Source: Desulfatiglandales bacterium (GTDB lineage Bacteria; Desulfobacterota; DSM-4660; Desulfatiglandales; Desulfatiglandaceae). Taken from it: a DNA stretch of 64,000 nt. Positions 1 to 64,000 of the stretch are shown in pieces. The translations under genes were made by a program, and so were the position numbers. Below the pieces are notes generated by a model. The model searched no databases. It was not told where the DNA came from and worked only from the letters and a program-made list of their open reading frames with translations. Within the stretch, counting starts at the first letter, position 1. Each line of letters begins with the position of its first letter. The stretch spans positions 6,240,001-6,304,000 of the forward strand of contig OY759599.1 of assembly GCA_963662465.1 (NCBI GenBank), written 5' to 3'.

Positions 1-194
1 CGGTTTTGATCCGTTCCAAAAATGCTTTTGCGCTTTCAATGGACATGTGCGGTTCTCCTTTCCCGGTTTGGCGGTAATGGTTTGTTTGAACTAATCACTG
101 ATGGCAATTACAGCAAGGACCTGATCTGGTCAAATAAAAAAATGGCCATCTGTTTAGCGGACGCAACTGTTTTTTGGTTCCTCATCCCCCCGGA

Positions 195-1469
195 TCAAAT
201 GACCTTTCCTTGCCACAGATCATCTAAAAACATCCTCCAAGGAATAAGGATGATATTTCCATGAACCCGTTTTGTTTTCTCATTGCAAACAACGAATCCC
301 TTTCGAGGCGAATATTCTTCCATAAAGGCGGAGAGAGGCTTTAAACTTCTGTTATCTATACGGCTTGATCCCTTTATTTCTACCGCAATTTCTCCTTTTC
401 CCAAAATAAAATCGACTTCCATGCCTGATTTTGTTCTCCAGAAATTGATTTCGTATTCCAATTCGCTGTAGGAACTGTGTGCTATCATTTGCATTAAGAT
501 AAAATGTTCAAAGGCTTTTCCGAACAATTCTCCTTTTTCTTCATGCAGTTCCCGCTTGGTAATGGCGCCTGCAACGCCCACGTCAAAAAGGTAGAATTTT
601 GAAGCTTTGGTGATGGTTTGTCTGTTTTTCCTTTTCTTGAAGGGTTCCACCATTGTTCCCAGCAATGTGTCGACCAGTATCTGGTAATATTCTTTAACGG
701 TCTTGGAGTTTACACCGCATTCACGGGCGATATTTGAATAATTGGTCAGCTCACCGTGTGAATATCCCATGGCGTCAAAAAATCTGGAAAATGCGGGAAT
801 ATTGCGTGTCAATCCTTCATTGAAAACCTCCTCTTTGAGATAATCTCTTACATATGCCGTTAACGACTTTTTGCAATTATTTTGCAAATAATGAGTTGGA
901 ATTAACCCATGATTCAGTGCTCGGAGAAGATCGACATCACCGATTTCAACTGTCGTCAGAGGAAGCATTTCGTACCGCCATGCCCTTCCTCCCAACAAAT
1001 TGGCCTGACCTCGTTTTAATTTTCTTGCGCTCGATCCGCACAGGATAAATTGGAACCCTTTGTTCTCTATGAGCCAGTGCACTTCATCCAGAATCTGAGG
1101 GACCTTTTGTACTTCATCCAGTATGACGGGATGCCCTATCACGGTATCACCCTGCGCGAGCAGTTGTTCCCGCAGCAATGAGGGGTTTTTTGAAAATTCA
1201 ATAAATAAATCGGATTTAAGGAAATCATAAACCAGGCTGTGGGGGAATTTTTTCTTCAGGTAGGTTGATTTCCCGGTTTTTCTTGCCCCCCATAAAAACG
1301 CAGACTGCCTTGGGGGCAGATCAATATTCAAAACCCTGTCAATCATTTTCATTATCGGCATTGCCTCCAAAATAGTTTGACTATTTTGGAATATAGTACT
1401 CAATATTGCATCAATGTCAATAACATTATCTTGTATAACGTTGTTTCCATATTGACGCGCTGATGCCAA
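195..1469 (-). CDS. ATP-binding protein, AAA_14 + DUF4143 family (likely start at 1346 or 1352)
   Basis: Walker A GARKTGKS, Walker B ILDEVQK, GSSA, LLGGRA, KFYLFDVG, C-terminal EVDFI..VEIK nuclease-like motif. Confidence 0.85.
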   Translation of the reverse strand: MASARQYGNNVIQDNVIDIDAILSTIFQNSQTILEAMPIMKMIDRVLNIDLPPRQSAFLWGARKTGKSTYLKKKFPHSLVYDFLKSDLFIEFSKNPSLLREQLLAQGDTVIGHPVILDEVQKVPQILDEVHWLIENKGFQFILCGSSARKLKRGQANLLGGRAWRYEMLPLTTVEIGDVDLLRALNHGLIPTHYLQNNCKKSLTAYVRDYLKEEVFNEGLTRNIPAFSRFFDAMGYSHGELTNYSNIARECGVNSKTVKEYYQILVDTLLGTMVEPFKKRKNRQTITKASKFYLFDVGVAGAITKRELHEEKGELFGKAFEHFILMQMIAHSSYSELEYEINFWRTKSGMEVDFILGKGEIAVEIKGSSRIDNRSLKPLSAFMEEYSPRKGFVVCNEKTKRVHGNIILIPWRMFLDDLWQGKVI

Positions 1470-1621
1470 GGAAGTCAGTACTCGCCCGTCAGCCGTGAGC
1501 AGTGGAATATTGCGCGGGCGGAAACTTCTGAGACAAAAGGAAATAGAGGCAATATCGTCGGAAAGTCAATAAATCAAAAACGTCTCGCCATCCATCTCCA
1601 TCCCAACGAAAAACTTTACAA

Positions 1622-3346
1622 ATGGCAATGAATAGGATAATAGCTCAATTTAATTTAAACAAGTTCAGCATACATAATGCGCGACCCACTAACCGACAGA
1701 GAACAACGCTTATGACCCTCTTTCAAGGGGCTGGGAAAAGCCTCTTTTTTCTGCTGTTTTCAATCCTTGCATCGGCGTATCTCCTCTGCACATCAACCCT
1801 TGTTTATTCCGAACTCCAGGAAGCCGCCAAATCCGTGGATCAGGAGGTCCGGACGGGATTGGGCCTGATGCAAGCGGTCCAGGTAACACTCTATCAACAG
1901 CCTGAAGTCCTTATTCAGCAGCAAGAGGTGGAGGGTTCTCGCGGCAACCTCCGAATGGAAGCGGGTGCGTTTGATCCGAGCCTGACATCTTCCTTCCTCT
2001 ATCAGACGAACGAGTATGCGGCCACCTACTGGCAGCAGGCGCTGTACGGCATCGGCAACCGGAGCTATACCACCACGGGATCTTCCATCGGTTTAGAGAC
2101 CAGGTCCCGCTACGGGTTCAGTTTCGGCCCCAGCGTAGGCGTTACCCGCAATCACGGAATCACCGATTACTTGATGCCCACCAGTTACAACCAGGCCATT
2201 GTTGCCTTTACCGTTAATGTTCCCCTGCTCAAGGGGATGGGAAAGGAGGCGGCCGATGCCGGTGAAATGGCCGCCATGGAAGAACTGGAAGCCGGCATGC
2301 TGGACCTTGAGCAGACCATTAGCCGGAGTGTCATGAATACCACCCAGGCCTACTGGGGTTATCTCTCGGCACTGAGGCAGTTTGAGGTCTTTAAGGAAAT
2401 GGAAACGGATGCTGGGCAGACCCTGGAAGCCATAAGAGAATTGGTTAAGGGGGATGAACGGCCCGCCTCCGACCTGGATCCCTTTGAAGCCAACCTGGCC
2501 CAGAAAACATCCCAGCGCATCAATGCGGAGCAGACGCTTTTCGAGGCCAAGCAGAACCTGGGACTGGCCATGGGCCTGGCCTACACCGCCATTGACGATC
2601 TGCTCCTTCCCAAGGATGCCTTTCCCGATACCGTTTCAGGCGGCGCCAATTCCAACATTATGAATCCCGATGCGCTCTTTCAGGAAGCCCTTCGGAAGCG
2701 CCCGGATTTCCTTGCGCTCAAAAAACGGGAAAACGCCGCAAAAATTATGCTGACCGCCGCAAAAAACAATGTCCTCCCGCAGTTGGACATCAATGCGGGC
2801 GTGGGATATGCGGGGCTGGAAAACGGCGGCGAGGTGAACGACTATCTGAAATCCCTGGGCCAAAATGTCACAGGGGCCAACTACCAGGCGGGGATCCAGT
2901 TCAGCTATCCTTTCGGAAACAACGCGGCGGAGGGATTGGTGGTCCAGCGCAGATCCAATGTGCAAAAGGTGGTGATCCGGACCCGAGATTTGGCGCGAAA
3001 GATCAATTCCGGCATATTGGTGGCGGTACAGGCCCTGTGGCGGACTCTCCGGGAACTCCGGGAGACCCGCAATTCCATCGCCCATTACACAAAGGCGGTC
3101 TCCAGTGAACAGATCAAATTCAGCATGGGAATGGCCTCCGTGATGGATGTCATCAACATGCAGGACAGGCTTCGGGATGTCCGGCTGAGCGAGGTGACCC
3201 AGATGAACCGGTTCGCGGACGCCGTGGTGCGGTTGGGCTTCGAAACGGGAACCCTGGTCATGCCTGAAGGCGACACTTACAGGATCGAAATGAAAAACCT
3301 GACCTCACCCGGGTCCGCGGGGAGAACGGCCGATGACCGAAAATAA
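1622..3346 (+). CDS. TolC-family outer membrane efflux protein of the NHLP export module (start may be 1712)
   Basis: Hydrophobic N-terminal signal, OEP repeats (AYWGYL, RPD, LPQLDINAG); first gene of the secretion operon. Confidence 0.8.
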   Translation: MAMNRIIAQFNLNKFSIHNARPTNRQRTTLMTLFQGAGKSLFFLLFSILASAYLLCTSTLVYSELQEAAKSVDQEVRTGLGLMQAVQVTLYQQPEVLIQQQEVEGSRGNLRMEAGAFDPSLTSSFLYQTNEYAATYWQQALYGIGNRSYTTTGSSIGLETRSRYGFSFGPSVGVTRNHGITDYLMPTSYNQAIVAFTVNVPLLKGMGKEAADAGEMAAMEELEAGMLDLEQTISRSVMNTTQAYWGYLSALRQFEVFKEMETDAGQTLEAIRELVKGDERPASDLDPFEANLAQKTSQRINAEQTLFEAKQNLGLAMGLAYTAIDDLLLPKDAFPDTVSGGANSNIMNPDALFQEALRKRPDFLALKKRENAAKIMLTAAKNNVLPQLDINAGVGYAGLENGGEVNDYLKSLGQNVTGANYQAGIQFSYPFGNNAAEGLVVQRRSNVQKVVIRTRDLARKINSGILVAVQALWRTLRELRETRNSIAHYTKAVSSEQIKFSMGMASVMDVINMQDRLRDVRLSEVTQMNRFADAVVRLGFETGTLVMPEGDTYRIEMKNLTSPGSAGRTADDRK

Positions 3347-4637
3347 GGCCGCAAAGCGTCTGTTTCGGAAGGTGGCGCTGGAACATCTCTCCCTGCCCGA
3401 ACAGCTGGACCAGTTGATGCGGATCACAAGCCCCACCGGTTGGGTGGCCCTGGTGGCCATAGGCCTTCTCCTGGCTTGTGGAATCCTGTGGGGTATTTGG
3501 GGGTCTATTCCCACAAAGGTGGAGGGTTCCGGAATCCTCATGAGCCGCGGCGGAATCTTCTCCATCTCAGCTAGGGCTTCAGGGAGCGTACAGGCCATCC
3601 GCTTGAATGAAGGCGATGAAGTGGAAGCGGGCCAGGTGGTGGTGGTTATCGGGCAACCGGATATTCGAGACAAGATTCTGGCCGGCAACAACAAAGTCCG
3701 CGACCTGAAAACCCAGTACCAACAGCACCGTGCCTTCAGCGAAAAGGAAATGGCCCTTGAGGAACATTCCATTGCCGAACAGCGTACCAATTTGCTTCAA
3801 ACCAATGAAAGCCTGAATGCTCAGCTGAAACTGCTCCGAAAGCGCCTTAAAGACCAGAAACGCCTGGTGGAACTGGGCCTGATTACGCGAATGAAGGTGT
3901 TGGAGACCCGAATTGAAATAGACAACCGAGCCGAAAAGATCAGACAGAACAACAACCAGATTAAACAGCTTTCCATCCAGAAGCTTCAGGCTCAAAACCG
4001 GATCCGGGAAGAACTCTTGGGCCTGGAAAATCAGATTCAAATGGCCCAGGACGAACTTGAAGGCTTTCAAAACAGCCTCCGGATGGATTCCAAGGTCATC
4101 AGCGTATTCACGGGCAGGGTTATCAGCGTGGATGTGGCGCTGGGGGATGTGGTACAGACCGGATCGCGGCTGATGACCATCGAAAAAACAGGGCAACATT
4201 CCCGGTTTCTGCAGGCGATTTTGTATGTTCCGGCAAACCAGGGTAAACGGATCGTAACGGGCATGAGGGTTCATGTGTCCCCCTCAACCGTGAAAAAGGA
4301 CCAGTACGGTTCCATCATGGGACTGGTGACCTACGTCTCCGCGTTTCCCACCAACCGGGAAGCCATGAAACGGGCACTTCTGAACGAAAAAATGGTGGAG
4401 GAACTCTCGAAAAACGGACCGCCCAGTGAGGTCAAGGTGGCACTGGTGCCCGATTCACTTACTTATAGCTGGTATAAATGGACATCGTCCGATGGTCCGC
4501 CCGTTTCCATCCTTGCGGGAACCATGTGTACGGCGACCGCCATTGTGAAGCGGCAGCCGCCCATTCAGCTGGTCATTCCCCTCATGAAAAAATATTTGAT
4601 GGGTGTCGATGAGGACCCCACGCCGTGGGGAGAGTAG
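3333..4637 (+). CDS. NHLP bacteriocin system secretion protein (HlyD/MFP family)
   Basis: LFRKVALEHLSLPEQLDQLMRITSP N-terminus, TM helix, coiled coil, SPSTVKKDQYGSIMG and YKWTSSDGP motifs. Confidence 0.9.
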   Translation: MTENKAAKRLFRKVALEHLSLPEQLDQLMRITSPTGWVALVAIGLLLACGILWGIWGSIPTKVEGSGILMSRGGIFSISARASGSVQAIRLNEGDEVEAGQVVVVIGQPDIRDKILAGNNKVRDLKTQYQQHRAFSEKEMALEEHSIAEQRTNLLQTNESLNAQLKLLRKRLKDQKRLVELGLITRMKVLETRIEIDNRAEKIRQNNNQIKQLSIQKLQAQNRIREELLGLENQIQMAQDELEGFQNSLRMDSKVISVFTGRVISVDVALGDVVQTGSRLMTIEKTGQHSRFLQAILYVPANQGKRIVTGMRVHVSPSTVKKDQYGSIMGLVTYVSAFPTNREAMKRALLNEKMVEELSKNGPPSEVKVALVPDSLTYSWYKWTSSDGPPVSILAGTMCTATAIVKRQPPIQLVIPLMKKYLMGVDEDPTPWGE

Positions 4638-4640
4638 CTG

Positions 4641-6821
4641 ATGGCGCACTCCTCCGGGGCCTGGAAAAGGCGACGCGTCAAAACCCCCACCGTGCTTCAG
4701 ATGGAGGCGGCGGAGTGCGGTGCGGCCAGTCTTGCCATGGTCCTGGCATATCACGGACTTTACGTGCCCCTTGAGGTGTTGCGGGTCCAGTGCGGCGTAT
4801 CCCGGGACGGGAGCAAAGCCAGCAATATCGTCAAGGCGGCCCAAAAGTACGGTATGACGGCCAAAGGGTTTCGCAAGGAACCCGAAACCCTGAAAGGCTT
4901 GCCGCTGCCCATGATCCTTTTCTGGAATTTTAATCACTTTATCGTTCTTGAAGGCATCAAGGGGAATCGTGCGTACCTCAACGATCCCGCGGCCGGCCCG
5001 AAAAAAATATCCATGGACCAACTGAATAAATCCTTTACGGGGGTTGTGCTCACCTTCGAGCCCGGGGAAGACTTTAAAAAAGGAGGCGAGAAGCGCAATG
5101 TCTTTAGATCGCTGAGACGCCGGTTTTCCGGCTGCGGGAAAGCCCTGGCTTATGTGGTGCTGGCGGGCCTTTTTCTGATGATACCGGGTTTGGTTTTTCC
5201 CACCTATACCAAAATATTTTTAGACAATGTGCTCATGGACGGCTATACGTCCTGGCTCAGACCCCTCCTGTTGGCCATGGGCATTACGGCCCTGACCAGT
5301 TTTGCCTTGACCTGGCTTCAGCGTTATTTTCTCCTTCGATTTGAATTGCGGTTGTCCCTGAGTGGATCGACCCGGTTTTTTCACCACATATTGCGCCTTC
5401 CCATCCCCTACTTTGCCCAGCGTTTCGCGGGAGATCTGGCAGGCCGCGTACACTTGAACGACAAGGTGGCCCAGCTCCTTTCGGGTCAGTTGGCCGTCAC
5501 CATGATTCATCTGATCACGGCAATATTTTATCTGGTTGTCATGCTTCAGTACAGCATCCTTCTGAGCATGATCGGCATCGGGTTTGCCATGTTGAACCTG
5601 GTGGCATTGAAAGTGGCTTCCTATCGCAGGAAGAATGTCAACATGGCCCTTCAACAGGATATGGGAAAACTCATGGGACACACCATGACCGGTCTCCAGA
5701 TGATTGAAACCCTGAAAGCGGGGGGGGCGGAGGCGGATTTCTTCACCCTGTGGGCCGGTTATCAGACCAAAGTGGTCAATTCGCAGCAGAAGCTGTCCGT
5801 TTCCACCCAGCTCCTCTCCGCTATTCCCCCGACGCTCCTCTCCCTCAACCACACCATCATGTTGTTTTTCGGGGCCATCCTGATCATGGACGGACAGATG
5901 ACCATCGGCATGCTCTTTGCGTTCCAGATTCTGATGATGGGCTTCATGCAACCCTTCAGCCATTTCGTGGACATGGGAAGCCGGATGCAGGAGATCCATG
6001 CCGATATCAACCGTCTGGAAGATGTGACGGCCAACCCCGTGGATGAGGCATGTTCGGGAACTCGGGTGAATCCGAAAGATTTCCCTGACGTATGCGTAAA
6101 ACTGGACGGTCAACTTGAAATGAAAAACATCACCTTCGGGTACAGTCCGCTGGAACCGCCGCTGATCAGGGATTTTAACCTGACGTTAAATCCCTGTGCC
6201 CGGGTGGCGCTGGTGGGCGCCTCGGGATCGGGTAAATCCACGGTGGCGAAATTGGCAGCCGGTCTCTATGAGCCCTGGGAGGGAGAAATTTTGCTGGACG
6301 GTCGACCCATCGCTTCCATTCCCAGACAGGTCTTTGCACACTCCGTGGCCATGGTTGATCAGGATATCTTTCTCTTTGAAGGGACCATTCGTGAAAACCT
6401 GACCATGTGGGATGCGACCCTTCCGGAAAACGCTTTGATTCGGGCAACCACGGATGCCTGTATTCATGACGACATCCTGGGACGTCCAGATGGATACGGG
6501 GGCCGGGTTGATGAAGGGGGCGCCAATTTCAGTGGTGGGCAGGCCCAACGGCTGGAAATCGCCAGGGGATTATCCGGGAATCCGGCACTGCTGATCCTGG
6601 ACGAGGCCACCAGCGCCCTGGATCCGGAAACGGAAGCAAGGGTGGACAACCATTTAAGACGACGGGGCGTCAGCTGCCTGATCATCGCCCATCGCCTGAG
6701 CACCATCAGGGATTGCGACGAGATTATTGTTCTGGATGGGGGGGTGGTGGTTCAGCGGGGCACACACCGGGAACTGCAGGGTCAAGAAGGGGTTTATGCC
6801 GAACTCATCAAATCACAGTGA
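4641..6821 (+). CDS. NHLP export ABC transporter with C39 peptidase/permease/ATPase domains
   Basis: LQMEAAECGAASL C39 catalytic Cys, WNFNHF His, GASGSGKS, FSGGQ, LILDEATS. Confidence 0.93.
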   Translation: MAHSSGAWKRRRVKTPTVLQMEAAECGAASLAMVLAYHGLYVPLEVLRVQCGVSRDGSKASNIVKAAQKYGMTAKGFRKEPETLKGLPLPMILFWNFNHFIVLEGIKGNRAYLNDPAAGPKKISMDQLNKSFTGVVLTFEPGEDFKKGGEKRNVFRSLRRRFSGCGKALAYVVLAGLFLMIPGLVFPTYTKIFLDNVLMDGYTSWLRPLLLAMGITALTSFALTWLQRYFLLRFELRLSLSGSTRFFHHILRLPIPYFAQRFAGDLAGRVHLNDKVAQLLSGQLAVTMIHLITAIFYLVVMLQYSILLSMIGIGFAMLNLVALKVASYRRKNVNMALQQDMGKLMGHTMTGLQMIETLKAGGAEADFFTLWAGYQTKVVNSQQKLSVSTQLLSAIPPTLLSLNHTIMLFFGAILIMDGQMTIGMLFAFQILMMGFMQPFSHFVDMGSRMQEIHADINRLEDVTANPVDEACSGTRVNPKDFPDVCVKLDGQLEMKNITFGYSPLEPPLIRDFNLTLNPCARVALVGASGSGKSTVAKLAAGLYEPWEGEILLDGRPIASIPRQVFAHSVAMVDQDIFLFEGTIRENLTMWDATLPENALIRATTDACIHDDILGRPDGYGGRVDEGGANFSGGQAQRLEIARGLSGNPALLILDEATSALDPETEARVDNHLRRRGVSCLIIAHRLSTIRDCDEIIVLDGGVVVQRGTHRELQGQEGVYAELIKSQ

Positions 6822-9522
6822 TCGGGCTACACCGACCTCCGATCTCCGACCTCCGACCTTTGTCTTTTCCGGCGGCGATCCCTTGGAAATCGCCGGAAAC
6901 AGGCCTCTGTTCGCCGTGGACGCGGATTCCTTTTGGATTGTCAAAAGGGGGGAAGTCGATCTTTTTGCCGTTAGACTGGAAAACGGTAAAGCCGTAGGTC
7001 CAAGGCGCCATCTGTTCTGGGCAGGTGTCGGGGATTTTATTTTCGGCGCCGCCCTTAAGGAAAAAACCCATGTTCTGAGCATCATGGCCGTGGGAAAGCC
7101 GGGTACGAAATTAACCCGATATGACCGAACGGTCCTCAAGGGCGCGTTGGAATCCCCGGAACCGTCAAAGGCCGTGCTTTCGGGCGTGGAGACATGGGTT
7201 GCCAGGATGTCCGGTGTCACCGGGTTTTCAGCCGGGAATGGTTTGGGCGGCAAAGCGTTTGACACGGCGCTTGATGGTTTTCATGAAACCGTCCTTCAAG
7301 GTATTTCCGAGGGAGAAGAAAAGGACCGGATTAAAGATCGATTGCATTTTGACCAGCGGATCATGCAAGATTTTCGAGGGCTGGAAAAGACCCTTTTCCA
7401 TTTGGGCGCCACCTTGTTTCGGAAGGGGAAAACCGCTCTTCAACCGAGCGGCAAAGGCTCTTCCCTTTTGGTGTCGGCAGTGGCGGTTGCACAAGCCTGC
7501 GGTATTGAGACGGGGAAACTCTCAGATGCCGTGGCCCGGAGGCAAGACGACCTGACCCTGGATTATATTGCCAGGGCCGGCAATTTCTTCACCCGCCCGG
7601 TGGTTCTCACACCCGGGTGGTCCGGTGAAGACAACGGCCCCCTGCTGGGGCGGCTGGAGGATGAAAAGGGCGAACGGTTCGTGGCCTTGCTGCCCACATC
7701 CCCCACCCGCTATGTGCTGTTCGACCCGGAAAATGGGACCCGCATTCCCATGACCCGGGGGTTGGAGGAACGGATCCACGGGATTGCCCATACCTTCTAT
7801 CGACCGCTCCCGCCCGAATCCCTCACCATTCGCCATATCCTGCGATTCGTCCTGGCGGGGGTTTGGCGCGACCTGACCATGATGGCCCTGGTGGGCGCGG
7901 CCGGGGCGCTATTGGCCCTGTTGATTCCCATTATGACGGGGGTCATCATCGACTCGGTGATTCCTGAAGCCAACCGGAGCCAACTGCTCCAGATTGGTCT
8001 GATTCTGCTGGTGAGTGTTTTTGCCGCGTTTATGTTCCAGATTACCCGGGCCATTGCCATGGTTCGCGTGGAGGGGCGAATGGATGCGGGGTTTCAGGCG
8101 GCGGTCCTGGACCGCCTGCTGAACCTGCCGATCCCTTTTTTCCGCAAGTTTACGGCGGGTGATCTGGCCAACCGGACCATGGGCATCAACTACATTCGCC
8201 AGATTCTTTCAGGCGCCACCCTCACCACCGCCATGACGAGCATTTTCTCTTCCTTCAACCTGATCGTCATGTTTATCTATGACTGGCATCTCGCCCTCAT
8301 AGGCCTCTGCATGATCCTGATTACCCTCATCATTTCAGGGGGACTCAGTATTTCCATGATCCGGTATCAAAGACAGGTTTTTGATATCGAGGGGAAAAAT
8401 GCCGGCATTGTCTTCCAACTCCTTACCGGGATTGCCAAACTGCGCATGACCGGGACGGAAGACCGGGCCTTCGGGGTGTGGGCCGAAAATTTTGCAAAGA
8501 AAAAGATCATCGATTTCAAGTCCGGAAAAATCAATGCGGCCCTGGATACGGCCACTTCTTTTATCCCAATGGTATCCACCATGCTGATTTTCTGGTTTTT
8601 CTTAAAATCCCGCATGACGGGCATGAGCACCGGCCATTTTTTGGCGTTCAATGCAGCCTTTACCAGTTTTCAGATGGCATTGGTCCAGACCACACTGGTT
8701 TTTTCCAGCCTTCTCCACATCATTCCCCTGTGGGAGCGGGCAAAACCGATCCTCGCAACCGTACCCGAGAGGTTCGATGCCGGGACTGCAGCCCCCCGTC
8801 TTAGCGGCAGCCTTACGGTGGACCATGTTGCCTTTCGTTACAGTGAGGATGGACCAAAGGTTCTGAAAGAGGTGAGCCTCAAGATCGCTCCCGGTGAATT
8901 CGTCGCGGTGGTGGGAGGCTCAGGCTCCGGGAAATCGACGCTTCTCCGTATTCTACTGGGGTTTGAAAAACCGGAGTCGGGAGTCGTTTACTATGACCGC
9001 CATGATCTGGCGCACCTGGATGTGAAAAGCGTTCGCAGACAAATGGGAGTGGTCCTTCAGAATGGGCAGGTGATGCCCGGAAGCATCCTCAAGAATATTA
9101 CGGGCGCCGCCGATCTCACCCTGGAGGATGCCTGGGTTGCGGCCCGTATGGTGGGGCTGGACAAGGATATCGAGGCCATGCCCATGGGCATGTATACGGT
9201 CGTTCCGGCAGGGGGAGGGACCCTTTCCGGAGGACAGCGTCAACGACTCATTATTGCCAGAGCCGTTGTGAGAAAACCTCGCATTCTGCTTTTTGATGAG
9301 GCCACCAGCGCCTTGGACAATCTCACCCAGGCCATTGTCATGAAAAGCCTCGATGGACTGGAAGTGACGCGGCTGGTGATTGCCCACCGGCTCAGCACCA
9401 TCACCAACGCCGATCGGATTTATGTCATGGAACGGGGGAAAATTGTGGAATCGGGAACCTACGACGAACTCATGGAAGCGAAAGGCTATTTCCACCAGCT
9501 TGCCATACGGCAGATTGCGTAA
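6796..9522 (+). CDS. NHLP export ABC transporter permease/ATPase (peptidase-less partner)
   Basis: GPRRHLF, DNGPLLG, FYRPLP motifs; GGSGSGKS, LSGGQ; ATG 6796 follows AGAAGGGG (ORF track starts at 6727). Confidence 0.9.
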   Translation: MPNSSNHSDRATPTSDLRPPTFVFSGGDPLEIAGNRPLFAVDADSFWIVKRGEVDLFAVRLENGKAVGPRRHLFWAGVGDFIFGAALKEKTHVLSIMAVGKPGTKLTRYDRTVLKGALESPEPSKAVLSGVETWVARMSGVTGFSAGNGLGGKAFDTALDGFHETVLQGISEGEEKDRIKDRLHFDQRIMQDFRGLEKTLFHLGATLFRKGKTALQPSGKGSSLLVSAVAVAQACGIETGKLSDAVARRQDDLTLDYIARAGNFFTRPVVLTPGWSGEDNGPLLGRLEDEKGERFVALLPTSPTRYVLFDPENGTRIPMTRGLEERIHGIAHTFYRPLPPESLTIRHILRFVLAGVWRDLTMMALVGAAGALLALLIPIMTGVIIDSVIPEANRSQLLQIGLILLVSVFAAFMFQITRAIAMVRVEGRMDAGFQAAVLDRLLNLPIPFFRKFTAGDLANRTMGINYIRQILSGATLTTAMTSIFSSFNLIVMFIYDWHLALIGLCMILITLIISGGLSISMIRYQRQVFDIEGKNAGIVFQLLTGIAKLRMTGTEDRAFGVWAENFAKKKIIDFKSGKINAALDTATSFIPMVSTMLIFWFFLKSRMTGMSTGHFLAFNAAFTSFQMALVQTTLVFSSLLHIIPLWERAKPILATVPERFDAGTAAPRLSGSLTVDHVAFRYSEDGPKVLKEVSLKIAPGEFVAVVGGSGSGKSTLLRILLGFEKPESGVVYYDRHDLAHLDVKSVRRQMGVVLQNGQVMPGSILKNITGAADLTLEDAWVAARMVGLDKDIEAMPMGMYTVVPAGGGTLSGGQRQRLIIARAVVRKPRILLFDEATSALDNLTQAIVMKSLDGLEVTRLVIAHRLSTITNADRIYVMERGKIVESGTYDELMEAKGYFHQLAIRQIA

Positions 9523-9537
9523 TAAGAGGATCATTTT

Positions 9538-10737
9538 ATGACCTACAGACTGACGACAATCCTGATGGTTCTGCTCATTTTCCTCGCCTCCTGTATTGTG
9601 CCCGAAGACCCGGCCAGGGAACGGGAGGAACGGGCAAAACAGGTCCGAGGGGATATCCTTGTGGGCGCCGTGGCGCCCTGGTCCGCCATCGACGTCCTCC
9701 TGTGGGAAGGCATCGCCATGGCCGTTGATGAAATCAACCATTCGGGGGGTCTTTCGGGCCGGAAAATCCGGGTCCTCAAGCGGGATGATGAAAGCACCGT
9801 CAAAAAGGGGATCCTGATTGCACAGGAATTTGGAGAAAACCCCGATCTGGCGGCGGTGGTGGGACATTATGAATCGTTCATTACCCTGCCGGCTTCCGTT
9901 GTTTATCAGTATTACGGTATCCTGATGCTCTCCAGCGTGGATACCAACCCCGGTCTCACGCGGCAGGGGTTCCCCCTGGTCTTCCGGACCGTCCCCAACG
10001 ACATCGAGTATGGAAAAAGACTGGCCGATTTCTGCCGCCAAAAAGGGTATAATCAGTTGCTGGTGATGCTTCAGCGGAGCGAGTACGGCAGGGATTTTTC
10101 AGACGCTTTTGCCACGGTGGCCCAGAGTGCGGCGCTCAACATTTTAGACGGCGCCTCATACGATCGGATGACCAGCGAGAAGGAACTTCAAGGAATCCTA
10201 AAGCTCTGGAAGGAGCGCTATACATTTGATGCCATCCTTCTCTCCGGCGAACTGCCCCGGTCCGCCGCCATCATTCGTGAAGCACGGCTCATGGGGATCC
10301 AACAACCGATCATCGGCGGCATCGCCATGGACCAGAAACGGATTTTGACCCTGGTGGGGAAAGAGACGAAAGACGTGTTTCTCCCCACCAATTTTTATCC
10401 CCATTCAAAATCGACTGAAGTTGAGCGGTTTGTGAAGAACTTTCAAAAACGATACGGCCGTATGCCCGATGTCATGGCGGCCCAGGGGTATGACACGATT
10501 CACGCCCTGGCGTATGCCATCAAAAAGGCCGGATCCACCGTACCGTCTGAAATGGCCAAGGCCCTCCGGTCGGCGGATAATCTGCGAGGCGCCACTGGAA
10601 ACCTGCGGTTTTCAAAGGATGGGGACCGCGTCATGGACAAGATTTTCATCAAGATGATGGAAAACGGGCAATTCGTCTACCTCAACCCTCAATCAGAGGA
10701 AGAAGGGCGGATGTCGAATGCAGTGAAAGGGAAATGA
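9538..10737 (+). CDS. Branched-chain amino acid (LivK/LivJ-like) substrate-binding lipoprotein
   Basis: Lipobox LASC, AVDEINHSGGLSGRKI, FRTVPND, AAQGYD, GATG motifs; SD GAGGA. Confidence 0.8.
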   Translation: MTYRLTTILMVLLIFLASCIVPEDPAREREERAKQVRGDILVGAVAPWSAIDVLLWEGIAMAVDEINHSGGLSGRKIRVLKRDDESTVKKGILIAQEFGENPDLAAVVGHYESFITLPASVVYQYYGILMLSSVDTNPGLTRQGFPLVFRTVPNDIEYGKRLADFCRQKGYNQLLVMLQRSEYGRDFSDAFATVAQSAALNILDGASYDRMTSEKELQGILKLWKERYTFDAILLSGELPRSAAIIREARLMGIQQPIIGGIAMDQKRILTLVGKETKDVFLPTNFYPHSKSTEVERFVKNFQKRYGRMPDVMAAQGYDTIHALAYAIKKAGSTVPSEMAKALRSADNLRGATGNLRFSKDGDRVMDKIFIKMMENGQFVYLNPQSEEEGRMSNAVKGK

Positions 10738-10758
10738 GGAGCCCTCAGGGGCTCCTTC
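10737..10758. terminator. Hairpin between convergent operons, probable terminator
   Basis: GGAGCCC-TCAG-GGGCTCC directly after the stop of 9538..10737. Confidence 0.5.
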
Positions 10759-10849
10759 AAAAATGAATTCCGGAGAATTGATGCTCAAATTTGGATCAGA
10801 CTCTATCAAAAAATCAACCACCACCCGGAAGACATCGACCCGTGCCGGC

Positions 10850-11179
10850 TCAGAAATTGTATCCTCCGGGTCCATATCCTTCAAGCGCATCTTTCTCGAC
10901 GGGCACGGTACAATCCCCCGGCACATAAACTCCCCCTGCCACAGCGTCCAATTCTATTCCGGAAAGTTCCCCATCCAAGGGAGGCAGGGAGGGCAATACC
11001 ACATGAATCACCTTCTCGGTGTTTTCCAGGAATCTTATCTCTACGCCTTCGGGAACGTCAATGCCCGCTTCCTTGAGCACGCCGGCGCTGTCCGTCAGAA
11101 GCTTTTCTTTAAATGCTTTGTCGGACCAGGCTTTTTCCACCAGCCTGCCGAACGCTTTTGACGCTTCTTTTTTTTTCAT
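10850..11179 (-). CDS. NHLP-leader RiPP precursor 1 (core VYVPGDCTVPVEKDALEGYGPGGYNF)
   Basis: KAWSDKAFKEKLL..PEGVEIRFLENT..HVVLP..ELSGIELDAVAGG leader with double-Gly site; SD AAGGAG. Confidence 0.92.
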   Translation of the reverse strand: MKKKEASKAFGRLVEKAWSDKAFKEKLLTDSAGVLKEAGIDVPEGVEIRFLENTEKVIHVVLPSLPPLDGELSGIELDAVAGGVYVPGDCTVPVEKDALEGYGPGGYNF

Positions 11180-11341
11180 AGCGTTTCTCCTTTTATGATT
11201 GGTGTGAAGGGGTTACTTCATGGGCTTGAGCAATGTTATAAAAGTACGGTTTCCCGTTGCGGTCCCTTTGGCTTTCCGGGCCACCACCTGGCGCCATTAC
11301 CGAAAGTTGTCCCCTAAAGGGCTTGCCCAATTCTTTTTTAA

Positions 11342-11608
11342 TTATGCCTCCATCCGTCCGCCGTGACAGCCTCTGCATCCCAGGTCTTCCACCAGATCAT
11401 CGCATCCCGCTCCCACAACATTCGCCATATCATCTTCGCTTAATTCACCGCGCGCGTTCCTCATTTCTTCAGCCGTAAATTGAAATTCTTCAGCTTTGGC
11501 GATGTTCAGACGGTCCTCCCCCGACAAGTTTTTATCCGACAATTTCGTCCTCAAATCCTCGTCGTTTTTGACTTTTTCCAAGAATGCTTTTGCACTTTCA
11601 ATGGTCAT
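11342..11608 (-). CDS. Nif11-leader RiPP precursor (core approx. CDDLVEDLGCRGCHGGRMEA)
   Basis: MTIESAKAFLEKVKNDEDLR..FQFTAEE..ELSEDDMANVVGAG leader; SD AGGAG. Confidence 0.88.
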   Translation of the reverse strand: MTIESAKAFLEKVKNDEDLRTKLSDKNLSGEDRLNIAKAEEFQFTAEEMRNARGELSEDDMANVVGAGCDDLVEDLGCRGCHGGRMEA

Positions 11609-11745
11609 GGGCTTCTCTCCTTTCCCTTAATAGGGCAATTTTCGGGTTAAGATATTCAGTGTTTTATAAATGCAACAATACTTACCTTTTTTACTATTTA
11701 GCGTTATTTGTGAAAGATGCAAGTTTCCGGCAAAAGAGTTTTCTT

Positions 11746-13143
11746 TCATCCAAAATCAAGGGGACAGGGCTTGGGCGGGACAATGTCTTCTCCCTGCAAA
11801 AAGTCCCGGTCCGCTTCATCCAGTCTACTACTTAAGTAGGCGCTGAGCTCAAACTCCCGGCAGCGCAAGCGGCACATTTCCTCCGGGGGCTTAAATATGG
11901 AGCCTGTGGCGGCCGCATTGTCATACCTGCAACCGCCCGCACAATAGTATCTGGCATGGCATTCGCCGCATTCCCGCACAAATTTCATGGGGCTTTTCAA
12001 GTATTCATCCCGGTCTATGCTGTTGTCAAAGATATTTCCCAGCTTGTATGCTTCCATTCCCACAAACCGGTGGCACAGATAAACATCTCCCGCACTGGAG
12101 ATCGCCGTAAGGCCCAGCCCGGCGCCGCAGGGAAAGAATCTTTTGCGCTTATGGGAAAAGCTAAGCAACCCATGGTAGAGCTCGGAACTGTTTTTGAGTT
12201 GCCTTAAGGCCTGGGTATCCCTGCCCTCGATCCCCTTAAGCCACGCGTCAGCCTCCTGTTCCAGGAGGTCAAGCGTATTTTGCAGATTCCTGTCCGATGC
12301 GGGCTTTTTGCGGTCGCAGGTCAGCATGCAATCCGAAGCCGGGGTTATTGAGATCTTGGTAAACCCGATGTCCTTTAGGGCCGCTTTTACTTTTTGCGGA
12401 TCGGCGCCCTCCATGAGGACCGCATGGCCCGGGGTTTCCGGGCGGACCGCCAGCAGATTTTTGATTTTGGGAACTATGGCATTATATGAGCCCTTGCCGC
12501 CGATAAAGGGTCGCTGAATATCCTGTATCTCCCTGGGACCATCGAAACTGATCATGACCTCGATATCCTCATCCTGAATGAAATTAATCTGTTTTTCATC
12601 CAGCAGGGTCCCATTGGTAGTGGCGTGAAAATCCACCTTTTTATGGACTTCATGGGTCCTGTTCCGGGCATAGTCCACGATCTTTTGCATCAGGGGAAAA
12701 TTCAAAAACGGTTCCCCGCCAAAGAATCCTATATGGATCTTCTTGGCCTTCCCGGATTGTTCAATGAGCCAGTCCACCGCCTGATAAGCGGTCTCTTCTT
12801 CCATATTGCCCCTGTGGCCATACTCCCCACCTTCACCGTAACAGTAGACGCAGCGCAGATTGCAGGACTGGGTGAGGAAAAAGGCTGCATTGACAATGGG
12901 TACGGGATCGATCGGTTCTTTTCGGGCTGCTTTTTTATCTTTTTGGGAAATCAAGCCCAGTGTTTGGAGCGGTTTAATGTTGAGTGATCTCCAAAAAGAA
13001 TCACCGTTATCCGTAACTTGCCGTAGAAGTTCGGCGGTTTTTTCATCTATGGGACGGGTTTCCATCTCTTCAATATTGATCACATACCGGTGATCTTGAT
13101 GGTCGCCCACATAAAAGGGCTTTAGTCGCATCTCTTTGTCCAT
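11746..13143 (-). CDS. Radical SAM/SPASM peptide maturase 1 (PapB/CteB-like, putative thioether-forming)
   Basis: CNLRCVYC, FFGGEP, TTNGTLL, SFDG, SPASM CGAG..CH..CGEC..CAGGC; likely start MDKEMRL at 13143 (ORF-track extension overlaps precursor 2). Confidence 0.9.
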   Translation of the reverse strand: MDKEMRLKPFYVGDHQDHRYVINIEEMETRPIDEKTAELLRQVTDNGDSFWRSLNIKPLQTLGLISQKDKKAARKEPIDPVPIVNAAFFLTQSCNLRCVYCYGEGGEYGHRGNMEEETAYQAVDWLIEQSGKAKKIHIGFFGGEPFLNFPLMQKIVDYARNRTHEVHKKVDFHATTNGTLLDEKQINFIQDEDIEVMISFDGPREIQDIQRPFIGGKGSYNAIVPKIKNLLAVRPETPGHAVLMEGADPQKVKAALKDIGFTKISITPASDCMLTCDRKKPASDRNLQNTLDLLEQEADAWLKGIEGRDTQALRQLKNSSELYHGLLSFSHKRKRFFPCGAGLGLTAISSAGDVYLCHRFVGMEAYKLGNIFDNSIDRDEYLKSPMKFVRECGECHARYYCAGGCRYDNAAATGSIFKPPEEMCRLRCREFELSAYLSSRLDEADRDFLQGEDIVPPKPCPLDFG

Positions 13144-13204
13144 ATTATCATTCCCCGAATAGATGAGTGGATGCCGGAGGACGGAAGACATCGACCGTAC
13201 CGGC

Positions 13205-13534
13205 TCAGAAATTATATCCTCCGGGTCCATATCCTTCAAGCGCATCTCTCTCGACGGGCACGGCACAATCCCCCGGCACATCAACTCCCCCTGCCACAGC
13301 ATCCAATTCTATTCCGGAAAGTTCCCTATCCAAGGGAGGCAGGGAGGGCAATACCACATGAATTACCTTCTCTGTGTTTTCCAGGAATCTTATTTCCACG
13401 CCTTCGGGAACGTCAATGCCCGCTTCCTTGAGCACGCCGGCGCTGTCCGTCAGAAGCTTTTCTTTAAATGCTTTGTCGGACCAGGCTTTTTCCACCAGTC
13501 TGCCGAACGCTTTTGACGCTTCTTTTTTTTTCAT
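13205..13534 (-). CDS. NHLP-leader RiPP precursor 2 (core VDVPGDCAVPVERDALEGYGPGGYNF)
   Basis: Differs from precursor 1 at 4 residues; same NHLP leader and AVAGG site. Confidence 0.92.
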   Translation of the reverse strand: MKKKEASKAFGRLVEKAWSDKAFKEKLLTDSAGVLKEAGIDVPEGVEIRFLENTEKVIHVVLPSLPPLDRELSGIELDAVAGGVDVPGDCAVPVERDALEGYGPGGYNF

Positions 13535-13572
13535 AGCGTTTCTCCTTTTATGATTGGTGTGAAGGGTTTACT

Positions 13573-15036
13573 TCATGGGCTTGTGCCCGGTCCGTAAAAC
13601 TTTCTTTGATTTTCCTGTAAAAAAGCAATGTCCGGCGCCTCGAGCCGGTGAAAGATGCAGACGGCCTTTTCAATGGCATATTTAACCCGGTCGCAATAAT
13701 CGTCCACGGGATGGAAAAGATCGCCGTTGGCCGCGCGGTTCACGTAGATACAGCCGCCGCCGCAGAAATGGGCGGCCCAGCATCGGGCGCATTTTTCCAA
13801 TCGCGTGACCATGGCCCTGAGATACGGTTTCCTGTCCGCCACTGTTTCAAACACGCTCCCCATTTTCATTCCGGGGTCTCCGGTGAACAGCGGACAGGGG
13901 AAAAGGTCTCCAGTAACCGACACCCCCAGATACCCTCTGCCGGCGCCGCATCCATACAGGCGTTTTTGTTTTGACATCAAAGCGTAAACATATGTTAGCA
14001 GCATTTTGGAACCGTGCTTGGGGACGCTTCGGTCCCTGATGGCCTCTAAGGTGATATCGGCTTCATGATCCAGAAAGTCAGAAATGTGCTGCCTCTCTTT
14101 CGCTCCTTGGTTTTGCGGCGCCCAGTTGCCGTAAAGGGATGGCATAGCTGGGGTCAGGGTATAGGATGTAAAACCCGTCGACACAATGGCCTCTTTTATT
14201 TGGGGTAGGTCTTTCGCCCTTTTGATGGTCGCCCTGCAGCGGGCCCCGGGGATTTTTGCCAGCAGTTTTTCAACATTTTTCGCAACCGTTTTATAGGACC
14301 CGCGGCCGTTCTTAAAGGGCCGGTTTTCATTCTGGATATGCTCCGGACCGTCAAAACTGACCAGGGGGGTAATGCCATGGGCCTTTAAAAATGCGATCTT
14401 TTCTTCGTCCAGCAATGTGGCATTGGTAGTCATTCCGTATTTCACCTTTTTTCCCAAGGCCTTTCCCTTTTTGTCGGCATGGGCCACCACATGCCGGATC
14501 AACGGAAAATTCATCAGGGGTTCGCCGCCGCCAAAGAGGATACCCACCGACTTTTTTTGGCCGGATTGTGCCATGAGCCAGTCGACGGCCCGTGTCGCGG
14601 TCGCCTCGTCCATTTTCCCTTCACTGCCGCATTCCCCGGTGTTTCCGTAGCAGTAAACACAGCTGAGGTTGCACTGCCGGGTGACATTCATGGTCAGGGT
14701 GACCACGGGTTCCCCGGTGAGTATTTTAATGAGATCATTCATCCCGGGGCTCTTTTCCCCGGGCGGATGGGATAAGGCATCTTCCTTCGGGGCGCCGTCA
14801 ACCAGGCCCATGTTCTCTAGTTTTTCCATGACGGAGGAAGGGACCGGCATGCCTTTATTGAAGCGGATTCGATCCAATGTATCGGCCATCCGGTCGTCAA
14901 TGATCGCACTGGTCATGGCAATTGCGTTCAAAAGATATGAAGTGCCTTCATGTCGGAACAGGTGAAAGGGCGTAAGGGAAACGTTACAAAAGTACGTTTT
15001 TCCGTTGCAATGTATTTCAATATGTTGTGGCAGCAT
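13573..15036 (-). CDS. Radical SAM/SPASM peptide maturase 2
   Basis: CNLSCVYC, GGGEP, TTNATLL, SFDG, CGAG..CP..CARC..CGGGC; likely start MLPQH at 15036 after GGAG (track gives 15066). Confidence 0.9.
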   Translation of the reverse strand: MLPQHIEIHCNGKTYFCNVSLTPFHLFRHEGTSYLLNAIAMTSAIIDDRMADTLDRIRFNKGMPVPSSVMEKLENMGLVDGAPKEDALSHPPGEKSPGMNDLIKILTGEPVVTLTMNVTRQCNLSCVYCYGNTGECGSEGKMDEATATRAVDWLMAQSGQKKSVGILFGGGEPLMNFPLIRHVVAHADKKGKALGKKVKYGMTTNATLLDEEKIAFLKAHGITPLVSFDGPEHIQNENRPFKNGRGSYKTVAKNVEKLLAKIPGARCRATIKRAKDLPQIKEAIVSTGFTSYTLTPAMPSLYGNWAPQNQGAKERQHISDFLDHEADITLEAIRDRSVPKHGSKMLLTYVYALMSKQKRLYGCGAGRGYLGVSVTGDLFPCPLFTGDPGMKMGSVFETVADRKPYLRAMVTRLEKCARCWAAHFCGGGCIYVNRAANGDLFHPVDDYCDRVKYAIEKAVCIFHRLEAPDIAFLQENQRKFYGPGTSP

Positions 15037-15099
15037 GGGTTGCGGCTCCGTTGACTCCACGCACAAGACCGAAAGCCCTCGCGATGGGCTTTGGTCGCT

Positions 15100-15478
15100 T
15101 TATGACTTGACCGGAATGGCAAACCGATGCTTATGGGAGCCTTCGTGCTGTCGTTCACCCAGACAACGGCGTCCCAGGTAGCCTTCCGGGGTTTTTGTGA
15201 TCTCAGTGTGAGCGGTGAATTTATAGGTTCCGTCACCTTTTTCATCGACGCTGTAGGTCTCGGGGTATCCGTCAGTATTAGCAGAAGGCCGAAGACAGGC
15301 TTTCCTCAGAATCGTCTTTGGTTTTCATCGGAGGATCGGTTTGGCTTCCGGTTTAAATCTGAAACCCGCGATCAAGTTTTTGAAGACGCAGGCAGGACTT
15401 CAGCGGAGAAAGTGAGTTTGCGACAGACTAACAATGTCCACCAGGAGGGGCAAATGATAATTTGAGGATTTTAAGCAT
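15100..15478 (-). pseudogene. Possible degraded gene for an exported protein upstream of maturase 2
   Basis: AGGAG+ATG (15478) MLKILKLSFA then early stops; protein-like stretch GYPETYSVDEKGDGTYKFTAH in another frame. Confidence 0.3.
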
Positions 15479-15751
15479 CTGAAAACTCCTAAATAGAGAT
15501 TAAGATTTTATTAAAAAAACGAACAATTTTTAATAGAGCAAAATAAAACACACCGTGTCAAGGAAAAAAGGGTCTTCACGAGGGTTCAACGGTCCATGGG
15601 TATAGGTTGAAAAGCTCTTATATCCTTTTTTACAATAAAAGGGAAAATCCGTGCATAGCCAGCAATTCTAATTTTGACCTGAAACAAATTTTCGAGATTG
15701 GTCCTAACTTCGCCCACTCGCACCTCGCGACTGAATTGGCAAGCCTCTGAT

Positions 15752-15811
15752 GCAGCGCAGATTGCAGGACTGGGTGAGAAAAAAAGCGGCATTGACAATG
15801 GGGACGGGATC
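15752..15811 (-). pseudogene. 60-bp relic of a maturase-1 paralog (DPVPIVNAAFFLTQSCNLRC)
   Basis: Near-identical to 12850..12909. Confidence 0.75.
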
Positions 15812-16049
15812 CTTTCGAGGGACTCTTTTCTAATGGAAAATTGGCATAAAAATAAAATCAGCCGGCAATTAAGATTTGAGTATTCAAAAATAAATGGTAT
15901 GTTTTTATTTGAGCAGTGGGTAAAACAGGTTCCAGTTCAGGTGGAACATTGATCGCCATTTCAAAACGCTTCATGCGGTGGAAGTGAGACCTGTGGTTCT
16001 TCTTAAGAATCGCCGGTGAAAAACGGGATTGTGAAACGAGGATTAACAC

Positions 16050-16592
16050 ATGAGAAAAGTGCTCTACATTCTGGGTGGATTGGACGACAACGACGTGGAG
16101 TGGTTGATCGCAAGAGGAGAGCGACGGCGGTTGCCTTCAGGCGAGGTGCTCATTTCCGAGGGGGATATGATTGAGGCCCTTTATATTTTGCTGGAGGGGG
16201 AGTTGGCGGCTTCGGTAAAAACCCATGAGGGTGCCCGTGAGTTGGGCCGCATGGCGGTGGGCGACATGGTGGGGGAGATTTCCTTGGTGGACGACCGGCC
16301 CGCATCCGCAACCGTCACCGTGGTGCGGGACGCGTATGTATTGGCTATCCCCCGCTCGGCGCTGCTGCAAAAACTGGAAATCGAAGTGGGGTTCGCGGCA
16401 AGGTTCTATCACGCTGTGGCCCAGTTGCTCTCCTACCGCCTGCGGGATAACACGGCTCTGATCGCAGGCGAAGGCGGGCCGCCGGTCCCCGAGCTGGAGA
16501 AGGACGAGGACCTTCTCGGCCTGGATGTGTTGGACAATGTGCATATGGCGGGTCAGCGTTTTTCCCGCATCATGCGGCGGTTGGCCGGTTAG
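16050..16592 (+). CDS. Cyclic nucleotide-binding domain protein of the type associated with NHLP transport clusters
   Basis: LGGLDDNDVEWLI, GDMVGEISLVDDRPASATV, GFAARFY; SD GAGGA. Confidence 0.82.
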   Translation: MRKVLYILGGLDDNDVEWLIARGERRRLPSGEVLISEGDMIEALYILLEGELAASVKTHEGARELGRMAVGDMVGEISLVDDRPASATVTVVRDAYVLAIPRSALLQKLEIEVGFAARFYHAVAQLLSYRLRDNTALIAGEGGPPVPELEKDEDLLGLDVLDNVHMAGQRFSRIMRRLAG

Positions 16593-16630
16593 GTCAGAGA
16601 AGATTGCTATCAAATGCGGATGAAAAATCT

Positions 16631-16785
16631 GGTTCATCGCGGATTAACGTGAAATCGCGCTTTGAGATTGTTTCGGTTCGGGCTGTAGGTGCGACTTCAG
16701 TCGCACAGGGTCGGCTTAATGTGCGACTGAAGTCGCACCTACAATCGGCTCAGAAGCCAAATCTCACGCGAATCCACGATGAGCC
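16631..16785. mobile_element. Short TIR-bounded MITE-like element (type T1) carrying a REP doublet
   Basis: Ends GGTTCATCGCGGATTAACGTGA / TCACGCGAATCCACGATGAGCC (imperfect inverted repeat). Confidence 0.6.
16684..16743. repeat. GTAG-family REP doublet
   Basis: TGTAGGTGCGACTTCAGTCGCACA and its exact reverse complement 12 bp apart. Confidence 0.85.
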
Positions 16786-16790
16786 ATCTT

Positions 16791-16950
16791 GGCTCAATGC
16801 GGATTAACGTGAAAAAATGTTTCGCCACCAAGAAAAACCTCAGTGCATTCGTCATAAAGAGTCGTATGTATTCGGAACCCGACGATCCCATGGTTATTTT
16901 TCCCACGTGGTAGGTCAGGGTGCGGCGCGTCCCGTTTTTTCCTCTGACCC
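16791..16950. mobile_element. Truncated left part of MITE type T2
   Basis: Matches 37420..37580. Confidence 0.7.
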
Positions 16951-16954
16951 TGTG

Positions 16955-17389
16955 GTTGAAACCAAGGGAGACAACGAGCAGCGATATCGGTGGAAGCTGA
17001 TCCTCATTAAAAGACTCTACCGCCAGGGATACGCTAAAGCAGATGTGATCAGGCTGTTTGCATTTATAGATTGGGTCATGTCCCTGCCCGCGGATATGGA
17101 AAAAGGCCTTTGGACGGAAATCCAAAAGTTCGAGGAGGAAACGAAAATGGAATATGTTACCAGCGTGGAAAGAATCGGTATAGAGAAAGGCATGGAGAAA
17201 GGCAGCCTGAATCTTCTGTGCCGTCTCATTGCGAAGCGGTTTAAAACCGGTTCCGAATCGCTTCCGCCGATCTTCACGGGTTTGCGTGCGGAAGATATCG
17301 AAGATCTTGGAGAGCGTTTCCTGGATGCCGAGAGCGTGGATGAGATTCGTCGATGGGCGGAAGAGAAACGCAGGGCGAGGATGCAGTAG
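16955..17389 (+). pseudogene. Rpn subfamily A copy A1, 5'-truncated; intact internal ORF 17147..17389
   Basis: Near-identical to the 3' half of 24656..25654; GAGGAGG-spacer-ATG at 17147. Confidence 0.85.
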
Positions 17390-17526
17390 AGCAGGGACTC
17401 AGCCCATGGATATCTGGGTGGCGCTTTATAAAAAACATCAACGGACGCGGAGCGTCCACCCGGTTGTAATCCTTATCCCGTTCATCCTGTATATCCATGT
17501 TCATTTTTCCATTGGTTCAAGAAATG

Positions 17527-17922
17527 GTATGCGTTCACGGGTTCATCGCTTCCTTCGGGATACCATTGTGTCGGAGCTGAAGGTGGAAGGTTCGTAGTGT
17601 GCCCGTAAGGCATGGAGTGGACATGCAACCAAACGTCTCACGGCGTCACTACGAACGTCGCAACAGAGCGCATTAACCCCCGGAAAATCCACTTTCGCTG
17701 CCGAATAACCTTAGAGCCTGTTTAAAAATTATCCCTGCTGCGGTCGGCTGCGGCTTCCGATGGCTGCGTCAGCGACAAAAATGGGTCTTCAGCGTAGCTC
17801 GACTACGCTTTCAGCCCCATTTTTATCGCTTCCTTGCCCTCGAAAACCTCGCTCAACCTCGCGACGGGATAATTTTTAAACAGGCTTTTAGAACCGTGGA
17901 CACTGAACCCGTGAATGGTTAC
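17527..17922. mobile_element. MITE with GTA..TTCACGGGTTCA inverted ends (IS66-like ends), containing a nested MITE
   Basis: GTATGCGTTCACGGGTTCA / TGAACCCGTGAATGGTTAC; second copy 30339..30559 lacks the nested insert. Confidence 0.6.
17714..17887. mobile_element. 174-bp MITE with 22-bp TIR and TTA target duplication (IS5-like)
   Basis: GAGCCTGTTTAAAAATTATCCC / GGGATAATTTTTAAACAGGCTT; TTA on both sides; empty site at approx. 30525. Confidence 0.85.
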
Positions 17923-18238
17923 AGAAAAAGATAGAGCAAGATATTATGGTACTTCTAAAAAAAGAAACTGCCCCGAATGCGGAGGAGAAATGCATTCCCG
18001 GCTTATCAATCTTCTATATAAAAAAGAGAAGTGCGAAATTCAGGTTGATGTGATCGGAATACCAGCCAATGTTTGTACGAAATGTTTTTACAGAATTATT
18101 CCGGGCAAAATCGCAAAATATATTGATTCCCTGGTTGATCCGATATTTGAATCTGAAATCGGGCAGCAGGAAAAAATACTTCCTGCTCCACATGTAGGTA
18201 TTTGGTTTCTGCCGGCAGAAAGAGAATTTTATTGCTAA
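17915..18238 (+). CDS. YgiT-type zinc finger protein (MqsA N-terminal-like), 5' end uncertain
   Basis: CPECGG...IPANVCTKC. Confidence 0.7.
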   Translation: MVTEKDRARYYGTSKKRNCPECGGEMHSRLINLLYKKEKCEIQVDVIGIPANVCTKCFYRIIPGKIAKYIDSLVDPIFESEIGQQEKILPAPHVGIWFLPAEREFYC

Positions 18239-18339
18239 TTTTCAATACCTCTGGCTATTCGTGTAATTCGAGTGTGGTTTTTGGCGCTCGAAGACATTCC
18301 TCTGCCAGGGTGCAGTACTCCCGGGAGCTTCCTTGGCAT

Positions 18340-18869
18340 GCCGATCTTTCGGAATACAGTGATGAAGAGATTAAAGGCGCTGTTGTTTTGAGAGTTGTCT
18401 TTCTCCTTTTGAAGCATATTTTTTCAAGCGATCTTCCGGAAAAATTCCCTGGGATTTTGGGTCTGTTAAAAGACCTTCTGAATAAACGAAACGGTCTTGA
18501 ATATCTTGAGACGGTGTTGCGATATGTTAGCTTCAGGGAGTGATCAAATAGGCAGTGTCGAGATTGAGGAGAGCGTTAGACAGGTTTTTTGAAGGTCAGG
18601 GAGGAGATATTATGCCAACAGCATCTGAACAATGGATCGAGCAGGGAATTGAGCAGGGAATTGAGCAGGGAATGCAGAAGGGGGCTATGAAACTTTTGTC
18701 CCGTCAAATTGTGAGGCGTTTTCAGGTCAGCTCTGATTCTGTTCATCCGATCTTTGCCGGCTTAACCACAGAGCAACTTGAAGAATTGGGGGAGAGGTTT
18801 CTTGAAGCTGAAAGTTTGGATGAAATTCAGGCTTGGGCAGAGGAAAAACGGTTGACAAAAGCGCAATAA
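18340..18869 (+). pseudogene. Rpn subfamily C copy C1, truncated and frameshifted; intact internal ORF 18612..18869
   Basis: DLSEYSDEEIKG..LLLKHIF..LETVLRYV, then GGAGGAGATATT-ATG MPTASEQWIEQG(IEQG)n plus DUF4351-like tail. Confidence 0.8.
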
Positions 18870-18877
18870 ATTGCCCT

Positions 18878-18902
18878 CGTTCCTACGCTCCGGCGTAGGA
18901 AC
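18878..18902. repeat. REP-like hairpin; unoccupied equivalent of the intron-2 target
   Basis: CGTTCCTACGC-TCCG-GCGTAGGAAC; flanks match 31183-31190 and 33119 onward. Confidence 0.8.
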
Positions 18903-19120
18903 CCATACCGGGCGGCGTTGACACGCCAGGGCTGAACCCGCCTCCCATGACTTTTTGAAACATGATGTGAAAGTCTTTTTCATACCTTGAAAACCAACAC
19001 CAGCTCCAAGCTCCGAGATCCAAATACGTTGCATATTTGTCTGTCAGGTTTTTCCTCAAACGGCTCACGACCAATTATTGGAACTGCAAAGGGTCTGGTT
19101 TCTGGTGGGGTGGGGGGGGG

Positions 19121-19290
19121 ATGCTTGAGGCAATCCAGCGATTCATCGATACCAATTCCCTCGACGCGGTATTTGATGTTCCGGCCTCGATTATTGAAAC
19201 ATACAAAGACGATTTTGCGAAATATGTAACCCAGTCCGATTTGCTCCGTTTTCATAAGGTGTTTAACTATGTCCCCATGGCCGCCGGCGG
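19121..19290 (+). pseudogene. Fragment of an AAA_14/DUF4143 ATPase paralogous to 61553..62956
   Basis: MLEAIQRFIDTNSLDAVFDV..YKDDFAKY..FNYVPMAAG. Confidence 0.8.
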
Positions 19291-19307
19291 TGAAAAAACT
19301 AGACCTT

Positions 19308-19347
19308 AGCAGATAGATTCCGTGTTGTGTCTGGAACTTTTGTTTAG
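19308..19347 (+). pseudogene. 3' relic of higA (ADRFRVVSGTFV*)
   Basis: Matches the end of 26469..26849. Confidence 0.6.
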
Positions 19348-19477
19348 TACAGACACACGGATTGATTGACAGAGCCCGTCAAATTGTTCAGAATAAAGTC
19401 AAAATTCATTGATAGGTGGCGCAGACTTTACTGGGTTTCCATTTTGATGCTCATAGAAGAGAAACGGGAGATACGCC

Positions 19478-19969
19478 ATGTCAGAGATTGACAAATGGGA
19501 TGAAGTGTTTGAACAACGCCTGACCGGCTTCTTAAAGGAGCATTTGGCCGAGCTCTTGACCAGCGAAGGCCTGAGTCGGCCTGCCAAGGTTTACGAGATA
19601 GAACTTCGGGAGCGGCTTGTGAGGGTGGAAGAGGCGATTAAACACCAGAGCGAGCTGATCCAAAAGACCCTCGACTTCATGGATGTGCGGTTCGGCGCCG
19701 TGGACAAGCGGTTTGAGGCGGTGGACAAGCGGTTCGAGGCGGTGGACAAGCGGTTCGAGGAATTGAGAGAGGATATGAATACACGGTTCGAGGCCGTGGA
19801 TAAGCGGTTTGAAGAGCTGAGAGAGGATATGAATACACGGTTCGAGGCCGTGGATAAGCGGTTTGAGGCCGTGGATAGGCGCTTCAACTCGTTGCAGTGG
19901 CTGATAGGGGGAGGGTTTACCTTCCTGACCGTCGTTATCGTCCTTATGAAATTCCTCGTCGGCCCTTGA
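19478..19969 (+). CDS. Coiled-coil repeat protein with C-terminal membrane anchor (DUF1640/Bdr-like)
   Basis: (FEAVDKR)n heptads and FEELREDMNTR 11-mers, then WLIGGGFTFLTVVIVL; SD GGGAG. Confidence 0.7.
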   Translation: MSEIDKWDEVFEQRLTGFLKEHLAELLTSEGLSRPAKVYEIELRERLVRVEEAIKHQSELIQKTLDFMDVRFGAVDKRFEAVDKRFEAVDKRFEELREDMNTRFEAVDKRFEELREDMNTRFEAVDKRFEAVDRRFNSLQWLIGGGFTFLTVVIVLMKFLVGP

Positions 19970-20159
19970 GTTGCCGCTACGCCATGAATTTGTACCTTCC
20001 TTGAACTGCGCGGGACGTTCATAAGAAACTAAGAAACTCGCCAGGCGTACATTGATTTCCCGCTCGCCGAGGCCGCGTATCGGTTGTTATTCGAAAATTA
20101 TTGCAAAGCGGCTGATTACGACAGTCCGTGGAAAAACGCTTCGGAATGTTATTTCCTCT

Positions 20160-20238
20160 CGTTCCCACGCTCCAGCGTGGGAATGCACTGTGGACGCTCA
20201 GCGCCGTTCGCACCGTTCCCACGCAGAGCGTGGGAACG
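20160..20238. repeat. REP doublet (CGTTCCCACGC..GCGTGGGAAYG x2); forms the 5' exon of intron 1
   Basis: Two palindromic hairpins at 20160-20185 and 20214-20238. Confidence 0.85.
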
Positions 20239-22141
20239 GTGCGCCTGTGAAGGCGCTTTATCAGTGCGGTGAAAGTCCGTACCGGAGTATGCCATAGCTC
20301 CGTAGCCGAAGGTAACTGCGTCGCCGCGAGGCGGGGTGGAGAGCAACCGGAGGCGAAAAGTCAGTCCGTAGGATGACGAACCCGATTCGGTGTCATGTGG
20401 TGGCGAGCCTACCGTTCCATGGTGAAGCCTGAAACTCACAGACCACGCTGTAATGGCGGTTAAAGCGATGGTTTGACGGCATGGTATGTTTGGGGTCGGA
20501 ATGACTGGAAGGTAAAGCGAGATAAGCAGGGAGACCTGTCTCTTGGGGTGACAGGAGGCAGGAGTCAGAGTCCTCATAGTACCGTAGCGACAGAACGGTC
20601 CTGCTAACAAGGCTTACGGCGTGAGACCAGTACCCGCCGCCTGCGTCGGATACCGGGTTGTGAAAAGCGCGGATAGCAAAACCGTGCCGAGGGAAGGAGG
20701 ATAGGAAGATAGATACGGAAAGGTCATATAGATGCAGCTAAATCAAGCAGTCTCGGCAGTGTTGGAAACAACTAAACGCGAGGCAGAAACCCGATGGGAT
20801 TGGGTGGAAGCATCGGTGTGGACGGAACGTATGTTGGCAGCCCTGGGTAACGGGGTGAAAGGTGGTAAATGGTACAGTTTGATGGATAAGGTGTTCGCCT
20901 TGTCGACGCTGGAAGCGGCTTGGGGACGTGTCAAAGCCAATAAAGGAGCGGCAGGGATAGACCGTATCAGCATAAAGCGCTTTAAGGAGCAGGCGGAGAA
21001 ATACCTTGCCGAACTGCATGAAACCTTGAAAGCGGGAACGTACCGACCGGAAGCGGTAAAACGGGTATACATTCCGAAAAGCGACGGCAAACAACGCCCG
21101 CTGGGGATACCCACGGTCAAAGACCGGGTAGTGCAGGCAGCGGTTAAAATGGTTATGGAGCCCATATTCGAGCATGAATTTCTGCCGATGAGTTACGGCT
21201 TCAGGCCGCAAAGAGGTTGCAAGGACGCGTTGCGAGAAGTAGACGCGCTTATTAAGGAAGGCTACACCTTCATACTGGACGCCGACCTGAAAAGTTACTT
21301 TGATACGATTCCGCACGATAAGCTGATGCAACAAGTCGAAATGCGCATCAGCGACGGCAAATTGCTCAATCTGATTCAAATGTTCCTGAAACAGGACGTG
21401 ATGGACGGCTTGGAAAGATGGACACCGACGGGTGGTTCGCCACAAGGGGCGGTAGTCAGCCCCTTGCTTGCGAATATTTACCTGCATCCTCTTGACAGCC
21501 TGATCGCGGAATCAGGTATGCGGATGGTGCGTTACGCAGACGACTTTGTTATCCTCAGCCGCAGTCAAACGGAAGCGGAGAATGCTTTGCAAAAGGTACG
21601 GGAGTGGGTACAGGCTAATGACCTGAGCTTACACCCGGACAAGACGCATCTTGGCGACTGTCGACAAAAGGGTCAGGGATTTGAATTCCTGGGATACCGG
21701 TTTGAGGCAGGAAAGCGCTGGATACGCAGTAAAAGCCGTAAAGCCCTTCGTGATAAAATCCGGGAAGAGACCCGGCGCAAACGTAGCGGAAGTATGGAAA
21801 GCATCATTGATGATCTGAACCCCATGCTTGAAGGCTGGTTTGGTTACTTCAAACACGCCTACCGCACTGAGTTTGCGGCGGTGGATAAGTTTGTCCGCCG
21901 ACGCTTACGCGCCGTATTATTGCGTCGTAACAAACGCAAGGGCTGGGGCAAAAGCCTTGAAGCCCACCGCCGCTGGCCGAATGCCTACTTCGCGAAAATC
22001 GGGCTTTTCACTATGCATGAGGCCCGGTTAGCAGCGTGCCGATCCCGATGAGGAAACTATCGACCGGAGAGCCGTGTGCGGGAGAACCGCATGCACGGTT
22101 CGGAGGGAGGGGAGAGCCAAGAGGCTCTTTCCTACCCCTAT
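20239..22141 (+). mobile_element. Group II intron, copy 1 (1903 bp)
   Basis: 5' GTGCG, domain V GAGCCGTGTGCGGGAGAACCGCATGCACGGTTC, domain VI ending CCTACCCCTAT; boundaries supported by copy 2 and its empty site. Confidence 0.95.
20732..22051 (+). CDS. ltrA: Group II intron reverse transcriptase/maturase (no endonuclease domain)
   Basis: NKGAAGID, RPLGIPTVKDR, SYGFRP, PQG, RYADD, FLG, domain X GWFGYF. Confidence 0.95.
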   Translation: MQLNQAVSAVLETTKREAETRWDWVEASVWTERMLAALGNGVKGGKWYSLMDKVFALSTLEAAWGRVKANKGAAGIDRISIKRFKEQAEKYLAELHETLKAGTYRPEAVKRVYIPKSDGKQRPLGIPTVKDRVVQAAVKMVMEPIFEHEFLPMSYGFRPQRGCKDALREVDALIKEGYTFILDADLKSYFDTIPHDKLMQQVEMRISDGKLLNLIQMFLKQDVMDGLERWTPTGGSPQGAVVSPLLANIYLHPLDSLIAESGMRMVRYADDFVILSRSQTEAENALQKVREWVQANDLSLHPDKTHLGDCRQKGQGFEFLGYRFEAGKRWIRSKSRKALRDKIREETRRKRSGSMESIIDDLNPMLEGWFGYFKHAYRTEFAAVDKFVRRRLRAVLLRRNKRKGWGKSLEAHRRWPNAYFAKIGLFTMHEARLAACRSR

Positions 22142-23203
22142 AGGGAGTGTAGTGCGTAAAAACGAGTATACTCTCCAACGGTTGTGATTTACACCCGTAC
22201 AGCTGTACCGCAAAGACGGCAGCGATGAATGGGTGTTGGCGCACGTGGAAGTGCAGGGGCAGAAAAAGAAACCGTTCCCTGAGAGGATGTACACTTATAA
22301 TTACCGAACATTTGACCTTTTTCATCGGAAAGTAGCCAGTATCGCGATTCTGGCGGATGAAAATCCTTTGTGGCGTCCGGATCATTTCAGTTATGACTTG
22401 TGGGGAAGTCGTGCCGGGCTGTGGTTTCCATGTGTGAAGCTTCTTGATTACCGTGAGAAATGGTTGGAACTGGAGGAGTCGACCAATCCCTTTGCCTCGG
22501 TTGTGATGGCGTATTTAAAGGCGGTTGAAACCAAGGGAGACAACGATCAGAGATACCGGTGGAAGCTGATTCTCATTAAAAGACTCTATCGCCAGGGATA
22601 CGCTAAAGTAGATGTGATCAGGCTGTTTGCATTTATAGATTGGGTCATGTCCCTGCCTGCGGATATGGAAAAAGGCCTTTGGACGGAAGTCCAAAAGTTT
22701 GAGGAGGAAACGAAAATGGAATATGTTACCAGCGTGGAAAGAATCGGTATGGAGAAAGGTATGGAGAAAGGCATGGAGAAAGGCAGCCTGAATCTTCTGT
22801 GCCGTCTCATTGCGAAGCGATTTAAAACCGGTTACGAATCGCTTCCGCTGATCTTCACCTTGGGTTTGCGTGCGGAAGATATCGAAGATCTTGGCGAGCG
22901 TTTCCTGGATGCCGAGAGTGTGGATGAGATTCGTCGATGGGCGGAAGAAAAACGCAGGGCGAGGATGCAGTAGTGCAGGGACTTAGCCCATGGACATCTG
23001 GGTGGCACTCTGTAAAAAACATCAACGGACGCGGAGCGTCCACCCGGTTGGGGAGGGTGGCTTCAATTCCGGTTGTAATCCTTATCCTGTTCATCCTGTA
23101 TATCCATGTTCATTTTTCCATTGGTTCAAGAAATGGATAATGATTATGTCGCTGTTCACAGGAGAAGTTCTTCTCGGCACGCAAGCGCCGGTGTTTCATT
23201 TTA

Positions 23204-23232
23204 TTGACAATTCTCTTTAAATGAGCCACAAT
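23204..23232 (+). promoter_or_regulatory. Sigma-70-type promoter directly abutting the B1 start codon (duplicated before B2)
   Basis: TTGACA-N17-CACAAT; ATG 7 nt downstream with no SD. Confidence 0.6.
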
Positions 23233-23239
23233 CGACACC

Positions 23240-24214
23240 ATGGTCGAACATGACAACAGTTACAAGCTTCTTTTTTCCCATGCGGAGATGGTCCGGGATT
23301 TGCTTCTGGGTTTTGTGAAAGAGGAGTGGGTCCGGAAACTCGATCTGGCGTCATTGGAACGGGTGAGCGGGTCCTATGTAAGCGATGATATCCGGGATCG
23401 GCACGACGATATTGTCTGGCGGGTGAAGTGGGGCCGAGAGTGGCTCTATGTGTACATCTTGATCGAGTTTCAGTCAACCATCGATAAATACATGCCACTG
23501 CGTGTCCTGGTGTATGTCGGGCTTTTATATCAGGACCTGATTCGGGAAAAGAAACTGGGACCTTCGGGCAAATTGCCGGCTGTTCTGCCGGTGGTACTGT
23601 ATAATGGGAGCCGGCGCTGGGACAAGTCCACCGAATTGTGGGACCTGATCGAGGATGTGCCTGGGGGGCTATCCCAATATCGTCCCCGGTTCACATTCTT
23701 GCTGCTGGACGAAGGCGCTTACCGGGATGAAGATCTGAAACCGCTTAAGAATCTTGTTTCGGCCCTGTTCCGTTTGGAAAACAGCCGGAACCCGGAACGG
23801 ATCAGGGAGGTGGTAACAGTGCTGTTGGATTGGCTGGCTGCGCCCGAACAGGCGAGTTTGAGACGCGCCTTTACGGTATGGTTTAATCGGGTATTTTTTC
23901 CGTCCCGAGGAAAGGAAATGATACCCCCTGAATTTGAAGAACTGACGGAGGTACGTGCCATGCTGGCTGAAACCGTTGCGGAATGGAAAGAAGAATGGAA
24001 GAGGGATGGGCTGAAAGAAGGCCTGAAGAAAGGCCTGAAGAAAGGCCGGAAGGAGGGTGAAGCGAACATTCTTTTAAAGCTTATTGAGATGAAATTTGGA
24101 CGAATAAGCCTAATAGATCGAAAAAGGGTTCAATCGGCTGACAGTGAAACTCTGTTGAGATGGGGGAAACAAATTCTCACAGCCAACAAAATGGATGAGA
24201 TATTCAGACTGTAA
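23240..24214 (+). CDS. Rpn family (YhgA/Transposase_31-like) nuclease, subfamily B copy B1; internal ORF 23960..24214
   Basis: HDNSYKLLFS, DDIVW, YILIEFQS, PVVLYNG; internal GGAGGT-N6-ATG. Confidence 0.88.
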   Translation: MVEHDNSYKLLFSHAEMVRDLLLGFVKEEWVRKLDLASLERVSGSYVSDDIRDRHDDIVWRVKWGREWLYVYILIEFQSTIDKYMPLRVLVYVGLLYQDLIREKKLGPSGKLPAVLPVVLYNGSRRWDKSTELWDLIEDVPGGLSQYRPRFTFLLLDEGAYRDEDLKPLKNLVSALFRLENSRNPERIREVVTVLLDWLAAPEQASLRRAFTVWFNRVFFPSRGKEMIPPEFEELTEVRAMLAETVAEWKEEWKRDGLKEGLKKGLKKGRKEGEANILLKLIEMKFGRISLIDRKRVQSADSETLLRWGKQILTANKMDEIFRL

Positions 24215-24655
24215 GTCTAAGGAAAATTGGGACAGGCAAATAATGCCTCTATCAGCCCGCCATGTCATGGAACGGAAGTGGGACGTCCATAAAAAGCTAA
24301 AAAAGTCGCCAGGCGTACAATGATTTCCCGCTTGCCGAGGCCGCGTATCGGTTGTTATTCGAAAATTATTGCAAAAGGGAATAGGCTCAGACCTCAATCT
24401 TCTGACAGAATCAATCCCCCTTCCAGCGGGATTAACGGGATAAAAGAAAAAAGGTTATCAGTATACTGAAAATCACGTAAATCCTGTCACAATAACCCGG
24501 TAATATTCAAAAGGGACAGGCCGATAATTTTATATTGGCGACGTGGGCCGAATTCTCCTTGATCTCCATTGCTTCCATCAATTTCCAAACATCAAAAGAA
24601 CCTTGCCCGACCTTGGGATTTCTGATATTCTGGTAGTATATTCAAACTCGAATGG

Positions 24656-25654
24656 GTGGAACAAAAAATGACCTTTGACTCTGAAACGGCTGATTACGAC
24701 AGTCCGTGGAAAAACGCTCTGGAATGCTATTTTCGTGAATGCATTGAGTTTTTTCTTCCTGATATGGCGCAGGATGTGGATTGGGAAAGGGGATGCCTTT
24801 TTTTGGACAAGGAATTTCAGCAGGTGTCCAAAAATGCGGCTGTCGGTCGCAGATATGCCGACAAACTCGTACAATTGTACCGCAAAGACGGCAGCGATGA
24901 ATGGGTGTTGGCGCACGTGGAAGTGCAGGGGCAGAAAAGGAAACCGTTCCCTGAGAGGATGTACACTTATAATTACCGAACCTTTGACCTTTTTCATCGG
25001 GAAGTAGCCAGTATCGCGATTTTGGCGGATGAAAATCCTTTGTGGCGTCCGGATCATTTCAGTTATGACTTGTGGGGAAGTCGTGCCGGGCTGTGGTTTC
25101 CATGTGTAAAGCTTCTTGATTACCGTGAGAAATGGTCGGAACTGGAGGCATCGACCAATCCCTTTGCCTCGGTTGTGATGGCGCATTTAAAGGCGGTTGA
25201 AACCAAGGGAGACAACGAACAGCGATACCGGTGGAAGCTGATCCTCATTAAAAGGCTCTACCGCCAGGGATACGCTAAAGCAGATGTGATCAGGCTCTTT
25301 GCATTTATAGATTGGGTCATGTCCCTGCCCGCGGATATGGAAAAAGGCCTTTGGACGGAAATCCAAAAGTTCGAGGAGGAAACGAAAATGGAATATGTTA
25401 CCAGCGTGGAAAGAATCGGTATGGAGAAAGGCATGGAGAAAGGCATGGAGAAAGGCATGGAGAAAGGCAGTCTGAATCTTCTGTGCCGTCAAATTGCGAA
25501 GCGGTTTAAAACCGGATACGAATCGCTTCCGCCGATCTTCACGGGTTTGCGTGCGGAAGATATCGAAGATCTTGGCGAGCGTTTCCTGGATGCCGAGAGC
25601 GTGGATGAGATTCGTCGATGGGCGGAAGAAAAACGCAGGGCGAGGATGCAGTAG
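24656..25654 (+). CDS. Rpn family nuclease, subfamily A copy A3 (full length); internal ORF 25388..25654
   Basis: DYDSPWK, FLDKEF, ADKLV, HVEVQ, ERMYTYNYR, NPFA, (GMEK)4, DUF4351-like tail. Confidence 0.88.
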   Translation: MEQKMTFDSETADYDSPWKNALECYFRECIEFFLPDMAQDVDWERGCLFLDKEFQQVSKNAAVGRRYADKLVQLYRKDGSDEWVLAHVEVQGQKRKPFPERMYTYNYRTFDLFHREVASIAILADENPLWRPDHFSYDLWGSRAGLWFPCVKLLDYREKWSELEASTNPFASVVMAHLKAVETKGDNEQRYRWKLILIKRLYRQGYAKADVIRLFAFIDWVMSLPADMEKGLWTEIQKFEEETKMEYVTSVERIGMEKGMEKGMEKGMEKGSLNLLCRQIAKRFKTGYESLPPIFTGLRAEDIEDLGERFLDAESVDEIRRWAEEKRRARMQ

Positions 25655-25754
25655 AGCTGAGGGACTCAGCCCATGGACATCTTTCCCAAAAACCTCGATT
25701 TAAGTTCACAGATTTCTTGTTTTTCATGACAGAAAACCTGGAAATAAGGTACTA

Positions 25755-25876
25755 AACAGCTTGAAGAGGAATTCCAGGTTTCGGTGGATGCTTACCTTGA
25801 TTTTTGTAAAGATCTTGGGGAGACTCCAGAAAAACTATATTCAGGGAAGATTGTGTTGCGCTTGCTGCTCAAATAG
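25755..25876 (+). pseudogene. hicB C-terminal relic (related relic at approx. 33240..33308)
   Basis: QLEEEFQVSVDAYLDFCKDLGETPEKLYSGKIVLR. Confidence 0.65.
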
Positions 25877-26175
25877 CCAACCAGAGCCTCAACGTATGGG
25901 CAGCAGAGCATTTGATCAAAAATGCCGAACAAGAACTTCAAAAGCCTTTTTGAAGAAATTGGTTTCCCTGCCTGAGTCTCCGATTTTTCTTGCACATTAA
26001 TAGTATGCCCCTACGCTAAACGCAACATGCACAAAATAGACCCTCTTCCGAGCATCTTCAGGATAAAAAAAGCCTGTATAGTGAAGTACCTTTTATCGGA
26101 ACTTATAGCCACATAAGTTCTGACAATCAGAACCTTATCCTTGACACATCGAGCCTCAGAGTGTATTGAAATTAT

Positions 26176-26481
26176 ATGCACATAATCGCCCGTAACTCAC
26201 TAATTGAATTTGGGGTAAAATATCCGGACGGCAGAACGGCTGTTGACAGGTGGTGGACCATATGCAGAAAAAATACTTTTTGTTCTTTCTCCGACCTGAA
26301 AAAGACATTCGGCACAGCCGATATGGTAAACAGATGTGTTATTTTCAACATCGGTGGCGGAAAATATAGATTGGTGGTAAGCGTCAACTTTGTGGGCCGG
26401 AGAATGTGGGTAAAGTATGTGTTACCCCATAATGAATATGAAAAACTTGATCTGAAGGAGGACTCAAAATGCCGGCCGTAG
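26176..26481 (+). CDS. higB: HigB-family toxin
   Basis: MHIIA..LKKTFGTADMV..VIFNIGGGKYRLVV..HNEYEK. Confidence 0.88.
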   Translation: MHIIARNSLIEFGVKYPDGRTAVDRWWTICRKNTFCSFSDLKKTFGTADMVNRCVIFNIGGGKYRLVVSVNFVGRRMWVKYVLPHNEYEKLDLKEDSKCRP

Positions 26482-26849
26482 ATCGGATAGACTCCAGAGA
26501 TTTATATCCACTGATGGTTATAAGAACCCAGGATGATTACAAAAAGGCACTTGGTTCCATGGAGACTGTTTTTGATGAGGAGACAGGCCCCCTGGCGGAT
26601 TATGCAGAAACACTTGCCATCCTGATTGTGCACTATGAGGAACAGAATTTTCTATTGGAGAAAAAACAGGGGGTGGAAGTCCTGAAGTTTCTTATGGAAC
26701 AGAATGGTCTCAAACAAAGGGATCTGGTGGGGACTCTTGGAGGGAAGTCGACTGTTTCGGAGATACTTAATGGGAAAAGGCCATTGAATCTCCAACACAT
26801 CAGGATCTTGGCAGATAGATTCCATGTTGTGCCTGGAACCTTTGTTTAA
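26469..26849 (+). CDS. higA: HigA-family HTH antitoxin
   Basis: LKFLMEQNGLKQRDL..VSEILNGKRPLNLQHIR; overlaps higB. Confidence 0.88.
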   Translation: MPAVDRIDSRDLYPLMVIRTQDDYKKALGSMETVFDEETGPLADYAETLAILIVHYEEQNFLLEKKQGVEVLKFLMEQNGLKQRDLVGTLGGKSTVSEILNGKRPLNLQHIRILADRFHVVPGTFV

Positions 26850-26913
26850 CACGGACACACAGGCTGACACCGACTTTTTCACCTATCGCAGCTTCTTCCA
26901 TGACGAAGAAACC

Positions 26914-27046
26914 GGCATCCTTCAAAACAGCTCAAAAGTAGTTTACACTTTTGAAAAGTGAAAGGTGAAAAGTTGACGACTCTTCACTCTTCGGCATCCG
27001 GTGCATGACTTTTCAAAAAAGTGTAAACTGCGAGATGAAGGATGCC
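26914..27046. mobile_element. 133-bp MITE-like element with nested inverted repeats
   Basis: GGCATCCTTCA / TGAAGGATGCC ends; inner AGTTTACACTTTT..AAAAGTGTAAACT; absent from the paralogous position near 34350. Confidence 0.65.
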
Positions 27047-27516
27047 CATCGACCAATCCCTTTGCCTCGGTTGTGATGGCGCATTTAAAGGCGGTTGAAA
27101 CCAAGGGAGGCAACGATCAGAGATACCGGTGGAAGCTGATCCTCATCAAAAGGCTCTACCGCCAGGGATACGCTAAAGCAGATGTGATCAGGCTGTTTGC
27201 ATTTATAGATTGGGTCATGTCCCTTCCCGCGGATATGGAAAAAGGCCTTTGGACGGAAATCCAAAAGTTCGAGGAGGAAACGAACATGGAATATGTTACC
27301 AGCGTAGAAAGAATCGGTATGGAGAAAGGCAGCCTGAATCTTCTGTGCCGTCTCATTGCGAAGCGGTTTAAAACCGCTTACGAATCGCTTCCGCCGATCT
27401 TCACGGGTTTGCGTGCGGAAGATATCGAAGATCCTGGCGAGCGTTTCCTGGATGCCGAGAGCGTGGATGAGATTCGTCGATGGGCGGAAGAGAAACGCAG
27501 GGCGAGGATGCAGTAG
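27047..27516 (+). pseudogene. Rpn subfamily A copy A4, 5'-truncated; intact internal ORF 27286..27516
   Basis: Begins at STNPFASVV immediately after the MITE end. Confidence 0.85.
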
Positions 27517-27782
27517 AGCAGAGACTCAGCCCATGGACATCTGGGTGGTGCTTTGTAAAAAACATCAACGGACGCGGAGCGGCCACTCGGTTGGGGAGGG
27601 TGGCTTCAATTCCGGTTGCAATCCTTATCCCGTTCATCCTGTATATCCATGTTCATTTTTCAATTGGTTCAAGAAATGGATAATGATCATGTCGCTGTTC
27701 ACAGGGGAAGTTCTTCCCGGCACGCAAGCGCCGGTGTTTCATTTTATTGACAATTCTCTTTAAATGAGCCACAATCGACACC

Positions 27783-28841
27783 ATGGTCGAACATGACAAC
27801 AGTTACAAGCTTCTTTTTTCCCATGCGGAGATGGTCCGGGATTTGCTTCTGGGTTTTGTGAAAGAGGAGTGGGTCCGGAAGCTCGATCTGGCGTCATTGG
27901 AACGGGTGAGCGGGTCCTATGTAAGCGATGATATCCGGGATCGGCATGACGATATTGTATGGCGGGTGAAGTGGGGTCGAGAGTGGCTCTATGTGTACAT
28001 CCTGATCGAGTTTCAGTCAACCGTCGATATATACATGCCACTGCGCGTCCTGGTGTATATCGGGCTTTTATATCAGGACCTGATCCGGGAAAAGAAACTG
28101 GGACCTTCGGGCAAATTGCCGGCTGTTCTGCCGGTGGTACTGTATAATGGGAGCCGGCGCTGGGACAAGTCCACCGAGTTGTGGGACCTGATCGAGGATG
28201 TGCCTGGGGGGCTATCCCAATATCGTCCCCGGTTTACATTCTTGCTGCTGGACGAAGGCGCTTACCGGGATGAAGATCTGAAACCGCTTAAGAATCTTGT
28301 TTCGGCCCTGTTCCGTTTGGAAAACAGCCGGGACCCGGAACGGATCAGGGAGGTGGTAACAGCGCTGTTGGATTGGCTGGCTGCGCCGGAACAGGCGAGT
28401 TTGAGACGCGCCTTTACGGTATGGTTTAATCGGGTATTTTTTCCGTCCCGAGGAAAGGAAATGATACCCCCTGAATTTGAAGAACTGACGGAGGTACGTG
28501 CCATGCTGGCTGAAACCGTTGCAGAATGGAAAGAAGAATGGAAGAGGGATGGCCGAAAGGAAGGCCTGAAAGAAGGCCGGAACGAAGGCCTGAAAGAAGG
28601 CCGGAACGAAGGCCTGAAAGAAGGCCGGAACGAAGGCCTGAAAGAAGGCCGGAACGAAGGTCGGAAGGAGGGTCGGAAGGAGGGGGAAGCAAACATTCTT
28701 TTAAAGCTTATTGAACTGAAGTTTGGACCCATAAACCTGAAAGACCGAAAACTGGTTCAATCCGCTGACAGCGAAACCCTGTTGAGATGGGGAAAACAAA
28801 TTCTCACAGCCAACAAAATGGATGAGATATTCAGACTGTAA
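27783..28841 (+). CDS. Rpn family nuclease, subfamily B copy B2; internal ORF 28503..28841 with expanded 12-bp repeat
   Basis: Near-identical to B1; (GLKEGRNE)4 expansion. Confidence 0.88.
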   Translation: MVEHDNSYKLLFSHAEMVRDLLLGFVKEEWVRKLDLASLERVSGSYVSDDIRDRHDDIVWRVKWGREWLYVYILIEFQSTVDIYMPLRVLVYIGLLYQDLIREKKLGPSGKLPAVLPVVLYNGSRRWDKSTELWDLIEDVPGGLSQYRPRFTFLLLDEGAYRDEDLKPLKNLVSALFRLENSRDPERIREVVTALLDWLAAPEQASLRRAFTVWFNRVFFPSRGKEMIPPEFEELTEVRAMLAETVAEWKEEWKRDGRKEGLKEGRNEGLKEGRNEGLKEGRNEGLKEGRNEGRKEGRKEGEANILLKLIELKFGPINLKDRKLVQSADSETLLRWGKQILTANKMDEIFRL

Positions 28842-29103
28842 GTCTAAGGAAAATTGGGACAGGCAAATAATGCATCTATCAGCCCGCCATGTCATGGAAC
28901 GGAAGTGGGATGTCCATAAAAAGCTAAGAAAGTCGCCAGGCGTACATTGATTCCCCGCTTGCCGAGGCCGCGTATCGGTTGTTATTCGAAAATTATTGCA
29001 GAAGGGAATAGGTTCAGACCTCAATCTTCTGACAGGATCAACTGGATTAACTGGATAAAAGAAAAAAGGTTATAAGTATCCTGAAAATCAAGTAAATCCT
29101 GTC

Positions 29104-30174
29104 ACATTTGACCTTTTTCATCGGAAAGTAGCCAGTATCGCGATTCTGGCGGATTAACGTGAAAAAATGTTTCGCCACCAGGAAAAACCTCGGTGCATTC
29201 GTCATAAAGAATCGTATGTATTCGGAACCCGACGAACCCATGGTTATTTTTCCCACGCGGTAGGTCAGGGTGCGGCGCGTCCCGTTTTTTCCTCTGACGC
29301 TGTTGAATCCCAAATGGGTTGAAATCCATCAAACGACCGAAAAAACTCCAACGCGCCGTTCCCTGACATTTTTGCGACCACCCCAACGTCGCCAATGGGA
29401 TTATCGGTTTATGCCGAATCAATGTCAGGTAATCCCGCGTGTGGACATGTGGGATTTTGAATGTTCATGGGGGTTGGCGTGGAAATCGAAATTTCGCGGT
29501 AAAAATGTGAACGCGGGACAACCTGACCTACTGACTATACAACTTTTCCCCTCCGGGAATGTTTTTACGTCAATCCGCGATGAACCAAAAATCCTTTGTG
29601 GCGTCCGGATCATTTCAGTTATGACTTGTGGGGAAGTCGTGCCGGGCTGTGGTTTCCATGTGTAAAGCTTCTTGATTACCGTGAGAAATGGTCGGAACTG
29701 GAGGCATCGACCAATCCCTTTGCCTCGGTTGTGATGGCGCATTTAAAGGCGGTTGAAACCAAAGGAAACAACGATCAGCGATACCGGTGGAAGCTGATCC
29801 TTATTAAAAGACTCTACCGCCAGGGATACGCTAAAGCAGATGTAATCAGGCTGTTTGCATTTATAGATTGGGTCATGTCCCTGCCTGCGGATATGGAAAA
29901 AGGCCTTTGGACGGAAATCCAAAAGTTCGAGGAGGAAACGAAAATGGAATATGTTACCAGCGTGGAAAGAATCGGTATGGAGAAAGGCAGCCTGAATCTT
30001 CTGTGCCGTCAAATTGCGAAGCGGTTTAAAACCGGTTACGAATCGCTTCCGCCGATCTTCACGGGTTTGCGTGCGGAAGATATCGAAGATCTTGGCGAGC
30101 GTTTTCTGGATGCCGAGAGCGTGGATGAGATTCGTCGATGGGCGGAAGAGAAACGCAGGGCGAGGATGCAGTAG
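29104..30174 (+). pseudogene. Rpn subfamily A copy A5, truncated and interrupted by MITE T2; intact internal ORF 29944..30174
   Basis: TFDLFHRKVASIAILAD fragment, insertion, then NPLWRPDH to the stop. Confidence 0.85.
29149..29586. mobile_element. MITE type T2 (left tip deleted)
   Basis: Homologous to 37420..37867; right end CAATCCGCGATGAACC followed by AAAAATCC. Confidence 0.75.
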
Positions 30175-30338
30175 AGCTGAGGGTCTCAACCCATGGACAT
30201 CTGGGTGGCGCTTTGTAAAAAACATCAACGGACGTGGAGCGTCCACCTGGTTGGGGAGGGTGGCTTCAATTCCGGTTGTAATCCTTATCCCGTTCATCCT
30301 GTATATCCATGTTCATTTTTCCATTGGTTCAAGAAATG

Positions 30339-30559
30339 GTATGCGTTCACGGGTTCATCGCTTTCTTCGGGATACCATTGTGTCGGAGCTGAAGGTGGAA
30401 GGTTCGTAGTGTGCCCGTAAGGGCATGGGGTGGGCATGCAACCAAACGCCTCACTGCGTCACTACGAACGTCGCAACAGGGCGCATTAACCCCCGGAAAA
30501 TCACACTTTCGCTGCCGAATAACCTTAGAAACATGGACACTGAACCAGTGAACGGTTAC
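30339..30559. mobile_element. Second copy of the GTA-ended MITE (no nested insert)
   Basis: GTATGCGTTCACGGGTTCA / TGAACCAGTGAACGGTTAC. Confidence 0.6.
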
Positions 30560-30664
30560 CTAATTTCAAATACCTCTGGCTATTCGTGTAATTCGAGGGT
30601 GGTCTTTGGCGCTCGAAGACATTCCTCTGCCAGGGTGCCGTATTTCCGGGATCTTCCTTGGCAT

Positions 30665-31182
30665 GCCGATCTTTCGGAATACAGTGATGAAGAGATTAAA
30701 GGCGCTGTTGTTTTGAGAGTTGTCTTTCTCCTTTTGAAGCATATTTTTTCAAGCGATCTTCCGGAAAAATTCCCTGGGATTTTGGGTCTGTTAAAAGACC
30801 TTCTGAATAAACGAAACGGTCTTGAATATCTTGAGACGGTGTTGCGATATGTTAGCTTCAGGGAGTGATCAAATAGGCAGTGTCGAGATTGAGGAGAGCG
30901 TTAGACAGGTTTTTTGAAGGTCAGGGAGGAGATATCATGCCAACAGCAGCTGAACAATGGATTGAGCAGGGAATTGAGCAGGGAATGCAGCAGGAGGCTA
31001 TGAAACTTTTGTCTCGTCAAATTGTGAGGCGTTTTCAGGTCAGCTCTGATTCTGTTCAACCGATCTTTGCCGGCTTAACCACAGAGCAACTTGAAGAATT
31101 GGGGGAGAGGTTTCTTGAAGCTGAAAGTTTGGATGAAATTCAGGCTTGGGCAGAGGAAAAACGGTTGACAAAAGCGCAATAA
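30665..31182 (+). pseudogene. Rpn subfamily C copy C2; intact internal ORF 30937..31182
   Basis: Duplicate of C1 with the same frameshift; GGAGGAGATATC-ATG. Confidence 0.8.
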
Positions 31183-31190
31183 ATTACCCT

Positions 31191-33093
31191 ATAGGGGTAG
31201 GAAAGAGCCTCTTGGCTCTCCCCTCCCTCCGAACCGTGCATGCGGTTCTCCCGCACACGGCTCTCCGGTCGATAGTTTCCTCATCGGGATCGGCACGCTG
31301 CTAACCGGGCCTCATGCATAGTGAAAAGCCCGATTTTCGCGAAGTAGGCATTCGGCCAGCGGCGGTGGGCTTCAAGGCTTTTGCCCCAGCCCTTGCGTTT
31401 GTTACGACGCAATAATACGGCGCGTAAGCGTCGGCGGACAAACTTATCCACCGCCGCAAACTCAGTGCGGTAGGCGTGTTTGAAGTAACCAAACCAGCCT
31501 TCGAGCATGGGGTTCAGATCATCAATGATGCTTTCCATACTTCCGCTACGTTTGCGCCGGGTCTCTTCCCGGATTTTATCACGAAGGGCTTTACGGCTTT
31601 TACTGCGTATCCAGCGCTTTCCTGCCTCAAACCGGTATCCCAGGAATTCAAATCCCTGACCCTTTTGTCGACAGTCGCCAAGATGCGTCTTGTCCGGGTG
31701 TAAGCTCAGGTCATTAGCCTGTACCCACTCCCGTACCTTTTGCAAAGCATTCTCCGCTTCCGTTTGACTGCGGCTGAGGATAACAAAGTCGTCCGCGTAA
31801 CGCACCATCCGCATACCTGATTCCGCGATCAGGCTGTCAAGAGGATGCAGGTAAATATTCGCAAGCAAGGGGCTGACTACCGCCCCTTGTGGCGAACCAC
31901 CCGTCGGTGTCCATCTTTCCAAGCCGTCCATCACGTCCTGTTTCAGGAACATTTGAATCAGATTGAGCAATTTGCCGTCGCTGATGCGCATTTCGACTTG
32001 TTGCATCAGCTTATCGTGCGGAATCGTATCAAAGTAACTTTTCAGGTCGGCGTCCAGTATGAAGGTGTAGCCTTCCTTAATAAGCGCGTCTACTTCTCGC
32101 AACGCGTCCTTGCAACCTCTTTGCGGCCTGAAGCCGTAACTCATCGGCAGAAATTCATGCTCGAATATGGGCTCCATAACCATTTTAACCGCTGCCTGCA
32201 CTACCCGGTCTTTGACCGTGGGTATCCCCAGCGGGCGTTGTTTGCCGTCGCTTTTCGGAATGTATACCCGTTTTACCGCTTCCGGTCGGTACGTTCCCGC
32301 TTTCAAGGTTTCATGCAGTTCGGCAAGGTATTTCTCCGCCTGCTCCTTAAAGCGCTTTATGCTGATACGGTCTATCCCTGCCGCTCCTTTATTGGCTTTG
32401 ACACGTCCCCAAGCCGCTTCCAGCGTCGACAAGGCGAACACCTTATCCATCAAACTGTACCATTTACCACCTTTCACCCCGTTACCCAGGGCTGCCAACA
32501 TACGTTCCGTCCACACCGATGCTTCCACCCAATCCCATCGGGTTTCTGCCTCGCGTTTAGTTGTTTCCAACACTGCCGAGACTGCTTGATTTAGCTGCAT
32601 CTATATGACCTTTCCGTATCTATCTTCCTATCCTCCTTCCCTCGGCACGGTTTTGCTATCCGCGCTTTTCACAACCCGGTATCCGACGCAGGCGGCGGGT
32701 ACTGGTCTCACGCCGTAAGCCTTGTTAGCAGGACCGTTCTGTCGCTACGGTACTATGAGGACTCTGACTCCTGCCTCCTGTCACCCCAAGAGACAGGTCT
32801 CCCTGCTTATCTCGCTTTACCTTCCAGTCATTCCGACCCCAAACATACCATGCCGTCAAACCATCGCTTTAACCGCCATTACAGCGTGGTCTGTGAGTTT
32901 CAGGCTTCACCATGGAACGGTAGGCTCGCCACCACATGACACCGAATCGGGTTCGTCATCCTACGGACTGACTTTTCGCCTCCGGTTGCTCTCCACCCCG
33001 CCTCGCGGCGACGCAGTTACCTTCGGCTACGGAGCTATGGCATACTCCGGTACGGACTTTCACCGCACTGATAAAGCGCCTTCACAGGCGCAC
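31191..33093 (-). mobile_element. Group II intron, copy 2 (1903 bp, inverted relative to copy 1)
   Basis: Reverse complement of 20239..22141; inserted at CCCT|CATTCCCACGC. Confidence 0.95.
31281..32600 (-). CDS. ltrA: Group II intron reverse transcriptase/maturase
   Basis: Protein identical to 20732..22051; at least two silent SNPs. Confidence 0.95.
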   Translation of the reverse strand: MQLNQAVSAVLETTKREAETRWDWVEASVWTERMLAALGNGVKGGKWYSLMDKVFALSTLEAAWGRVKANKGAAGIDRISIKRFKEQAEKYLAELHETLKAGTYRPEAVKRVYIPKSDGKQRPLGIPTVKDRVVQAAVKMVMEPIFEHEFLPMSYGFRPQRGCKDALREVDALIKEGYTFILDADLKSYFDTIPHDKLMQQVEMRISDGKLLNLIQMFLKQDVMDGLERWTPTGGSPQGAVVSPLLANIYLHPLDSLIAESGMRMVRYADDFVILSRSQTEAENALQKVREWVQANDLSLHPDKTHLGDCRQKGQGFEFLGYRFEAGKRWIRSKSRKALRDKIREETRRKRSGSMESIIDDLNPMLEGWFGYFKHAYRTEFAAVDKFVRRRLRAVLLRRNKRKGWGKSLEAHRRWPNAYFAKIGLFTMHEARLAACRSR

Positions 33094-33611
33094 CATTCCC
33101 ACGCTCCGGCGTGGGAACCCATACCGGGCGGCGTTGACACGCCAGGGCTGAACCTGCCTCCCATAACTTTTTAAAACATGATGTGAAAGTCTTTTTCATA
33201 CATTGAAAACCAACACCAGCTCCAAGGCTGGAAAATCCCAAAGATCTTGGGGAGACTCCAGAAAAACCATATTCAGGGAAGTTTGTGTTGCGCTTGCTGC
33301 CCAAATAGCTAACCAGAGCCTCAACGCATAGGCAGCAGAACATTTGATCTAAAATGCCGAACAAGAACTTCAAAAGCCTTTTTGAAGAAATTGGTTTCCC
33401 TGCCTGAGTGAGTCTCCGATTTTTCTTGCACATTAATAGTATGCCCTACGCTAAACGCAACATGCAGAAAATAGACCCCTCTTCCCAGCATCTTCAGGAT
33501 AAAAAAAGCCTGTATAGTGAATTACATTTTATCTGAACTTATAGCCACATAAGTTCTGGCAATCAGAACTTTATCCTTGACACATCGAGACTCAGAGTGT
33601 ATTGAAATTCT

Positions 33612-33917
33612 ATGCACATAATCGCTCGTAACTCACTGATTGAATTTGGGGTAAAATATCCGGATGTCAGAATGGCTGTTGACAGGTGGTGGACTATATG
33701 CAGAAAAAATACTTTTTGTTCTTTCTCCGACCTGAAAAAGACATTCGGCACAGCCGATATGGCAGATAGATGTGTTATTTTCAACATCGGTGGCGGAAAA
33801 TATAGATTGGTCGTAAGAGTCAACTTTGTGGGCCGGAGAATGTGGATAAAGTATGTGTTACCCCATAATGAATATGAAAAGCTTGATCTGAAGGAGGACT
33901 CAAAATGCCGGCCATAG
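33612..33917 (+). CDS. higB: HigB-family toxin, second copy
   Basis: Six substitutions versus 26176..26481. Confidence 0.88.
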   Translation: MHIIARNSLIEFGVKYPDVRMAVDRWWTICRKNTFCSFSDLKKTFGTADMADRCVIFNIGGGKYRLVVRVNFVGRRMWIKYVLPHNEYEKLDLKEDSKCRP

Positions 33918-34285
33918 ATGGTATGGATTCCAGAGATTTATATCCACTGATAGTTATAAGAAGCCAGGATGATTACAAAAAGGCACTTGGTTCCATGGAG
34001 ACTGTTTTTGATGAGGAGACAGGTCCCCTGGCAGATTATGCAGAAACACTTGCCATCCTGATTGTGCACTATGAGGAACAGAATTTTCCATTGGAGAAAA
34101 AACAGGGAGTGGAAGTCCTGAAGTTTCTTATGGAACAGAATGGTCTCAAACAAAGGGATCTGGTGGGGACTCTTGGAGGGAAGTCGACTGTTTCGGAGAT
34201 ACTTAATGGGAAAAGGCCATTAAACTTGCAGCACATCAGGACCTTGGCAGATAGATTCCATGTTGTGCCCGGAACCTTTGTTTAA
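33905..34285 (+). CDS. higA: HigA-family antitoxin, second copy
   Basis: Near-identical to 26469..26849. Confidence 0.88.
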   Translation: MPAIDGMDSRDLYPLIVIRSQDDYKKALGSMETVFDEETGPLADYAETLAILIVHYEEQNFPLEKKQGVEVLKFLMEQNGLKQRDLVGTLGGKSTVSEILNGKRPLNLQHIRTLADRFHVVPGTFV

Positions 34286-34483
34286 CACGGACACACAGGC
34301 TGACACCGACTTTTTCACCTATCGCAGCTTCTTCCATGACGAAGAAACCCAAAGATTATTTTACCATGAAAACAGGCGATAGGCGATGGGCTATGGGTTC
34401 TGCCGCCATTTTCATCTGCGGGGGTGGCAAATCCCTTGTCATGAGGGTTTACCATGAAAATACATCGCAGGCGCCTGCTGTGA

Positions 34484-34511
34484 GTAGAGACAAGGCATGC
34501 CTTGTCGCTAC
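34484..34511. repeat. Single GTAG-type REP palindrome
   Basis: GTAGAGACAAGGCATGCCTTGTCGCTAC. Confidence 0.7.
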
Positions 34512-34575
34512 AGCCTCGACCGTCGCGGCGAGACGCCGCTCACACAGCGCCATTTTCATGCGCGGGGGGGGGGGG

Positions 34576-34915
34576 ATGCCTGAGGCAATCCAGCGATTCA
34601 TCGATACGAATTCGCTCGACGCGGTATTTGATGTTTATGCCTCGATTATAGAAACATACAAAGACGATTTTGCGAAATATGCAACCCAGTCCGAAGGCGA
34701 ATATTCAAGCCTTTCTTCTTGGATTGTGGCTTGATGAATACCATTTGCGGCGTTCAATGGATAGCATTGAACGAACTTAAGAGAACGTCATTTATCAATA
34801 AAGGCCATGTAGCTGAACAGTTCATTGCCCAACATCTTGTCTTCGTCGGAAAAAACAATGTAAGCCCGTTTTTGACCTACTGGTTGCGCGAAGGGAGGAC
34901 CGGAAATTTGGTGAC
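34576..34915 (+). pseudogene. Internally deleted fragments of an AAA_14/DUF4143 ATPase
   Basis: MPEAIQRFID.. then DCGLMNTICGVQW..YWLREGR, matching 61553..62956. Confidence 0.8.
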
Positions 34916-35255
34916 ATTTTAATCCGAAGTTGTTACCTGCGCAAGTTGTTTTTGTAACCGCTTACTGCTGACGAACTCTTATTCTTTGGATCTGTGCAGG
35001 TAGTGACTTACAGATTAAATGCTTCGAAAAAAACAAGATGATCAGTATAATAAGAGGAATTCATTGCTAAAAAAACTTAAAACTGCGTCTTGCCGCCTTA
35101 GCCATTATACATCCTAATTCTCCCCACCATCCCTTCCAGTCTTGCCCTTTCAGCTTTCACCTTTGGGTTTCTATCCATCCTATCCACAGCTCTCATCTTG
35201 ACAAATCCAACAAACTGGGTAATACTATGTATGCCCTAAAAACAGGAGGCTATTT

Positions 35256-35528
35256 TTGCGAATTAATGATTTCGAATGGGATGAGGGTAATGCCTTGCAT
35301 CTCCAACTGGGTCACGGTATTTCGCCGGAAGAGGCAGAAGAGGTCTTTGCCGGCGACCCTTTTTTCAGACGAACAAAAAAAGGGCATTACGCAGTTTTTG
35401 GTCCAACCTTTGAAGGAAGGTATCTGACGATTGTTTTCCAGCTAAAACCCAAAGGCATTGCTCGACCTTTCACCGGCTGGGATATGCGTCGAGCAGAAAT
35501 TCAATACTACAAGAAACACAGGGGATAA
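35256..35528 (+). CDS. brnT: BrnT-family toxin
   Basis: FEWDEGN..HGISPEEAEEVF..GPTFEGRYLTIVF; SD AGGAGG, TTG start. Confidence 0.85.
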   Translation: MRINDFEWDEGNALHLQLGHGISPEEAEEVFAGDPFFRRTKKGHYAVFGPTFEGRYLTIVFQLKPKGIARPFTGWDMRRAEIQYYKKHRG

Positions 35529-35530
35529 GA

Positions 35531-35824
35531 GTGGCAACACAAAAACCGGCGCCAAAAAACTGGGCGGAGTATTACGACCAGGAAAATATTCTGGAGGAAA
35601 TCCTGGAGGACGCGGTCAATTTCAGCTTGAACGAAGATCTTCTTCAGGCCATCGTTGCAGGCAAGCGTAAGAGAAAACTGAAAAATATCTCTATCAAGAT
35701 AGATCCTCTGCATGTTTCAGCTATCAAGAAGCTTGCTACAATGAAGGCTATCCCTTATCAGACTTTGGTAAGACAGTGGCTTGCAGAGGATATTAGGAAG
35801 GAATTGGATGCGGTCACAAAATAG
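35531..35824 (+). CDS. CopG/BrnA-like RHH antitoxin
   Basis: ISIKID..IKKLA..IPYQTLVRQWL; directly downstream of brnT. Confidence 0.8.
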   Translation: MATQKPAPKNWAEYYDQENILEEILEDAVNFSLNEDLLQAIVAGKRKRKLKNISIKIDPLHVSAIKKLATMKAIPYQTLVRQWLAEDIRKELDAVTK

Positions 35825-36092
35825 CTGGATTCATGGGCTTATCAACTTCTCCACCTAAATTTGTGCATGTTACCCCATAAAAGAAAAAAGGTTGTAAGTA
35901 TCCTGAAAATCACGTAAATCCTGTCACAATAACCCGGTAATATTCAAAAGGGACAGGCCAATAATTTTATATTGGCGACGTGGGCCGAATTCTCCTTGAT
36001 CTCCATTCCTTCCATCAATTTCCAAACATCAAAAGAACCTTGCCCGACCTTGGGCTTTCTGATATTCTGGCAGCATATTCAAACTCGAACGG

Positions 36093-37103
36093 GTGGAACA
36101 AAAAATGACCTTTGACTCTGAAACGGCTGATTACGACAGCCCGTGGAAAAACGCTCTGGAATGCTATTTTCGTGAATGCATTGAGTTTTTTCTTCCTGAG
36201 ATGGCGCAGGATGTGGATTGGGAAAGGGGATGCCTTTTTTTGGACAAGGAATTTCAGCAGGTGTCCAAAAATGCGGCTGTCGGTCGCAGATATGCCGACA
36301 AACTCGTACAACTGTACCGCAAAGACGGCAGCGATGAATGGGTGTTGGCGCACGTGGAAGTGCAGGGGCAGAAAAGGAAACCGTTCCCTGAGAGGATGTA
36401 CACTTATAATTACCGAACATTTGACCTTTTTCATCGGAAAGTAGCCAGTATCGCGATTCTGGCGGATGAAAATCCTTTGTGGCGTCCGGATCATTTCAGT
36501 TATGAATTGTGGGGAAGTCGTGCCGGGCTGTGGTTTCCATGCGTGAAGCTTCTTGATTACAGTGAGAAATGGACGGAATTGGAGGCATCGACCAATCCCT
36601 TTGCCTCGGTTGTGATGGCGCATTTAAAGGCGGTTGAAACCAAGGGAGACAACGAGCAGCGATACCGGTGGAAGCTGATCCTCATTAAAAGGCTTTACCG
36701 CCAGGGATACTCTAAAGCAGATGTGCTCAGGCTGTTTGCATTTATAGATTGGGTCATGTCCCTGCCTGCGGATATGGAAAAAGGCCTTTGGACGGAAATC
36801 CAAAAGTTCGAGGAGGAAACGAAAATGGAATATGTTACCAGCGTGGAAAGAATCGGTATGGAGAAAGGCATGGAGAAAGGCATGGAGAAAGGCATGGAGA
36901 AAGGCATGGAGAAAGGCAGCCTGAATCTTCTGTGCCGTCTCATTGCGAAGCGATTTAAAACCGGTTACGAATCGCTTCCTCCGATCTTCACGGGTTTGCG
37001 TGCGGAAGATATCGAAGATCTTGGCGAGCGTTTCCTGGATGCCGAGAGCGTGGATGAGATTCGTCGATGGGCGGAAGAAAAACGCAGGGCGAGGATGCAG
37101 TAG
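36093..37103 (+). CDS. Rpn family nuclease, subfamily A copy A6 (full length); internal ORF 36825..37103
   Basis: Near-identical to A3; (GMEK)5. Confidence 0.88.
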   Translation: MEQKMTFDSETADYDSPWKNALECYFRECIEFFLPEMAQDVDWERGCLFLDKEFQQVSKNAAVGRRYADKLVQLYRKDGSDEWVLAHVEVQGQKRKPFPERMYTYNYRTFDLFHRKVASIAILADENPLWRPDHFSYELWGSRAGLWFPCVKLLDYSEKWTELEASTNPFASVVMAHLKAVETKGDNEQRYRWKLILIKRLYRQGYSKADVLRLFAFIDWVMSLPADMEKGLWTEIQKFEEETKMEYVTSVERIGMEKGMEKGMEKGMEKGMEKGSLNLLCRLIAKRFKTGYESLPPIFTGLRAEDIEDLGERFLDAESVDEIRRWAEEKRRARMQ

Positions 37104-37419
37104 CGCAGGGACTCAGCCCATGGACATCTGGGTGGCGCTTTGTAAAAAACATGGAACAGAAGTGGGATGTCCATAAAAAGCTAAGAAAGTTGCCAGGCGT
37201 ACAATGATTTCCCGCTTGCCGAGGCCGCGTATCGGTTGTTATTCGAAAATTATTGCAGAAGGGAATAGGTTCAGACCTCAATCTTTTGACAGGATTAACA
37301 GGATCAACTGGATAAAAGAAAAAAGGTTATAAGTATCCTGAAAATCACGTAAATCCTGTCACATTTGACCTTTTTCATCGGAAAGTAGCCAGTATCGCGA
37401 TTCTGGCGGATTAAAATCC

Positions 37420-37867
37420 GGCTCAATGCGGATTAACGTGAAAAAATGTTTCGCCACCAGGAAAAACCTCGGTGCATTCGTCATAAAGAATCGTATGTAT
37501 TCGGAATCCGACGAACCCATGGTTATTTTTCCCACGCGGTAGGTCAGGGTGCGGCGCGTCTCGTTTTTTCCTCTGACGCTGTTGAATCCCAAATGGGTTG
37601 AAATCCATCAAACGACCGAAAAAAACCCGAACGCGCCGTTCCCTGACATTTTTACGATCACCCCAACGTCGCCAATGGCGATTATCGGTTTATGCCGAAT
37701 CAATGTCAGGTAATCCCGTGTGTGGACGTGTGGGATTTTGAACGTTCATGGAGGTTGGAGTGAAAATAGAAATTTCGCGGTAAAAATGTAAACGCGGGAT
37801 AACTTGACCTACGGACTATACGACTTTTCCCCTCCGGGAATGTTTTCACGTTAATCCGCGATGAACC
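37420..37867. mobile_element. MITE type T2, full length (448 bp), internally palindromic
   Basis: GGCTCAATGCGGATTAACGTGAAAA / TTTTCACGTTAATCCGCGATGAACC; follows an Rpn-A fragment ending TAAAATCC. Confidence 0.8.
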
Positions 37868-37900
37868 GAATAGCCATGGCTCAGTGCGATTACCAACACA

Positions 37901-38200
37901 AGGGTCGCGTGTTTATATAAAGCTTGGCAAGCAGCGAGCGGTTTTTCATTCTCCTCACCCACAAAAAGAGGCGGTCAAAGGGGCAGTTGAAGATATTAGA
38001 TCGTTTTTGAAATGAGCAGGAGTTCAACCATGAGCAAATTAAATATCCTGGCATATAAAGGGTACTTCGGAGAAGTTTCCTTTGACAGTGATGCGAAAGT
38101 GTTCTACGGGCGTGTCATAAATACACGAGATACGATAACTTTCCAGTCAGATAACGCCAAACAGCTTGAAAAGGAATTTCAGGTTTCGGTGGATCCTTAG
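37901..38200 (+). pseudogene. hicAB relic (hicA 3' part; hicB 38030..38200 truncated)
   Basis: GSRVYIKLG..FHSPHPQKEAVKGAV; YKGYFGEVSFDSDAKVFYGRVINTRDTITF. Confidence 0.75.
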
Positions 38201-38300
38201 CGTAATACCCAAGGCGGCAGGGCCGCAGGTTTAGTGTTAAGTTCAAGCGGTTACAGATTTTCTTGTTTTTTGTGGCAGAAATTCCGGGAGTAAGGGCCGC

Positions 38301-38973
38301 GTGGCGGAACAGTTCATCGCCCAACACCTCGCTTTTTTTGGAAAAAACAACGTGACCCCATCTCTAACCTATTGGTTGCGGAAAAAAAGATCAGCCAATG
38401 CCAAGATTGATTTTGTGACGCTGTTGGATGAATCGATCGTTCCTGTCGAGGTTAAAGCCGGCAAAAGTGGTTCGCTCAAGTCCCTTTTGCAGTTCGTAAA
38501 CCAAAAAGAAATCAAAACCGCCGTGCGCTTTGATTTGAATCCGCCTACCTTGCAACATGTCTCACACGCCATTCGCCAGGCCGATAAATCCCTACCGATA
38601 GCGTTTGCTCTATTATCTCTTCCGCTTTACATGATTGAGGAACTGTTCAGAATTTTTTCTGCAAGAAACGCCGGCTGACGTGCTCAAAATGTGGTTACGA
38701 ACTGAGTCTGATAAACCATATCTGAACATTTGGAAAACAGGGAAAGAAAATTTGACAAAAAATTGGGATTCGATAAATCAACCTTTTGAAAAAATTGAAC
38801 TTGCAAGGATACTTTTGCCAAATCTGCCACGCAAAGCGATCTGCTGTGCCTGCAGTAAGGTGTTCGACTACGTGCCCATGGCCGCCGGTGAAAAACTCAA
38901 ATATGTTAGTGTGGATTCTGATGGCCAGTCTCGAGACATCAGCCGGGCGCTTGCTCTGCTCGAAAAAGCATAG
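38301..38973 (+). pseudogene. Further AAA_14/DUF4143 fragments in scrambled order
   Basis: AEQFIAQHL..VPVEVKAGKSGSLKSL (38301-38678); KVFDYVPMAAGEKLKY (approx. 38856-38973). Confidence 0.75.
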
Positions 38974-39108
38974 ATCATCATGAAAGCCTGTCACACGGGC
39001 GCATCCGATTCTGCTGCATCTTTTAACCGTTGTTCTATCTTTTAGCCCAGTGTTTCGCGAACGGACTCGATCGGGTACGCCAGGTGCGAGGGACTTTCCG
39101 GCCCACAT

Positions 39109-39301
39109 CTGCCAAAAAATGTCACATTATCTGGCAAAAAATGTCACATTTTTTGCCAGATAATGACCTAAAGGGAAAAATCCGTATTTTTAAAAAAGAC
39201 ATGTTCCAGAATTGCATGGTTTTTTTTCGGTCTATTGTTCTGTTTATGGGGAATTTTTTCAGCATTGATGCTTTTGTCAATATGATGGCATAATATTTGC
39301 T
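39109..39301 (+). promoter_or_regulatory. Sigma-54 promoter (39286..39301) with upstream repeated activator-like sites
   Basis: TGGCAT-N5-TTGCT; CAAAAAATGTCACATT direct repeat x2 plus inverted TTTTTTGCCAG about 120-175 bp upstream. Confidence 0.7.
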
Positions 39302-39394
39302 TGTCTATAATGCAAGTTGTGGGGATCATATCTTTCCCAGCGATAATGTCGTACAAGTATCATCTTGTAACAACCGTAAAAAGAAAGGTGTCTG

Positions 39395-39760
39395 TTGATG
39401 ATTAAGCACGTGGAAAGAGGTTTTACCCTTATTGAACTGATGATTGTTATTGCCATTATCGGTATTCTGGCGGCCATCGCCATCCCTCAATTTACTGAGT
39501 ACCTCAAAAGGGGGAGCAATGCTGCGGCCAAAACAGACGTGCGGACTGCGTCCATTGTGGAAGAGTCGTATTTTGTGGATAATCAATCATACGCCAACGA
39601 TGTGAATGCGCTCATCAGTTCAGGGTTCAGGGCGTCGGAGAATGTCACCCTGACGGTGAGCGGCGACAACCAGGGGTATACGCTCACCAGTTACCATGAC
39701 AACGGCGATGAGACCTATATCATTACAGGACCCCTGGGGAATTTTACCTTTATCAGATAA
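39395..39760 (+). CDS. pilA: Type IVa pilin 1
   Basis: [25 protein letters not shown] prepilin motif. Confidence 0.9.
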
Positions 39761-39879
39761 TGCGTCATTTCAATAAATAAAATATCAATTTAAAGCGAAA
39801 AGGAGGTGTTGCTTTTTTAAGGAGAGGGTGTTTTTTTTGAATCGTTTTAGTTAAAGGAAAACCAGAAAGGAGACTCAAA

Positions 39880-40254
39880 ATGTTGAGGAAAATTAAGAAA
39901 AATAGGAATGAAAAGGGTTTTACCCTTATTGAACTGATGATTGTTATTGCCATCATCGGTATTTTGGCGGCCATCGCCATCCCGCAGTTCACTGCGTATC
40001 GGGCCAGATCATATGACGCTTCGGCCGCATCGGACCTTAACAATGCTGCAAAGGCGCTGGTGGATTATGTGGGCAAGTATGAAGCGTATCCGACTAGCAT
40101 AGATTCTCTTAGCACCAATACCTCTAAAGGTGTGACCCTTACCGGGGCTGTTAATGTTGCGGATTGGGCCATGACGGCTACCCATGCGGAGGGCAACAGA
40201 AATTATTTTCTTAGTAACGCATCCGGCAGATTAACCTACTCAGAAAAAGAATAG
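39880..40254 (+). CDS. pilA: Type IVa pilin 2 (Geobacter PilA-like N-terminus)
   Basis: G|FTLIEL..IPQFTAYRARSYDASAASDL; SD AGGAG. Confidence 0.92.
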   Translation: MLRKIKKNRNEKGFTLIELMIVIAIIGILAAIAIPQFTAYRARSYDASAASDLNNAAKALVDYVGKYEAYPTSIDSLSTNTSKGVTLTGAVNVADWAMTATHAEGNRNYFLSNASGRLTYSEKE

Positions 40255-40273
40255 GTTTTCACCTGCATGACCT

Positions 40274-42433
40274 TTATTCTAAAGGGTGAACCGGCATAAA
40301 AGGCGGTTCACCTTTTTTTTTGAGGGTGTCAGCCAGATCCCCATATTTTTTTGATCTGCATTGACATTCTGTGGCAAGAAGAGCGAGAAGATCTTTCCGG
40401 TATGAGAGGCGGAGGTTGTTCAGTGGCGCGATATCTTCCGCCATCCAATCCGTGAATGTTCTAATTCGTGCCGGGTTTCCATCAAAAATATTGAAAAAGC
40501 GGGTCATAGCTTGATCCTTTTTTTTCGCCATTCCCCTGGAAGCGTAGAGTTCTGCCATATAGAGCAGGGCGAGGGGATTATTCCCATCAAGGGCCAAAGA
40601 TTTTTTGAAATGAATCAATGCTTTTCCCCCCTGATTGTTCAATTTATAAGCAAGACCCAAGAATGTCATTGTTTTGGGGTCCAGGGGGTCCTTTTGGATG
40701 GCCTTTTTAAAATTTTGGATTGCCTCATCCGTCCTTCCCCGAGCCATGAGTAGAAAGCCCAGGGCGGCATAACCTGATGCAACCCTTGGGTTGCCCTTAA
40801 TGGCTTTTTGAAATTCTGATTCGGCTTCATCATAATGGCCGTTTTTCATCAACCGTATCCCTTTGTTGATGTGGGTTGGCAGGAAAAGGGGTTGAAATCG
40901 CAATGCCTGTTCATAATGAAATGCGGCCATTTTATCATCCCCCAATTTTTCATGGATTGCACCGATATTATGGTGGGTCCAGGCATTGGCTGCCAGATTG
41001 TTTTTATTCTCTTTGGAAAGGGCAATCATGTATTCTTCCAATGCTTTCAGGTGCAGATTCTTCTTTCCGTAAACCGAGCCCAGGTTGTTGTGGGGCCTGG
41101 GGAGGTCCGGGTATTTTTTGACGCAATCCAGGTATAATCTATAATCCGTTTGCCAGACCATGTTTCGCATAAATGTGCTGTGTCCCCAACTGATGGGAAT
41201 CAAGACCAGCAATGCCCATAAGACCCCTTTGATGATTCCCTTGTTGGAGAAAAACCGTATTCCTTTCAGGAGCAAAATGATGATGGGCGCAAAAAAGAGC
41301 ATGGAAGGAAGATAGTTTCGATGTTCAAAGATGAGTTCCACCGGGAAAATCGATCCCTCTATGAGATGATTGAGGAAAAAAAATATAATGCAAAAGCCTA
41401 TGAAAGGTCGTTTTCTGAAGGCGGTCAGGGTGATTCCCAGGAGTACCAGCATTGCAAGAATGGAAATGATGGTTGAGGGGGGGGTGAAAAAACCGGTGGA
41501 AAGAATTATATCATGCTCGAAGCATAATCGATTGGGCATGGGGTATAAGAGCAGGGAGATATAGAACAGGATCACTCTGGGTTCCGTCAACAACCTCTCC
41601 CCCAATGTAAACCCCCTGTTCCGGTAGCCGGAAATGAGGTTTTCCGGTTTGAAAATGGATGGTCCGGCCAGAATCCATGCAAGGGCGAGGCAGATAAGGA
41701 GGATAATGCCTAGGAAAAACGCATATCGTATGAGGTTTTTTCGGGTTGCGCCCTGGATGAGAAACAGATCAAAAACCAGGAGGATGACGGGCAGCATGAC
41801 GGCATTTTCTTTTGATGCGATGGCCATGAGGCCGCAGGTGAAGCATAAGAGGTAATAGATGAATTTGGATGAATTTCGTTGCGAAATTTTTCCTTTGAGA
41901 TAAAAATACATGGACATAATAAAGAACAATGCCGCCATGATGGCCATCCGTTGGACGATGTAGGTGACGGCTTGGGTCTGAATCGGGTTAAGCGCCCAGA
42001 AAACAGTGGAAAAAAGAGCGACGGCATAGGCGTCAGGTCCATATCTTATTTTCAAAATGGGCAAATTCAGGGTTTCAACGATAAAGAGAAAAAGAAAGAA
42101 AGAGGCCAGAAAATGGATGGCTAGGTTGACCATATGGTAGCCGTAAACATCGGTTCCACCGGAATAATAATTGAGTGCAAAGCTCAGGCATGCCGCAGGT
42201 CTGTATAGTTTTCCCTTTCCGTCCCAAGAGGCGTAAAAGGTTTTCTTGATATTGTCCATGCTCAATTCGGTGAGGTGGAGCGGTTGGTTTTTGAGAATAT
42301 TGTTTACATCGTCAAAATGCCATGACGCGTTAAACGTGTTGGAATAGGCGAGTAAAACGAGGACAAACAGGGAGATGAAGGCAAAGAGATTTTTCCGGCA
42401 TGGTGAGAGTGATATTTCGGGTTGCAGGTTCAT
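40274..42433 (-). CDS. TMTC-like GT-C membrane glycosyltransferase with TPR repeats
   Basis: FDD, YRP, NP..TQAVTYIVQR, SKENA, EHRNYLPS, C-terminal TPRs. Confidence 0.78.
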   Translation of the reverse strand: MNLQPEISLSPCRKNLFAFISLFVLVLLAYSNTFNASWHFDDVNNILKNQPLHLTELSMDNIKKTFYASWDGKGKLYRPAACLSFALNYYSGGTDVYGYHMVNLAIHFLASFFLFLFIVETLNLPILKIRYGPDAYAVALFSTVFWALNPIQTQAVTYIVQRMAIMAALFFIMSMYFYLKGKISQRNSSKFIYYLLCFTCGLMAIASKENAVMLPVILLVFDLFLIQGATRKNLIRYAFFLGIILLICLALAWILAGPSIFKPENLISGYRNRGFTLGERLLTEPRVILFYISLLLYPMPNRLCFEHDIILSTGFFTPPSTIISILAMLVLLGITLTAFRKRPFIGFCIIFFFLNHLIEGSIFPVELIFEHRNYLPSMLFFAPIIILLLKGIRFFSNKGIIKGVLWALLVLIPISWGHSTFMRNMVWQTDYRLYLDCVKKYPDLPRPHNNLGSVYGKKNLHLKALEEYMIALSKENKNNLAANAWTHHNIGAIHEKLGDDKMAAFHYEQALRFQPLFLPTHINKGIRLMKNGHYDEAESEFQKAIKGNPRVASGYAALGFLLMARGRTDEAIQNFKKAIQKDPLDPKTMTFLGLAYKLNNQGGKALIHFKKSLALDGNNPLALLYMAELYASRGMAKKKDQAMTRFFNIFDGNPARIRTFTDWMAEDIAPLNNLRLSYRKDLLALLATECQCRSKKYGDLADTLKKKGEPPFMPVHPLE

Positions 42434-42628
42434 GTGTTTGTCTCCATGTCAAGACTTCAATGGATATTGCCGTAAAAACAATATAGCGCTTTCAATTTTC
42501 ATGTAATCCATAAAGGACATGGGGTCAAGGATGATCATTTCACCCTTTGCCGAAATAAATTATTATGAAAATCAATTTTATGCCCTGGTTTTAAAAAAAA
42601 CATGAATGCCTTGAGATTCTAAATGTCA

Positions 42629-42730
42629 TGGATCCCGCTCATGGCCAATGTCATCGGGATTGTTTTTTCCGCCGTATTTGTTTATATTATTAATGATATT
42701 TGAACATTCCGGGCGCTAAAAAAAAGCTAA
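42629..42730 (+). pseudogene. Possible GtrA-family flippase C-terminal relic
   Basis: LMANVIGIVFSAVFVYIINDI*TF, stop where W is expected; directly upstream of a GtrB-like gene. Confidence 0.4.
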
Positions 42731-42760
42731 GGGTTCACATAAACCGAAGGGGTCGTAATT

Positions 42761-43686
42761 TTGAAGCTGGATATTGTTATCCCCATCTACAACGAAGAGG
42801 AAAACCTCCAGGTCCTGCACGACAGGTTGAAGCATGTATGTGACGGGTTGGAGGATGTTTCATGGCGGGTTATATATGTAAATGATGGAAGTCTCGACCG
42901 TTCACTTCATATGATGCTCGCCCAGGGTCGGGGGGATTCAAGGTTTACCACCATTGAACTTTCCCGCAATTTTGCCACCAGGCCGCCATTGCAGCGGGTC
43001 TGGCCTGTGCGGACGGTGATTGTGTGGTGACCATGGATGGCGATCTTCAGGATCCACCTGAAATCATCCCCGAATTGTTGGATTGCCGGCGGAAAGGGGC
43101 CGGCATCGTTAGAGCCCAGCGCCGCAGCCGCAAGGAAACCGGGGTGCGTCGATTGGGGTTCGATATGTTTTACAGGCTTTTTACGTGGATCAGTGATTTT
43201 CCCATTCCCCCCCATACGGGCATTTTCGGGTTACTTGATAGCCGGGCTGTGGATGAATTGAACAAGTTGCCGGAGAAAAACCGCTTTTTTCCCGGTCTCA
43301 GGAGTTGGGTCGGTCTTCGGCAGGAAGTGGTCTATTACGACCGGCAGGATCGGGCCGGCGGAAGCCCGAAGCAGTCCCTAAACAGGTTGATCCGTTATGC
43401 TCTGGATGCGATATTCAGTTTTTCCTACAAGCCCCTGAGAATTATGACGGGTGTGGGCGCGTGTATCAGCGCTCTTGGTTTTTTCCTGGCCTGTTTTTTC
43501 ATTATTAAGCGGCTCCTGGGCATTGAAATTGCTCCTACCGGGTTTACGACGTTAGTGACCGTGGTGCTTTTTCTGGGCGGCATTCAGCTTATGGCCATCG
43601 GGTTGTTGGGGGAGTACCTGGCTAGAATTTATGATGAAGTAAAGCAGCGGCCCCTCTTTATTATCAAGAACCGTCATGGTGTCTGA
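42761..43686 (+). pseudogene. GtrB/ArnC-like GT2 (polyprenyl-phosphate glycosyltransferase), frameshifted near 42974
   Basis: IPIYNEE..VNDGS..LSRNF then shifted HQAAIAAGL..MDGDLQDPP..LGEYLARIYDEVKQRP. Confidence 0.85.
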
Positions 43687-43689
43687 TCC

Positions 43690-45762
43690 ATGAAACTTCT
43701 CACCGCAAAAACCGTGGCGCCGTATCTTTTGATCATCACGGCATTTGCCGTGTATCTCAGTACGATGGCCCCGACGGTTTATCTGGGTGACAGCGGCGAG
43801 TTGACCGCCGGGGCCTTTGCCCTCGGTGTTCCCCATGCCAGCGGATATCCTCTTTATTCCCTTCTGGGAAAAATTTTCTGCATGCTTCCCCTGGGAAATA
43901 TCGGGTTTCGGATGAATTTGATGTCGGGGGTTTTTTTAACCCTTACAGTCTGGTTGGTTTATGTGATCATCCTGAGGGTTACATCCTCTGCTTTGCCGGC
44001 GGTAACAGCAGCCCTTTATCTTGCGTTTACGCCGCTTTTTTGGTTCCAGTGCGTATCCGCGGAGGTTTATCCCCTGCATGTTTTTTTTGTGGCATTGATG
44101 ATAAAATTGCTCTGGGATTGGGATAAAAATGGGGAATTTCGTTTTTTGCTGCTTTTTGTTTTTGTGACCGGACTCAGTTTCGGCAACCACATGCAGACCG
44201 TGATGTTGGCGCCGGGGGTTTTATTCCTCATTATTTCCAGGGATAAAAAGGTGCTTTTTCGTTTCAGGTATTTCATTGTCATAACCCTGTTTTTTGTTCT
44301 TGCCCTTACCCTCTATCTCTATCTCCCCATCCGTACGGATGCCGGCGCTGCCATTCATTGGGGTGATCCCAATAGCCTTGATCGTTTTTGGGACCATATA
44401 ACGGCACGAACGCACAGGGGGAAATACATTTTCAGCAGCGGTCCTACGGAATACCTTTCGAGGACCCTGGCGGCATTGCAGCTCTTCAGCAAGCAATATG
44501 GCATCCTTCTTTTGTTTGCGTTTTGGGGGTGGCTGAAGCGTTTGCCCACGCGGTGGAAAATATCGGTTATCCTGGTGTTCATTTTTGATTTGCTCTATTC
44601 TGTTTTTTTGAATGTGATAGCGTTTAAATTTACGCCGTTTATGCTGCCCTCATTTGTCGTGATTGCCGTACTCATGGGGCTTGGTATTGCTGATGCGCTC
44701 CAAACGATGATGACTTATGATAAAATCAATATAAAACTTAAACGAACTGTTCAATTTGCCTGTTGCCTGCTGCCGGCAATCCCCTTTTTTTCCGGGTATG
44801 GCCTATGCAATCAAAGCTGTAACTACATGGCCTACGAGCATGCCGTAAATATTTTCAGGACCCCCGAATATGCCGGTACTGTTTTCCTGGATGGGGACAA
44901 TAACATCTTTCCAGCGGTTTATGGGCGGTTGGTCGAAGGAATGGGGGATGATATTACCGTATACGATCGGCTCAACCTTATTTTCAGATGGTCCGTCAAT
45001 GATGCGTCGTTTAGTGTTAAGGGAAAATGGAACGAAATTAAAACCCTTGTGGAAAAGAAAATCATTGAAGAAAAAGCGGAAAAAGGGGTCTATTATGCGG
45101 TTTTTGACCCCTTTTCCATTCCATTGCCGAGTGAATTTCGTGCAATCCCCTATGGCGTTTTGTGGAAAGTTATTCTTCGGGGGCCACCGGCAAAGACGGA
45201 TGTTTCAATTGGTTTGTGGGATTACTACTATAAAGAAAGCATTCACGACCCCTTCCAGAAGGATTTCATGAATCGAAATATACGTGCGCATTATTATTTT
45301 TTAAACTATGCCCAAGACCTGTGGCAGGCGGGTCGGATTGGTGAGAGCCTGAAGAATTTGGAAATGGCATCCAGAATTGCCTACGATGACGCATCCGTTC
45401 ACTCAAACATTGCGATTTTTTTTATCAAGAGACGCCTTTTTGATGCAGCGCAGCAAGAACTTGAAAAAGCAATGCTTTACCAAGGGCATGCTAATTTGAG
45501 CGGCATCTTCAATAACTGGGGCTATTTTTACCATGAGAAAGGTGAATATGAAATGGCTGCGGCCCATTTGCAAAAGGCTTTGCAGGAAAGTCCTAATAAT
45601 TTAAGTTATCTAAATAATATTGGGTTTGCCCTGTATGAGGCGGGTAAAAAGGAAGCGGCACGAGAGGCTTTTGAAAAATCGCTGACCATTAACAAAGATC
45701 AGCCGGACATAAAGGCCTTCATGAAAAAGAAAGGCCTCCAAATAGGAAAAAGAATTGACTAG
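43690..45762 (+). CDS. DUF2723 (TMEM260-like) GT-C membrane protein with TPRs
   Basis: GDSGEL..LGVPHASGYPLY, AEVY, YLYLPIR, WGDP, C-terminal TPRs. Confidence 0.82.
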   Translation: MKLLTAKTVAPYLLIITAFAVYLSTMAPTVYLGDSGELTAGAFALGVPHASGYPLYSLLGKIFCMLPLGNIGFRMNLMSGVFLTLTVWLVYVIILRVTSSALPAVTAALYLAFTPLFWFQCVSAEVYPLHVFFVALMIKLLWDWDKNGEFRFLLLFVFVTGLSFGNHMQTVMLAPGVLFLIISRDKKVLFRFRYFIVITLFFVLALTLYLYLPIRTDAGAAIHWGDPNSLDRFWDHITARTHRGKYIFSSGPTEYLSRTLAALQLFSKQYGILLLFAFWGWLKRLPTRWKISVILVFIFDLLYSVFLNVIAFKFTPFMLPSFVVIAVLMGLGIADALQTMMTYDKINIKLKRTVQFACCLLPAIPFFSGYGLCNQSCNYMAYEHAVNIFRTPEYAGTVFLDGDNNIFPAVYGRLVEGMGDDITVYDRLNLIFRWSVNDASFSVKGKWNEIKTLVEKKIIEEKAEKGVYYAVFDPFSIPLPSEFRAIPYGVLWKVILRGPPAKTDVSIGLWDYYYKESIHDPFQKDFMNRNIRAHYYFLNYAQDLWQAGRIGESLKNLEMASRIAYDDASVHSNIAIFFIKRRLFDAAQQELEKAMLYQGHANLSGIFNNWGYFYHEKGEYEMAAAHLQKALQESPNNLSYLNNIGFALYEAGKKEAAREAFEKSLTINKDQPDIKAFMKKKGLQIGKRID

Positions 45763-47575
45763 GCAGAATGACAGGCTTGTGGTTTTTGTTATATTTTTTG
45801 TGGCCGTTGCCCTGCGTCTCCTTCATTTTTCTTCAAGTTCCGAAAATCCCCTCCTGTATATGCCCGTGTTGGATGAACGCTATTATATTGATTTAGGCAA
45901 GGATATTGCCGCAGGTCACTGGGTCGGAGAGGACCGAGTTTTTTTTATGGACCCGCTCTACGGCTATTTTCTCGGGGTTATATTTGGACTTTTTGGGGAC
46001 AACCTCACCACCGTCAGAATTATTCAGATTCTTTTTGACGCCCTCAATGTACTGCTTATCTATACCATAGGGAAAAAGGTGTTGAGTCGGTTTGCCGGTA
46101 TTTCAGGCGCCTTGTTCTATGCCTTGTACCCGGTTGCTTTATTTTATACCCTCTTGATCCTGAAAACCACCCTTTCCATAACCGCATCCCTGGCCTTTGT
46201 TTTGTTGCTGTTGGTTGCGCTGGAAAAAAGCCGGAAGATGCATTGGTTAAACCTTGGACTTCTGGCCGGCGCCATGACTTGTCTCCGAGCAAATTTTGTT
46301 CTGGTGGTGCCCTTGACCATCCTTTTTTGCCTTTTCTTGAACAAAAGCCCGTGGCGAGTCGTCATGGGACAGTCGTTTCTTCTTTTTGCCGGATTGGTTA
46401 CCGTGCTTTCAGTGGGTGCCTTGCGAAATTACCGGGTCAGCAACGATATTGTGTTTTTCAACAGCCAAGGTGGCCGTTTGCTTTACAGTTCGAATAACCC
46501 GGAAAATATCACCGGCCTTTATAAGACGCCATCATTCGCCCGTCCCGATCCTGAAGCCTCGGAGCGCGATTTTCACAGGGAAGCTGAATTCAGGCGGGGT
46601 GAGGTTCTTAGCCAGAGACAAGTTTCCAGGTACTGGACAGGCAGGACCATTGGGTTTTTGGTTAATAATCCAGTTATGATACCGACCCTTCTGTACAATA
46701 AATTCAAAAGAACCCTGGGGAATTGTGAAATTGCCAATAACCATTCTTACTATACCGCCTCAATTTTTTCTCCATGGATAAGATGGCCAAAATATTGCTT
46801 TGCGTTTGCACTGGCTCTGGGGGTGCCGGGTTTGGTAATGGGTATTCGAAGAAACAGGGAAATTGCCGTGTTTCTGATACCGGTTTTGACGGTGCTTGCA
46901 ACGGTCCTTGTTTTTTATACCTCATCCCGCTTAAGAATGCCCCTTGTGCCGTTTTTATTGATTGGAGCAGCCATTTTTCTAAACATTACCATGGAGTGGA
47001 TAAAAAAAAAAGAAACGCCAAAAATTCTGGTGGCGTTACTCTCCATGGTTATCCTTGGCTGGCTATCTTTGTCGGTTCCCTGCCCGAAAGAACCGGGTCG
47101 GGAACAGTTTATTCTTGCCAAGGCCTACCTTCGGCAGGGAGATCTTCATAAGGCCAGGCAATTGGCCTTGAAAGGAAGAAAGGCTTTCCCTTCTCAGACG
47201 AGATTCCTAATTTTATTGGGAATGATCGCCATATCAAGCGATCTCCCGGATCAGGCCATTCAACATAACCGGCGTGTATTGGCCATTGAACCTGAAAACG
47301 TTGATGCCCATCACAATATGGGTGTGGCGTATTTATCCATGAAAAAATCGGAACAGGCCGTCACATGGTTCCAAAAGGCCCTGGCCATTGAAGAGAGAAC
47401 GGAAACGCTGTTCTGGCTGGCAAAGGCATATGAGGAAGGTGGTCATTATTCATCAGCTAGAAAAAAATACGACAAATTCCTCAGCGCTTCCAAGAAGGCA
47501 GATCCGCTAAGGGGAACGGCAATTGACCATTTGGAAAGCCTTAACCGGTTACAGAGGCGTTATGGAAAAGAATGA
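45755..47575 (+). CDS. ArnT/PMT_2-like GT-C glycosyltransferase with TPRs
   Basis: LDERYY, FFMDPLYGYFL, multiple TM helices, RLRMP, TPRs. Confidence 0.78.
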   Translation: MTRQNDRLVVFVIFFVAVALRLLHFSSSSENPLLYMPVLDERYYIDLGKDIAAGHWVGEDRVFFMDPLYGYFLGVIFGLFGDNLTTVRIIQILFDALNVLLIYTIGKKVLSRFAGISGALFYALYPVALFYTLLILKTTLSITASLAFVLLLLVALEKSRKMHWLNLGLLAGAMTCLRANFVLVVPLTILFCLFLNKSPWRVVMGQSFLLFAGLVTVLSVGALRNYRVSNDIVFFNSQGGRLLYSSNNPENITGLYKTPSFARPDPEASERDFHREAEFRRGEVLSQRQVSRYWTGRTIGFLVNNPVMIPTLLYNKFKRTLGNCEIANNHSYYTASIFSPWIRWPKYCFAFALALGVPGLVMGIRRNREIAVFLIPVLTVLATVLVFYTSSRLRMPLVPFLLIGAAIFLNITMEWIKKKETPKILVALLSMVILGWLSLSVPCPKEPGREQFILAKAYLRQGDLHKARQLALKGRKAFPSQTRFLILLGMIAISSDLPDQAIQHNRRVLAIEPENVDAHHNMGVAYLSMKKSEQAVTWFQKALAIEERTETLFWLAKAYEEGGHYSSARKKYDKFLSASKKADPLRGTAIDHLESLNRLQRRYGKE

Positions 47576-48311
47576 ATATAGGATTATGCACGATATTGAA
47601 AGGACCTATTGGTGGTTTAGAGGAAAACAATTTTTAATAGACGTGTTCTTAAAAAGGTATTTGAGTGAGTCGAAAGATAACAAGTTGTTGGATATTGGGT
47701 GTGGAACCGGTATTATTCTGGAACTTATGAAAAAGCATGGCAGCGGATACGGGATCGAGCTTTCGGCACTGGGTATCAAAATGTTGAAGCAAAAAAATCT
47801 AAATTTGCTTGTTCAATCCGATGCTAATCGACCTATGCCATTCAAGGATGATGTATTTTCGGCAATAACATGCCTTGATGTTTTAGAACATCTTGATAGT
47901 GATTTTGAGCTTTTAAAAGAGATGGTTAGAATATGTAAGCCGGGAGGGGTCATTGTTATCACAGTACCGGCAATGCGTTTTTTATGGAGTATTCATGACG
48001 AGGCCTTGCATCACAAGCGACGATACACTAAGAAACAATTGCTAAATCGGATTGGAGCTCTGAACTGTACAGTGGTTAAATCCAGTTATTTCAATTCATG
48101 CCTATTTTTTCCAATTGCTTTCGTAAGACTCATGAAGTCGCTTTTTAGAGATGGGAAGGTGGTTAAATCCGACTTCTTTATGGCTCTCCCTAAATGGTTG
48201 AACAGAACCCTGTATTTTTTTTATTCAACAGAGCTAAATTGTTTGAGATTTACAACCATTCCGTTTGGTCTATCTGTTCTGCTGATAGTTCAAAAACCTG
48301 AAACAAACTAA
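47562..48311 (+). CDS. Class I SAM-dependent methyltransferase
   Basis: YWWF, LDIGCGTG, DVLEH, TVPA..WSIHDEALHHKRRY. Confidence 0.88.
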   Translation: MEKNEYRIMHDIERTYWWFRGKQFLIDVFLKRYLSESKDNKLLDIGCGTGIILELMKKHGSGYGIELSALGIKMLKQKNLNLLVQSDANRPMPFKDDVFSAITCLDVLEHLDSDFELLKEMVRICKPGGVIVITVPAMRFLWSIHDEALHHKRRYTKKQLLNRIGALNCTVVKSSYFNSCLFFPIAFVRLMKSLFRDGKVVKSDFFMALPKWLNRTLYFFYSTELNCLRFTTIPFGLSVLLIVQKPETN

Positions 48312-48321
48312 CTGCCAATAA

Positions 48322-50616
48322 TTGACGAATATGACTGGAAGCAAACAGAAAGTTCAAAGCCTTGTTGTCATCTGTTTTCTTGTGGTAATCGCAATCGCTT
48401 TTTTCGGCAAAGTAATTTATTCAGGGGATACGCTTTATGGAAGCGACTTTCTGCTCTATTTTTACCCCATAAAACGTTTTGTCTATGATTATTTTTGTAC
48501 AAATGGGTCCCTTCCTTTTTGGAATTCCAATCTTTTTTCAGGAACGCCATTTATTGCCAATATTCAAGCATCCATGTTTTACCCTTTAGGGTTTCTGTAT
48601 TACCTGCTCCCCACCGAAATCGCCTATCTCTATGCCACCATCCTTCACTGTATACTCGGCGCTGTCTTCATGTACATGCTTATGCGAACCGTATCCGTGT
48701 CTAAAGCAGGTGCCTTTGTATCGGGTTTTATCTTCATATTTAACGGCTATTTTATGGCACATCTGTATGCTGGTCATCTGACTTTTGTGCAGAATTACAT
48801 ATGGATCCCCCTTATCTTTCTTTTCCTGATTCGCTTTATGAGAACAGGAAGTTTTAAATATGCAGTTGTAGCAGGCATGGGATTGGGTATTCAAATTCTG
48901 GGAGGATTTCCCCAAATCGCCTTTTATACAATCCTGGCAATCATGGCATATGTCCTGTTTTTTGCGGTAGGTCGCATACGAAAGGGAAAACCTGAAAGCG
49001 CCATGGGTTCAGCTATGGCCGTAGTCATCATATTATGTGTCGGTTTCGGTCTGGCGGCGGTTCAAGTGCTGCCGACTCTTGAGTTTTCAGGGCTTTCAGG
49101 CAGGGCCGGTGGTGTCAACTATGGATTTGCGACTTCCGATTCTCTGGATTTTGGAGATCTTTTCGCTTTTTTATCTCCTGAAATTTTTGGAAATGCCATT
49201 GATCATACTTATTGGAAAAGTCCTGAGAGATGGCATTTTTGGGAAACATGTGCCTATGTGGGCCTATTGCCGCTGCTGCTGATTTTTGTGAAAATTGAGA
49301 GCGGGCGATTGCGTCGCTTGAGGCTGTTCTGCATAATCTTGATTTGTGGTGCCATGTTTGTTGCCTTTGGCAAAAACAACCCTTTTTACCCAATGGTATA
49401 TCAATTGCCGGGTTTCGGAAGTTTTCGCATTCCAGCACAAATTATCTTTTTGTACATATTCGGTATTGCAGTTTTGGCGGGAATGGGTCTGGACCGGTTG
49501 GGGGATTCGGATGTTATGCTTAGCAAGTGGTTTGCACCTTTCATTTTCTTTGCAGGCGGCCTCTTGTTTTTTTTGCTGATTGGGCTTTATTTTTTTCCAA
49601 ATGCTTTATTTTATTATCTTTTTAAAACTTTTTCTTCCGGAGATGTTTCAAATATCAATATGGGAGAGCTTTATGTCAAAACTTGTCTTTCAGTTCAAAA
49701 AAGTATCCTGGTTCTATTTGGATCGGTTTTGCTGATTTTGTTTAGAAAAAGTCAAAAGCTCAACCTGCGCGTTTTCAAGGCAATGGCCATAGCGATTATT
49801 TTTGTGGATTTATGGCTGTTTTCAGGAGGATTCATCAGGCCCTGCCAAATTGAAACCGGTCCGGTCAAAAAAGAACTTATTTCAGGATTGAATAAATGCC
49901 CTGCCCAAGGGAGGGTGGCGGCCTGGGGCGACTTGTTCATGCCCAATGACGGCCTCAGGTATGAATTTCCATCTATATTAGGTTATGATCCCCTGATCTT
50001 GAAGCGGTACATAAAATATTTTGAAACGAGCCGGAATCGGCCTTCCAATGACCATGTGATTGTTCTTTTTCAGATGAAGGACCCGGGTGCAAAATTATTA
50101 CATCTTCTTAATGTAACGCAAGCCGTCCCCAAAAAAGAAATCATATTTGTTGAGAACAATCCCATCCCATACGCAAATTTTGTGGGCCATGCCCTTGTGA
50201 AAAACACCGACGAGGTCCTTCCATTTATGAAAAGTGAGGCCTTTGATCCATCAAAAATGGTTATTTTTGAACGGGAATATGCCCCTGGATGCCTGCCTGA
50301 AGCGGGAACGGAATCCCCAGAAGGGTCATTTACCATTATGGCTTATGAAAACCATGCCATACGGTTGAAGACGTCATCTGACAGGGCCGGTTTTCTGGTA
50401 CTCAGCGAAATATTTTATCCGGGATGGCAGGCAACGGTTGATGGGGAAAAAGTGCCTGTTTTTCGTGGAAACTATATCTTTCGTGTGATTCCACTAAATG
50501 GGGGAGAACATGACGTGGTCTTTGAGTTTGTCTCCCGCCCCTTTCAGATTGGGGCCATCATCTCCTCACTGACTTTTTTGGTTTCCCTGCTGTTTTTCGT
50601 GAGGCGAAAAAGATAA
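48322..50616 (+). CDS. YfhO-family GT-C membrane protein
   Basis: LPFWNSNLFSGTPF..FYP, FRIPA, LSEIFYPGWQATVDG. Confidence 0.82.
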   Translation: MTNMTGSKQKVQSLVVICFLVVIAIAFFGKVIYSGDTLYGSDFLLYFYPIKRFVYDYFCTNGSLPFWNSNLFSGTPFIANIQASMFYPLGFLYYLLPTEIAYLYATILHCILGAVFMYMLMRTVSVSKAGAFVSGFIFIFNGYFMAHLYAGHLTFVQNYIWIPLIFLFLIRFMRTGSFKYAVVAGMGLGIQILGGFPQIAFYTILAIMAYVLFFAVGRIRKGKPESAMGSAMAVVIILCVGFGLAAVQVLPTLEFSGLSGRAGGVNYGFATSDSLDFGDLFAFLSPEIFGNAIDHTYWKSPERWHFWETCAYVGLLPLLLIFVKIESGRLRRLRLFCIILICGAMFVAFGKNNPFYPMVYQLPGFGSFRIPAQIIFLYIFGIAVLAGMGLDRLGDSDVMLSKWFAPFIFFAGGLLFFLLIGLYFFPNALFYYLFKTFSSGDVSNINMGELYVKTCLSVQKSILVLFGSVLLILFRKSQKLNLRVFKAMAIAIIFVDLWLFSGGFIRPCQIETGPVKKELISGLNKCPAQGRVAAWGDLFMPNDGLRYEFPSILGYDPLILKRYIKYFETSRNRPSNDHVIVLFQMKDPGAKLLHLLNVTQAVPKKEIIFVENNPIPYANFVGHALVKNTDEVLPFMKSEAFDPSKMVIFEREYAPGCLPEAGTESPEGSFTIMAYENHAIRLKTSSDRAGFLVLSEIFYPGWQATVDGEKVPVFRGNYIFRVIPLNGGEHDVVFEFVSRPFQIGAIISSLTFLVSLLFFVRRKR

Positions 50617-50624
50617 ACGCCGCA

Positions 50625-52979
50625 TCATTCTCGTTTTGGGGTTTTGTTCCCATGTAGAAGACGGGGTCCCATGAAGCGAAAAATGACGGAGGCAAGAACG
50701 ATAAGGAGCATCAGGGCGGTTGCGGCAATGCCGATTTTTATGGAAAAGGGGTCAAATACCAGCCTTACCCTATGGTTTCCCTGGGGAATTTTGACGGTTC
50801 TGAAAAGGTAATTTCCTCTCAATATGGTTTCCGGTCGACCGTCAACAAACGCCTTCCAGCCGGGATAGTAAACTTCGCTCAAAAAGAGGTAGCCGGGATT
50901 TTTAGCGTGAAGGGAGATTTCAATTTCGTCCGCTCTGTAAGAAAGGATCTCCGTTTCGTTTTCGCGACCATTTTTTGCGGGAAGATCCGGGTTGTGCGGT
51001 AGAGGATGGGCATCTTCCTTTTCAAGCAGTACCCGTTTTAAAGGATCAAACCCGGGATCGGCCATACGACTCAGGATTTCATCCTTCGGGACGATTTCGT
51101 GTTCGGAAACGATGAAGGTGCGTGGGAGGTATGAATTTCTAAGTGAGTACCTGCGATCCGAGTGAGACAGTTCATATTTTACATTAAGCAGGTCCATGAA
51201 AACGCTTTTTCCGTGAGGCACATAATAGAATAATACGGCGCCGGGCCCTAACAGATTCTTGTTGTAGGCGCGGATATACTCATAATAACGATGAAGATAA
51301 AGGGGGTTATACCCCGCTACGGTCTGGTATCCTAAATACATTTCCAAATTAGGGCTCATGTTGTGGGGTAGGCTGCCGACGCGGAATATGCTTTGATCCC
51401 GGGCCAGGCTTTGGTTAAGACCGTTTTTGATGGTTTCAACATTACCATATACCTTGTCGCCGTAACGGATTGCGCCTCGGTTGAGATAGCCTAAATCGAA
51501 TAACAAGAGTAAACCCAACAGGGCGGCTGCAACCCTGGTACTCAGAAGACCCTTTAGAAACAGCAGAATAATGAGCAGAATGGCAGCGCTCAGCAGGGTG
51601 AAAATATGAAACCCGGAACCGATGATTTTTATGGCATATGCCAGCTTTTCGGGAATGGCCTCGTCCAGCACAAAGGGTGAGAATAACCTGAGGATCAGCG
51701 ATTGATCCCTATGAAATAGGATATCCATTGAAACCAGGAGGAGCACGGGAATAAAAAAAATGGTTATGCGTTTCAGAACGGATGACTTTGGAAGTCCAAA
51801 AAGGCCGTCCATGCCTTTGCCCGCCAGCAGGCTGAACGCAAACACCCACAGGTAAATAATTTTGGCAGGTGCTCGGATTCTATCGAAACCGGGAAGCAGG
51901 TAAATCAGCCGGTAAAGGGGGGTGTTGGCGCCCAGCGCCAGAAAAAAAGAAATCAGGGCCAGTATCCCTGCAAAAAGTGTAATTTTTCGGTTGTCGAAGG
52001 GCTTAAAGGAAATGAAGCACATTAGAAACAGGGGAAGGATGCCCACGTAAAGGTTGTATAAGGGGATGCTCCATGGGGTATTTGAAACCCAGAAATCGTT
52101 GTTGGCATATTTCCCGAAAAAATCGGGTATGAACGTAGTGATAATCCCTTCGGGCGGGTAAGAACCCAGGGTGACCAGATTGTAAGCGTCAAATGCGGAA
52201 CGGACGGACAGGTTAATGAATCCAAAGGCCGGCACAAGCTGTATGGCGGCAATTCCGGTCCCCACAACAAAAAACAGGAGAAGGATGCTGATTGGCCGTA
52301 ATATCCTTTTAATTTTCAGCCCTTCATAGGACGTCAAGCAAACACAAAAAAGAGATGCTGCCATCAATGTGTAAAGAGCATCCTGTGGGGAACCTGATAG
52401 AATCTGGATGCCCCAGAAAAGCCCCGCCAAGGCCAAATGGAAAAACGGGTTTCCGGGCTTAATTGCCCGGTTCAGGAAATAAATGACCAGCGGCAGCCAG
52501 ACATAAGCCTGTACCCGGAACATCTGGCCGTCATAAAGGGTGGCCATGATAAGGCCATTGCAGGTGAAGATGGCGGCGGCAACGAAACTTCCCGCAGCGC
52601 CGGTGTTCAGGGACCGCATGAGAAGATACATGAAAAGAGCCGCTAAAAGCATATGGAAAAACATGGTGTAGCCGAATGCCGTTGCAGGGGCCATCAACCA
52701 GAAAAGGATATCAAGGGGATAAAAAATGGTGGATTCAAAATGGGCCCAAAACGGCATGCCGCTGAAGATATACGGGTTCCAGAATGGAATTGAATTGTGG
52801 TTATGGAATTCGTTGTAAAGGAACTGCTTCATCCCCTGGTAAAAGGCAACGAAATCGGAGCCGTACAGGAGATGACCGTTGATAATGACGCCCCTGAAGA
52901 TGAACAAGCAAAAAAATGCCAGAACTCCGATCATTAAAAGATCTTTTTTGCCGGGGTAGATGGTTGTCCTATTTTTCAA
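50625..52979 (-). CDS. YfhO-family GT-C membrane protein (convergent paralog)
   Basis: IPFWNPYIFSGMPF..FYP, IRAPA, LSEVYYPGWKAFVDG. Confidence 0.82.
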   Translation of the reverse strand: MKNRTTIYPGKKDLLMIGVLAFFCLFIFRGVIINGHLLYGSDFVAFYQGMKQFLYNEFHNHNSIPFWNPYIFSGMPFWAHFESTIFYPLDILFWLMAPATAFGYTMFFHMLLAALFMYLLMRSLNTGAAGSFVAAAIFTCNGLIMATLYDGQMFRVQAYVWLPLVIYFLNRAIKPGNPFFHLALAGLFWGIQILSGSPQDALYTLMAASLFCVCLTSYEGLKIKRILRPISILLLFFVVGTGIAAIQLVPAFGFINLSVRSAFDAYNLVTLGSYPPEGIITTFIPDFFGKYANNDFWVSNTPWSIPLYNLYVGILPLFLMCFISFKPFDNRKITLFAGILALISFFLALGANTPLYRLIYLLPGFDRIRAPAKIIYLWVFAFSLLAGKGMDGLFGLPKSSVLKRITIFFIPVLLLVSMDILFHRDQSLILRLFSPFVLDEAIPEKLAYAIKIIGSGFHIFTLLSAAILLIILLFLKGLLSTRVAAALLGLLLLFDLGYLNRGAIRYGDKVYGNVETIKNGLNQSLARDQSIFRVGSLPHNMSPNLEMYLGYQTVAGYNPLYLHRYYEYIRAYNKNLLGPGAVLFYYVPHGKSVFMDLLNVKYELSHSDRRYSLRNSYLPRTFIVSEHEIVPKDEILSRMADPGFDPLKRVLLEKEDAHPLPHNPDLPAKNGRENETEILSYRADEIEISLHAKNPGYLFLSEVYYPGWKAFVDGRPETILRGNYLFRTVKIPQGNHRVRLVFDPFSIKIGIAATALMLLIVLASVIFRFMGPRLLHGNKTPKRE

Positions 52980-53030
52980 GATTACCTCAGGTTGTCCGGG
53001 TTGTTTTGTTAAGATGAGCTGTTTTCATCT

Positions 53031-53762
53031 TTGTTTACTTCACTAGCGGTGAATGTTATGATTACATCGAATTTGAAAGAAAAAGTCGCTTGTTGTATGT
53101 TACGATTACAAATGAAAAATTTCAGGTCCATATTTATCCTTCTTGCCCTGGTTGCCATCCTTTTGACGGCGGTCTGGATCAGGGTGTTTTTTGGTTCCAT
53201 GCAGGCCTATGAGAAGGGCGAAATCCATCTTAAAGCAGTTGAATATATAAAAGCAATTACCTTTTTTGATCGTTCTATTCACTGGTATGCGCCGTTCAAT
53301 CCCTATGTTCATAAATCAGCGGAGCGTCTCTGGGAGATAAGCAGGAATGCAGAGAAGAGGGGGGATATTCGTCTGGCACTCATCGCAGCCAGAACGCTCA
53401 GGCGGGGTTTTGTGGCGGCAAGGAGCTTTTACATCCCTGACCGGAACTGGATTGAGCGGTGTGATCTCAGAATTCATGAATTGGTGTTTGTGGAACAGGC
53501 GCAAAGGGGATTGAAAATTGCGGAAAAGCCTCTAGAACCGGTCTCTGTTCTTAATCATCCCCAGGTCAAAGCGCCGGATCCCATGTGGAGCACTATTTTG
53601 CTTGTGGGTCTTTTGGGATGGATCGGGACTGTCATTGCCTTTATCATGAGGGGATTTAGGATACCCCGGGATTCAATGGGTTTTAAGCCTTTGTGTTTTC
53701 AATGGATCTCTCTTTGGGCTGCCTTTTTTTCAATGTGGATTTTTGGGATGGTGAATGCTTGA
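53031..53762 (+). CDS. Hypothetical membrane protein (start possibly 53112)
   Basis: N-terminal and two C-terminal TM segments around a helical domain. Confidence 0.6.
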   Translation: MFTSLAVNVMITSNLKEKVACCMLRLQMKNFRSIFILLALVAILLTAVWIRVFFGSMQAYEKGEIHLKAVEYIKAITFFDRSIHWYAPFNPYVHKSAERLWEISRNAEKRGDIRLALIAARTLRRGFVAARSFYIPDRNWIERCDLRIHELVFVEQAQRGLKIAEKPLEPVSVLNHPQVKAPDPMWSTILLVGLLGWIGTVIAFIMRGFRIPRDSMGFKPLCFQWISLWAAFFSMWIFGMVNA

Positions 53763-53777
53763 TGAAAGGATAAGGGG

Positions 53778-55187
53778 GTGAATATACCGAATCGGCAATT
53801 TTCCAATGGCGAACGGGGACCCAGAAAAAACCTTGGCTACCACGATGAAGTGGATCGTCTCTATGGTTTTCTGGTTCCGGAGAATGTCCGCGTGTTGGAA
53901 TTGGGTTGCAGCAAGGGTCGATTATTGTCCCGGCTTCATCCGAAAAAAGGCGTCGGTATTGATATTGATCACCATAAGATTCATTCAGCGCGTTCGCTTT
54001 TCAAGCACAAACCGGAGCTCCGGTTTCTCCACGGGAATGTGGAAGATTTTGATTGGTCGGATGAAGATCCTTTCGACTATATCATTGCTTCCGACCTGAC
54101 GGCTTATCTGCAGGATATCCAAAAAACGCTGGGTCGCCTTCACCAGGTATGCACTTCCCATACGAGAATCATTGTTTCTTTTCACTCCAACCTCTGGCGG
54201 CCGATTTTTTATTTTGCAGTCTTAATGGGCCGAAAAAAGCGTATCCAAAAATCTAACTGGTTGTCTGTGAGTGATATCAAGAACCTGCTTTCTCTCTCGG
54301 GCTTTGCCGCCGTATCCAGTGGAGGGCGGACGCTCTTGCCCTGCAAAATACCGGTTTTGACCCCGGTCATGAACAGGTTTGCAGCCAAATTGCCCTTCAT
54401 CGAACACCTGTGCCTCAATTGGTATGTTGTGGCCCGCCCTACACCCAGACCTGTTAACCGGGAACCATCGGTTTCAGTTTTAGTGCCTACGCGAAACGAA
54501 AAGGGAAATATTGACGCTATTTTCTCAAAAACGCCAACAATGGGTCGATGGACTGAACTCGTTTTTGTGGATGGCAATTCCGGCGATGGTACGGTCGAGG
54601 CCATTGAACAGGGCATTTTGCGATACAAGGATGGTTTTAAGCGAATTCTCCTGTTGAAACAAGCCGGCAAGGGTAAGGGGCAAGCGGTTCGTCAGGGTTT
54701 TGACCAATGCCGGGGCGAAATTTTGATGATCCTCGATTCGGATTTAACCATGCCTGCTGAAGAACTGCCCAAATATTATGAGGCGCTCGTTCAGGGTCAT
54801 GGTGAGTTTATCAACGGGTGCCGTCTGGTTTACCCTATGGGAGAAGAGGCCATGCGTTTTTTGAATATGGTGGCCAACTATGCTTTTGGACACCTTTTTT
54901 CATGGTTTCTGAATCAGACGGTGAAAGATACGCTTTGCGGCACAAAAGTTCTGTGGCGTCGGGACTATGTTCAAATTGATGCCAATCGGTCCTATTTTGG
55001 TGACTTTGATCCTTTTGGCGATTTTGATTTGCTTTTTGGCGCTTCCCGTCTCAACTTGAAGATTATCGACATGCCGATCCGATACCGTAAGCGGACCTAT
55101 GGCGACATCAAAATAGATCGTTTTAGAGATGGTTTGCTATTGCTTAAGATGTGCTGGATCGCATTTTGTAAGCTGAAACTGGCTTGA
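53778..55187 (+). CDS. Methyltransferase-GT2 fusion protein
   Basis: VLELGCSKG; VPTRNEKGNI, VDGNSGDGT, ILDSD, DTLCGTK, FGDFD. Confidence 0.85.
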   Translation: MNIPNRQFSNGERGPRKNLGYHDEVDRLYGFLVPENVRVLELGCSKGRLLSRLHPKKGVGIDIDHHKIHSARSLFKHKPELRFLHGNVEDFDWSDEDPFDYIIASDLTAYLQDIQKTLGRLHQVCTSHTRIIVSFHSNLWRPIFYFAVLMGRKKRIQKSNWLSVSDIKNLLSLSGFAAVSSGGRTLLPCKIPVLTPVMNRFAAKLPFIEHLCLNWYVVARPTPRPVNREPSVSVLVPTRNEKGNIDAIFSKTPTMGRWTELVFVDGNSGDGTVEAIEQGILRYKDGFKRILLLKQAGKGKGQAVRQGFDQCRGEILMILDSDLTMPAEELPKYYEALVQGHGEFINGCRLVYPMGEEAMRFLNMVANYAFGHLFSWFLNQTVKDTLCGTKVLWRRDYVQIDANRSYFGDFDPFGDFDLLFGASRLNLKIIDMPIRYRKRTYGDIKIDRFRDGLLLLKMCWIAFCKLKLA

Positions 55188-55202
55188 CCCATGTGAAGAA
55201 AA

Positions 55203-56780
55203 ATGGAGAGGTTCATGCGTTATCCGGGCTTTGATCTTTTCAACCATGCGCATCTTTGGGTCGTTTCCGCTTTTTTCCTATGCTTTTTGGTTCTGGGCCT
55301 GAATGTTTTTAAAGATTATGGTATGTCTTGGGACGAGGCCCATCAGCGTACCGTCGCCATGCTTGTTTCAAATTATGTTTTGGAGAATGATAACACACTC
55401 CTTAACACGCCCCATCCAAAATACCATGGTCCGGTGGTCCCCGTGGTTCTATTTTCATTGGAAAAACTGTTGGGTCTCGAAGCATCCAGAACAAAAGTAT
55501 TATTATGGCATTTTGGAAATTTCCTGTTTTTTTTCCTCGGCGTGCTTTTCTTTTATTTTCTATGTGTTCATAGATTTAAGAGTTGGAAGATCGCTCTGCT
55601 GGGTGCCCTTTTTTTAATTCTCAGCCCAAGAATTTTCGCCCATGCATTTTTCAACCATAAGGATCTCCCATTTCTATCCGTTTTTATCATTTGCATTTAT
55701 TCGCTTATCCGGCTTCTTGAGAAAAAGACAACCCCAAGGATATGTGTTCATGCTTTGCTCTGTGCAATCCTCATCGACATTCGCATCCCGGGTGTGATTC
55801 TTCCCTCTTTAACAGTTTTCCTCCTGGGGATGGACTGTTTTCTTGCGCCGGACAGGAAGCAAGCCTTTTTTATCTTTATGAGAGACTTTTCGGTGTTTTG
55901 CTCTGCAACCATTATTTTTGTAGTTTTGTTATGGCCCAGTTTATGGGAAAATCCCCTTGGGGAATTTATCAATGCATATAATTTCATGAAGAAGATTCAA
56001 TGGGGTGGGACGGTTCTCTATTTGGGGCGGTTCATTGAGAGCAATAATCTACCGTGGCATTACATTCCAGTATGGATTTCCATAACAACCCCGTTATTGT
56101 ATATGATTTTTTTCCTGTTAGGGCTTTTCTTCATGGGCGCTCATTTTTTTAAGTTTCCCCTGGAATTTTACCGAAAAAGAAAAATAGATCTCATTTGTTT
56201 CATATGGTTTTTTCTCCCCATTGCCATGATCCTCATCCACAAGTCCACTATTTTTGATGGCTGGCGCCATCTCTATTTTATTTATCCGGCCATGATTTTA
56301 ATTTCACTCAATGGCCTGGTGTGTTTGTGGAAGTTTTTGAACAACATTAAAAACCGTAAGGCCTTTGTGATTTTATCCTCTTTGGTCATCATGCTCGTTG
56401 TTTTTTCCGTTACAAAGACGGCCTATCTGATGACCAGAGATCATCCTTATCAAAATGTGCATTTCAACTTTCTTGCAGGCAGCGATAAGCGGCATCGCTT
56501 TGAGCTTGATTATTGGGGGCTGTCTTACAGGGAGGCGTTGGAATACATTTTGGATAACGATAGTAGAGACATGATTAAAGTTCAAGTTGCCAATCCGCCA
56601 GGTGAACTCAACAAAGAACTGCTCACGGAAAGGGCGAAACAAAGGTTGTCTTTTGTAGAAAGCCAGGGGGATTACTTCGTAACCAACTATCGATGGCATC
56701 CCAATGATTATTTGGGGAAAGAGTTGTTTTCAATACATGTGGGCAGTGAAAAGATTAACGCCGTATATGAATTACGCTAG
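55203..56780 (+). CDS. PMT_2/GT39-like GT-C glycosyltransferase
   Basis: DYGMSWDE, FNHKDLPF, LPWHY, RHLYF, DYWG. Confidence 0.78.
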   Translation: MERFMRYPGFDLFNHAHLWVVSAFFLCFLVLGLNVFKDYGMSWDEAHQRTVAMLVSNYVLENDNTLLNTPHPKYHGPVVPVVLFSLEKLLGLEASRTKVLLWHFGNFLFFFLGVLFFYFLCVHRFKSWKIALLGALFLILSPRIFAHAFFNHKDLPFLSVFIICIYSLIRLLEKKTTPRICVHALLCAILIDIRIPGVILPSLTVFLLGMDCFLAPDRKQAFFIFMRDFSVFCSATIIFVVLLWPSLWENPLGEFINAYNFMKKIQWGGTVLYLGRFIESNNLPWHYIPVWISITTPLLYMIFFLLGLFFMGAHFFKFPLEFYRKRKIDLICFIWFFLPIAMILIHKSTIFDGWRHLYFIYPAMILISLNGLVCLWKFLNNIKNRKAFVILSSLVIMLVVFSVTKTAYLMTRDHPYQNVHFNFLAGSDKRHRFELDYWGLSYREALEYILDNDSRDMIKVQVANPPGELNKELLTERAKQRLSFVESQGDYFVTNYRWHPNDYLGKELFSIHVGSEKINAVYELR

Positions 56781-56899
56781 GATTTTTTTTATGCGAGTTC
56801 AAAAGAAGTATCCCCTGCAATGATTGACTGGTTTGCATTTAAATACTACAATTTCGAAATCTTAAGGATGTAGAGGGTGGCGTTTTATGCCTCGAATTA

Positions 56900-57799
56900 T
56901 TGATTGGAGTTCATATGGAAGAAATGAAGGATTCGGATATTTCCGTCATCATCCCGGCCCACAATGAAGCCCATAATATCGGCAAGATAGTGTCTCGGAT
57001 CCAGGCGCTTCATCCCGATTTTGAAATCATTGTCATTGATGATGGTTCAACGGACGGCACAGGAGAATTGGCCGGAGAAGCGGGGGCGATCGTTTACAAG
57101 CATCCCTATAATATCGGAAACGGCGCCGCTATCAAGAGCGGCATCAGGATTGCCTCCGGCCAAGTGCTGGTATTTATGGATGCGGATGGACAGCATGATC
57201 CGGCGGACCTGGATCAACTGCTTCAGCATTTTCCGGAATTCGATATGGTGGTGGGCGCCAGGCCCGGGGGAACGCAGGATTCAAAGATCAGGGCCTTGGG
57301 AAACCGGATATACAATCATCTGGCATCATACGTGACGAATTTTCCCATCCGGGATTTGACATCGGGTTTCAGGGCTATTAAGTCGGATCTGGCGCGAAAT
57401 CTGCTTTATCTTTTGCCCAATACCTACTCTTATCCCACAACGATGACGTTGGGAATCCTCAGATCCGGAAAGAGTGTAAAATATGTGAGCATCAATGTTC
57501 AGTCGAGAAAAACGGGTAAAAGCGAGATTCGGATTATTAAGGATGGCGTCAGGTTTTTTATGATCATTGTCAGGATATGTACCTTTTATTCACCTCTTAA
57601 GGTTTTTCTTCCCACGAGTATGGGTCTTTTTCTGCTGGGTCTTGCCTATTATACCTATACCTTTCTTACTTCCGGTCGATTTACCAACATGAGTGCGCTT
57701 TTGTTTACCACCTCCATTCTCATCTTCATGCTGGGCTTGATTTCCGAGCAGATCAGCCAGATGCGCTTTGAAAAGAGTGAAGGGGATCGGTTTGTTTGA
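56900..57799 (+). CDS. GT2 glycosyltransferase (DPM-synthase-like; start likely 56915)
   Basis: IPAHNEA, DDGSTD, DADGQH, DLTSGFR, C-terminal TM pair. Confidence 0.88.
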   Translation: MIGVHMEEMKDSDISVIIPAHNEAHNIGKIVSRIQALHPDFEIIVIDDGSTDGTGELAGEAGAIVYKHPYNIGNGAAIKSGIRIASGQVLVFMDADGQHDPADLDQLLQHFPEFDMVVGARPGGTQDSKIRALGNRIYNHLASYVTNFPIRDLTSGFRAIKSDLARNLLYLLPNTYSYPTTMTLGILRSGKSVKYVSINVQSRKTGKSEIRIIKDGVRFFMIIVRICTFYSPLKVFLPTSMGLFLLGLAYYTYTFLTSGRFTNMSALLFTTSILIFMLGLISEQISQMRFEKSEGDRFV

Positions 57800-58071
57800 A
57801 TCCAAACTTGCTGGAAGATTTCTACCAGCCCGGCAGGGATTGAATCGAAAAATGCGACCGGAGGATTTTTACGCTTCAAAAAGTTGCCCGGAAGAAAAGG
57901 GTGCATTCAATTGATGAAACCCCGGGTAAAAGCGCGATACTGGAAGACCCTCAGGTCAGGGGGCCGGGTATCTTGGGGATGGTAAAGGCTTAGCGTGTTT
58001 CAAACACGATTCTGCTGTCCACGGAATTCTCGTATTAATGTCAAAAGATTTGGGCTTTTTTCCGGATCGAT

Positions 58072-59331
58072 TCAGGAGAGCAACCAGTGAACGGGAATGT
58101 TCCAGATCCGTTCCTCAAGCTTTTTGATGGAATTTGACATATTCAGCAAAAGGCCGACATTGTTTTCATTGAGGGAAACAAATTTCCGCAGGTGTCGAAT
58201 ATCGGCGCCATGTGGGGTGTCCCGCTGCTTGATTTCACTATAAAACGTTAACCCGTTCTCAATATTCTTGAAAACAGCATCTGCTTCTACGCCGGTTGAT
58301 GTTCTGGCAAAATAGATATCCTCACGAAGTGTTTCCTGGTAGACTCCTTTTCGCAATTCTGAAATAACCGCGTTTTCAAAGCAGTTCCCATCTTCCATCC
58401 TGAAATTGTTCATCAACGATCTGAAAATCCCGGTATCAATGAAATACCATTTTGGCATTTTTTTCATGCGCTTGCCGATGTTCTCGAAAAATGGCAAACT
58501 GGACCAGGCAACAAAAAGCTGACGATAATAGTTCATGAATCTGCGGATTGTATCGGCTGAAAGCGCGCAATCTCTTGCGAGTTCACTGATGTTCATCAAT
58601 GATCCGACACGTGTGGCAAAGAGCAGCTCAAACCGTTCAAATGATTCCTGGTTTCTCAAATCAACGATTTCTCTTAAATCCGTGTCAAGGTAGGTCTGAC
58701 GGTAATTATTGAGCCATTGCCTGCGATCTTCCGGATTTGTCCGTGTCAGGAATTCGGGATAGCCACCATACAATGTAAATTCGCGAAATTTTTCTGACAG
58801 CATGTTTGATTGTTTTGCTGGAAGATAAAATTCCGACAGTTCTGTTTCGACGTCCTTTACCGATGGCGCATATAATAGTTTTTTCAGCAAAGACTGTTCA
58901 GAGTGACAGATAAATTCTCTAAATGACATGGGAAACAGGGTATAAACAGAAACCCTTCCCGCCAATGATTCTTTGATTCTCCGGTTCAGCAGCAGGTGAT
59001 TTGAACCTGTGATGAGAAACCGGCCCTTTCTTTCAGGTTGGATGTCGACTTGAAGTTGAATTAGCTCAATAAGGGTCGGCATCTGTTGTACTTCGTCTAA
59101 AACAATGAGGTGTTTCCCAAAGTACTCAAATTCCTTTCGAGCGTTTGTCGCCAATGCTCGTCGGGTGTCTGGATCCTTGAGATTATAGTACTGGATGTCA
59201 AGATCACTTTTGATGAGATGCTGTGACAGGGTGGTTTTTCCTGCCTGACGGGGACCCATAATCGCAGTGACACGGTCAATTTTCAACGAATGCTGGATAT
59301 GCCGCGTCAAATCCCTCGAAAGTAAATTCAC
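58072..59331 (-). CDS. ATP-binding protein, AAA_14 + DUF4143 family
   Basis: GPRQAGKT, LDEVQ, TGS, ESLAGR, GGYP, KWYFIDTG. Confidence 0.88.
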   Translation of the reverse strand: MNLLSRDLTRHIQHSLKIDRVTAIMGPRQAGKTTLSQHLIKSDLDIQYYNLKDPDTRRALATNARKEFEYFGKHLIVLDEVQQMPTLIELIQLQVDIQPERKGRFLITGSNHLLLNRRIKESLAGRVSVYTLFPMSFREFICHSEQSLLKKLLYAPSVKDVETELSEFYLPAKQSNMLSEKFREFTLYGGYPEFLTRTNPEDRRQWLNNYRQTYLDTDLREIVDLRNQESFERFELLFATRVGSLMNISELARDCALSADTIRRFMNYYRQLFVAWSSLPFFENIGKRMKKMPKWYFIDTGIFRSLMNNFRMEDGNCFENAVISELRKGVYQETLREDIYFARTSTGVEADAVFKNIENGLTFYSEIKQRDTPHGADIRHLRKFVSLNENNVGLLLNMSNSIKKLEERIWNIPVHWLLS

Positions 59332-59416
59332 TTACCGACCCTCTTTGATATCATTTCGATCCGAATGACTGAATTCTAACGATGGCATCGTCAAATTGCA
59401 AGGATAATCCGCGATT

Positions 59417-59830
59417 TTATCGATATTTATCATTAAGTTTCGCCAGGCGCATATAGCGTCGGTGTAAATTCGTACCGGACCGATGGGCTCTCAGGTAAGC
59501 AGCGAACATTAGTACTCCTATGACTCCGATGAAGGCTGCCCCTCGCTTGAAAAGCCTGCTTCCGATGGCGAACACTAAAAGGGTGTTTATGGCTCCGATA
59601 AATATCTGAAAGCATTTAATAAAGGGCCAGATTACGCCGAACAACTTGTTCAAAATAGCCAAAAAGTAGAGATAGAAGGGACTCAGGTCGACCAGCCTTT
59701 CTCCAATGTCCACGCCGTTGGCCAGTTTTTCCGCAAAAAAGGGATATTTAATGAATAGGATCGGCACGTCAATCCAGATTAGGAAGAATATACGGATGCA
59801 AATAGCAGCCCATGGCGTACAGGGTGTAAT
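59417..59830 (-). pseudogene. Truncated ArnT/PMT_2-like glycosyltransferase
   Basis: DLSPFYLYFLA..FQIFIGAINTLLVFAIG resembles the N-terminus of 45755..47575, then breaks off. Confidence 0.55.
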
Positions 59831-60028
59831 CCTGCTGTATTGTTTTCACAGGTAGTCGAATTCCACTGGGGCCTGATTACAAGCCCGGAAATGAGAGGTG
59901 AAATCGATCATCGCAATACAAATTCATTGATTTATATCGAAAAAATTCTTAGTCTCCGTTAAATATTGCCAAATTGTTTTGTTGCATGTTTTGCAGTGGT
60001 TGTCCAAAATCTTAAGTGATTATTATAA

Positions 60029-60163
60029 ATGGATTTATTTGAAAAGATAAAAGAAAAATTTAGAAAGGGTGAATCTGCCGTTAGTGATCATGCCGTCATT
60101 GAAGGCAGAAAAGATGGTATTGCGCCAAAAACAGTTGCCAGGAATCGGAGAAGCTGCTGCTGA
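60029..60163 (+). pseudogene. DUF4258-like toxin N-terminal fragment
   Basis: IKEKFRKGESAVSDHAVIEGRKDGI. Confidence 0.45.
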
Positions 60164-60342
60164 TGTGAATGAAATGCGCTTTCTGACTCAGCGCTGACCC
60201 GCATACCATCAATAAACCTTTTCGCCATCAAGCCCACAGTATCTACAGGCCTGGAATAAGCAGGAGTTGCCTGCTCTTGAACAGAAAGTTGTTTATTATG
60301 CGTGGTTTGGCATAGGATAAGAAGATACATGGGGGGTGTTCT

Positions 60343-60666
60343 ATGGTGCGTGGCAAAGTATTCCAGTGTGAGATCACCGTCTCTTCAGGTGTGAAGGATA
60401 AGCTACTGATAAAACAAAATATTGAAATTTGGGAACTGGAAGAAGTCATATACGACGACAAACACGCTTTCTCAATTTCACACAGCGACTGCTATTTCGT
60501 GTATGGACAAACTTTTGCAGGCAGATACTTGCTGGTACTCGTCAGAGTTCTCTCCCAAGAAGAAGTCCACAAACTTGGGCTGGAGGTTGGGCGTAGTTTC
60601 GTGAAAATCATAACCGCCAGGGATAGAAACCAAAGGAAAATTTATCTCAAGAGAAAAGGAGGTTAG
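60343..60666 (+). CDS. BrnT-like toxin
   Basis: ELEEVI..VYGQTFAGRYLLV..IITARD. Confidence 0.75.
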   Translation: MVRGKVFQCEITVSSGVKDKLLIKQNIEIWELEEVIYDDKHAFSISHSDCYFVYGQTFAGRYLLVLVRVLSQEEVHKLGLEVGRSFVKIITARDRNQRKIYLKRKGG

Positions 60667-60668
60667 CT

Positions 60669-60941
60669 ATGGGGAAACCATCAGAAAATGTAGCTGATTT
60701 GCCCGAAATGGACGATGCACAATTGGCGCAATTTTGGGATCGACACGAGCCTGAGGATTTTAATGGCTGGGAAGAGGGAGGCTTGAACTTCCAGCGTCCA
60801 CCCAAGAAACTCATTCAGTTGAGGCTCGAACCGAGAGATGTCAGACTTATTGATAAGGAGTCAAAACGTACCGGAATTGAACGTTCACAGCTTGTGCGAG
60901 CATGGGTGAAAGAGAAAATTGAACAGCTACTTGACGCTTAA
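60669..60941 (+). CDS. CopG-like antitoxin
   Basis: QFWDRH..IQLRL..SQLVRAWVKEKI; SD GGAGG. Confidence 0.75.
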   Translation: MGKPSENVADLPEMDDAQLAQFWDRHEPEDFNGWEEGGLNFQRPPKKLIQLRLEPRDVRLIDKESKRTGIERSQLVRAWVKEKIEQLLDA

Positions 60942-61239
60942 GTAAGCTATCTCAAATTGTTCAGTCTGCATGCTTAGGGTTTTCACCGCTCGGAGCTCGC
61001 AGAGCTTGAAAATATTTTTGTTTTTGCTGCCCACACATTTCTTCGATCTGTGACAAAGAACGTATAATTTGCCAGTGGCAGAGTATTGATTTCTCGCACC
61101 ACTCTTTCTATTCAGTCTAGGCGATCGGCGCTACCCTTTTAAAATTCAAGTGCGCCGAACTTTTTTCGTGCATTTTCCAGAGGCCGGCGGGTTCTCAGAT
61201 TCTGTAAAAAACGGCTCCCAAAAGTCCACAATTGGAATG

Positions 61240-61400
61240 ATTGACTGATTCGCATTTGGATATTACAATATGGCAACATAAGAAAGCAGGGATGGGGTTC
61301 CACTCCTCAATCTATTTGATCGGCGATCGTAGTGGAAAAAATAAGGGAATCTGATGTCTCCGCTATCATTCCGGCGCATAATGAAGCCAACAATATTGAA
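61240..61400 (+). pseudogene. Relic of a GT2 5' end and its upstream region
   Basis: DVSAIIPAHNEANNI and upstream GATTGACTG..GCATTT..ACAAT parallel 56820-56980. Confidence 0.55.
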
Positions 61401-61552
61401 AAGATGGAAGAAAAGGGGCTGGTCCATAAAGTGGGGAGCTGCCCCCATGCGCGATTTACGCCCGATTTCGCTTGCATCGCTAATAATAGACCCTTATAAT
61501 CCTCTCACCTTGCAGAAAACAAGACCCTGTTACAGGCGTATTCAAAATTAAA

Positions 61553-62956
61553 ATGGAACGGATTGCAGAAAAAAGACTGACGGATTGGCTCGATTCAAGT
61601 TACCGCAAACCCTTGATCATTCGTGGTGCGCGTCAGGTGGGAAAGTCAACGCTGGTCAGACAGTTTGCAGGCCATAAAGAATTGGTTCTCCATGAAGTCA
61701 ATCTTGAACGGCATCCGACATTGGTGGATGTTTTTAAAACTCACGATACCGGAAAGATCCTTCGGGAACTTGAATTTATCTGTGGGAAAGGACCGATTTC
61801 AGGACAAGAGGGGTTGCTTTTCCTGGATGAAATACAGGCAGCGCCGATCGCCATTCAGGCCCTTCGATATTTCCATGAGGATCATCCCGAACTACCCGTA
61901 ATCGCAGCCGGTTCCCTCCTCGAATTTACAATGAGCAAACATTCCTTTTCCATGCCCGTGGGTCGAGTTGAATACCTCTACCTGGGTCCAGTAACCTTTA
62001 AAGAAACGCTGGCGGCCATGGGCAAGAGTACTTTGCTGAACTTGTTGAACCATTATCAACTGAATGAGGCTTTTCCGCAATCCGCCCACGACCTCTTATT
62101 GGAATTGTTAAGAGTCTGGCTGCTGGTGGGAGGAATGCCTGAAGCAATCCAGCGATTCATCGATACCCATTCGCTCGACGCGGTTTTTGATGTCCATGCC
62201 TCGATTATTGAGACCTATAAAGACGATTTCGCAAAATATGCGACCCAGGCCGACCTGCTCCGTCTTCACAAGGTGTTTAACTATGTTCCCATGGCTGCCG
62301 GAGATAAATTCAAATACGTTCGCGTAGACCCCGATGAACAATCCAGAACCCTGAGCAGGGCGGTTGATTTGCTTGAAAAAGCACAAATTATCATGAAAGT
62401 CTCTCATACGGATGCATCCGGTCTGCCGCTTGGTGCTACCCTAAACAGACGAATATTCAAGACTTTCTTCTTGGATTGCGGGTTAATGAATACCATTTGC
62501 GGCGTTCAATGGATATCGTTGAACGAACTTAAGCGAACGTCATTTATCAATAAAGGTCGTATGGCTGAACAGTTCATCGCGCAACATCTTGCCTATATTG
62601 GAAAAAATAATGTAAGCCCGTTTTTGACCTACTGGTTGCGGGAAGGAAGAGCCGGAAATGCTGAGGTTGATTTTGTTGCACAATTAGGCCAAATCATTGT
62701 TCCCGTTGAGGTGAAAGCAGGCAAGAGCGGGTCTCTCAAATCGCTCCAGCAGTTTGTTTATCAAAAAAAGACCCGGGTCGGTGTTCGTTTTGATTTAAAC
62801 ATCCCCTCATTGCAACATGTTTCCCACACGCTGAGCCAAGGGGGAGAATCTGTACAAGTTGAATTTGATCTGATCTCCCTTCCTCTCTATATGATAGAGG
62901 AACTGCCCAGGGTTTTTGGGGAAGTTGTGCCTTATGGGTACTCAAAACAGCGCTAA
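61553..62956 (+). CDS. ATP-binding protein, AAA_14 + DUF4143 family
   Basis: GARQVGKS, LDEIQ, AGSLL, PVGRV, GGMP, EVDFV..PVEVKAG. Confidence 0.9.
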   Translation: MERIAEKRLTDWLDSSYRKPLIIRGARQVGKSTLVRQFAGHKELVLHEVNLERHPTLVDVFKTHDTGKILRELEFICGKGPISGQEGLLFLDEIQAAPIAIQALRYFHEDHPELPVIAAGSLLEFTMSKHSFSMPVGRVEYLYLGPVTFKETLAAMGKSTLLNLLNHYQLNEAFPQSAHDLLLELLRVWLLVGGMPEAIQRFIDTHSLDAVFDVHASIIETYKDDFAKYATQADLLRLHKVFNYVPMAAGDKFKYVRVDPDEQSRTLSRAVDLLEKAQIIMKVSHTDASGLPLGATLNRRIFKTFFLDCGLMNTICGVQWISLNELKRTSFINKGRMAEQFIAQHLAYIGKNNVSPFLTYWLREGRAGNAEVDFVAQLGQIIVPVEVKAGKSGSLKSLQQFVYQKKTRVGVRFDLNIPSLQHVSHTLSQGGESVQVEFDLISLPLYMIEELPRVFGEVVPYGYSKQR

Positions 62957-63017
62957 GTTCCGTGAAAAGGCAGGAAAGCGTTATCGGGAAAATAGGGAGG
63001 CAGGCGAAGGATAAAAA

Positions 63018-63692
63018 ATGGCAGTCAAAGGGATGCTGAAGGGATTTCCGTTATTTGTTCTGGTAGTGGTGGCTTTGGTACTCCTTTTCTGGCTCTTTTC
63101 AGGATTTATACTGACCCGGGTGGGCCGATTCCTGATATGTAATCAAAAACCGTTTGCCGCCGATGCCGTGGTGGTGTTGAGTACCGGCGTGGAGTACTAT
63201 CCCCGCCTGATGGAGGCTGCGGATCTGTTTCGAAAAGGGTTTGCCCGAAAGGTGGTGATCAATGGCAACCGAAAGACGGATGTTCTCCGTGAGCTTGAGA
63301 AAAGGGGCTTTGAAAAATGCTGTCCGTGGCATGAAGAAACAGTTAGAATTCTGGAAGTCTTGGGCGTGCCAAGGAAAGACGTTCTGCCGATCAACGCCGA
63401 GGATGCCTATGACACGGTCAGCGAGGCGAAAATTGTGGGCCGGCAGCTTATGGAAAGAGGATTTAAACGCCTGATTATCACAACCAGCAAATCGCATACA
63501 TGTCGTGCGTACCATATCTGGAGCAGCATGTTTAAAGGCGAGATGTTCATATGCACTGTTTCCGCAAAAACAGATCCTTTTGATGTCAATGGCTGGTGGA
63601 AACAGGGCCGGCAGATACGGTGGGTGTTGGCGGAGTATGGGGCCTGGATTTATTACGGGTGGAAGGAAGTTATGGGGTTTGGGGGAGGATGA
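63018..63692 (+). CDS. YdcF/DUF218 (ElyC/SanA-like) protein
   Basis: N-terminal TM, ADAVVVL, R..A..L, DTVSEA, TTS.SH..RA, WW..E. Confidence 0.8.
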   Translation: MAVKGMLKGFPLFVLVVVALVLLFWLFSGFILTRVGRFLICNQKPFAADAVVVLSTGVEYYPRLMEAADLFRKGFARKVVINGNRKTDVLRELEKRGFEKCCPWHEETVRILEVLGVPRKDVLPINAEDAYDTVSEAKIVGRQLMERGFKRLIITTSKSHTCRAYHIWSSMFKGEMFICTVSAKTDPFDVNGWWKQGRQIRWVLAEYGAWIYYGWKEVMGFGGG

Positions 63693-63695
63693 TGC

Positions 63696-64000
63696 ATGGG
63701 GAAATTGGGAGATGTGAAACGCATGTTTGATCCCACCCTTTTCTGGGATGCGGAAGCCATAGATGCCGAGCGTCATGCGGATTATGTTATAGCGAGGGTC
63801 CTGGATTTCGGGGATGAAAAGGACGTAAAGAGGCTAAGGGAAATATACTCTGACAATGAGCTGATTAAGGTCGTAAGGACGAGGCGGGGGCTCTTGCCGA
63901 TAACGAAACGATTCTGGTCAGTGTATTTTAATATCTTACCGCTAAGGGAGGAAGGGAATGTTTCAGGAAGCTCTCCCAGAAAATGCGTTGAACCTGATCG
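63696..64000 (+). CDS. DUF6922-like protein (open at window end)
   Basis: LFWDAEAIDAERHADYVIARVLDFGD..FWSVYF; not in ORF track because no stop in window. Confidence 0.6.
   Translation, partial: MGKLGDVKRMFDPTLFWDAEAIDAERHADYVIARVLDFGDEKDVKRLREIYSDNELIKVVRTRRGLLPITKRFWSVYFNILPLREEGNVSGSSPRKCVEPD
63958..64000 (+). CDS. Start of next gene (MFQEALPENALNLI), possibly an AbiEii-like nucleotidyltransferase
   Basis: GGAGG-led ATG; product inferred only from the usual DUF6922 pairing. Confidence 0.35.
   Translation, partial: MFQEALPENALNLI

Follow-up and report, generated by a model that had tools for sequence, protein, structure and literature searches.

A RiPP cluster pairing two radical SAM/SPASM maturases with two precursor classes, predicted to form different cysteine links

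The window analyzed here (the whole stretch of DNA, 64 kb) carries two radical SAM/SPASM enzymes beside precursors of two leader classes, which raises the question of whether the enzymes perform the same chemistry and on which peptides. The first-pass annotation had proposed a shared C-X4-E substrate motif and one maturase per leader class. Open reading frames combined with profile searches gave the gene order rSAM2, NHLP, rSAM1, Nif11, NHLP and, turned towards these genes, a complete NHLM exporter, and confirmed all five ORFs behind the two leader classes and two enzymes described earlier:

1..46, minus strand: start of a broken Nif11 gene with an internal TGA, cut by the window edge beyond the exporter
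1622..3346, plus strand: TolC-like outer-membrane efflux protein (PF02321)
3333..4637, plus strand: NHLM HlyD adaptor (TIGR03794, above cut-off)
4641..6821, plus strand: C39 peptidase/ABC exporter (TIGR03796, above cut-off)
6727..9522, plus strand: second NHLM ABC subunit (TIGR03797, above cut-off)
9538..10737, plus strand: periplasmic binding protein (Peripla_BP_6), last in the exporter operon, also present in the related locus L007
10826..11231, no strand: copy 1 of a duplicated 406-nt segment (96% identity), carrying the last codons of rSAM2; the other copy lies at 13182-13586
10850..11179, minus strand: NHLP1 precursor, duplicate of NHLP2 (TIGR03793, 77.5 bits; cut-off 50.9)
11222..11260, minus strand: remnant, 5' end of an rSAM2-like gene fused to the last codons of rSAM2 (local alignment)
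11342..11608, minus strand: Nif11 precursor, directly 3' of rSAM1 (TIGR03798, 65.2 bits; cut-off 32.3)
11746..13143, minus strand: rSAM1, an NlpM protein of 465 aa (TIGR04064, 586.8 bits; Radical_SAM and SPASM)
13205..13534, minus strand: NHLP2 precursor, directly 3' of rSAM2 (TIGR03793, 78.2 bits; cut-off 50.9)
13573..15036, minus strand: rSAM2, a diverged NlpM-like paralog with RRE, radical SAM and seven-Cys SPASM regions
15749..15829, minus strand: pseudogene remnant, a piece of one more rSAM1-like gene
16050..16592, plus strand: cNMP-binding protein resembling the "bacteriocin-type transport-associated protein" (TIGR03896, 152.8 bits, slightly below the cut-off of 161.05), its synteny kept in L007

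The exporter genes from TolC to TIGR03797 (1622-9522) are complete; the three NHLM profiles occur together with double-glycine precursors, the combination that marks NHLM export, and the C39/ABC exporter is the only member of its family in the genome. This gene set is consistent with the earlier proposal of one shared C39/ABC/HlyD/TolC exporter. As also stated before, no YcaO or LanM gene lies nearby: none was found among 27 scanned window proteins, a chosen subset of the window's 51 ORFs of at least 150 aa plus the three precursors. Elsewhere in the genome there are two YcaO genes, both more than 1 Mb from the cluster, and no precursor-like ORF was noticed beside them among ORFs of at least 200 aa; a genome search for LANC_like returned no match, and its control likewise matched nothing anywhere.

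The two NHLP precursors, each with a single Cys90 (10910-10912 in NHLP1, 13265-13267 in NHLP2, whose core follows VAGG), differ at four amino acids and stem from the one 406-nt duplication, so the window holds two independent cores rather than three. The stretch at 11222..11260 aligns to an rSAM2-type gene with a score of 44 (best of 500 shuffles, 31), and by this alignment it is what is left of a deleted maturase that formerly stood before NHLP1. The YGPGGYNF tail, previously called conserved, is common to the duplicates only, being changed in a close NHLP and found in none of four distant ones. The invariant core feature is instead P-x-x-C (seven NHLP sequences, three of them near-identical), and all seven have an acid at Cys+7. 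Spliceases excise Tyr at an XYG motif; this reading was rejected, YG being missing in all four distant NHLPs, and no splicease model appeared among the best 25 of 67 and the best 25 of 63 NCBIfam matches of the two enzymes.

The family of rSAM1 had been overlooked: the protein scores above the curated TIGR04064 (NlpM) cut-off of 518.7 bits and, as in NlpM systems, adjoins a Nif11 precursor. NlpM was named in 2011 from bioinformatics only (Haft 2011, PMC3023750); it has at least 368 members at E 1e-60 or better, and the literature searched described no chemistry, biochemistry or product for it. rSAM1 scores below the cut-offs for PapB (274/340), QhpD (224/453) and the SCIFF maturase (238/425). 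Both enzymes carry seven SPASM cysteines in CteB/PapB spacing, three for auxiliary cluster I and four for auxiliary cluster II (in rSAM1 C339/C357/C405 and C392/C395/C401/C424; ligand numbering from PMC10177961), and for both the closest solved relative is the thioether enzyme CteB; the predicted model of rSAM1 (pLDDT 88.7) has 5wgg as its best fold match. At the six pocket positions defined in PMC10288494, rSAM1 reads YFTSHR, identical to a QhpD homolog (L099). These six residues recur in 96 of 119 NlpM sequences and the arginine, Arg359, in 119 of 119; CteB and a SCIFF enzyme (L100) have Gln at that position. CteB, the model for SCIFF enzymes, makes a Cys-to-Thr link, and the pocket Arg (R372 in PapB, R373 in QhpD) binds a carboxylate, a role for which our literature search returned no paper. 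Taken together, the CteB-type seven-Cys SPASM domain and the pocket of QhpD suggest that rSAM1 likely bridges Cys to a carboxylate-adjacent carbon and does so over variable spacings.

The Nif11 cores are compatible with such an acceptor. In all 13 NlpM-linked cores, the nine residues after a Cys include an acidic residue (Asp or Glu) or a Gly at the C-terminus; of these 13 links, nine rest on equal-sized contigs rather than on DNA sequence. The four linked cores without Asp/Glu after Cys all end in Gly, compared with none of the remaining nine, although three of these four belong to one enzyme clade and make about two independent cases. Among 76 distinct Cys-containing cores, C-X3-Gly at the C-terminus was seen 8 times where chance would give 1.5 (0 of 3000 shuffles) and, in a set pruned to 50, 3 times where it would give 0.5 (p 0.004); Asp/Glu enrichments at +3, +6 and +8 faded once pruned (p 0.05-0.31). 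In the wider set, where NlpM linkage is not established, 8 of 18 acid-free Cys cores end otherwise than in Gly. Neither window core ends in Gly; the window Nif11 has Cys69, Cys78 and Cys81 and a Gly-Ala cleavage site, and a Prosthecochloris Nif11 gene adjoining NlpM is without both Cys and Gly-Gly. QhpD forms Cys-to-Asp/Glu links (PMC13692751), while PapB tolerates Cys-Xn-Asp with n = 0-6, handling C-X6-D poorly (PMC9413430), and on engineered peptides accepts a C-terminal Gly and refuses C-terminal L-Ala and Lys as well as Phe, Asn, Ile and Gln (PMC12373016).

rSAM2 is 34% identical to rSAM1, and its TIGR04064 score of 412.9 bits lies below the family cut-off, as do its scores for PapB (256/340), QhpD (228/453) and the SCIFF maturase (195/425). 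In the tree it is sister to NlpM on a long branch, and its placement as sister of rSAM1 was rejected (p-AU 0.0008). It retains all ten cluster cysteines, and its dN/dS of 0.29 against L007, the one relative on which the rSAM2 comparisons rest, indicates purifying selection. Its pocket, at the same six positions, reads YGTSPL, without the His-Arg pair of YFTSHR, and the invariant PCPLDF motif at the rSAM1 C-terminus is missing. We predict that the remodelled active site of this diverged paralog under selection forms a different link.

One maturase per leader class, as suggested earlier, is probably correct. Both NHLP copies follow an rSAM2-type 3' end, which for the second copy belongs to the deleted rSAM2 remnant; L007 retains the order rSAM2-NHLP-rSAM1-Nif11, and at three further NlpM loci (L018, L019 and L098) a single enzyme stands beside a Nif11 gene.

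We favor, with somewhat better than even confidence, a two-cassette RiPP cluster in which rSAM1 would install a carboxylate-adjacent bridge in Nif11, rSAM2 would join the NHLP cysteine to another acceptor, and one exporter would serve both. The genes with their families, the patterns of Cys ligands, the residues of the pockets, the purifying selection and the variation among cores are all observed directly, and from them we infer the following course. The N-terminal RRE of each enzyme would bind its own leader, and the substrate Cys would sit on the three-Cys auxiliary cluster I while a 5'-deoxyadenosyl radical removes a hydrogen from the acceptor carbon, giving a C-S bond and -2 Da per link; such thioether formation is quite likely for rSAM1 and, a little less so, probable for rSAM2. 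The rSAM1 acceptor would probably be Asp C-beta or Glu C-gamma, and in relatives the C-alpha of a C-terminal Gly; in the window Nif11 the best candidates are the ortholog-shared C-X5-[D/E] (Cys69-Asp75, Cys81-Glu87) or C-X1-[D/E]. On balance, NHLP would be served by rSAM2, for which the first acceptor candidates are the invariant Pro located three positions N-terminal to Cys or else the Cys+7 acid. Both peptides would then be cut at Gly-Gly/Gly-Ala and exported, and they may act in antagonism or signalling. A bolder and distinctly tentative version treats NlpM as a carboxylate-reading thioether family that, among its natural substrates, closes tiny cores head-to-tail via the C-terminal Gly, with rSAM2 an offshoot whose emptied pocket (Gly, Pro and Leu in place of Phe, His and Arg) would make a new NHLP link, for instance from Cys to the Pro of P-x-x-C.

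Among the alternatives, rSAM1 could modify both precursor classes (NHLP at Glu+5 or the acid at +7), with rSAM2 an accessory in an obligate pair or the source of a second modification. TrnC and TrnD of thuricin CD, which PMC12093266 describes as active only as a complex, on two precursors, provide a precedent, and the universal NHLP acid at Cys+7 would suit a carboxylate-reading enzyme. Furthermore, the contig of one NHLP homolog (P0005) equals in size (41,679) that of an rSAM1-type enzyme (P0023), and in deletion chimeras the start of rSAM1 is fused to the end of an NHLP, so NHLPs may be rSAM1 substrates as well. We nevertheless consider this unlikely, given that NlpM stands alone at three loci, the duplication carries NHLP together with rSAM2 ends, PapB is poor on C-X6-D (PMC9413430) and rSAM2 has kept every cluster cysteine.

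Less probable still is a non-thioether chemistry, in which Cys460 would close auxiliary cluster I or donate hydrogen, leading to Cys oxidation, epimerization or C-C chemistry. In anSME, auxiliary cluster I is closed by four ligands. The extra C-terminal Cys460 and Asp463 are invariant in all 119 NlpM sequences and missing in QhpD and ScfB, one NlpM-adjoining Nif11 has no Cys, and the rSAM2 pocket resembles that of no thioether enzyme compared; however, in both sequence and fold CteB leads the other matches by a wide margin (E 6e-53 versus 1e-14 for anSME), rSAM1 shares the QhpD pocket, and Cys is present in every linked core.

The earlier model, that both enzymes make Cys-to-Glu C-gamma thioethers at a shared C-X4-E, is very unlikely. 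The strings themselves are present as claimed (CTVPVE and CAVPVE in the NHLPs, CDDLVE in Nif11), and C-X4-E is kept in near-identical NHLP alleles (L007, X5 and X6), but with the duplicates counted once the sharing falls within chance. When Cys was held fixed and the remaining core residues were shuffled 20,000 times, a Cys-to-Glu offset (1-7) common to the two cores turned up in 17% of shuffles, and a common Cys-to-Asp/Glu offset in 56%; Glu at exactly offset 5 in each core, an offset picked post hoc, arose in 2.6%. The motif also failed the conservation check named in advance: in the closest relative (88% identical) the Nif11 ortholog carries C-S-E-D-T-F, so that Phe stands where Glu is expected, and C-X4-E occurs in 1 of 13 NlpM-linked Nif11 cores and 1 of 4 distant NHLPs, with no enrichment of Asp/Glu at Cys+5 among the 76 Cys-containing Nif11 cores (11 observed, 14.3 expected). 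The differing rSAM2 pocket likewise argues against two enzymes reading one motif. PapB does take four intervening residues (PMC9413430), so one core may still carry a C-X4-E link. The inferred thioether type of the proposed ranthipeptide-like system is supported, its common motif is not. That the locus is decaying and yields no functional product is hardly credible: despite several maturase remnants, the broken Nif11 gene, transposase-rich flanks and a scattered occurrence (3 of 209 genomes in the order), the core genes are all intact, a strong RBS precedes the precursors, the exporter is complete, and the enzymes have a dN/dS of 0.29-0.35 and Nif11 one of 0.16.

Compared with known systems, the cluster resembles NlpM/TIGR04064 loci (PMC3023750) in the family score of rSAM1, its place beside Nif11 as the sole-type maturase and its CX2CX5CX3C SPASM motif, but adds a diverged second paralog and the NHLP class. 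It matches the NHLP/N11P systems with NHLM export (Haft, Basu and Mitchell 2010, PMC2887384) in five TIGR families above cut-off, double-Gly-type sites and hypervariable cores; unlike them, it has no cyclodehydratase or LanM, and radical SAM enzymes are its only maturases. Thuricin CD likewise combines two rSAM/SPASM enzymes with two precursor types, yet its precursors are paralogous, their leaders are short and their thioethers are of the alpha type, whereas here the two leader classes are unrelated and NlpM is found on its own at other loci. CteB of the SCIFF ranthipeptides (PDB 5WGG) is the closest solved structure for both enzymes, with the same seven SPASM cysteines; the cluster has no six-Cys SCIFF precursor, and the His-Gln pair of CteB corresponds to His-Arg in rSAM1 and to Pro-Leu in rSAM2. 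PapB (freyrasin ranthisynthase) and QhpD share the RRE-rSAM-SPASM architecture, the three-Cys auxiliary cluster I and, for the QhpD homolog, YFTSHR with rSAM1, along with the Cys-to-carboxylate-adjacent-carbon links predicted here; differences are scores below cut-offs, long folded leaders, no repeated CX3D and the invariant C-terminal PCPLDF. The comparison yields a specific prediction for NlpM chemistry: Cys would be joined to a carboxylate-adjacent carbon, C-terminal Gly included. If true, the rSAM1/rSAM2 pair would show three pocket changes redirecting a thioether enzyme and how RRE enzymes distinguish two folded leader classes. Six-to-eight-residue cores, those paired with P0067 and P0109 for example, would be naturally occurring thioether macrocycles closed at the C-terminus, and would set a precedent in nature for the engineered macrocyclization by PapB, which has been shown to use C-terminal Gly on engineered peptides only, while natural NlpM relatives appear to use it.

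The maturase and precursor genes lie on the minus strand and converge on a plus-strand operon encoding TolC, TIGR03794, TIGR03796 (C39 peptidase), TIGR03797 and a periplasmic binding protein:

10850-11179, minus strand, precursor peptide NHLP1
11342-11608, minus strand, Nif11 precursor
11746-13143, minus strand, radical SAM/SPASM enzyme rSAM1
13205-13534, minus strand, precursor peptide NHLP2
13573-15036, minus strand, radical SAM/SPASM enzyme rSAM2

The cluster is real and intact, of a kind known bioinformatically and chemically undescribed. The TIGR03796 exporter is the sole one above the cut-off in the host genome. Orphan precursors (Nif11, NHLP) occur elsewhere in that genome (G000:C1 7889381-7889722 and 1465939-1466271), and a broken Nif11 gene lies past the exporter (window 1-46); the cluster's one exporter could serve these in trans. 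The periplasmic binding protein gene (9538-10737) ends the exporter operon in both genomes, which is odd for an export-only system, and its product could be a receptor or an immunity factor. A promoter scan returned 14 sites against 5.4 expected, none of them interpretable. Beyond the cluster we observed a MITE-like 155-nt element (16630-16785) with internal inverted similarity and approximately 40 near-identical genome copies, and numerous Rpn/YhgA-like putative transposase genes (16817-37103). Two 439-aa open reading frames (20732-22051 and 31281-32600), with one further copy at G000 1462231, resemble reverse transcriptases of group II introns.

rSAM1 scored 586.8 bits against TIGR04064 ("nif11-like peptide radical SAM maturase," here NlpM), passing the cut-off of 518.7. 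This family was introduced as the sole candidate maturase next to NHLP/Nif11 peptides (Haft 2011, PMC3023750). We found no paper on its chemistry in the literature searched, which omits most subscription papers; the Hudson 2019 data set may list NlpM clusters. CteB was the nearest solved structure for both rSAM1 and rSAM2, and the predicted rSAM1 model has a fold resembling that of CteB. Each enzyme has seven SPASM cysteines in the CteB/PapB arrangement, which in CteB and PapB leave an open site on auxiliary cluster I, the SPASM iron-sulfur cluster with three Cys ligands (PMC10177961). At six active-site positions defined on CteB (PMC10288494), the rSAM1 pocket reads Y-F-T-S-H-R, identical in 96 of 119 family members (rSAM1 and, from 120 hits listed, the 118 that remain once two partial ones are set aside), with the Arg present in 119/119. 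All six recur in a QhpD homolog; the pockets of CteB and one SCIFF maturase end in His-Gln. In PapB and QhpD, the Arg binds the carboxylate. Cys is linked to Asp or Glu by QhpD and PapB and to Thr by the CteB type (PMC13692751, PMC10177961).

The PCPLDF tail of rSAM1 (window 11746-11770) contains Cys460 and Asp463, both invariant in 119/119 NlpM sequences, and a tail with these residues is absent from QhpD, ScfB and rSAM2. Mainly because of this invariant Cys460, we retain, on structural grounds, a chemistry other than thioether formation as a rival. Another His-Arg-type radical SAM/SPASM enzyme, at L015:9996-18172 (G527), adjoins a number of long proteins that have Cys/Asp-rich repeats and twin-arginine-like starts; that locus looks like a protein-scale thioether system.

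At the limits set, one genome out of 401 from the phylum matched TIGR04064 (the one that holds the window), as did three out of 209 from the order; a same-genus genome has the same genes. An NHLP-profile search of the phylum, in largely the same genome sample, found one other genome, with unrelated cores, and an rSAM2 search of genome contigs found three loci, one of them a true relative. The metagenome scan gave at least four NlpM loci among 80 matches listed, two with a visible precursor. No RNA run was listed among the sequencing runs that contain the sequence; contigs from sequencing runs yielded only close alleles, and viral scans gave no match.

The first-pass annotation had proposed a C-X4-E core motif shared by all three precursors. 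The motif is present in all three window cores, but its sharing is a coincidence. NHLP1 and NHLP2 are a single 406-nt duplication (96% identity, four amino acid changes), and the agreement with Nif11 is at chance level: in shuffles, two independent cores had a common Cys-to-Glu spacing in 17% and a common Cys-to-acid spacing in 56%. The Nif11 ortholog at L007, the closest relative's locus, has lost the motif, with Phe at Cys+5. It shares with the window peptide an acid both two and six residues after the first Cys, the tail from C-R-G-C on, and a Glu six residues after the last Cys. The window Nif11 core contains C-R-G-C-H, a CxxCH pattern (11363-11377) kept in the L007 ortholog. Heme attachment there was set aside, since the pattern occurs in two close orthologs only; type I export bypasses the periplasm, which also counted against it.

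The NHLP cores gave the same outcome. Our search returned eight proteins: the window's own, four distant subfamily members (61 to 70% identical), a deletion chimera and two generic NHLPs; the last three were left out of the alignment (n = 7). Only Pro87, Cys90 and one later Gly are invariant in the core. Counted along each sequence, Glu occupies Cys+5 in 4/7 (1/4 distant members), while Cys+7 is acidic in 7/7 and Cys-1 in 6/7. The YGPGGYNF tail, thought to be conserved, is absent from 4/4 distant NHLPs, and a splicease acting at GYG in this tail was ruled out because YG is not conserved. The best 150 NHLP representatives included no further member of the window subfamily; among the 61 cores parsed from them, 38 had Cys, none C-X4-E and five P-x-x-C. 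In many database proteins (P0261-P0310), the NHLP leader domain is repeated in tandem, with two to four copies per protein.

A Nif11 profile search gave 121 proteins, 120 of them listed. With the window peptide added, a cleavage site and a core of 3 to 40 residues could be parsed in 91/121, of which 89 were distinct and 76 had Cys. Thirteen cores were linked to NlpM enzymes, four by DNA (the window, L007 and two other NlpM loci, L018 and L019, both through cluster representatives) and nine by precursor and enzyme lying on contigs of identical size. Exact contig-size matches between the two lists numbered 10, including L007, against 0.6 expected. Within the nine pairs, leader identity tracks enzyme identity (rho 0.84, p 0.0006), which fits true co-location, although a common ancestry of the hosts would produce this correlation too.

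All 13 linked cores have Cys, and one has C-X4-E. In 13/13, an Asp, Glu or C-terminal Gly follows a Cys within nine residues, at offsets from 2 to 9. The four cores without an acid after Cys all end in Gly, compared with 0/9 of the others; three fall in one clade and the fourth (P0190/P0018) in rSAM1's own. Of the 76 Cys cores, 8 end in a Gly placed at Cys+4 (1.5 expected); of the 50 cores kept after pruning, 3 do (0.5 expected). In the 76 cores, Asp/Glu is below expectation at Cys+5, and its enrichment at +3, +6 and +8 is modest, fading after pruning. PapB cross-links C-Xn-D with n = 0 to 6 (PMC9413430) and links an engineered C-S-A-N-G through the Gly C-alpha, refusing C-terminal L-Ala, Lys and Phe, as well as Asn, Ile and Gln (PMC12373016). 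Given this scope and the acid/Gly pattern, the natural NlpM-linked cores fit an enzyme that reads a carboxylate and is loose about its spacing.

Free C-termini of the form C-X3-Gly or C-X4-Gly were seen in the P0144/L019, P0152, P0153, P0154, P0156, P0162, P0164, P0166 and P0177 cores, and several Cys-to-terminal-Gly Nif11 cores are only 6 to 8 residues long. Judged from sequence, these cores are probably natural NlpM-family macrocycles closed by a C-terminal thioether. The carboxylate-reading picture has its limits: of the acid-free Cys cores in the wider unlinked set, 8/18 lack a terminal Gly; the Nif11 peptide adjoining the Prosthecochloris NlpM has no Cys, and window cores of both classes have no terminal Gly. 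L110 and L111 (G484, G523), from the same host family, hold a different cluster of Nif11, radical SAM and methyltransferase genes.

rSAM2 scored 412.9 bits against TIGR04064, below the cut-off. Its pocket is Y-G-T-S-P-L, and it lacks the C-terminal PCPLDF invariant in NlpM. In the tree it stands beside NlpM on a long branch (support 99/96), and a recent copy of rSAM1 was ruled out (p-AU 0.0008). rSAM2 is 95% identical in L007 and under purifying selection (dN/dS against L007, 0.29; rSAM1, 0.35). The ESM Atlas places it near generic radical SAM/SCIFF-maturase clusters. Its single-sequence fold was poor (pLDDT 40.6), and prediction of an rSAM2-NHLP complex, with no controls folded, scored 0.11 against a mark of 0.32; neither model entered the argument.

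An assignment of one maturase to each leader class had been suggested from gene order. Pairing of rSAM1 with Nif11 and rSAM2 with NHLP is favored by the order at L007 (rSAM2-NHLP-rSAM1-Nif11, with one NHLP), by single-enzyme NlpM loci, which adjoin Nif11 genes, and by the duplication. The copying that gave NHLP1 took the final codons of rSAM2 along, and immediately in front of NHLP1 there are 39 nt left over from an rSAM2-like 5' end (score 44, against 31 for the best shuffle). By this sequence evidence, NHLP1 belongs to a second rSAM2-NHLP cassette that has lost its enzyme by deletion. Truncated NlpM-like paralogs lie at L007:13701-14360 and window 15749-15829, and the locus, read from its sequence, repeatedly gains and loses maturase cassettes. 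Against the pairing stand P0005 (NHLP) and P0023 (rSAM1-type), on equal-size contigs, and deletion chimeras, in six database entries, joining an rSAM1 N-terminus to an NHLP C-terminal half (P0007, P0131-P0135). By analogy, rSAM1 and rSAM2 may instead be an obligate pair, as two such enzymes can be in thuricin CD (PMC12093266).

Observed here are the genes and their families, the residues of the cluster ligands and of the pocket, selection, and core variation; the steps beyond these are proposed. The leader would be bound by the RRE and the substrate Cys by auxiliary cluster I. rSAM1 would abstract a hydrogen beside a carboxylate and rSAM2 would use a different acceptor; the double-glycine site would then be cut and the product exported through the NHLM system (PMC2887384). 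What the cluster offers is a prediction about the NlpM family that can be tested and, beside it, a diverged second enzyme. Because non-acid thioethers with four-residue Cys motifs are known, the invariant P-x-x-C is a fair first guess for the rSAM2 site, though only a guess from seven sequences; NxxcB forms its thioether on Asn, a non-acid acceptor, in a Cys-containing four-residue motif (PMC9389541).

Follow-up and report, generated by a model that had tools for sequence, protein, structure and literature searches.

On the plus strand of the window, i.e., the 64,000-nt stretch of DNA that was analysed, a tandem array of Rpn copies was found. Each internal start likely gives rise to a small antitoxin, and the broken copies are best regarded, with a probability of about 0.6, as intermediates of a decay that strikes the toxin first, not as an antitoxin store maintained by selection. 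The array comprises ten co-oriented copies of three subfamilies (six A, two B and two C), and an eleventh A remnant follows further on (Table 1). Four copies are full length (starting at 23240, 24656, 27783 and 36093) and an intact C gene is absent from the window, all of which agrees with the initial annotation. MITEs, two introns, two HigBA pairs, a BrnTA pair and ATPase remnants make the surroundings a scrapyard of mobile elements and TA systems.

Table 1. Features of the Rpn array and its surroundings (window coordinates).
Position	Strand	Feature	Remark
16631-16953	.	156-bp REP-like MITE (dozens of genome copies), then first 163 bp of ~440-bp MITE	Genome-wide matches; takes the place of the first A copy's 5' part
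16954-17389	+	A remnant, from gene nt 540 onward	Small ORF 17147-17389, 80 AA, 2 repeats
18340-18869	+	C remnant, Transposase_31 end	Small ORF 18612-18869, 85 AA, DUF4351; two frameshifts, both upstream of internal start
20106-20154	+	A 5'-end scrap, 49 nt (gene nt 29-77)	Deletion of promoter and start
20155-22143	+	REP hairpins, then group II intron 20239-22143	RT/maturase 20732-22051
22193-22973	+	A remnant, from gene nt 210 onward	Small ORF 22716-22973, 85 AA, 3 repeats, one inserted codon
23240-24214	+	Intact B Rpn, 324 AA, PF04754	Small ORF 23960-24214; σ70-like site 23204-23232
24656-25654	+	Intact A Rpn-like gene, 332 AA	Small ORF 25388-25654, 4 repeats
26176-26849	+	HigB toxin and HTH antitoxin pair	Second copy 33612-34285
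27047-27516	+	A remnant, from gene nt 494 onward	Small ORF 27286-27516, 76 AA, 1 repeat
27783-28841	+	Intact B Rpn, 352 AA	Small ORF 28503-28841, 112 AA
29104-30174	+	A copy with 5' deletion and ~440-bp MITE (29149-29588)	Small ORF 29944-30174, 76 AA, 1 repeat
30635-31182	+	Second C remnant, lesions as in first	Small ORF 30937-31182, 81 AA
31189-33093	-	Group II intron, second copy	At REP edge, few bases past C stop codon
35256-35824	+	BrnT-like toxin and CopG antitoxin pair	
36093-37103	+	Intact A Rpn-like gene, 336 AA	Small ORF 36825-37103, 5 repeats
37361-37867	+	Eleventh A remnant (gene nt 325-383) and ~440-bp MITE	Gene-derived part 37361-37419; without small ORF

In all ten array copies, an internal ATG preceded by GAGGAGG, GGAGGT or GGAGGAG opens an ORF of 76-112 AA, at the positions annotated before. 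Among A homologs, a Shine-Dalgarno (SD) energy ≤ -6 kcal/mol was obtained for 62 of 66 internal starts compared to 17 of 335 other Met codons. Glutamate at codons -5 and -4 is encoded by GAG in 53/62 and 32/34 cases, respectively, versus 718/2089 elsewhere. Judged from these homologs, the internal start is under family-wide selection, and the gene-within-gene structure proposed initially holds. The SD of the small ORFs left in broken copies (orphans) ranges from -11.1 to -12.2 kcal/mol for the six in the window and from -8.7 to -12.3 kcal/mol for all 14 of the genome. By analogy to rpnD and ypaA of E. coli (PMC10400941), the orphans are probably translated. A promoter scan gave 12 sites versus 14.3 expected and no consistent internal promoter; each of the six window remnants retains 193 nt or more ahead of its internal start, a stretch in which one might lie. 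As RNA support, contigs assembled from three metatranscriptome runs and from a fourth run without a recorded type (22200-31200) were considered and rejected; most belong to other strains, and neither starts nor levels are readable from such contigs. Likewise, contigs of the fourth run that bridge the MITE and the 5' deletion were not accepted as polymorphism, since paralogs can give the same joins.

Subfamily B matches PF04754 with an E-value of 4.6e-30, and relatives of C match this family as well. Subfamily A matches weakly: 25 of its 50 members reach E ≤ 0.05, the best of them 4.7e-4; no match was obtained for A in NCBIfam and PADLOC, nor in PDB sequence searches using the A profile or protein P0123. 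A was aligned to B by hhalign (95.5%), and residues 14-153 of the A model superpose on the NucS nuclease 2vld with a middling, supportive Z of 7.5 (rmsd 3.0, 100 aligned). In the alignment of 50 A members, D15, D69, E89 and Q91 are invariant and R66 occurs in at least 90%; by spacing, this catalytic set matches the active-site mutations D14, R66, E86 and Q88 of RpnP2. From the E. coli proteins, we infer that the long forms would be toxic nucleases restrained by their small forms. A reading as transposases was ruled out by the argument of Zhong et al. and by the copies having arisen as duplicated blocks together with their flanks.

The array resembles the RpnL/RpnS system (YhgA-like, PF04754/COG5464; Zhong et al. 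2023, PMC10400941) in the PD-(D/E)XK-type head, the internal SD and start, the four-residue repeats, variable in number and lying some 10-20 residues past the internal start, the DUF4351 tail, the tandem arrangement by direct duplication and the TA or defence genes nearby. It differs in the size of the small ORFs (76-112 AA here, 5.4 kDa in RpnA-S), in the interleaving of three subfamilies within one array and in subfamily A being weak on PF04754 and missing from NCBIfam. The gene-within-gene design of Rpn would now extend to this divergent, mostly unnamed subfamily, as the internal start of 66 homologs suggests. Stand-alone RpnSs genes (ypaA/rpnESs, rpnCSs) and the RpnS-making pseudogene rpnD have already been described in E. 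coli K-12 (PMC10400941). There, too, the small ORF persists without a working long form and derives from a neighbouring full gene, and it is expressed in E. coli; here, a single array holds six such units and the whole genome 14, with repeat numbers mostly unlike those of the resident long forms. Like a stand-alone RpnSs, each of the six window orphans has an SD and an undamaged small ORF that stems from a full gene close by; for C, this gene occurs in relatives and not in the genome itself.

According to the initial annotation, the six broken copies had been hit by different lesions and every broken copy keeps its small ORF. The first statement had to be abandoned. Blocks are duplicated (16954-17715 and 29751-30529, 92%; 18235-18877 and 30560-31190, 96%), both C copies have one common truncation and two identical frameshifts, the same ~440-bp MITE precedes the A copies at 16.9 kb and 29 kb, and the eleventh A remnant has the upstream deletion and the ~440-bp MITE in common with the A copy at 29.1 kb. 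Because of these common lesions and blocks, the broken copies represent about four independent lineages, not six. The second statement is correct for the six copies named and incorrect for the remnant at 37361-37419, just past the range considered, which lacks the small ORF. Stops or frameshifts were absent from the small ORF in all six (0/6), and the upstream parts kept in the four broken A copies are also without point stops. Four lesions miss a target of 26% with p of about 0.30 and 13 private substitutions yield zero stops with p of about 0.56; within the window alone, retention of the small ORF is not beyond chance.

The small ORFs of two copies carry suspicious missense changes. In the 27-kb A copy, Leu is replaced by Pro inside the predicted helix 300-312 at a position occupied by Leu in 42 of 43 tails, which is likely damaging; the 22-kb A copy has a Pro to Leu change besides the in-frame codon insertion. 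Private non-synonymous and synonymous changes number 6:7 in the small ORF and 11:10 upstream (p = 1.0), a comparison underpowered with just 34 changes. The A copies are 88-96% identical (repeat gaps counted) and 100 of 190 pairs of informative sites are incompatible among eight of them, pointing to exchange between copies; a recombination clustering test was not significant (p = 0.23). A parent gene of C is missing in the genome and present in relatives. The tail of the 304-AA relative P0122 is identical to the 30.9-kb C small ORF over 80 residues.

Genome-wide, 26 broken Rpn copies were counted: 14 retain only the small ORF, 12 have neither part and none retains only the nuclease. Just the last ~85 codons are kept in 11 copies and just the first ~85 in none. 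After collapsing shared lineages, the ratio of 3' to 5' remnants is 8:0 (p = 0.008). Accordingly, the bias toward keeping the small ORF is real in the genome. The proposed tally of 5' versus 3' fragments had a mixed outcome: intact 5' ends alone do not occur, whereas remnants without small ORF (12) are about as common as those with it (14). Deletions and MITE insertions in a co-oriented array might have hit 5' parts by chance, selection being absent. The few independent lesions of the window (p of about 0.30) would agree with this, as would the DUF4143 ATPase remnants of the same region, which likewise lack their first ~190 codons and number just three; since the bias also appears at unlinked loci (5:0 outside the window) and spans seven subfamilies and both strands, such a mechanical origin is very improbable. 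Among 80 related loci, found by a search favouring copies whose 5' part is intact, the small ORF is damaged behind an open nuclease part in two, both in other genomes (a stop in L035, a frameshift close to a contig end in L054), and two have an upstream stop (L058, L064). The A profile matched in 7 of 40 other genomes, and a syntenic array was not found in the three stretches fetched.

For the preferred reading, decay with the toxin lost first, the following course is proposed. A lesion in the nuclease part would be tolerated or even favoured, whereas a lesion removing the small form would leave a residually toxic nuclease unopposed and would be purged. After the nuclease has died, its small ORF would become nearly neutral, probably be translated for a while longer and be lost later; youth and sequence exchange between copies may keep it tidy meanwhile. 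This reading is favoured because the copies are young, the few private substitutions give no sign of added constraint on orphan small ORFs, the repeat numbers of the orphans differ from those of the resident toxins, the site incompatibility of the A copies points to exchange, and the array sits in scrapyard surroundings. It is also favoured because the 14:12:0 tally resembles that of Photorhabdus type II TA systems (185:186:8), which Belot et al. 2026 (PMC13617665) present as two-step decay, with near-equal classes of toxin-only loss and loss of both, and rare antitoxin-only loss. For the first two classes, 14:12 and 185:186 do not differ (Fisher's exact test, p = 0.84). The Photorhabdus systems consist of two genes, whereas a lesion in an Rpn tail strikes toxin and antitoxin together. 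In favour of decay, E. coli RpnD is still somewhat toxic (1.6-fold) when its tail is truncated (PMC5350276). Against it, the same source shows an about eightfold drop in toxicity on tail loss, and the title of Fig. S4 of Zhong et al. (PMC10400941) states that RpnL activity requires the C-terminal domain. Therefore, a tail lesion may be just mildly costly, in which case the 14:0 bias may need additional selection for the small protein. The two tail-broken copies among the 80 related loci and the possible internal promoter within the retained 193 nt or more also speak against decay.

Such selection would maintain the 'bank' suggested initially, with orphans that would buffer resident Rpn toxins or block Rpn on incoming mobile DNA. 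The real 3' bias (11:0, collapsed 8:0), the strong SD in 14/14 orphans and the expression of stand-alone RpnS in E. coli (PMC10400941) are in line with it. Four-residue repeats, sited in predicted helix 252-284, number 1-5 per A copy, and the eight A1 copies of the genome jointly span this entire range; such cover is expected by chance with p of about 0.33. Inhibition of RpnC from E. coli was abolished by a single additional four-residue repeat, and the criterion of matching repeat numbers used here derives from this one experiment. The four A orphans have 2, 3, 1 and 1 repeats, whereas the two intact A genes have 4 and 5. A gap-free alignment to a close intact paralog was obtained for two of the 14 orphans, both outside the window and in line with a bank, and for none of the six inside (0/6). 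The best intact matches of the C orphans (63/85 and 60/81) are gapped and belong to another subfamily. In 12 of the 26 broken copies, among them the sister of the 29-kb copy, the small ORF is gone as well; the Leu to Pro change counts against function, and every intact gene already encodes its own antitoxin. A bank, important if true, is thus rather unlikely as a function, and ordinary decay fits the data; judged from sequence, the orphans may still neutralise foreign Rpn toxins.

Near-identical tails were observed on nuclease subfamilies just 17-24% alike, with the switch point in the four-residue repeat. For P0007/P0123 and P0013/P0122, tails are 90-95% and heads 17-18% identical. Zhong et al. 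mention a head fused to a downstream rpnSs (PMC10400941); literature searches on Rpn gave no report of distant nuclease subfamilies exchanging tails at the repeat tract. On the tail tree, the A/C/D head label takes 14 changes versus a minimum of 2. Broken copies could serve as a reservoir which donates variable C-terminal tails at the 12-nt repeat tract to intact heads and diversifies specificity. The mosaic A copies would agree with this, but the tail tree is thin (55 columns, unsettled bootstrap, 9 of 50 proteins left out for want of the anchor motif), with 1-2 forced changes per group on well-supported branches. Moreover, the intact genes of the window carry no orphan tail of another subfamily, swaps between intact genes are equally possible, and a reservoir accounts for diversity and not for orphan retention; we consider it improbable. 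Likewise unlikely is a working library combining both functions, in which translated orphans neutralise incoming Rpn through their span of repeat lengths and donate tails at the repeat hub to distant heads, reassigning specificity. The small proteins, which carry from 1 to 5 repeats on a common scaffold, form a natural panel, useful for testing the rule of repeat specificity; it also bears on Koonin's question whether repeat variation blocks inhibition in trans. Residues 1 to 10-15 of the small ORF track the head and the switch falls in the repeat tract. In the congener G008, an A head (70% nt identity) carries a tail that shares 84% identity with the C orphans.

All ten co-oriented Rpn copies proposed in the initial annotation were found, and the internal ATGs lay at the predicted positions in 10/10 copies, each preceded by a strong Shine-Dalgarno-type (SD) motif and opening a small ORF of 76-112 aa, the candidate antitoxin. 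Four copies are full-length genes of subfamilies A and B. Subfamily B matched PF04754 strongly, and the C remnants go back to a PF04754+DUF4351 gene of which relatives (P0122, P0123) have a whole or nearly whole version. Subfamily A had no match in NCBIfam and weak scores against PF04754; it aligned to B by profile (95.5%), and D15, D69, E89 and Q91 are invariant among 50 homologs, spaced as in the active site of RpnP2 (PMC10400941). A predicted model of A (residues 14-153) aligns to PD-(D/E)XK nucleases (2vld, Z 7.5). All three subfamilies were filed as Rpn; in a Pfam search, the A and C small ORFs scored above the DUF4351 cut-off, those of B below it. The array is real and belongs to a known system: rpn genes in tandem arrays, small rpn genes that stand alone and are annotated as DUF4351, expression of a small protein from the rpnD pseudogene, and paralog-specific inhibition, which is lost with one extra repeat, are all on record in PMC10400941 and PMC10400984. 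By analogy with E. coli, the proteins encoded here would be expressed, toxic and inhibited.

The internal start was examined in 66 full-length genes with an anchor motif, taken from 80 related loci. An SD of ≤ -6 kcal/mol preceded 62/66 internal starts vs 17/335 other Met codons, and GAG made up 85/96 Glu codons at -5 and -4 vs 34% elsewhere; the internal start is therefore under selection at the DNA level.

Coordinates of features (window positions unless indicated otherwise)
Feature	Position	Remark
Full-length B genes	23240, 27783
Full-length A genes	24656, 36093
Eleventh A remnant	37361-37419	no small ORF
Shared DUF4351 tail	18612-18869	compared with G000 3956877-3957866 and L081
Nostoc A homolog	L035:1540-1680	stop ten codons into small ORF
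Group II introns	20155-22143, 31189-33120	99.7% identical; each adjoins a REP hairpin
Empty REP site	18878-18910	after first C copy
MITEs, three families	16631-16785, 17710-17886, 29149-29588	156 bp, 177 bp, ~440 bp
A genes interrupted by 156-bp and 440-bp MITEs	genome 5413686-5416336
YgiT-type zinc-finger gene	17915-18238	Atlas feature score 0.96; single copy in genome
Remnants	38012-38200, 25754-25870	resemble HicB antitoxin pieces; no Pfam match
Intact DUF4143-type ATPases	195-1469, 58072-59331, 61553-62956	match PADLOC PDC-S01
DUF4143-type ATPase remnants	19121-19288, 34570-34907, 38289-39030	scattered inside array
Coiled-coil protein, 163 aa	19478-19969	heptad repeats, hydrophobic C-terminal stretch
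Type I secretion/peptidase-ABC cluster	1622-15066	contains two radical SAM/SPASM genes
Two type IV pilin genes	39395-40254

Every broken copy had been thought to keep its small ORF. This does not hold for the eleventh A remnant, which has an upstream deletion and a ~440-bp MITE in common with the A copy at 29 kb. Nor are the lesions independent: since a block of MITE, A remnant, flank and C remnant is present twice in the window, and one truncation and two frameshifts are common to both C copies, about four lineages remain. Genome-wide, 24 intact Rpn-like genes (seven subfamilies) and 26 hand-classed broken copies or remnants were counted, whereby three 3' tips of ≤ 53 nt and seven 49-nt matches to the same mid-gene segment in subfamily E were left out. 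An intact small ORF with SD is kept in 14 broken copies (6 in the window, 8 outside), both parts are lost in 12, and the nuclease part alone is kept in 0/26. In a symmetric control, 11 copies retain only the last ~85 codons and none only the first ~85; merging shared lineages gives 8:0 (p = 0.008). The bias toward keeping the small ORF is real genome-wide; that it is purely mechanical, through preferential 5' loss, is highly improbable.

The 14:12 split does not differ (p = 0.84) from the 185:186 in Photorhabdus, where pseudogenisation affected the toxin alone in 185 cases, both genes in 186 and the antitoxin alone in 8, read as two-step decay in PMC13617665. The orphans, i.e. broken copies with a small ORF, are most likely the expected first stage of toxin-antitoxin decay (probability about 0.6). 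Against this decay reading stand L035 and L054 (the latter near a contig end), in which the nuclease part is open but the small ORF is broken, among 80 related loci whose search was biased to copies with intact 5' parts. Both show that tail lesions can be tolerated, and RpnD shortened by 45 tail residues is weakly toxic (about eightfold lower, not abolished; PMC5350276); taken together, these results are compatible with selection acting on the small protein as such. Among the same loci, L058 and L064 carry a stop upstream of the internal start, and L019, L052 and L054 have extra 3'-only copies. A further point against decay is that all six window remnants retain at least 193 nt 5' of the internal start, long enough to accommodate an internal promoter, though a promoter scan found none.

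That the orphans form a selected bank of antitoxins is unlikely. Gap-free alignment to a close intact paralog was obtained for 0/6 window orphans and 2/14 orphans in the genome. The A orphans have 2, 3, 1 and 1 four-residue repeats, the intact A genes 4 and 5; the eight A1 copies together span 1-5 repeats, a spread expected by chance about one time in three. No cognate of the C orphans exists in the genome, where the closest sequences are D tails, aligned with gaps (63/85 and 60/81). Private substitutions in six broken A copies were 6N:7S in the small ORF vs 11N:10S upstream (p = 1.0), both ratios below neutral, as expected for young copies exchanging sequence (100/190 pairs of sites were incompatible, and a test for clustering gave p = 0.23). 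In one orphan, Pro takes the place of a Leu that is found in 42/43 tails; the position lies in a predicted helix.

A DUF4351 tail past the repeat is common to A, C and D, whose heads are 17-24% alike. Tails that are 90-95% identical in their last 58 residues occur on heads 17-18% identical, and in a congener an A gene ends in a tail with 84% identity to the C orphans. This pairwise contrast, consistent with tail exchange, is plain; the tail tree is weak (55 columns; 9/50 proteins dropped). The small ORF start tracks the head subfamily, the switch being located in the repeat tract. Apart from a head-to-rpnSs fusion mentioned by Zhong et al. (PMC10400941), no statement on such exchange was found in the portions of Rpn literature searched. 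That the broken copies serve as a reservoir of tail donors is improbable, and decay remains the preferred reading.

The group II intron has about ten further copies in the genome, and the 156-bp and 440-bp MITEs have similar terminal sequences. The YgiT-type gene has no obvious toxin partner and is possibly another orphan antitoxin, and the coiled-coil protein has many paralogs in the genome. According to ORF sequences and Pfam, the secretion cluster resembles a RiPP export locus; after the pilin genes comes a series of genes for glycosyltransferase-like membrane proteins.
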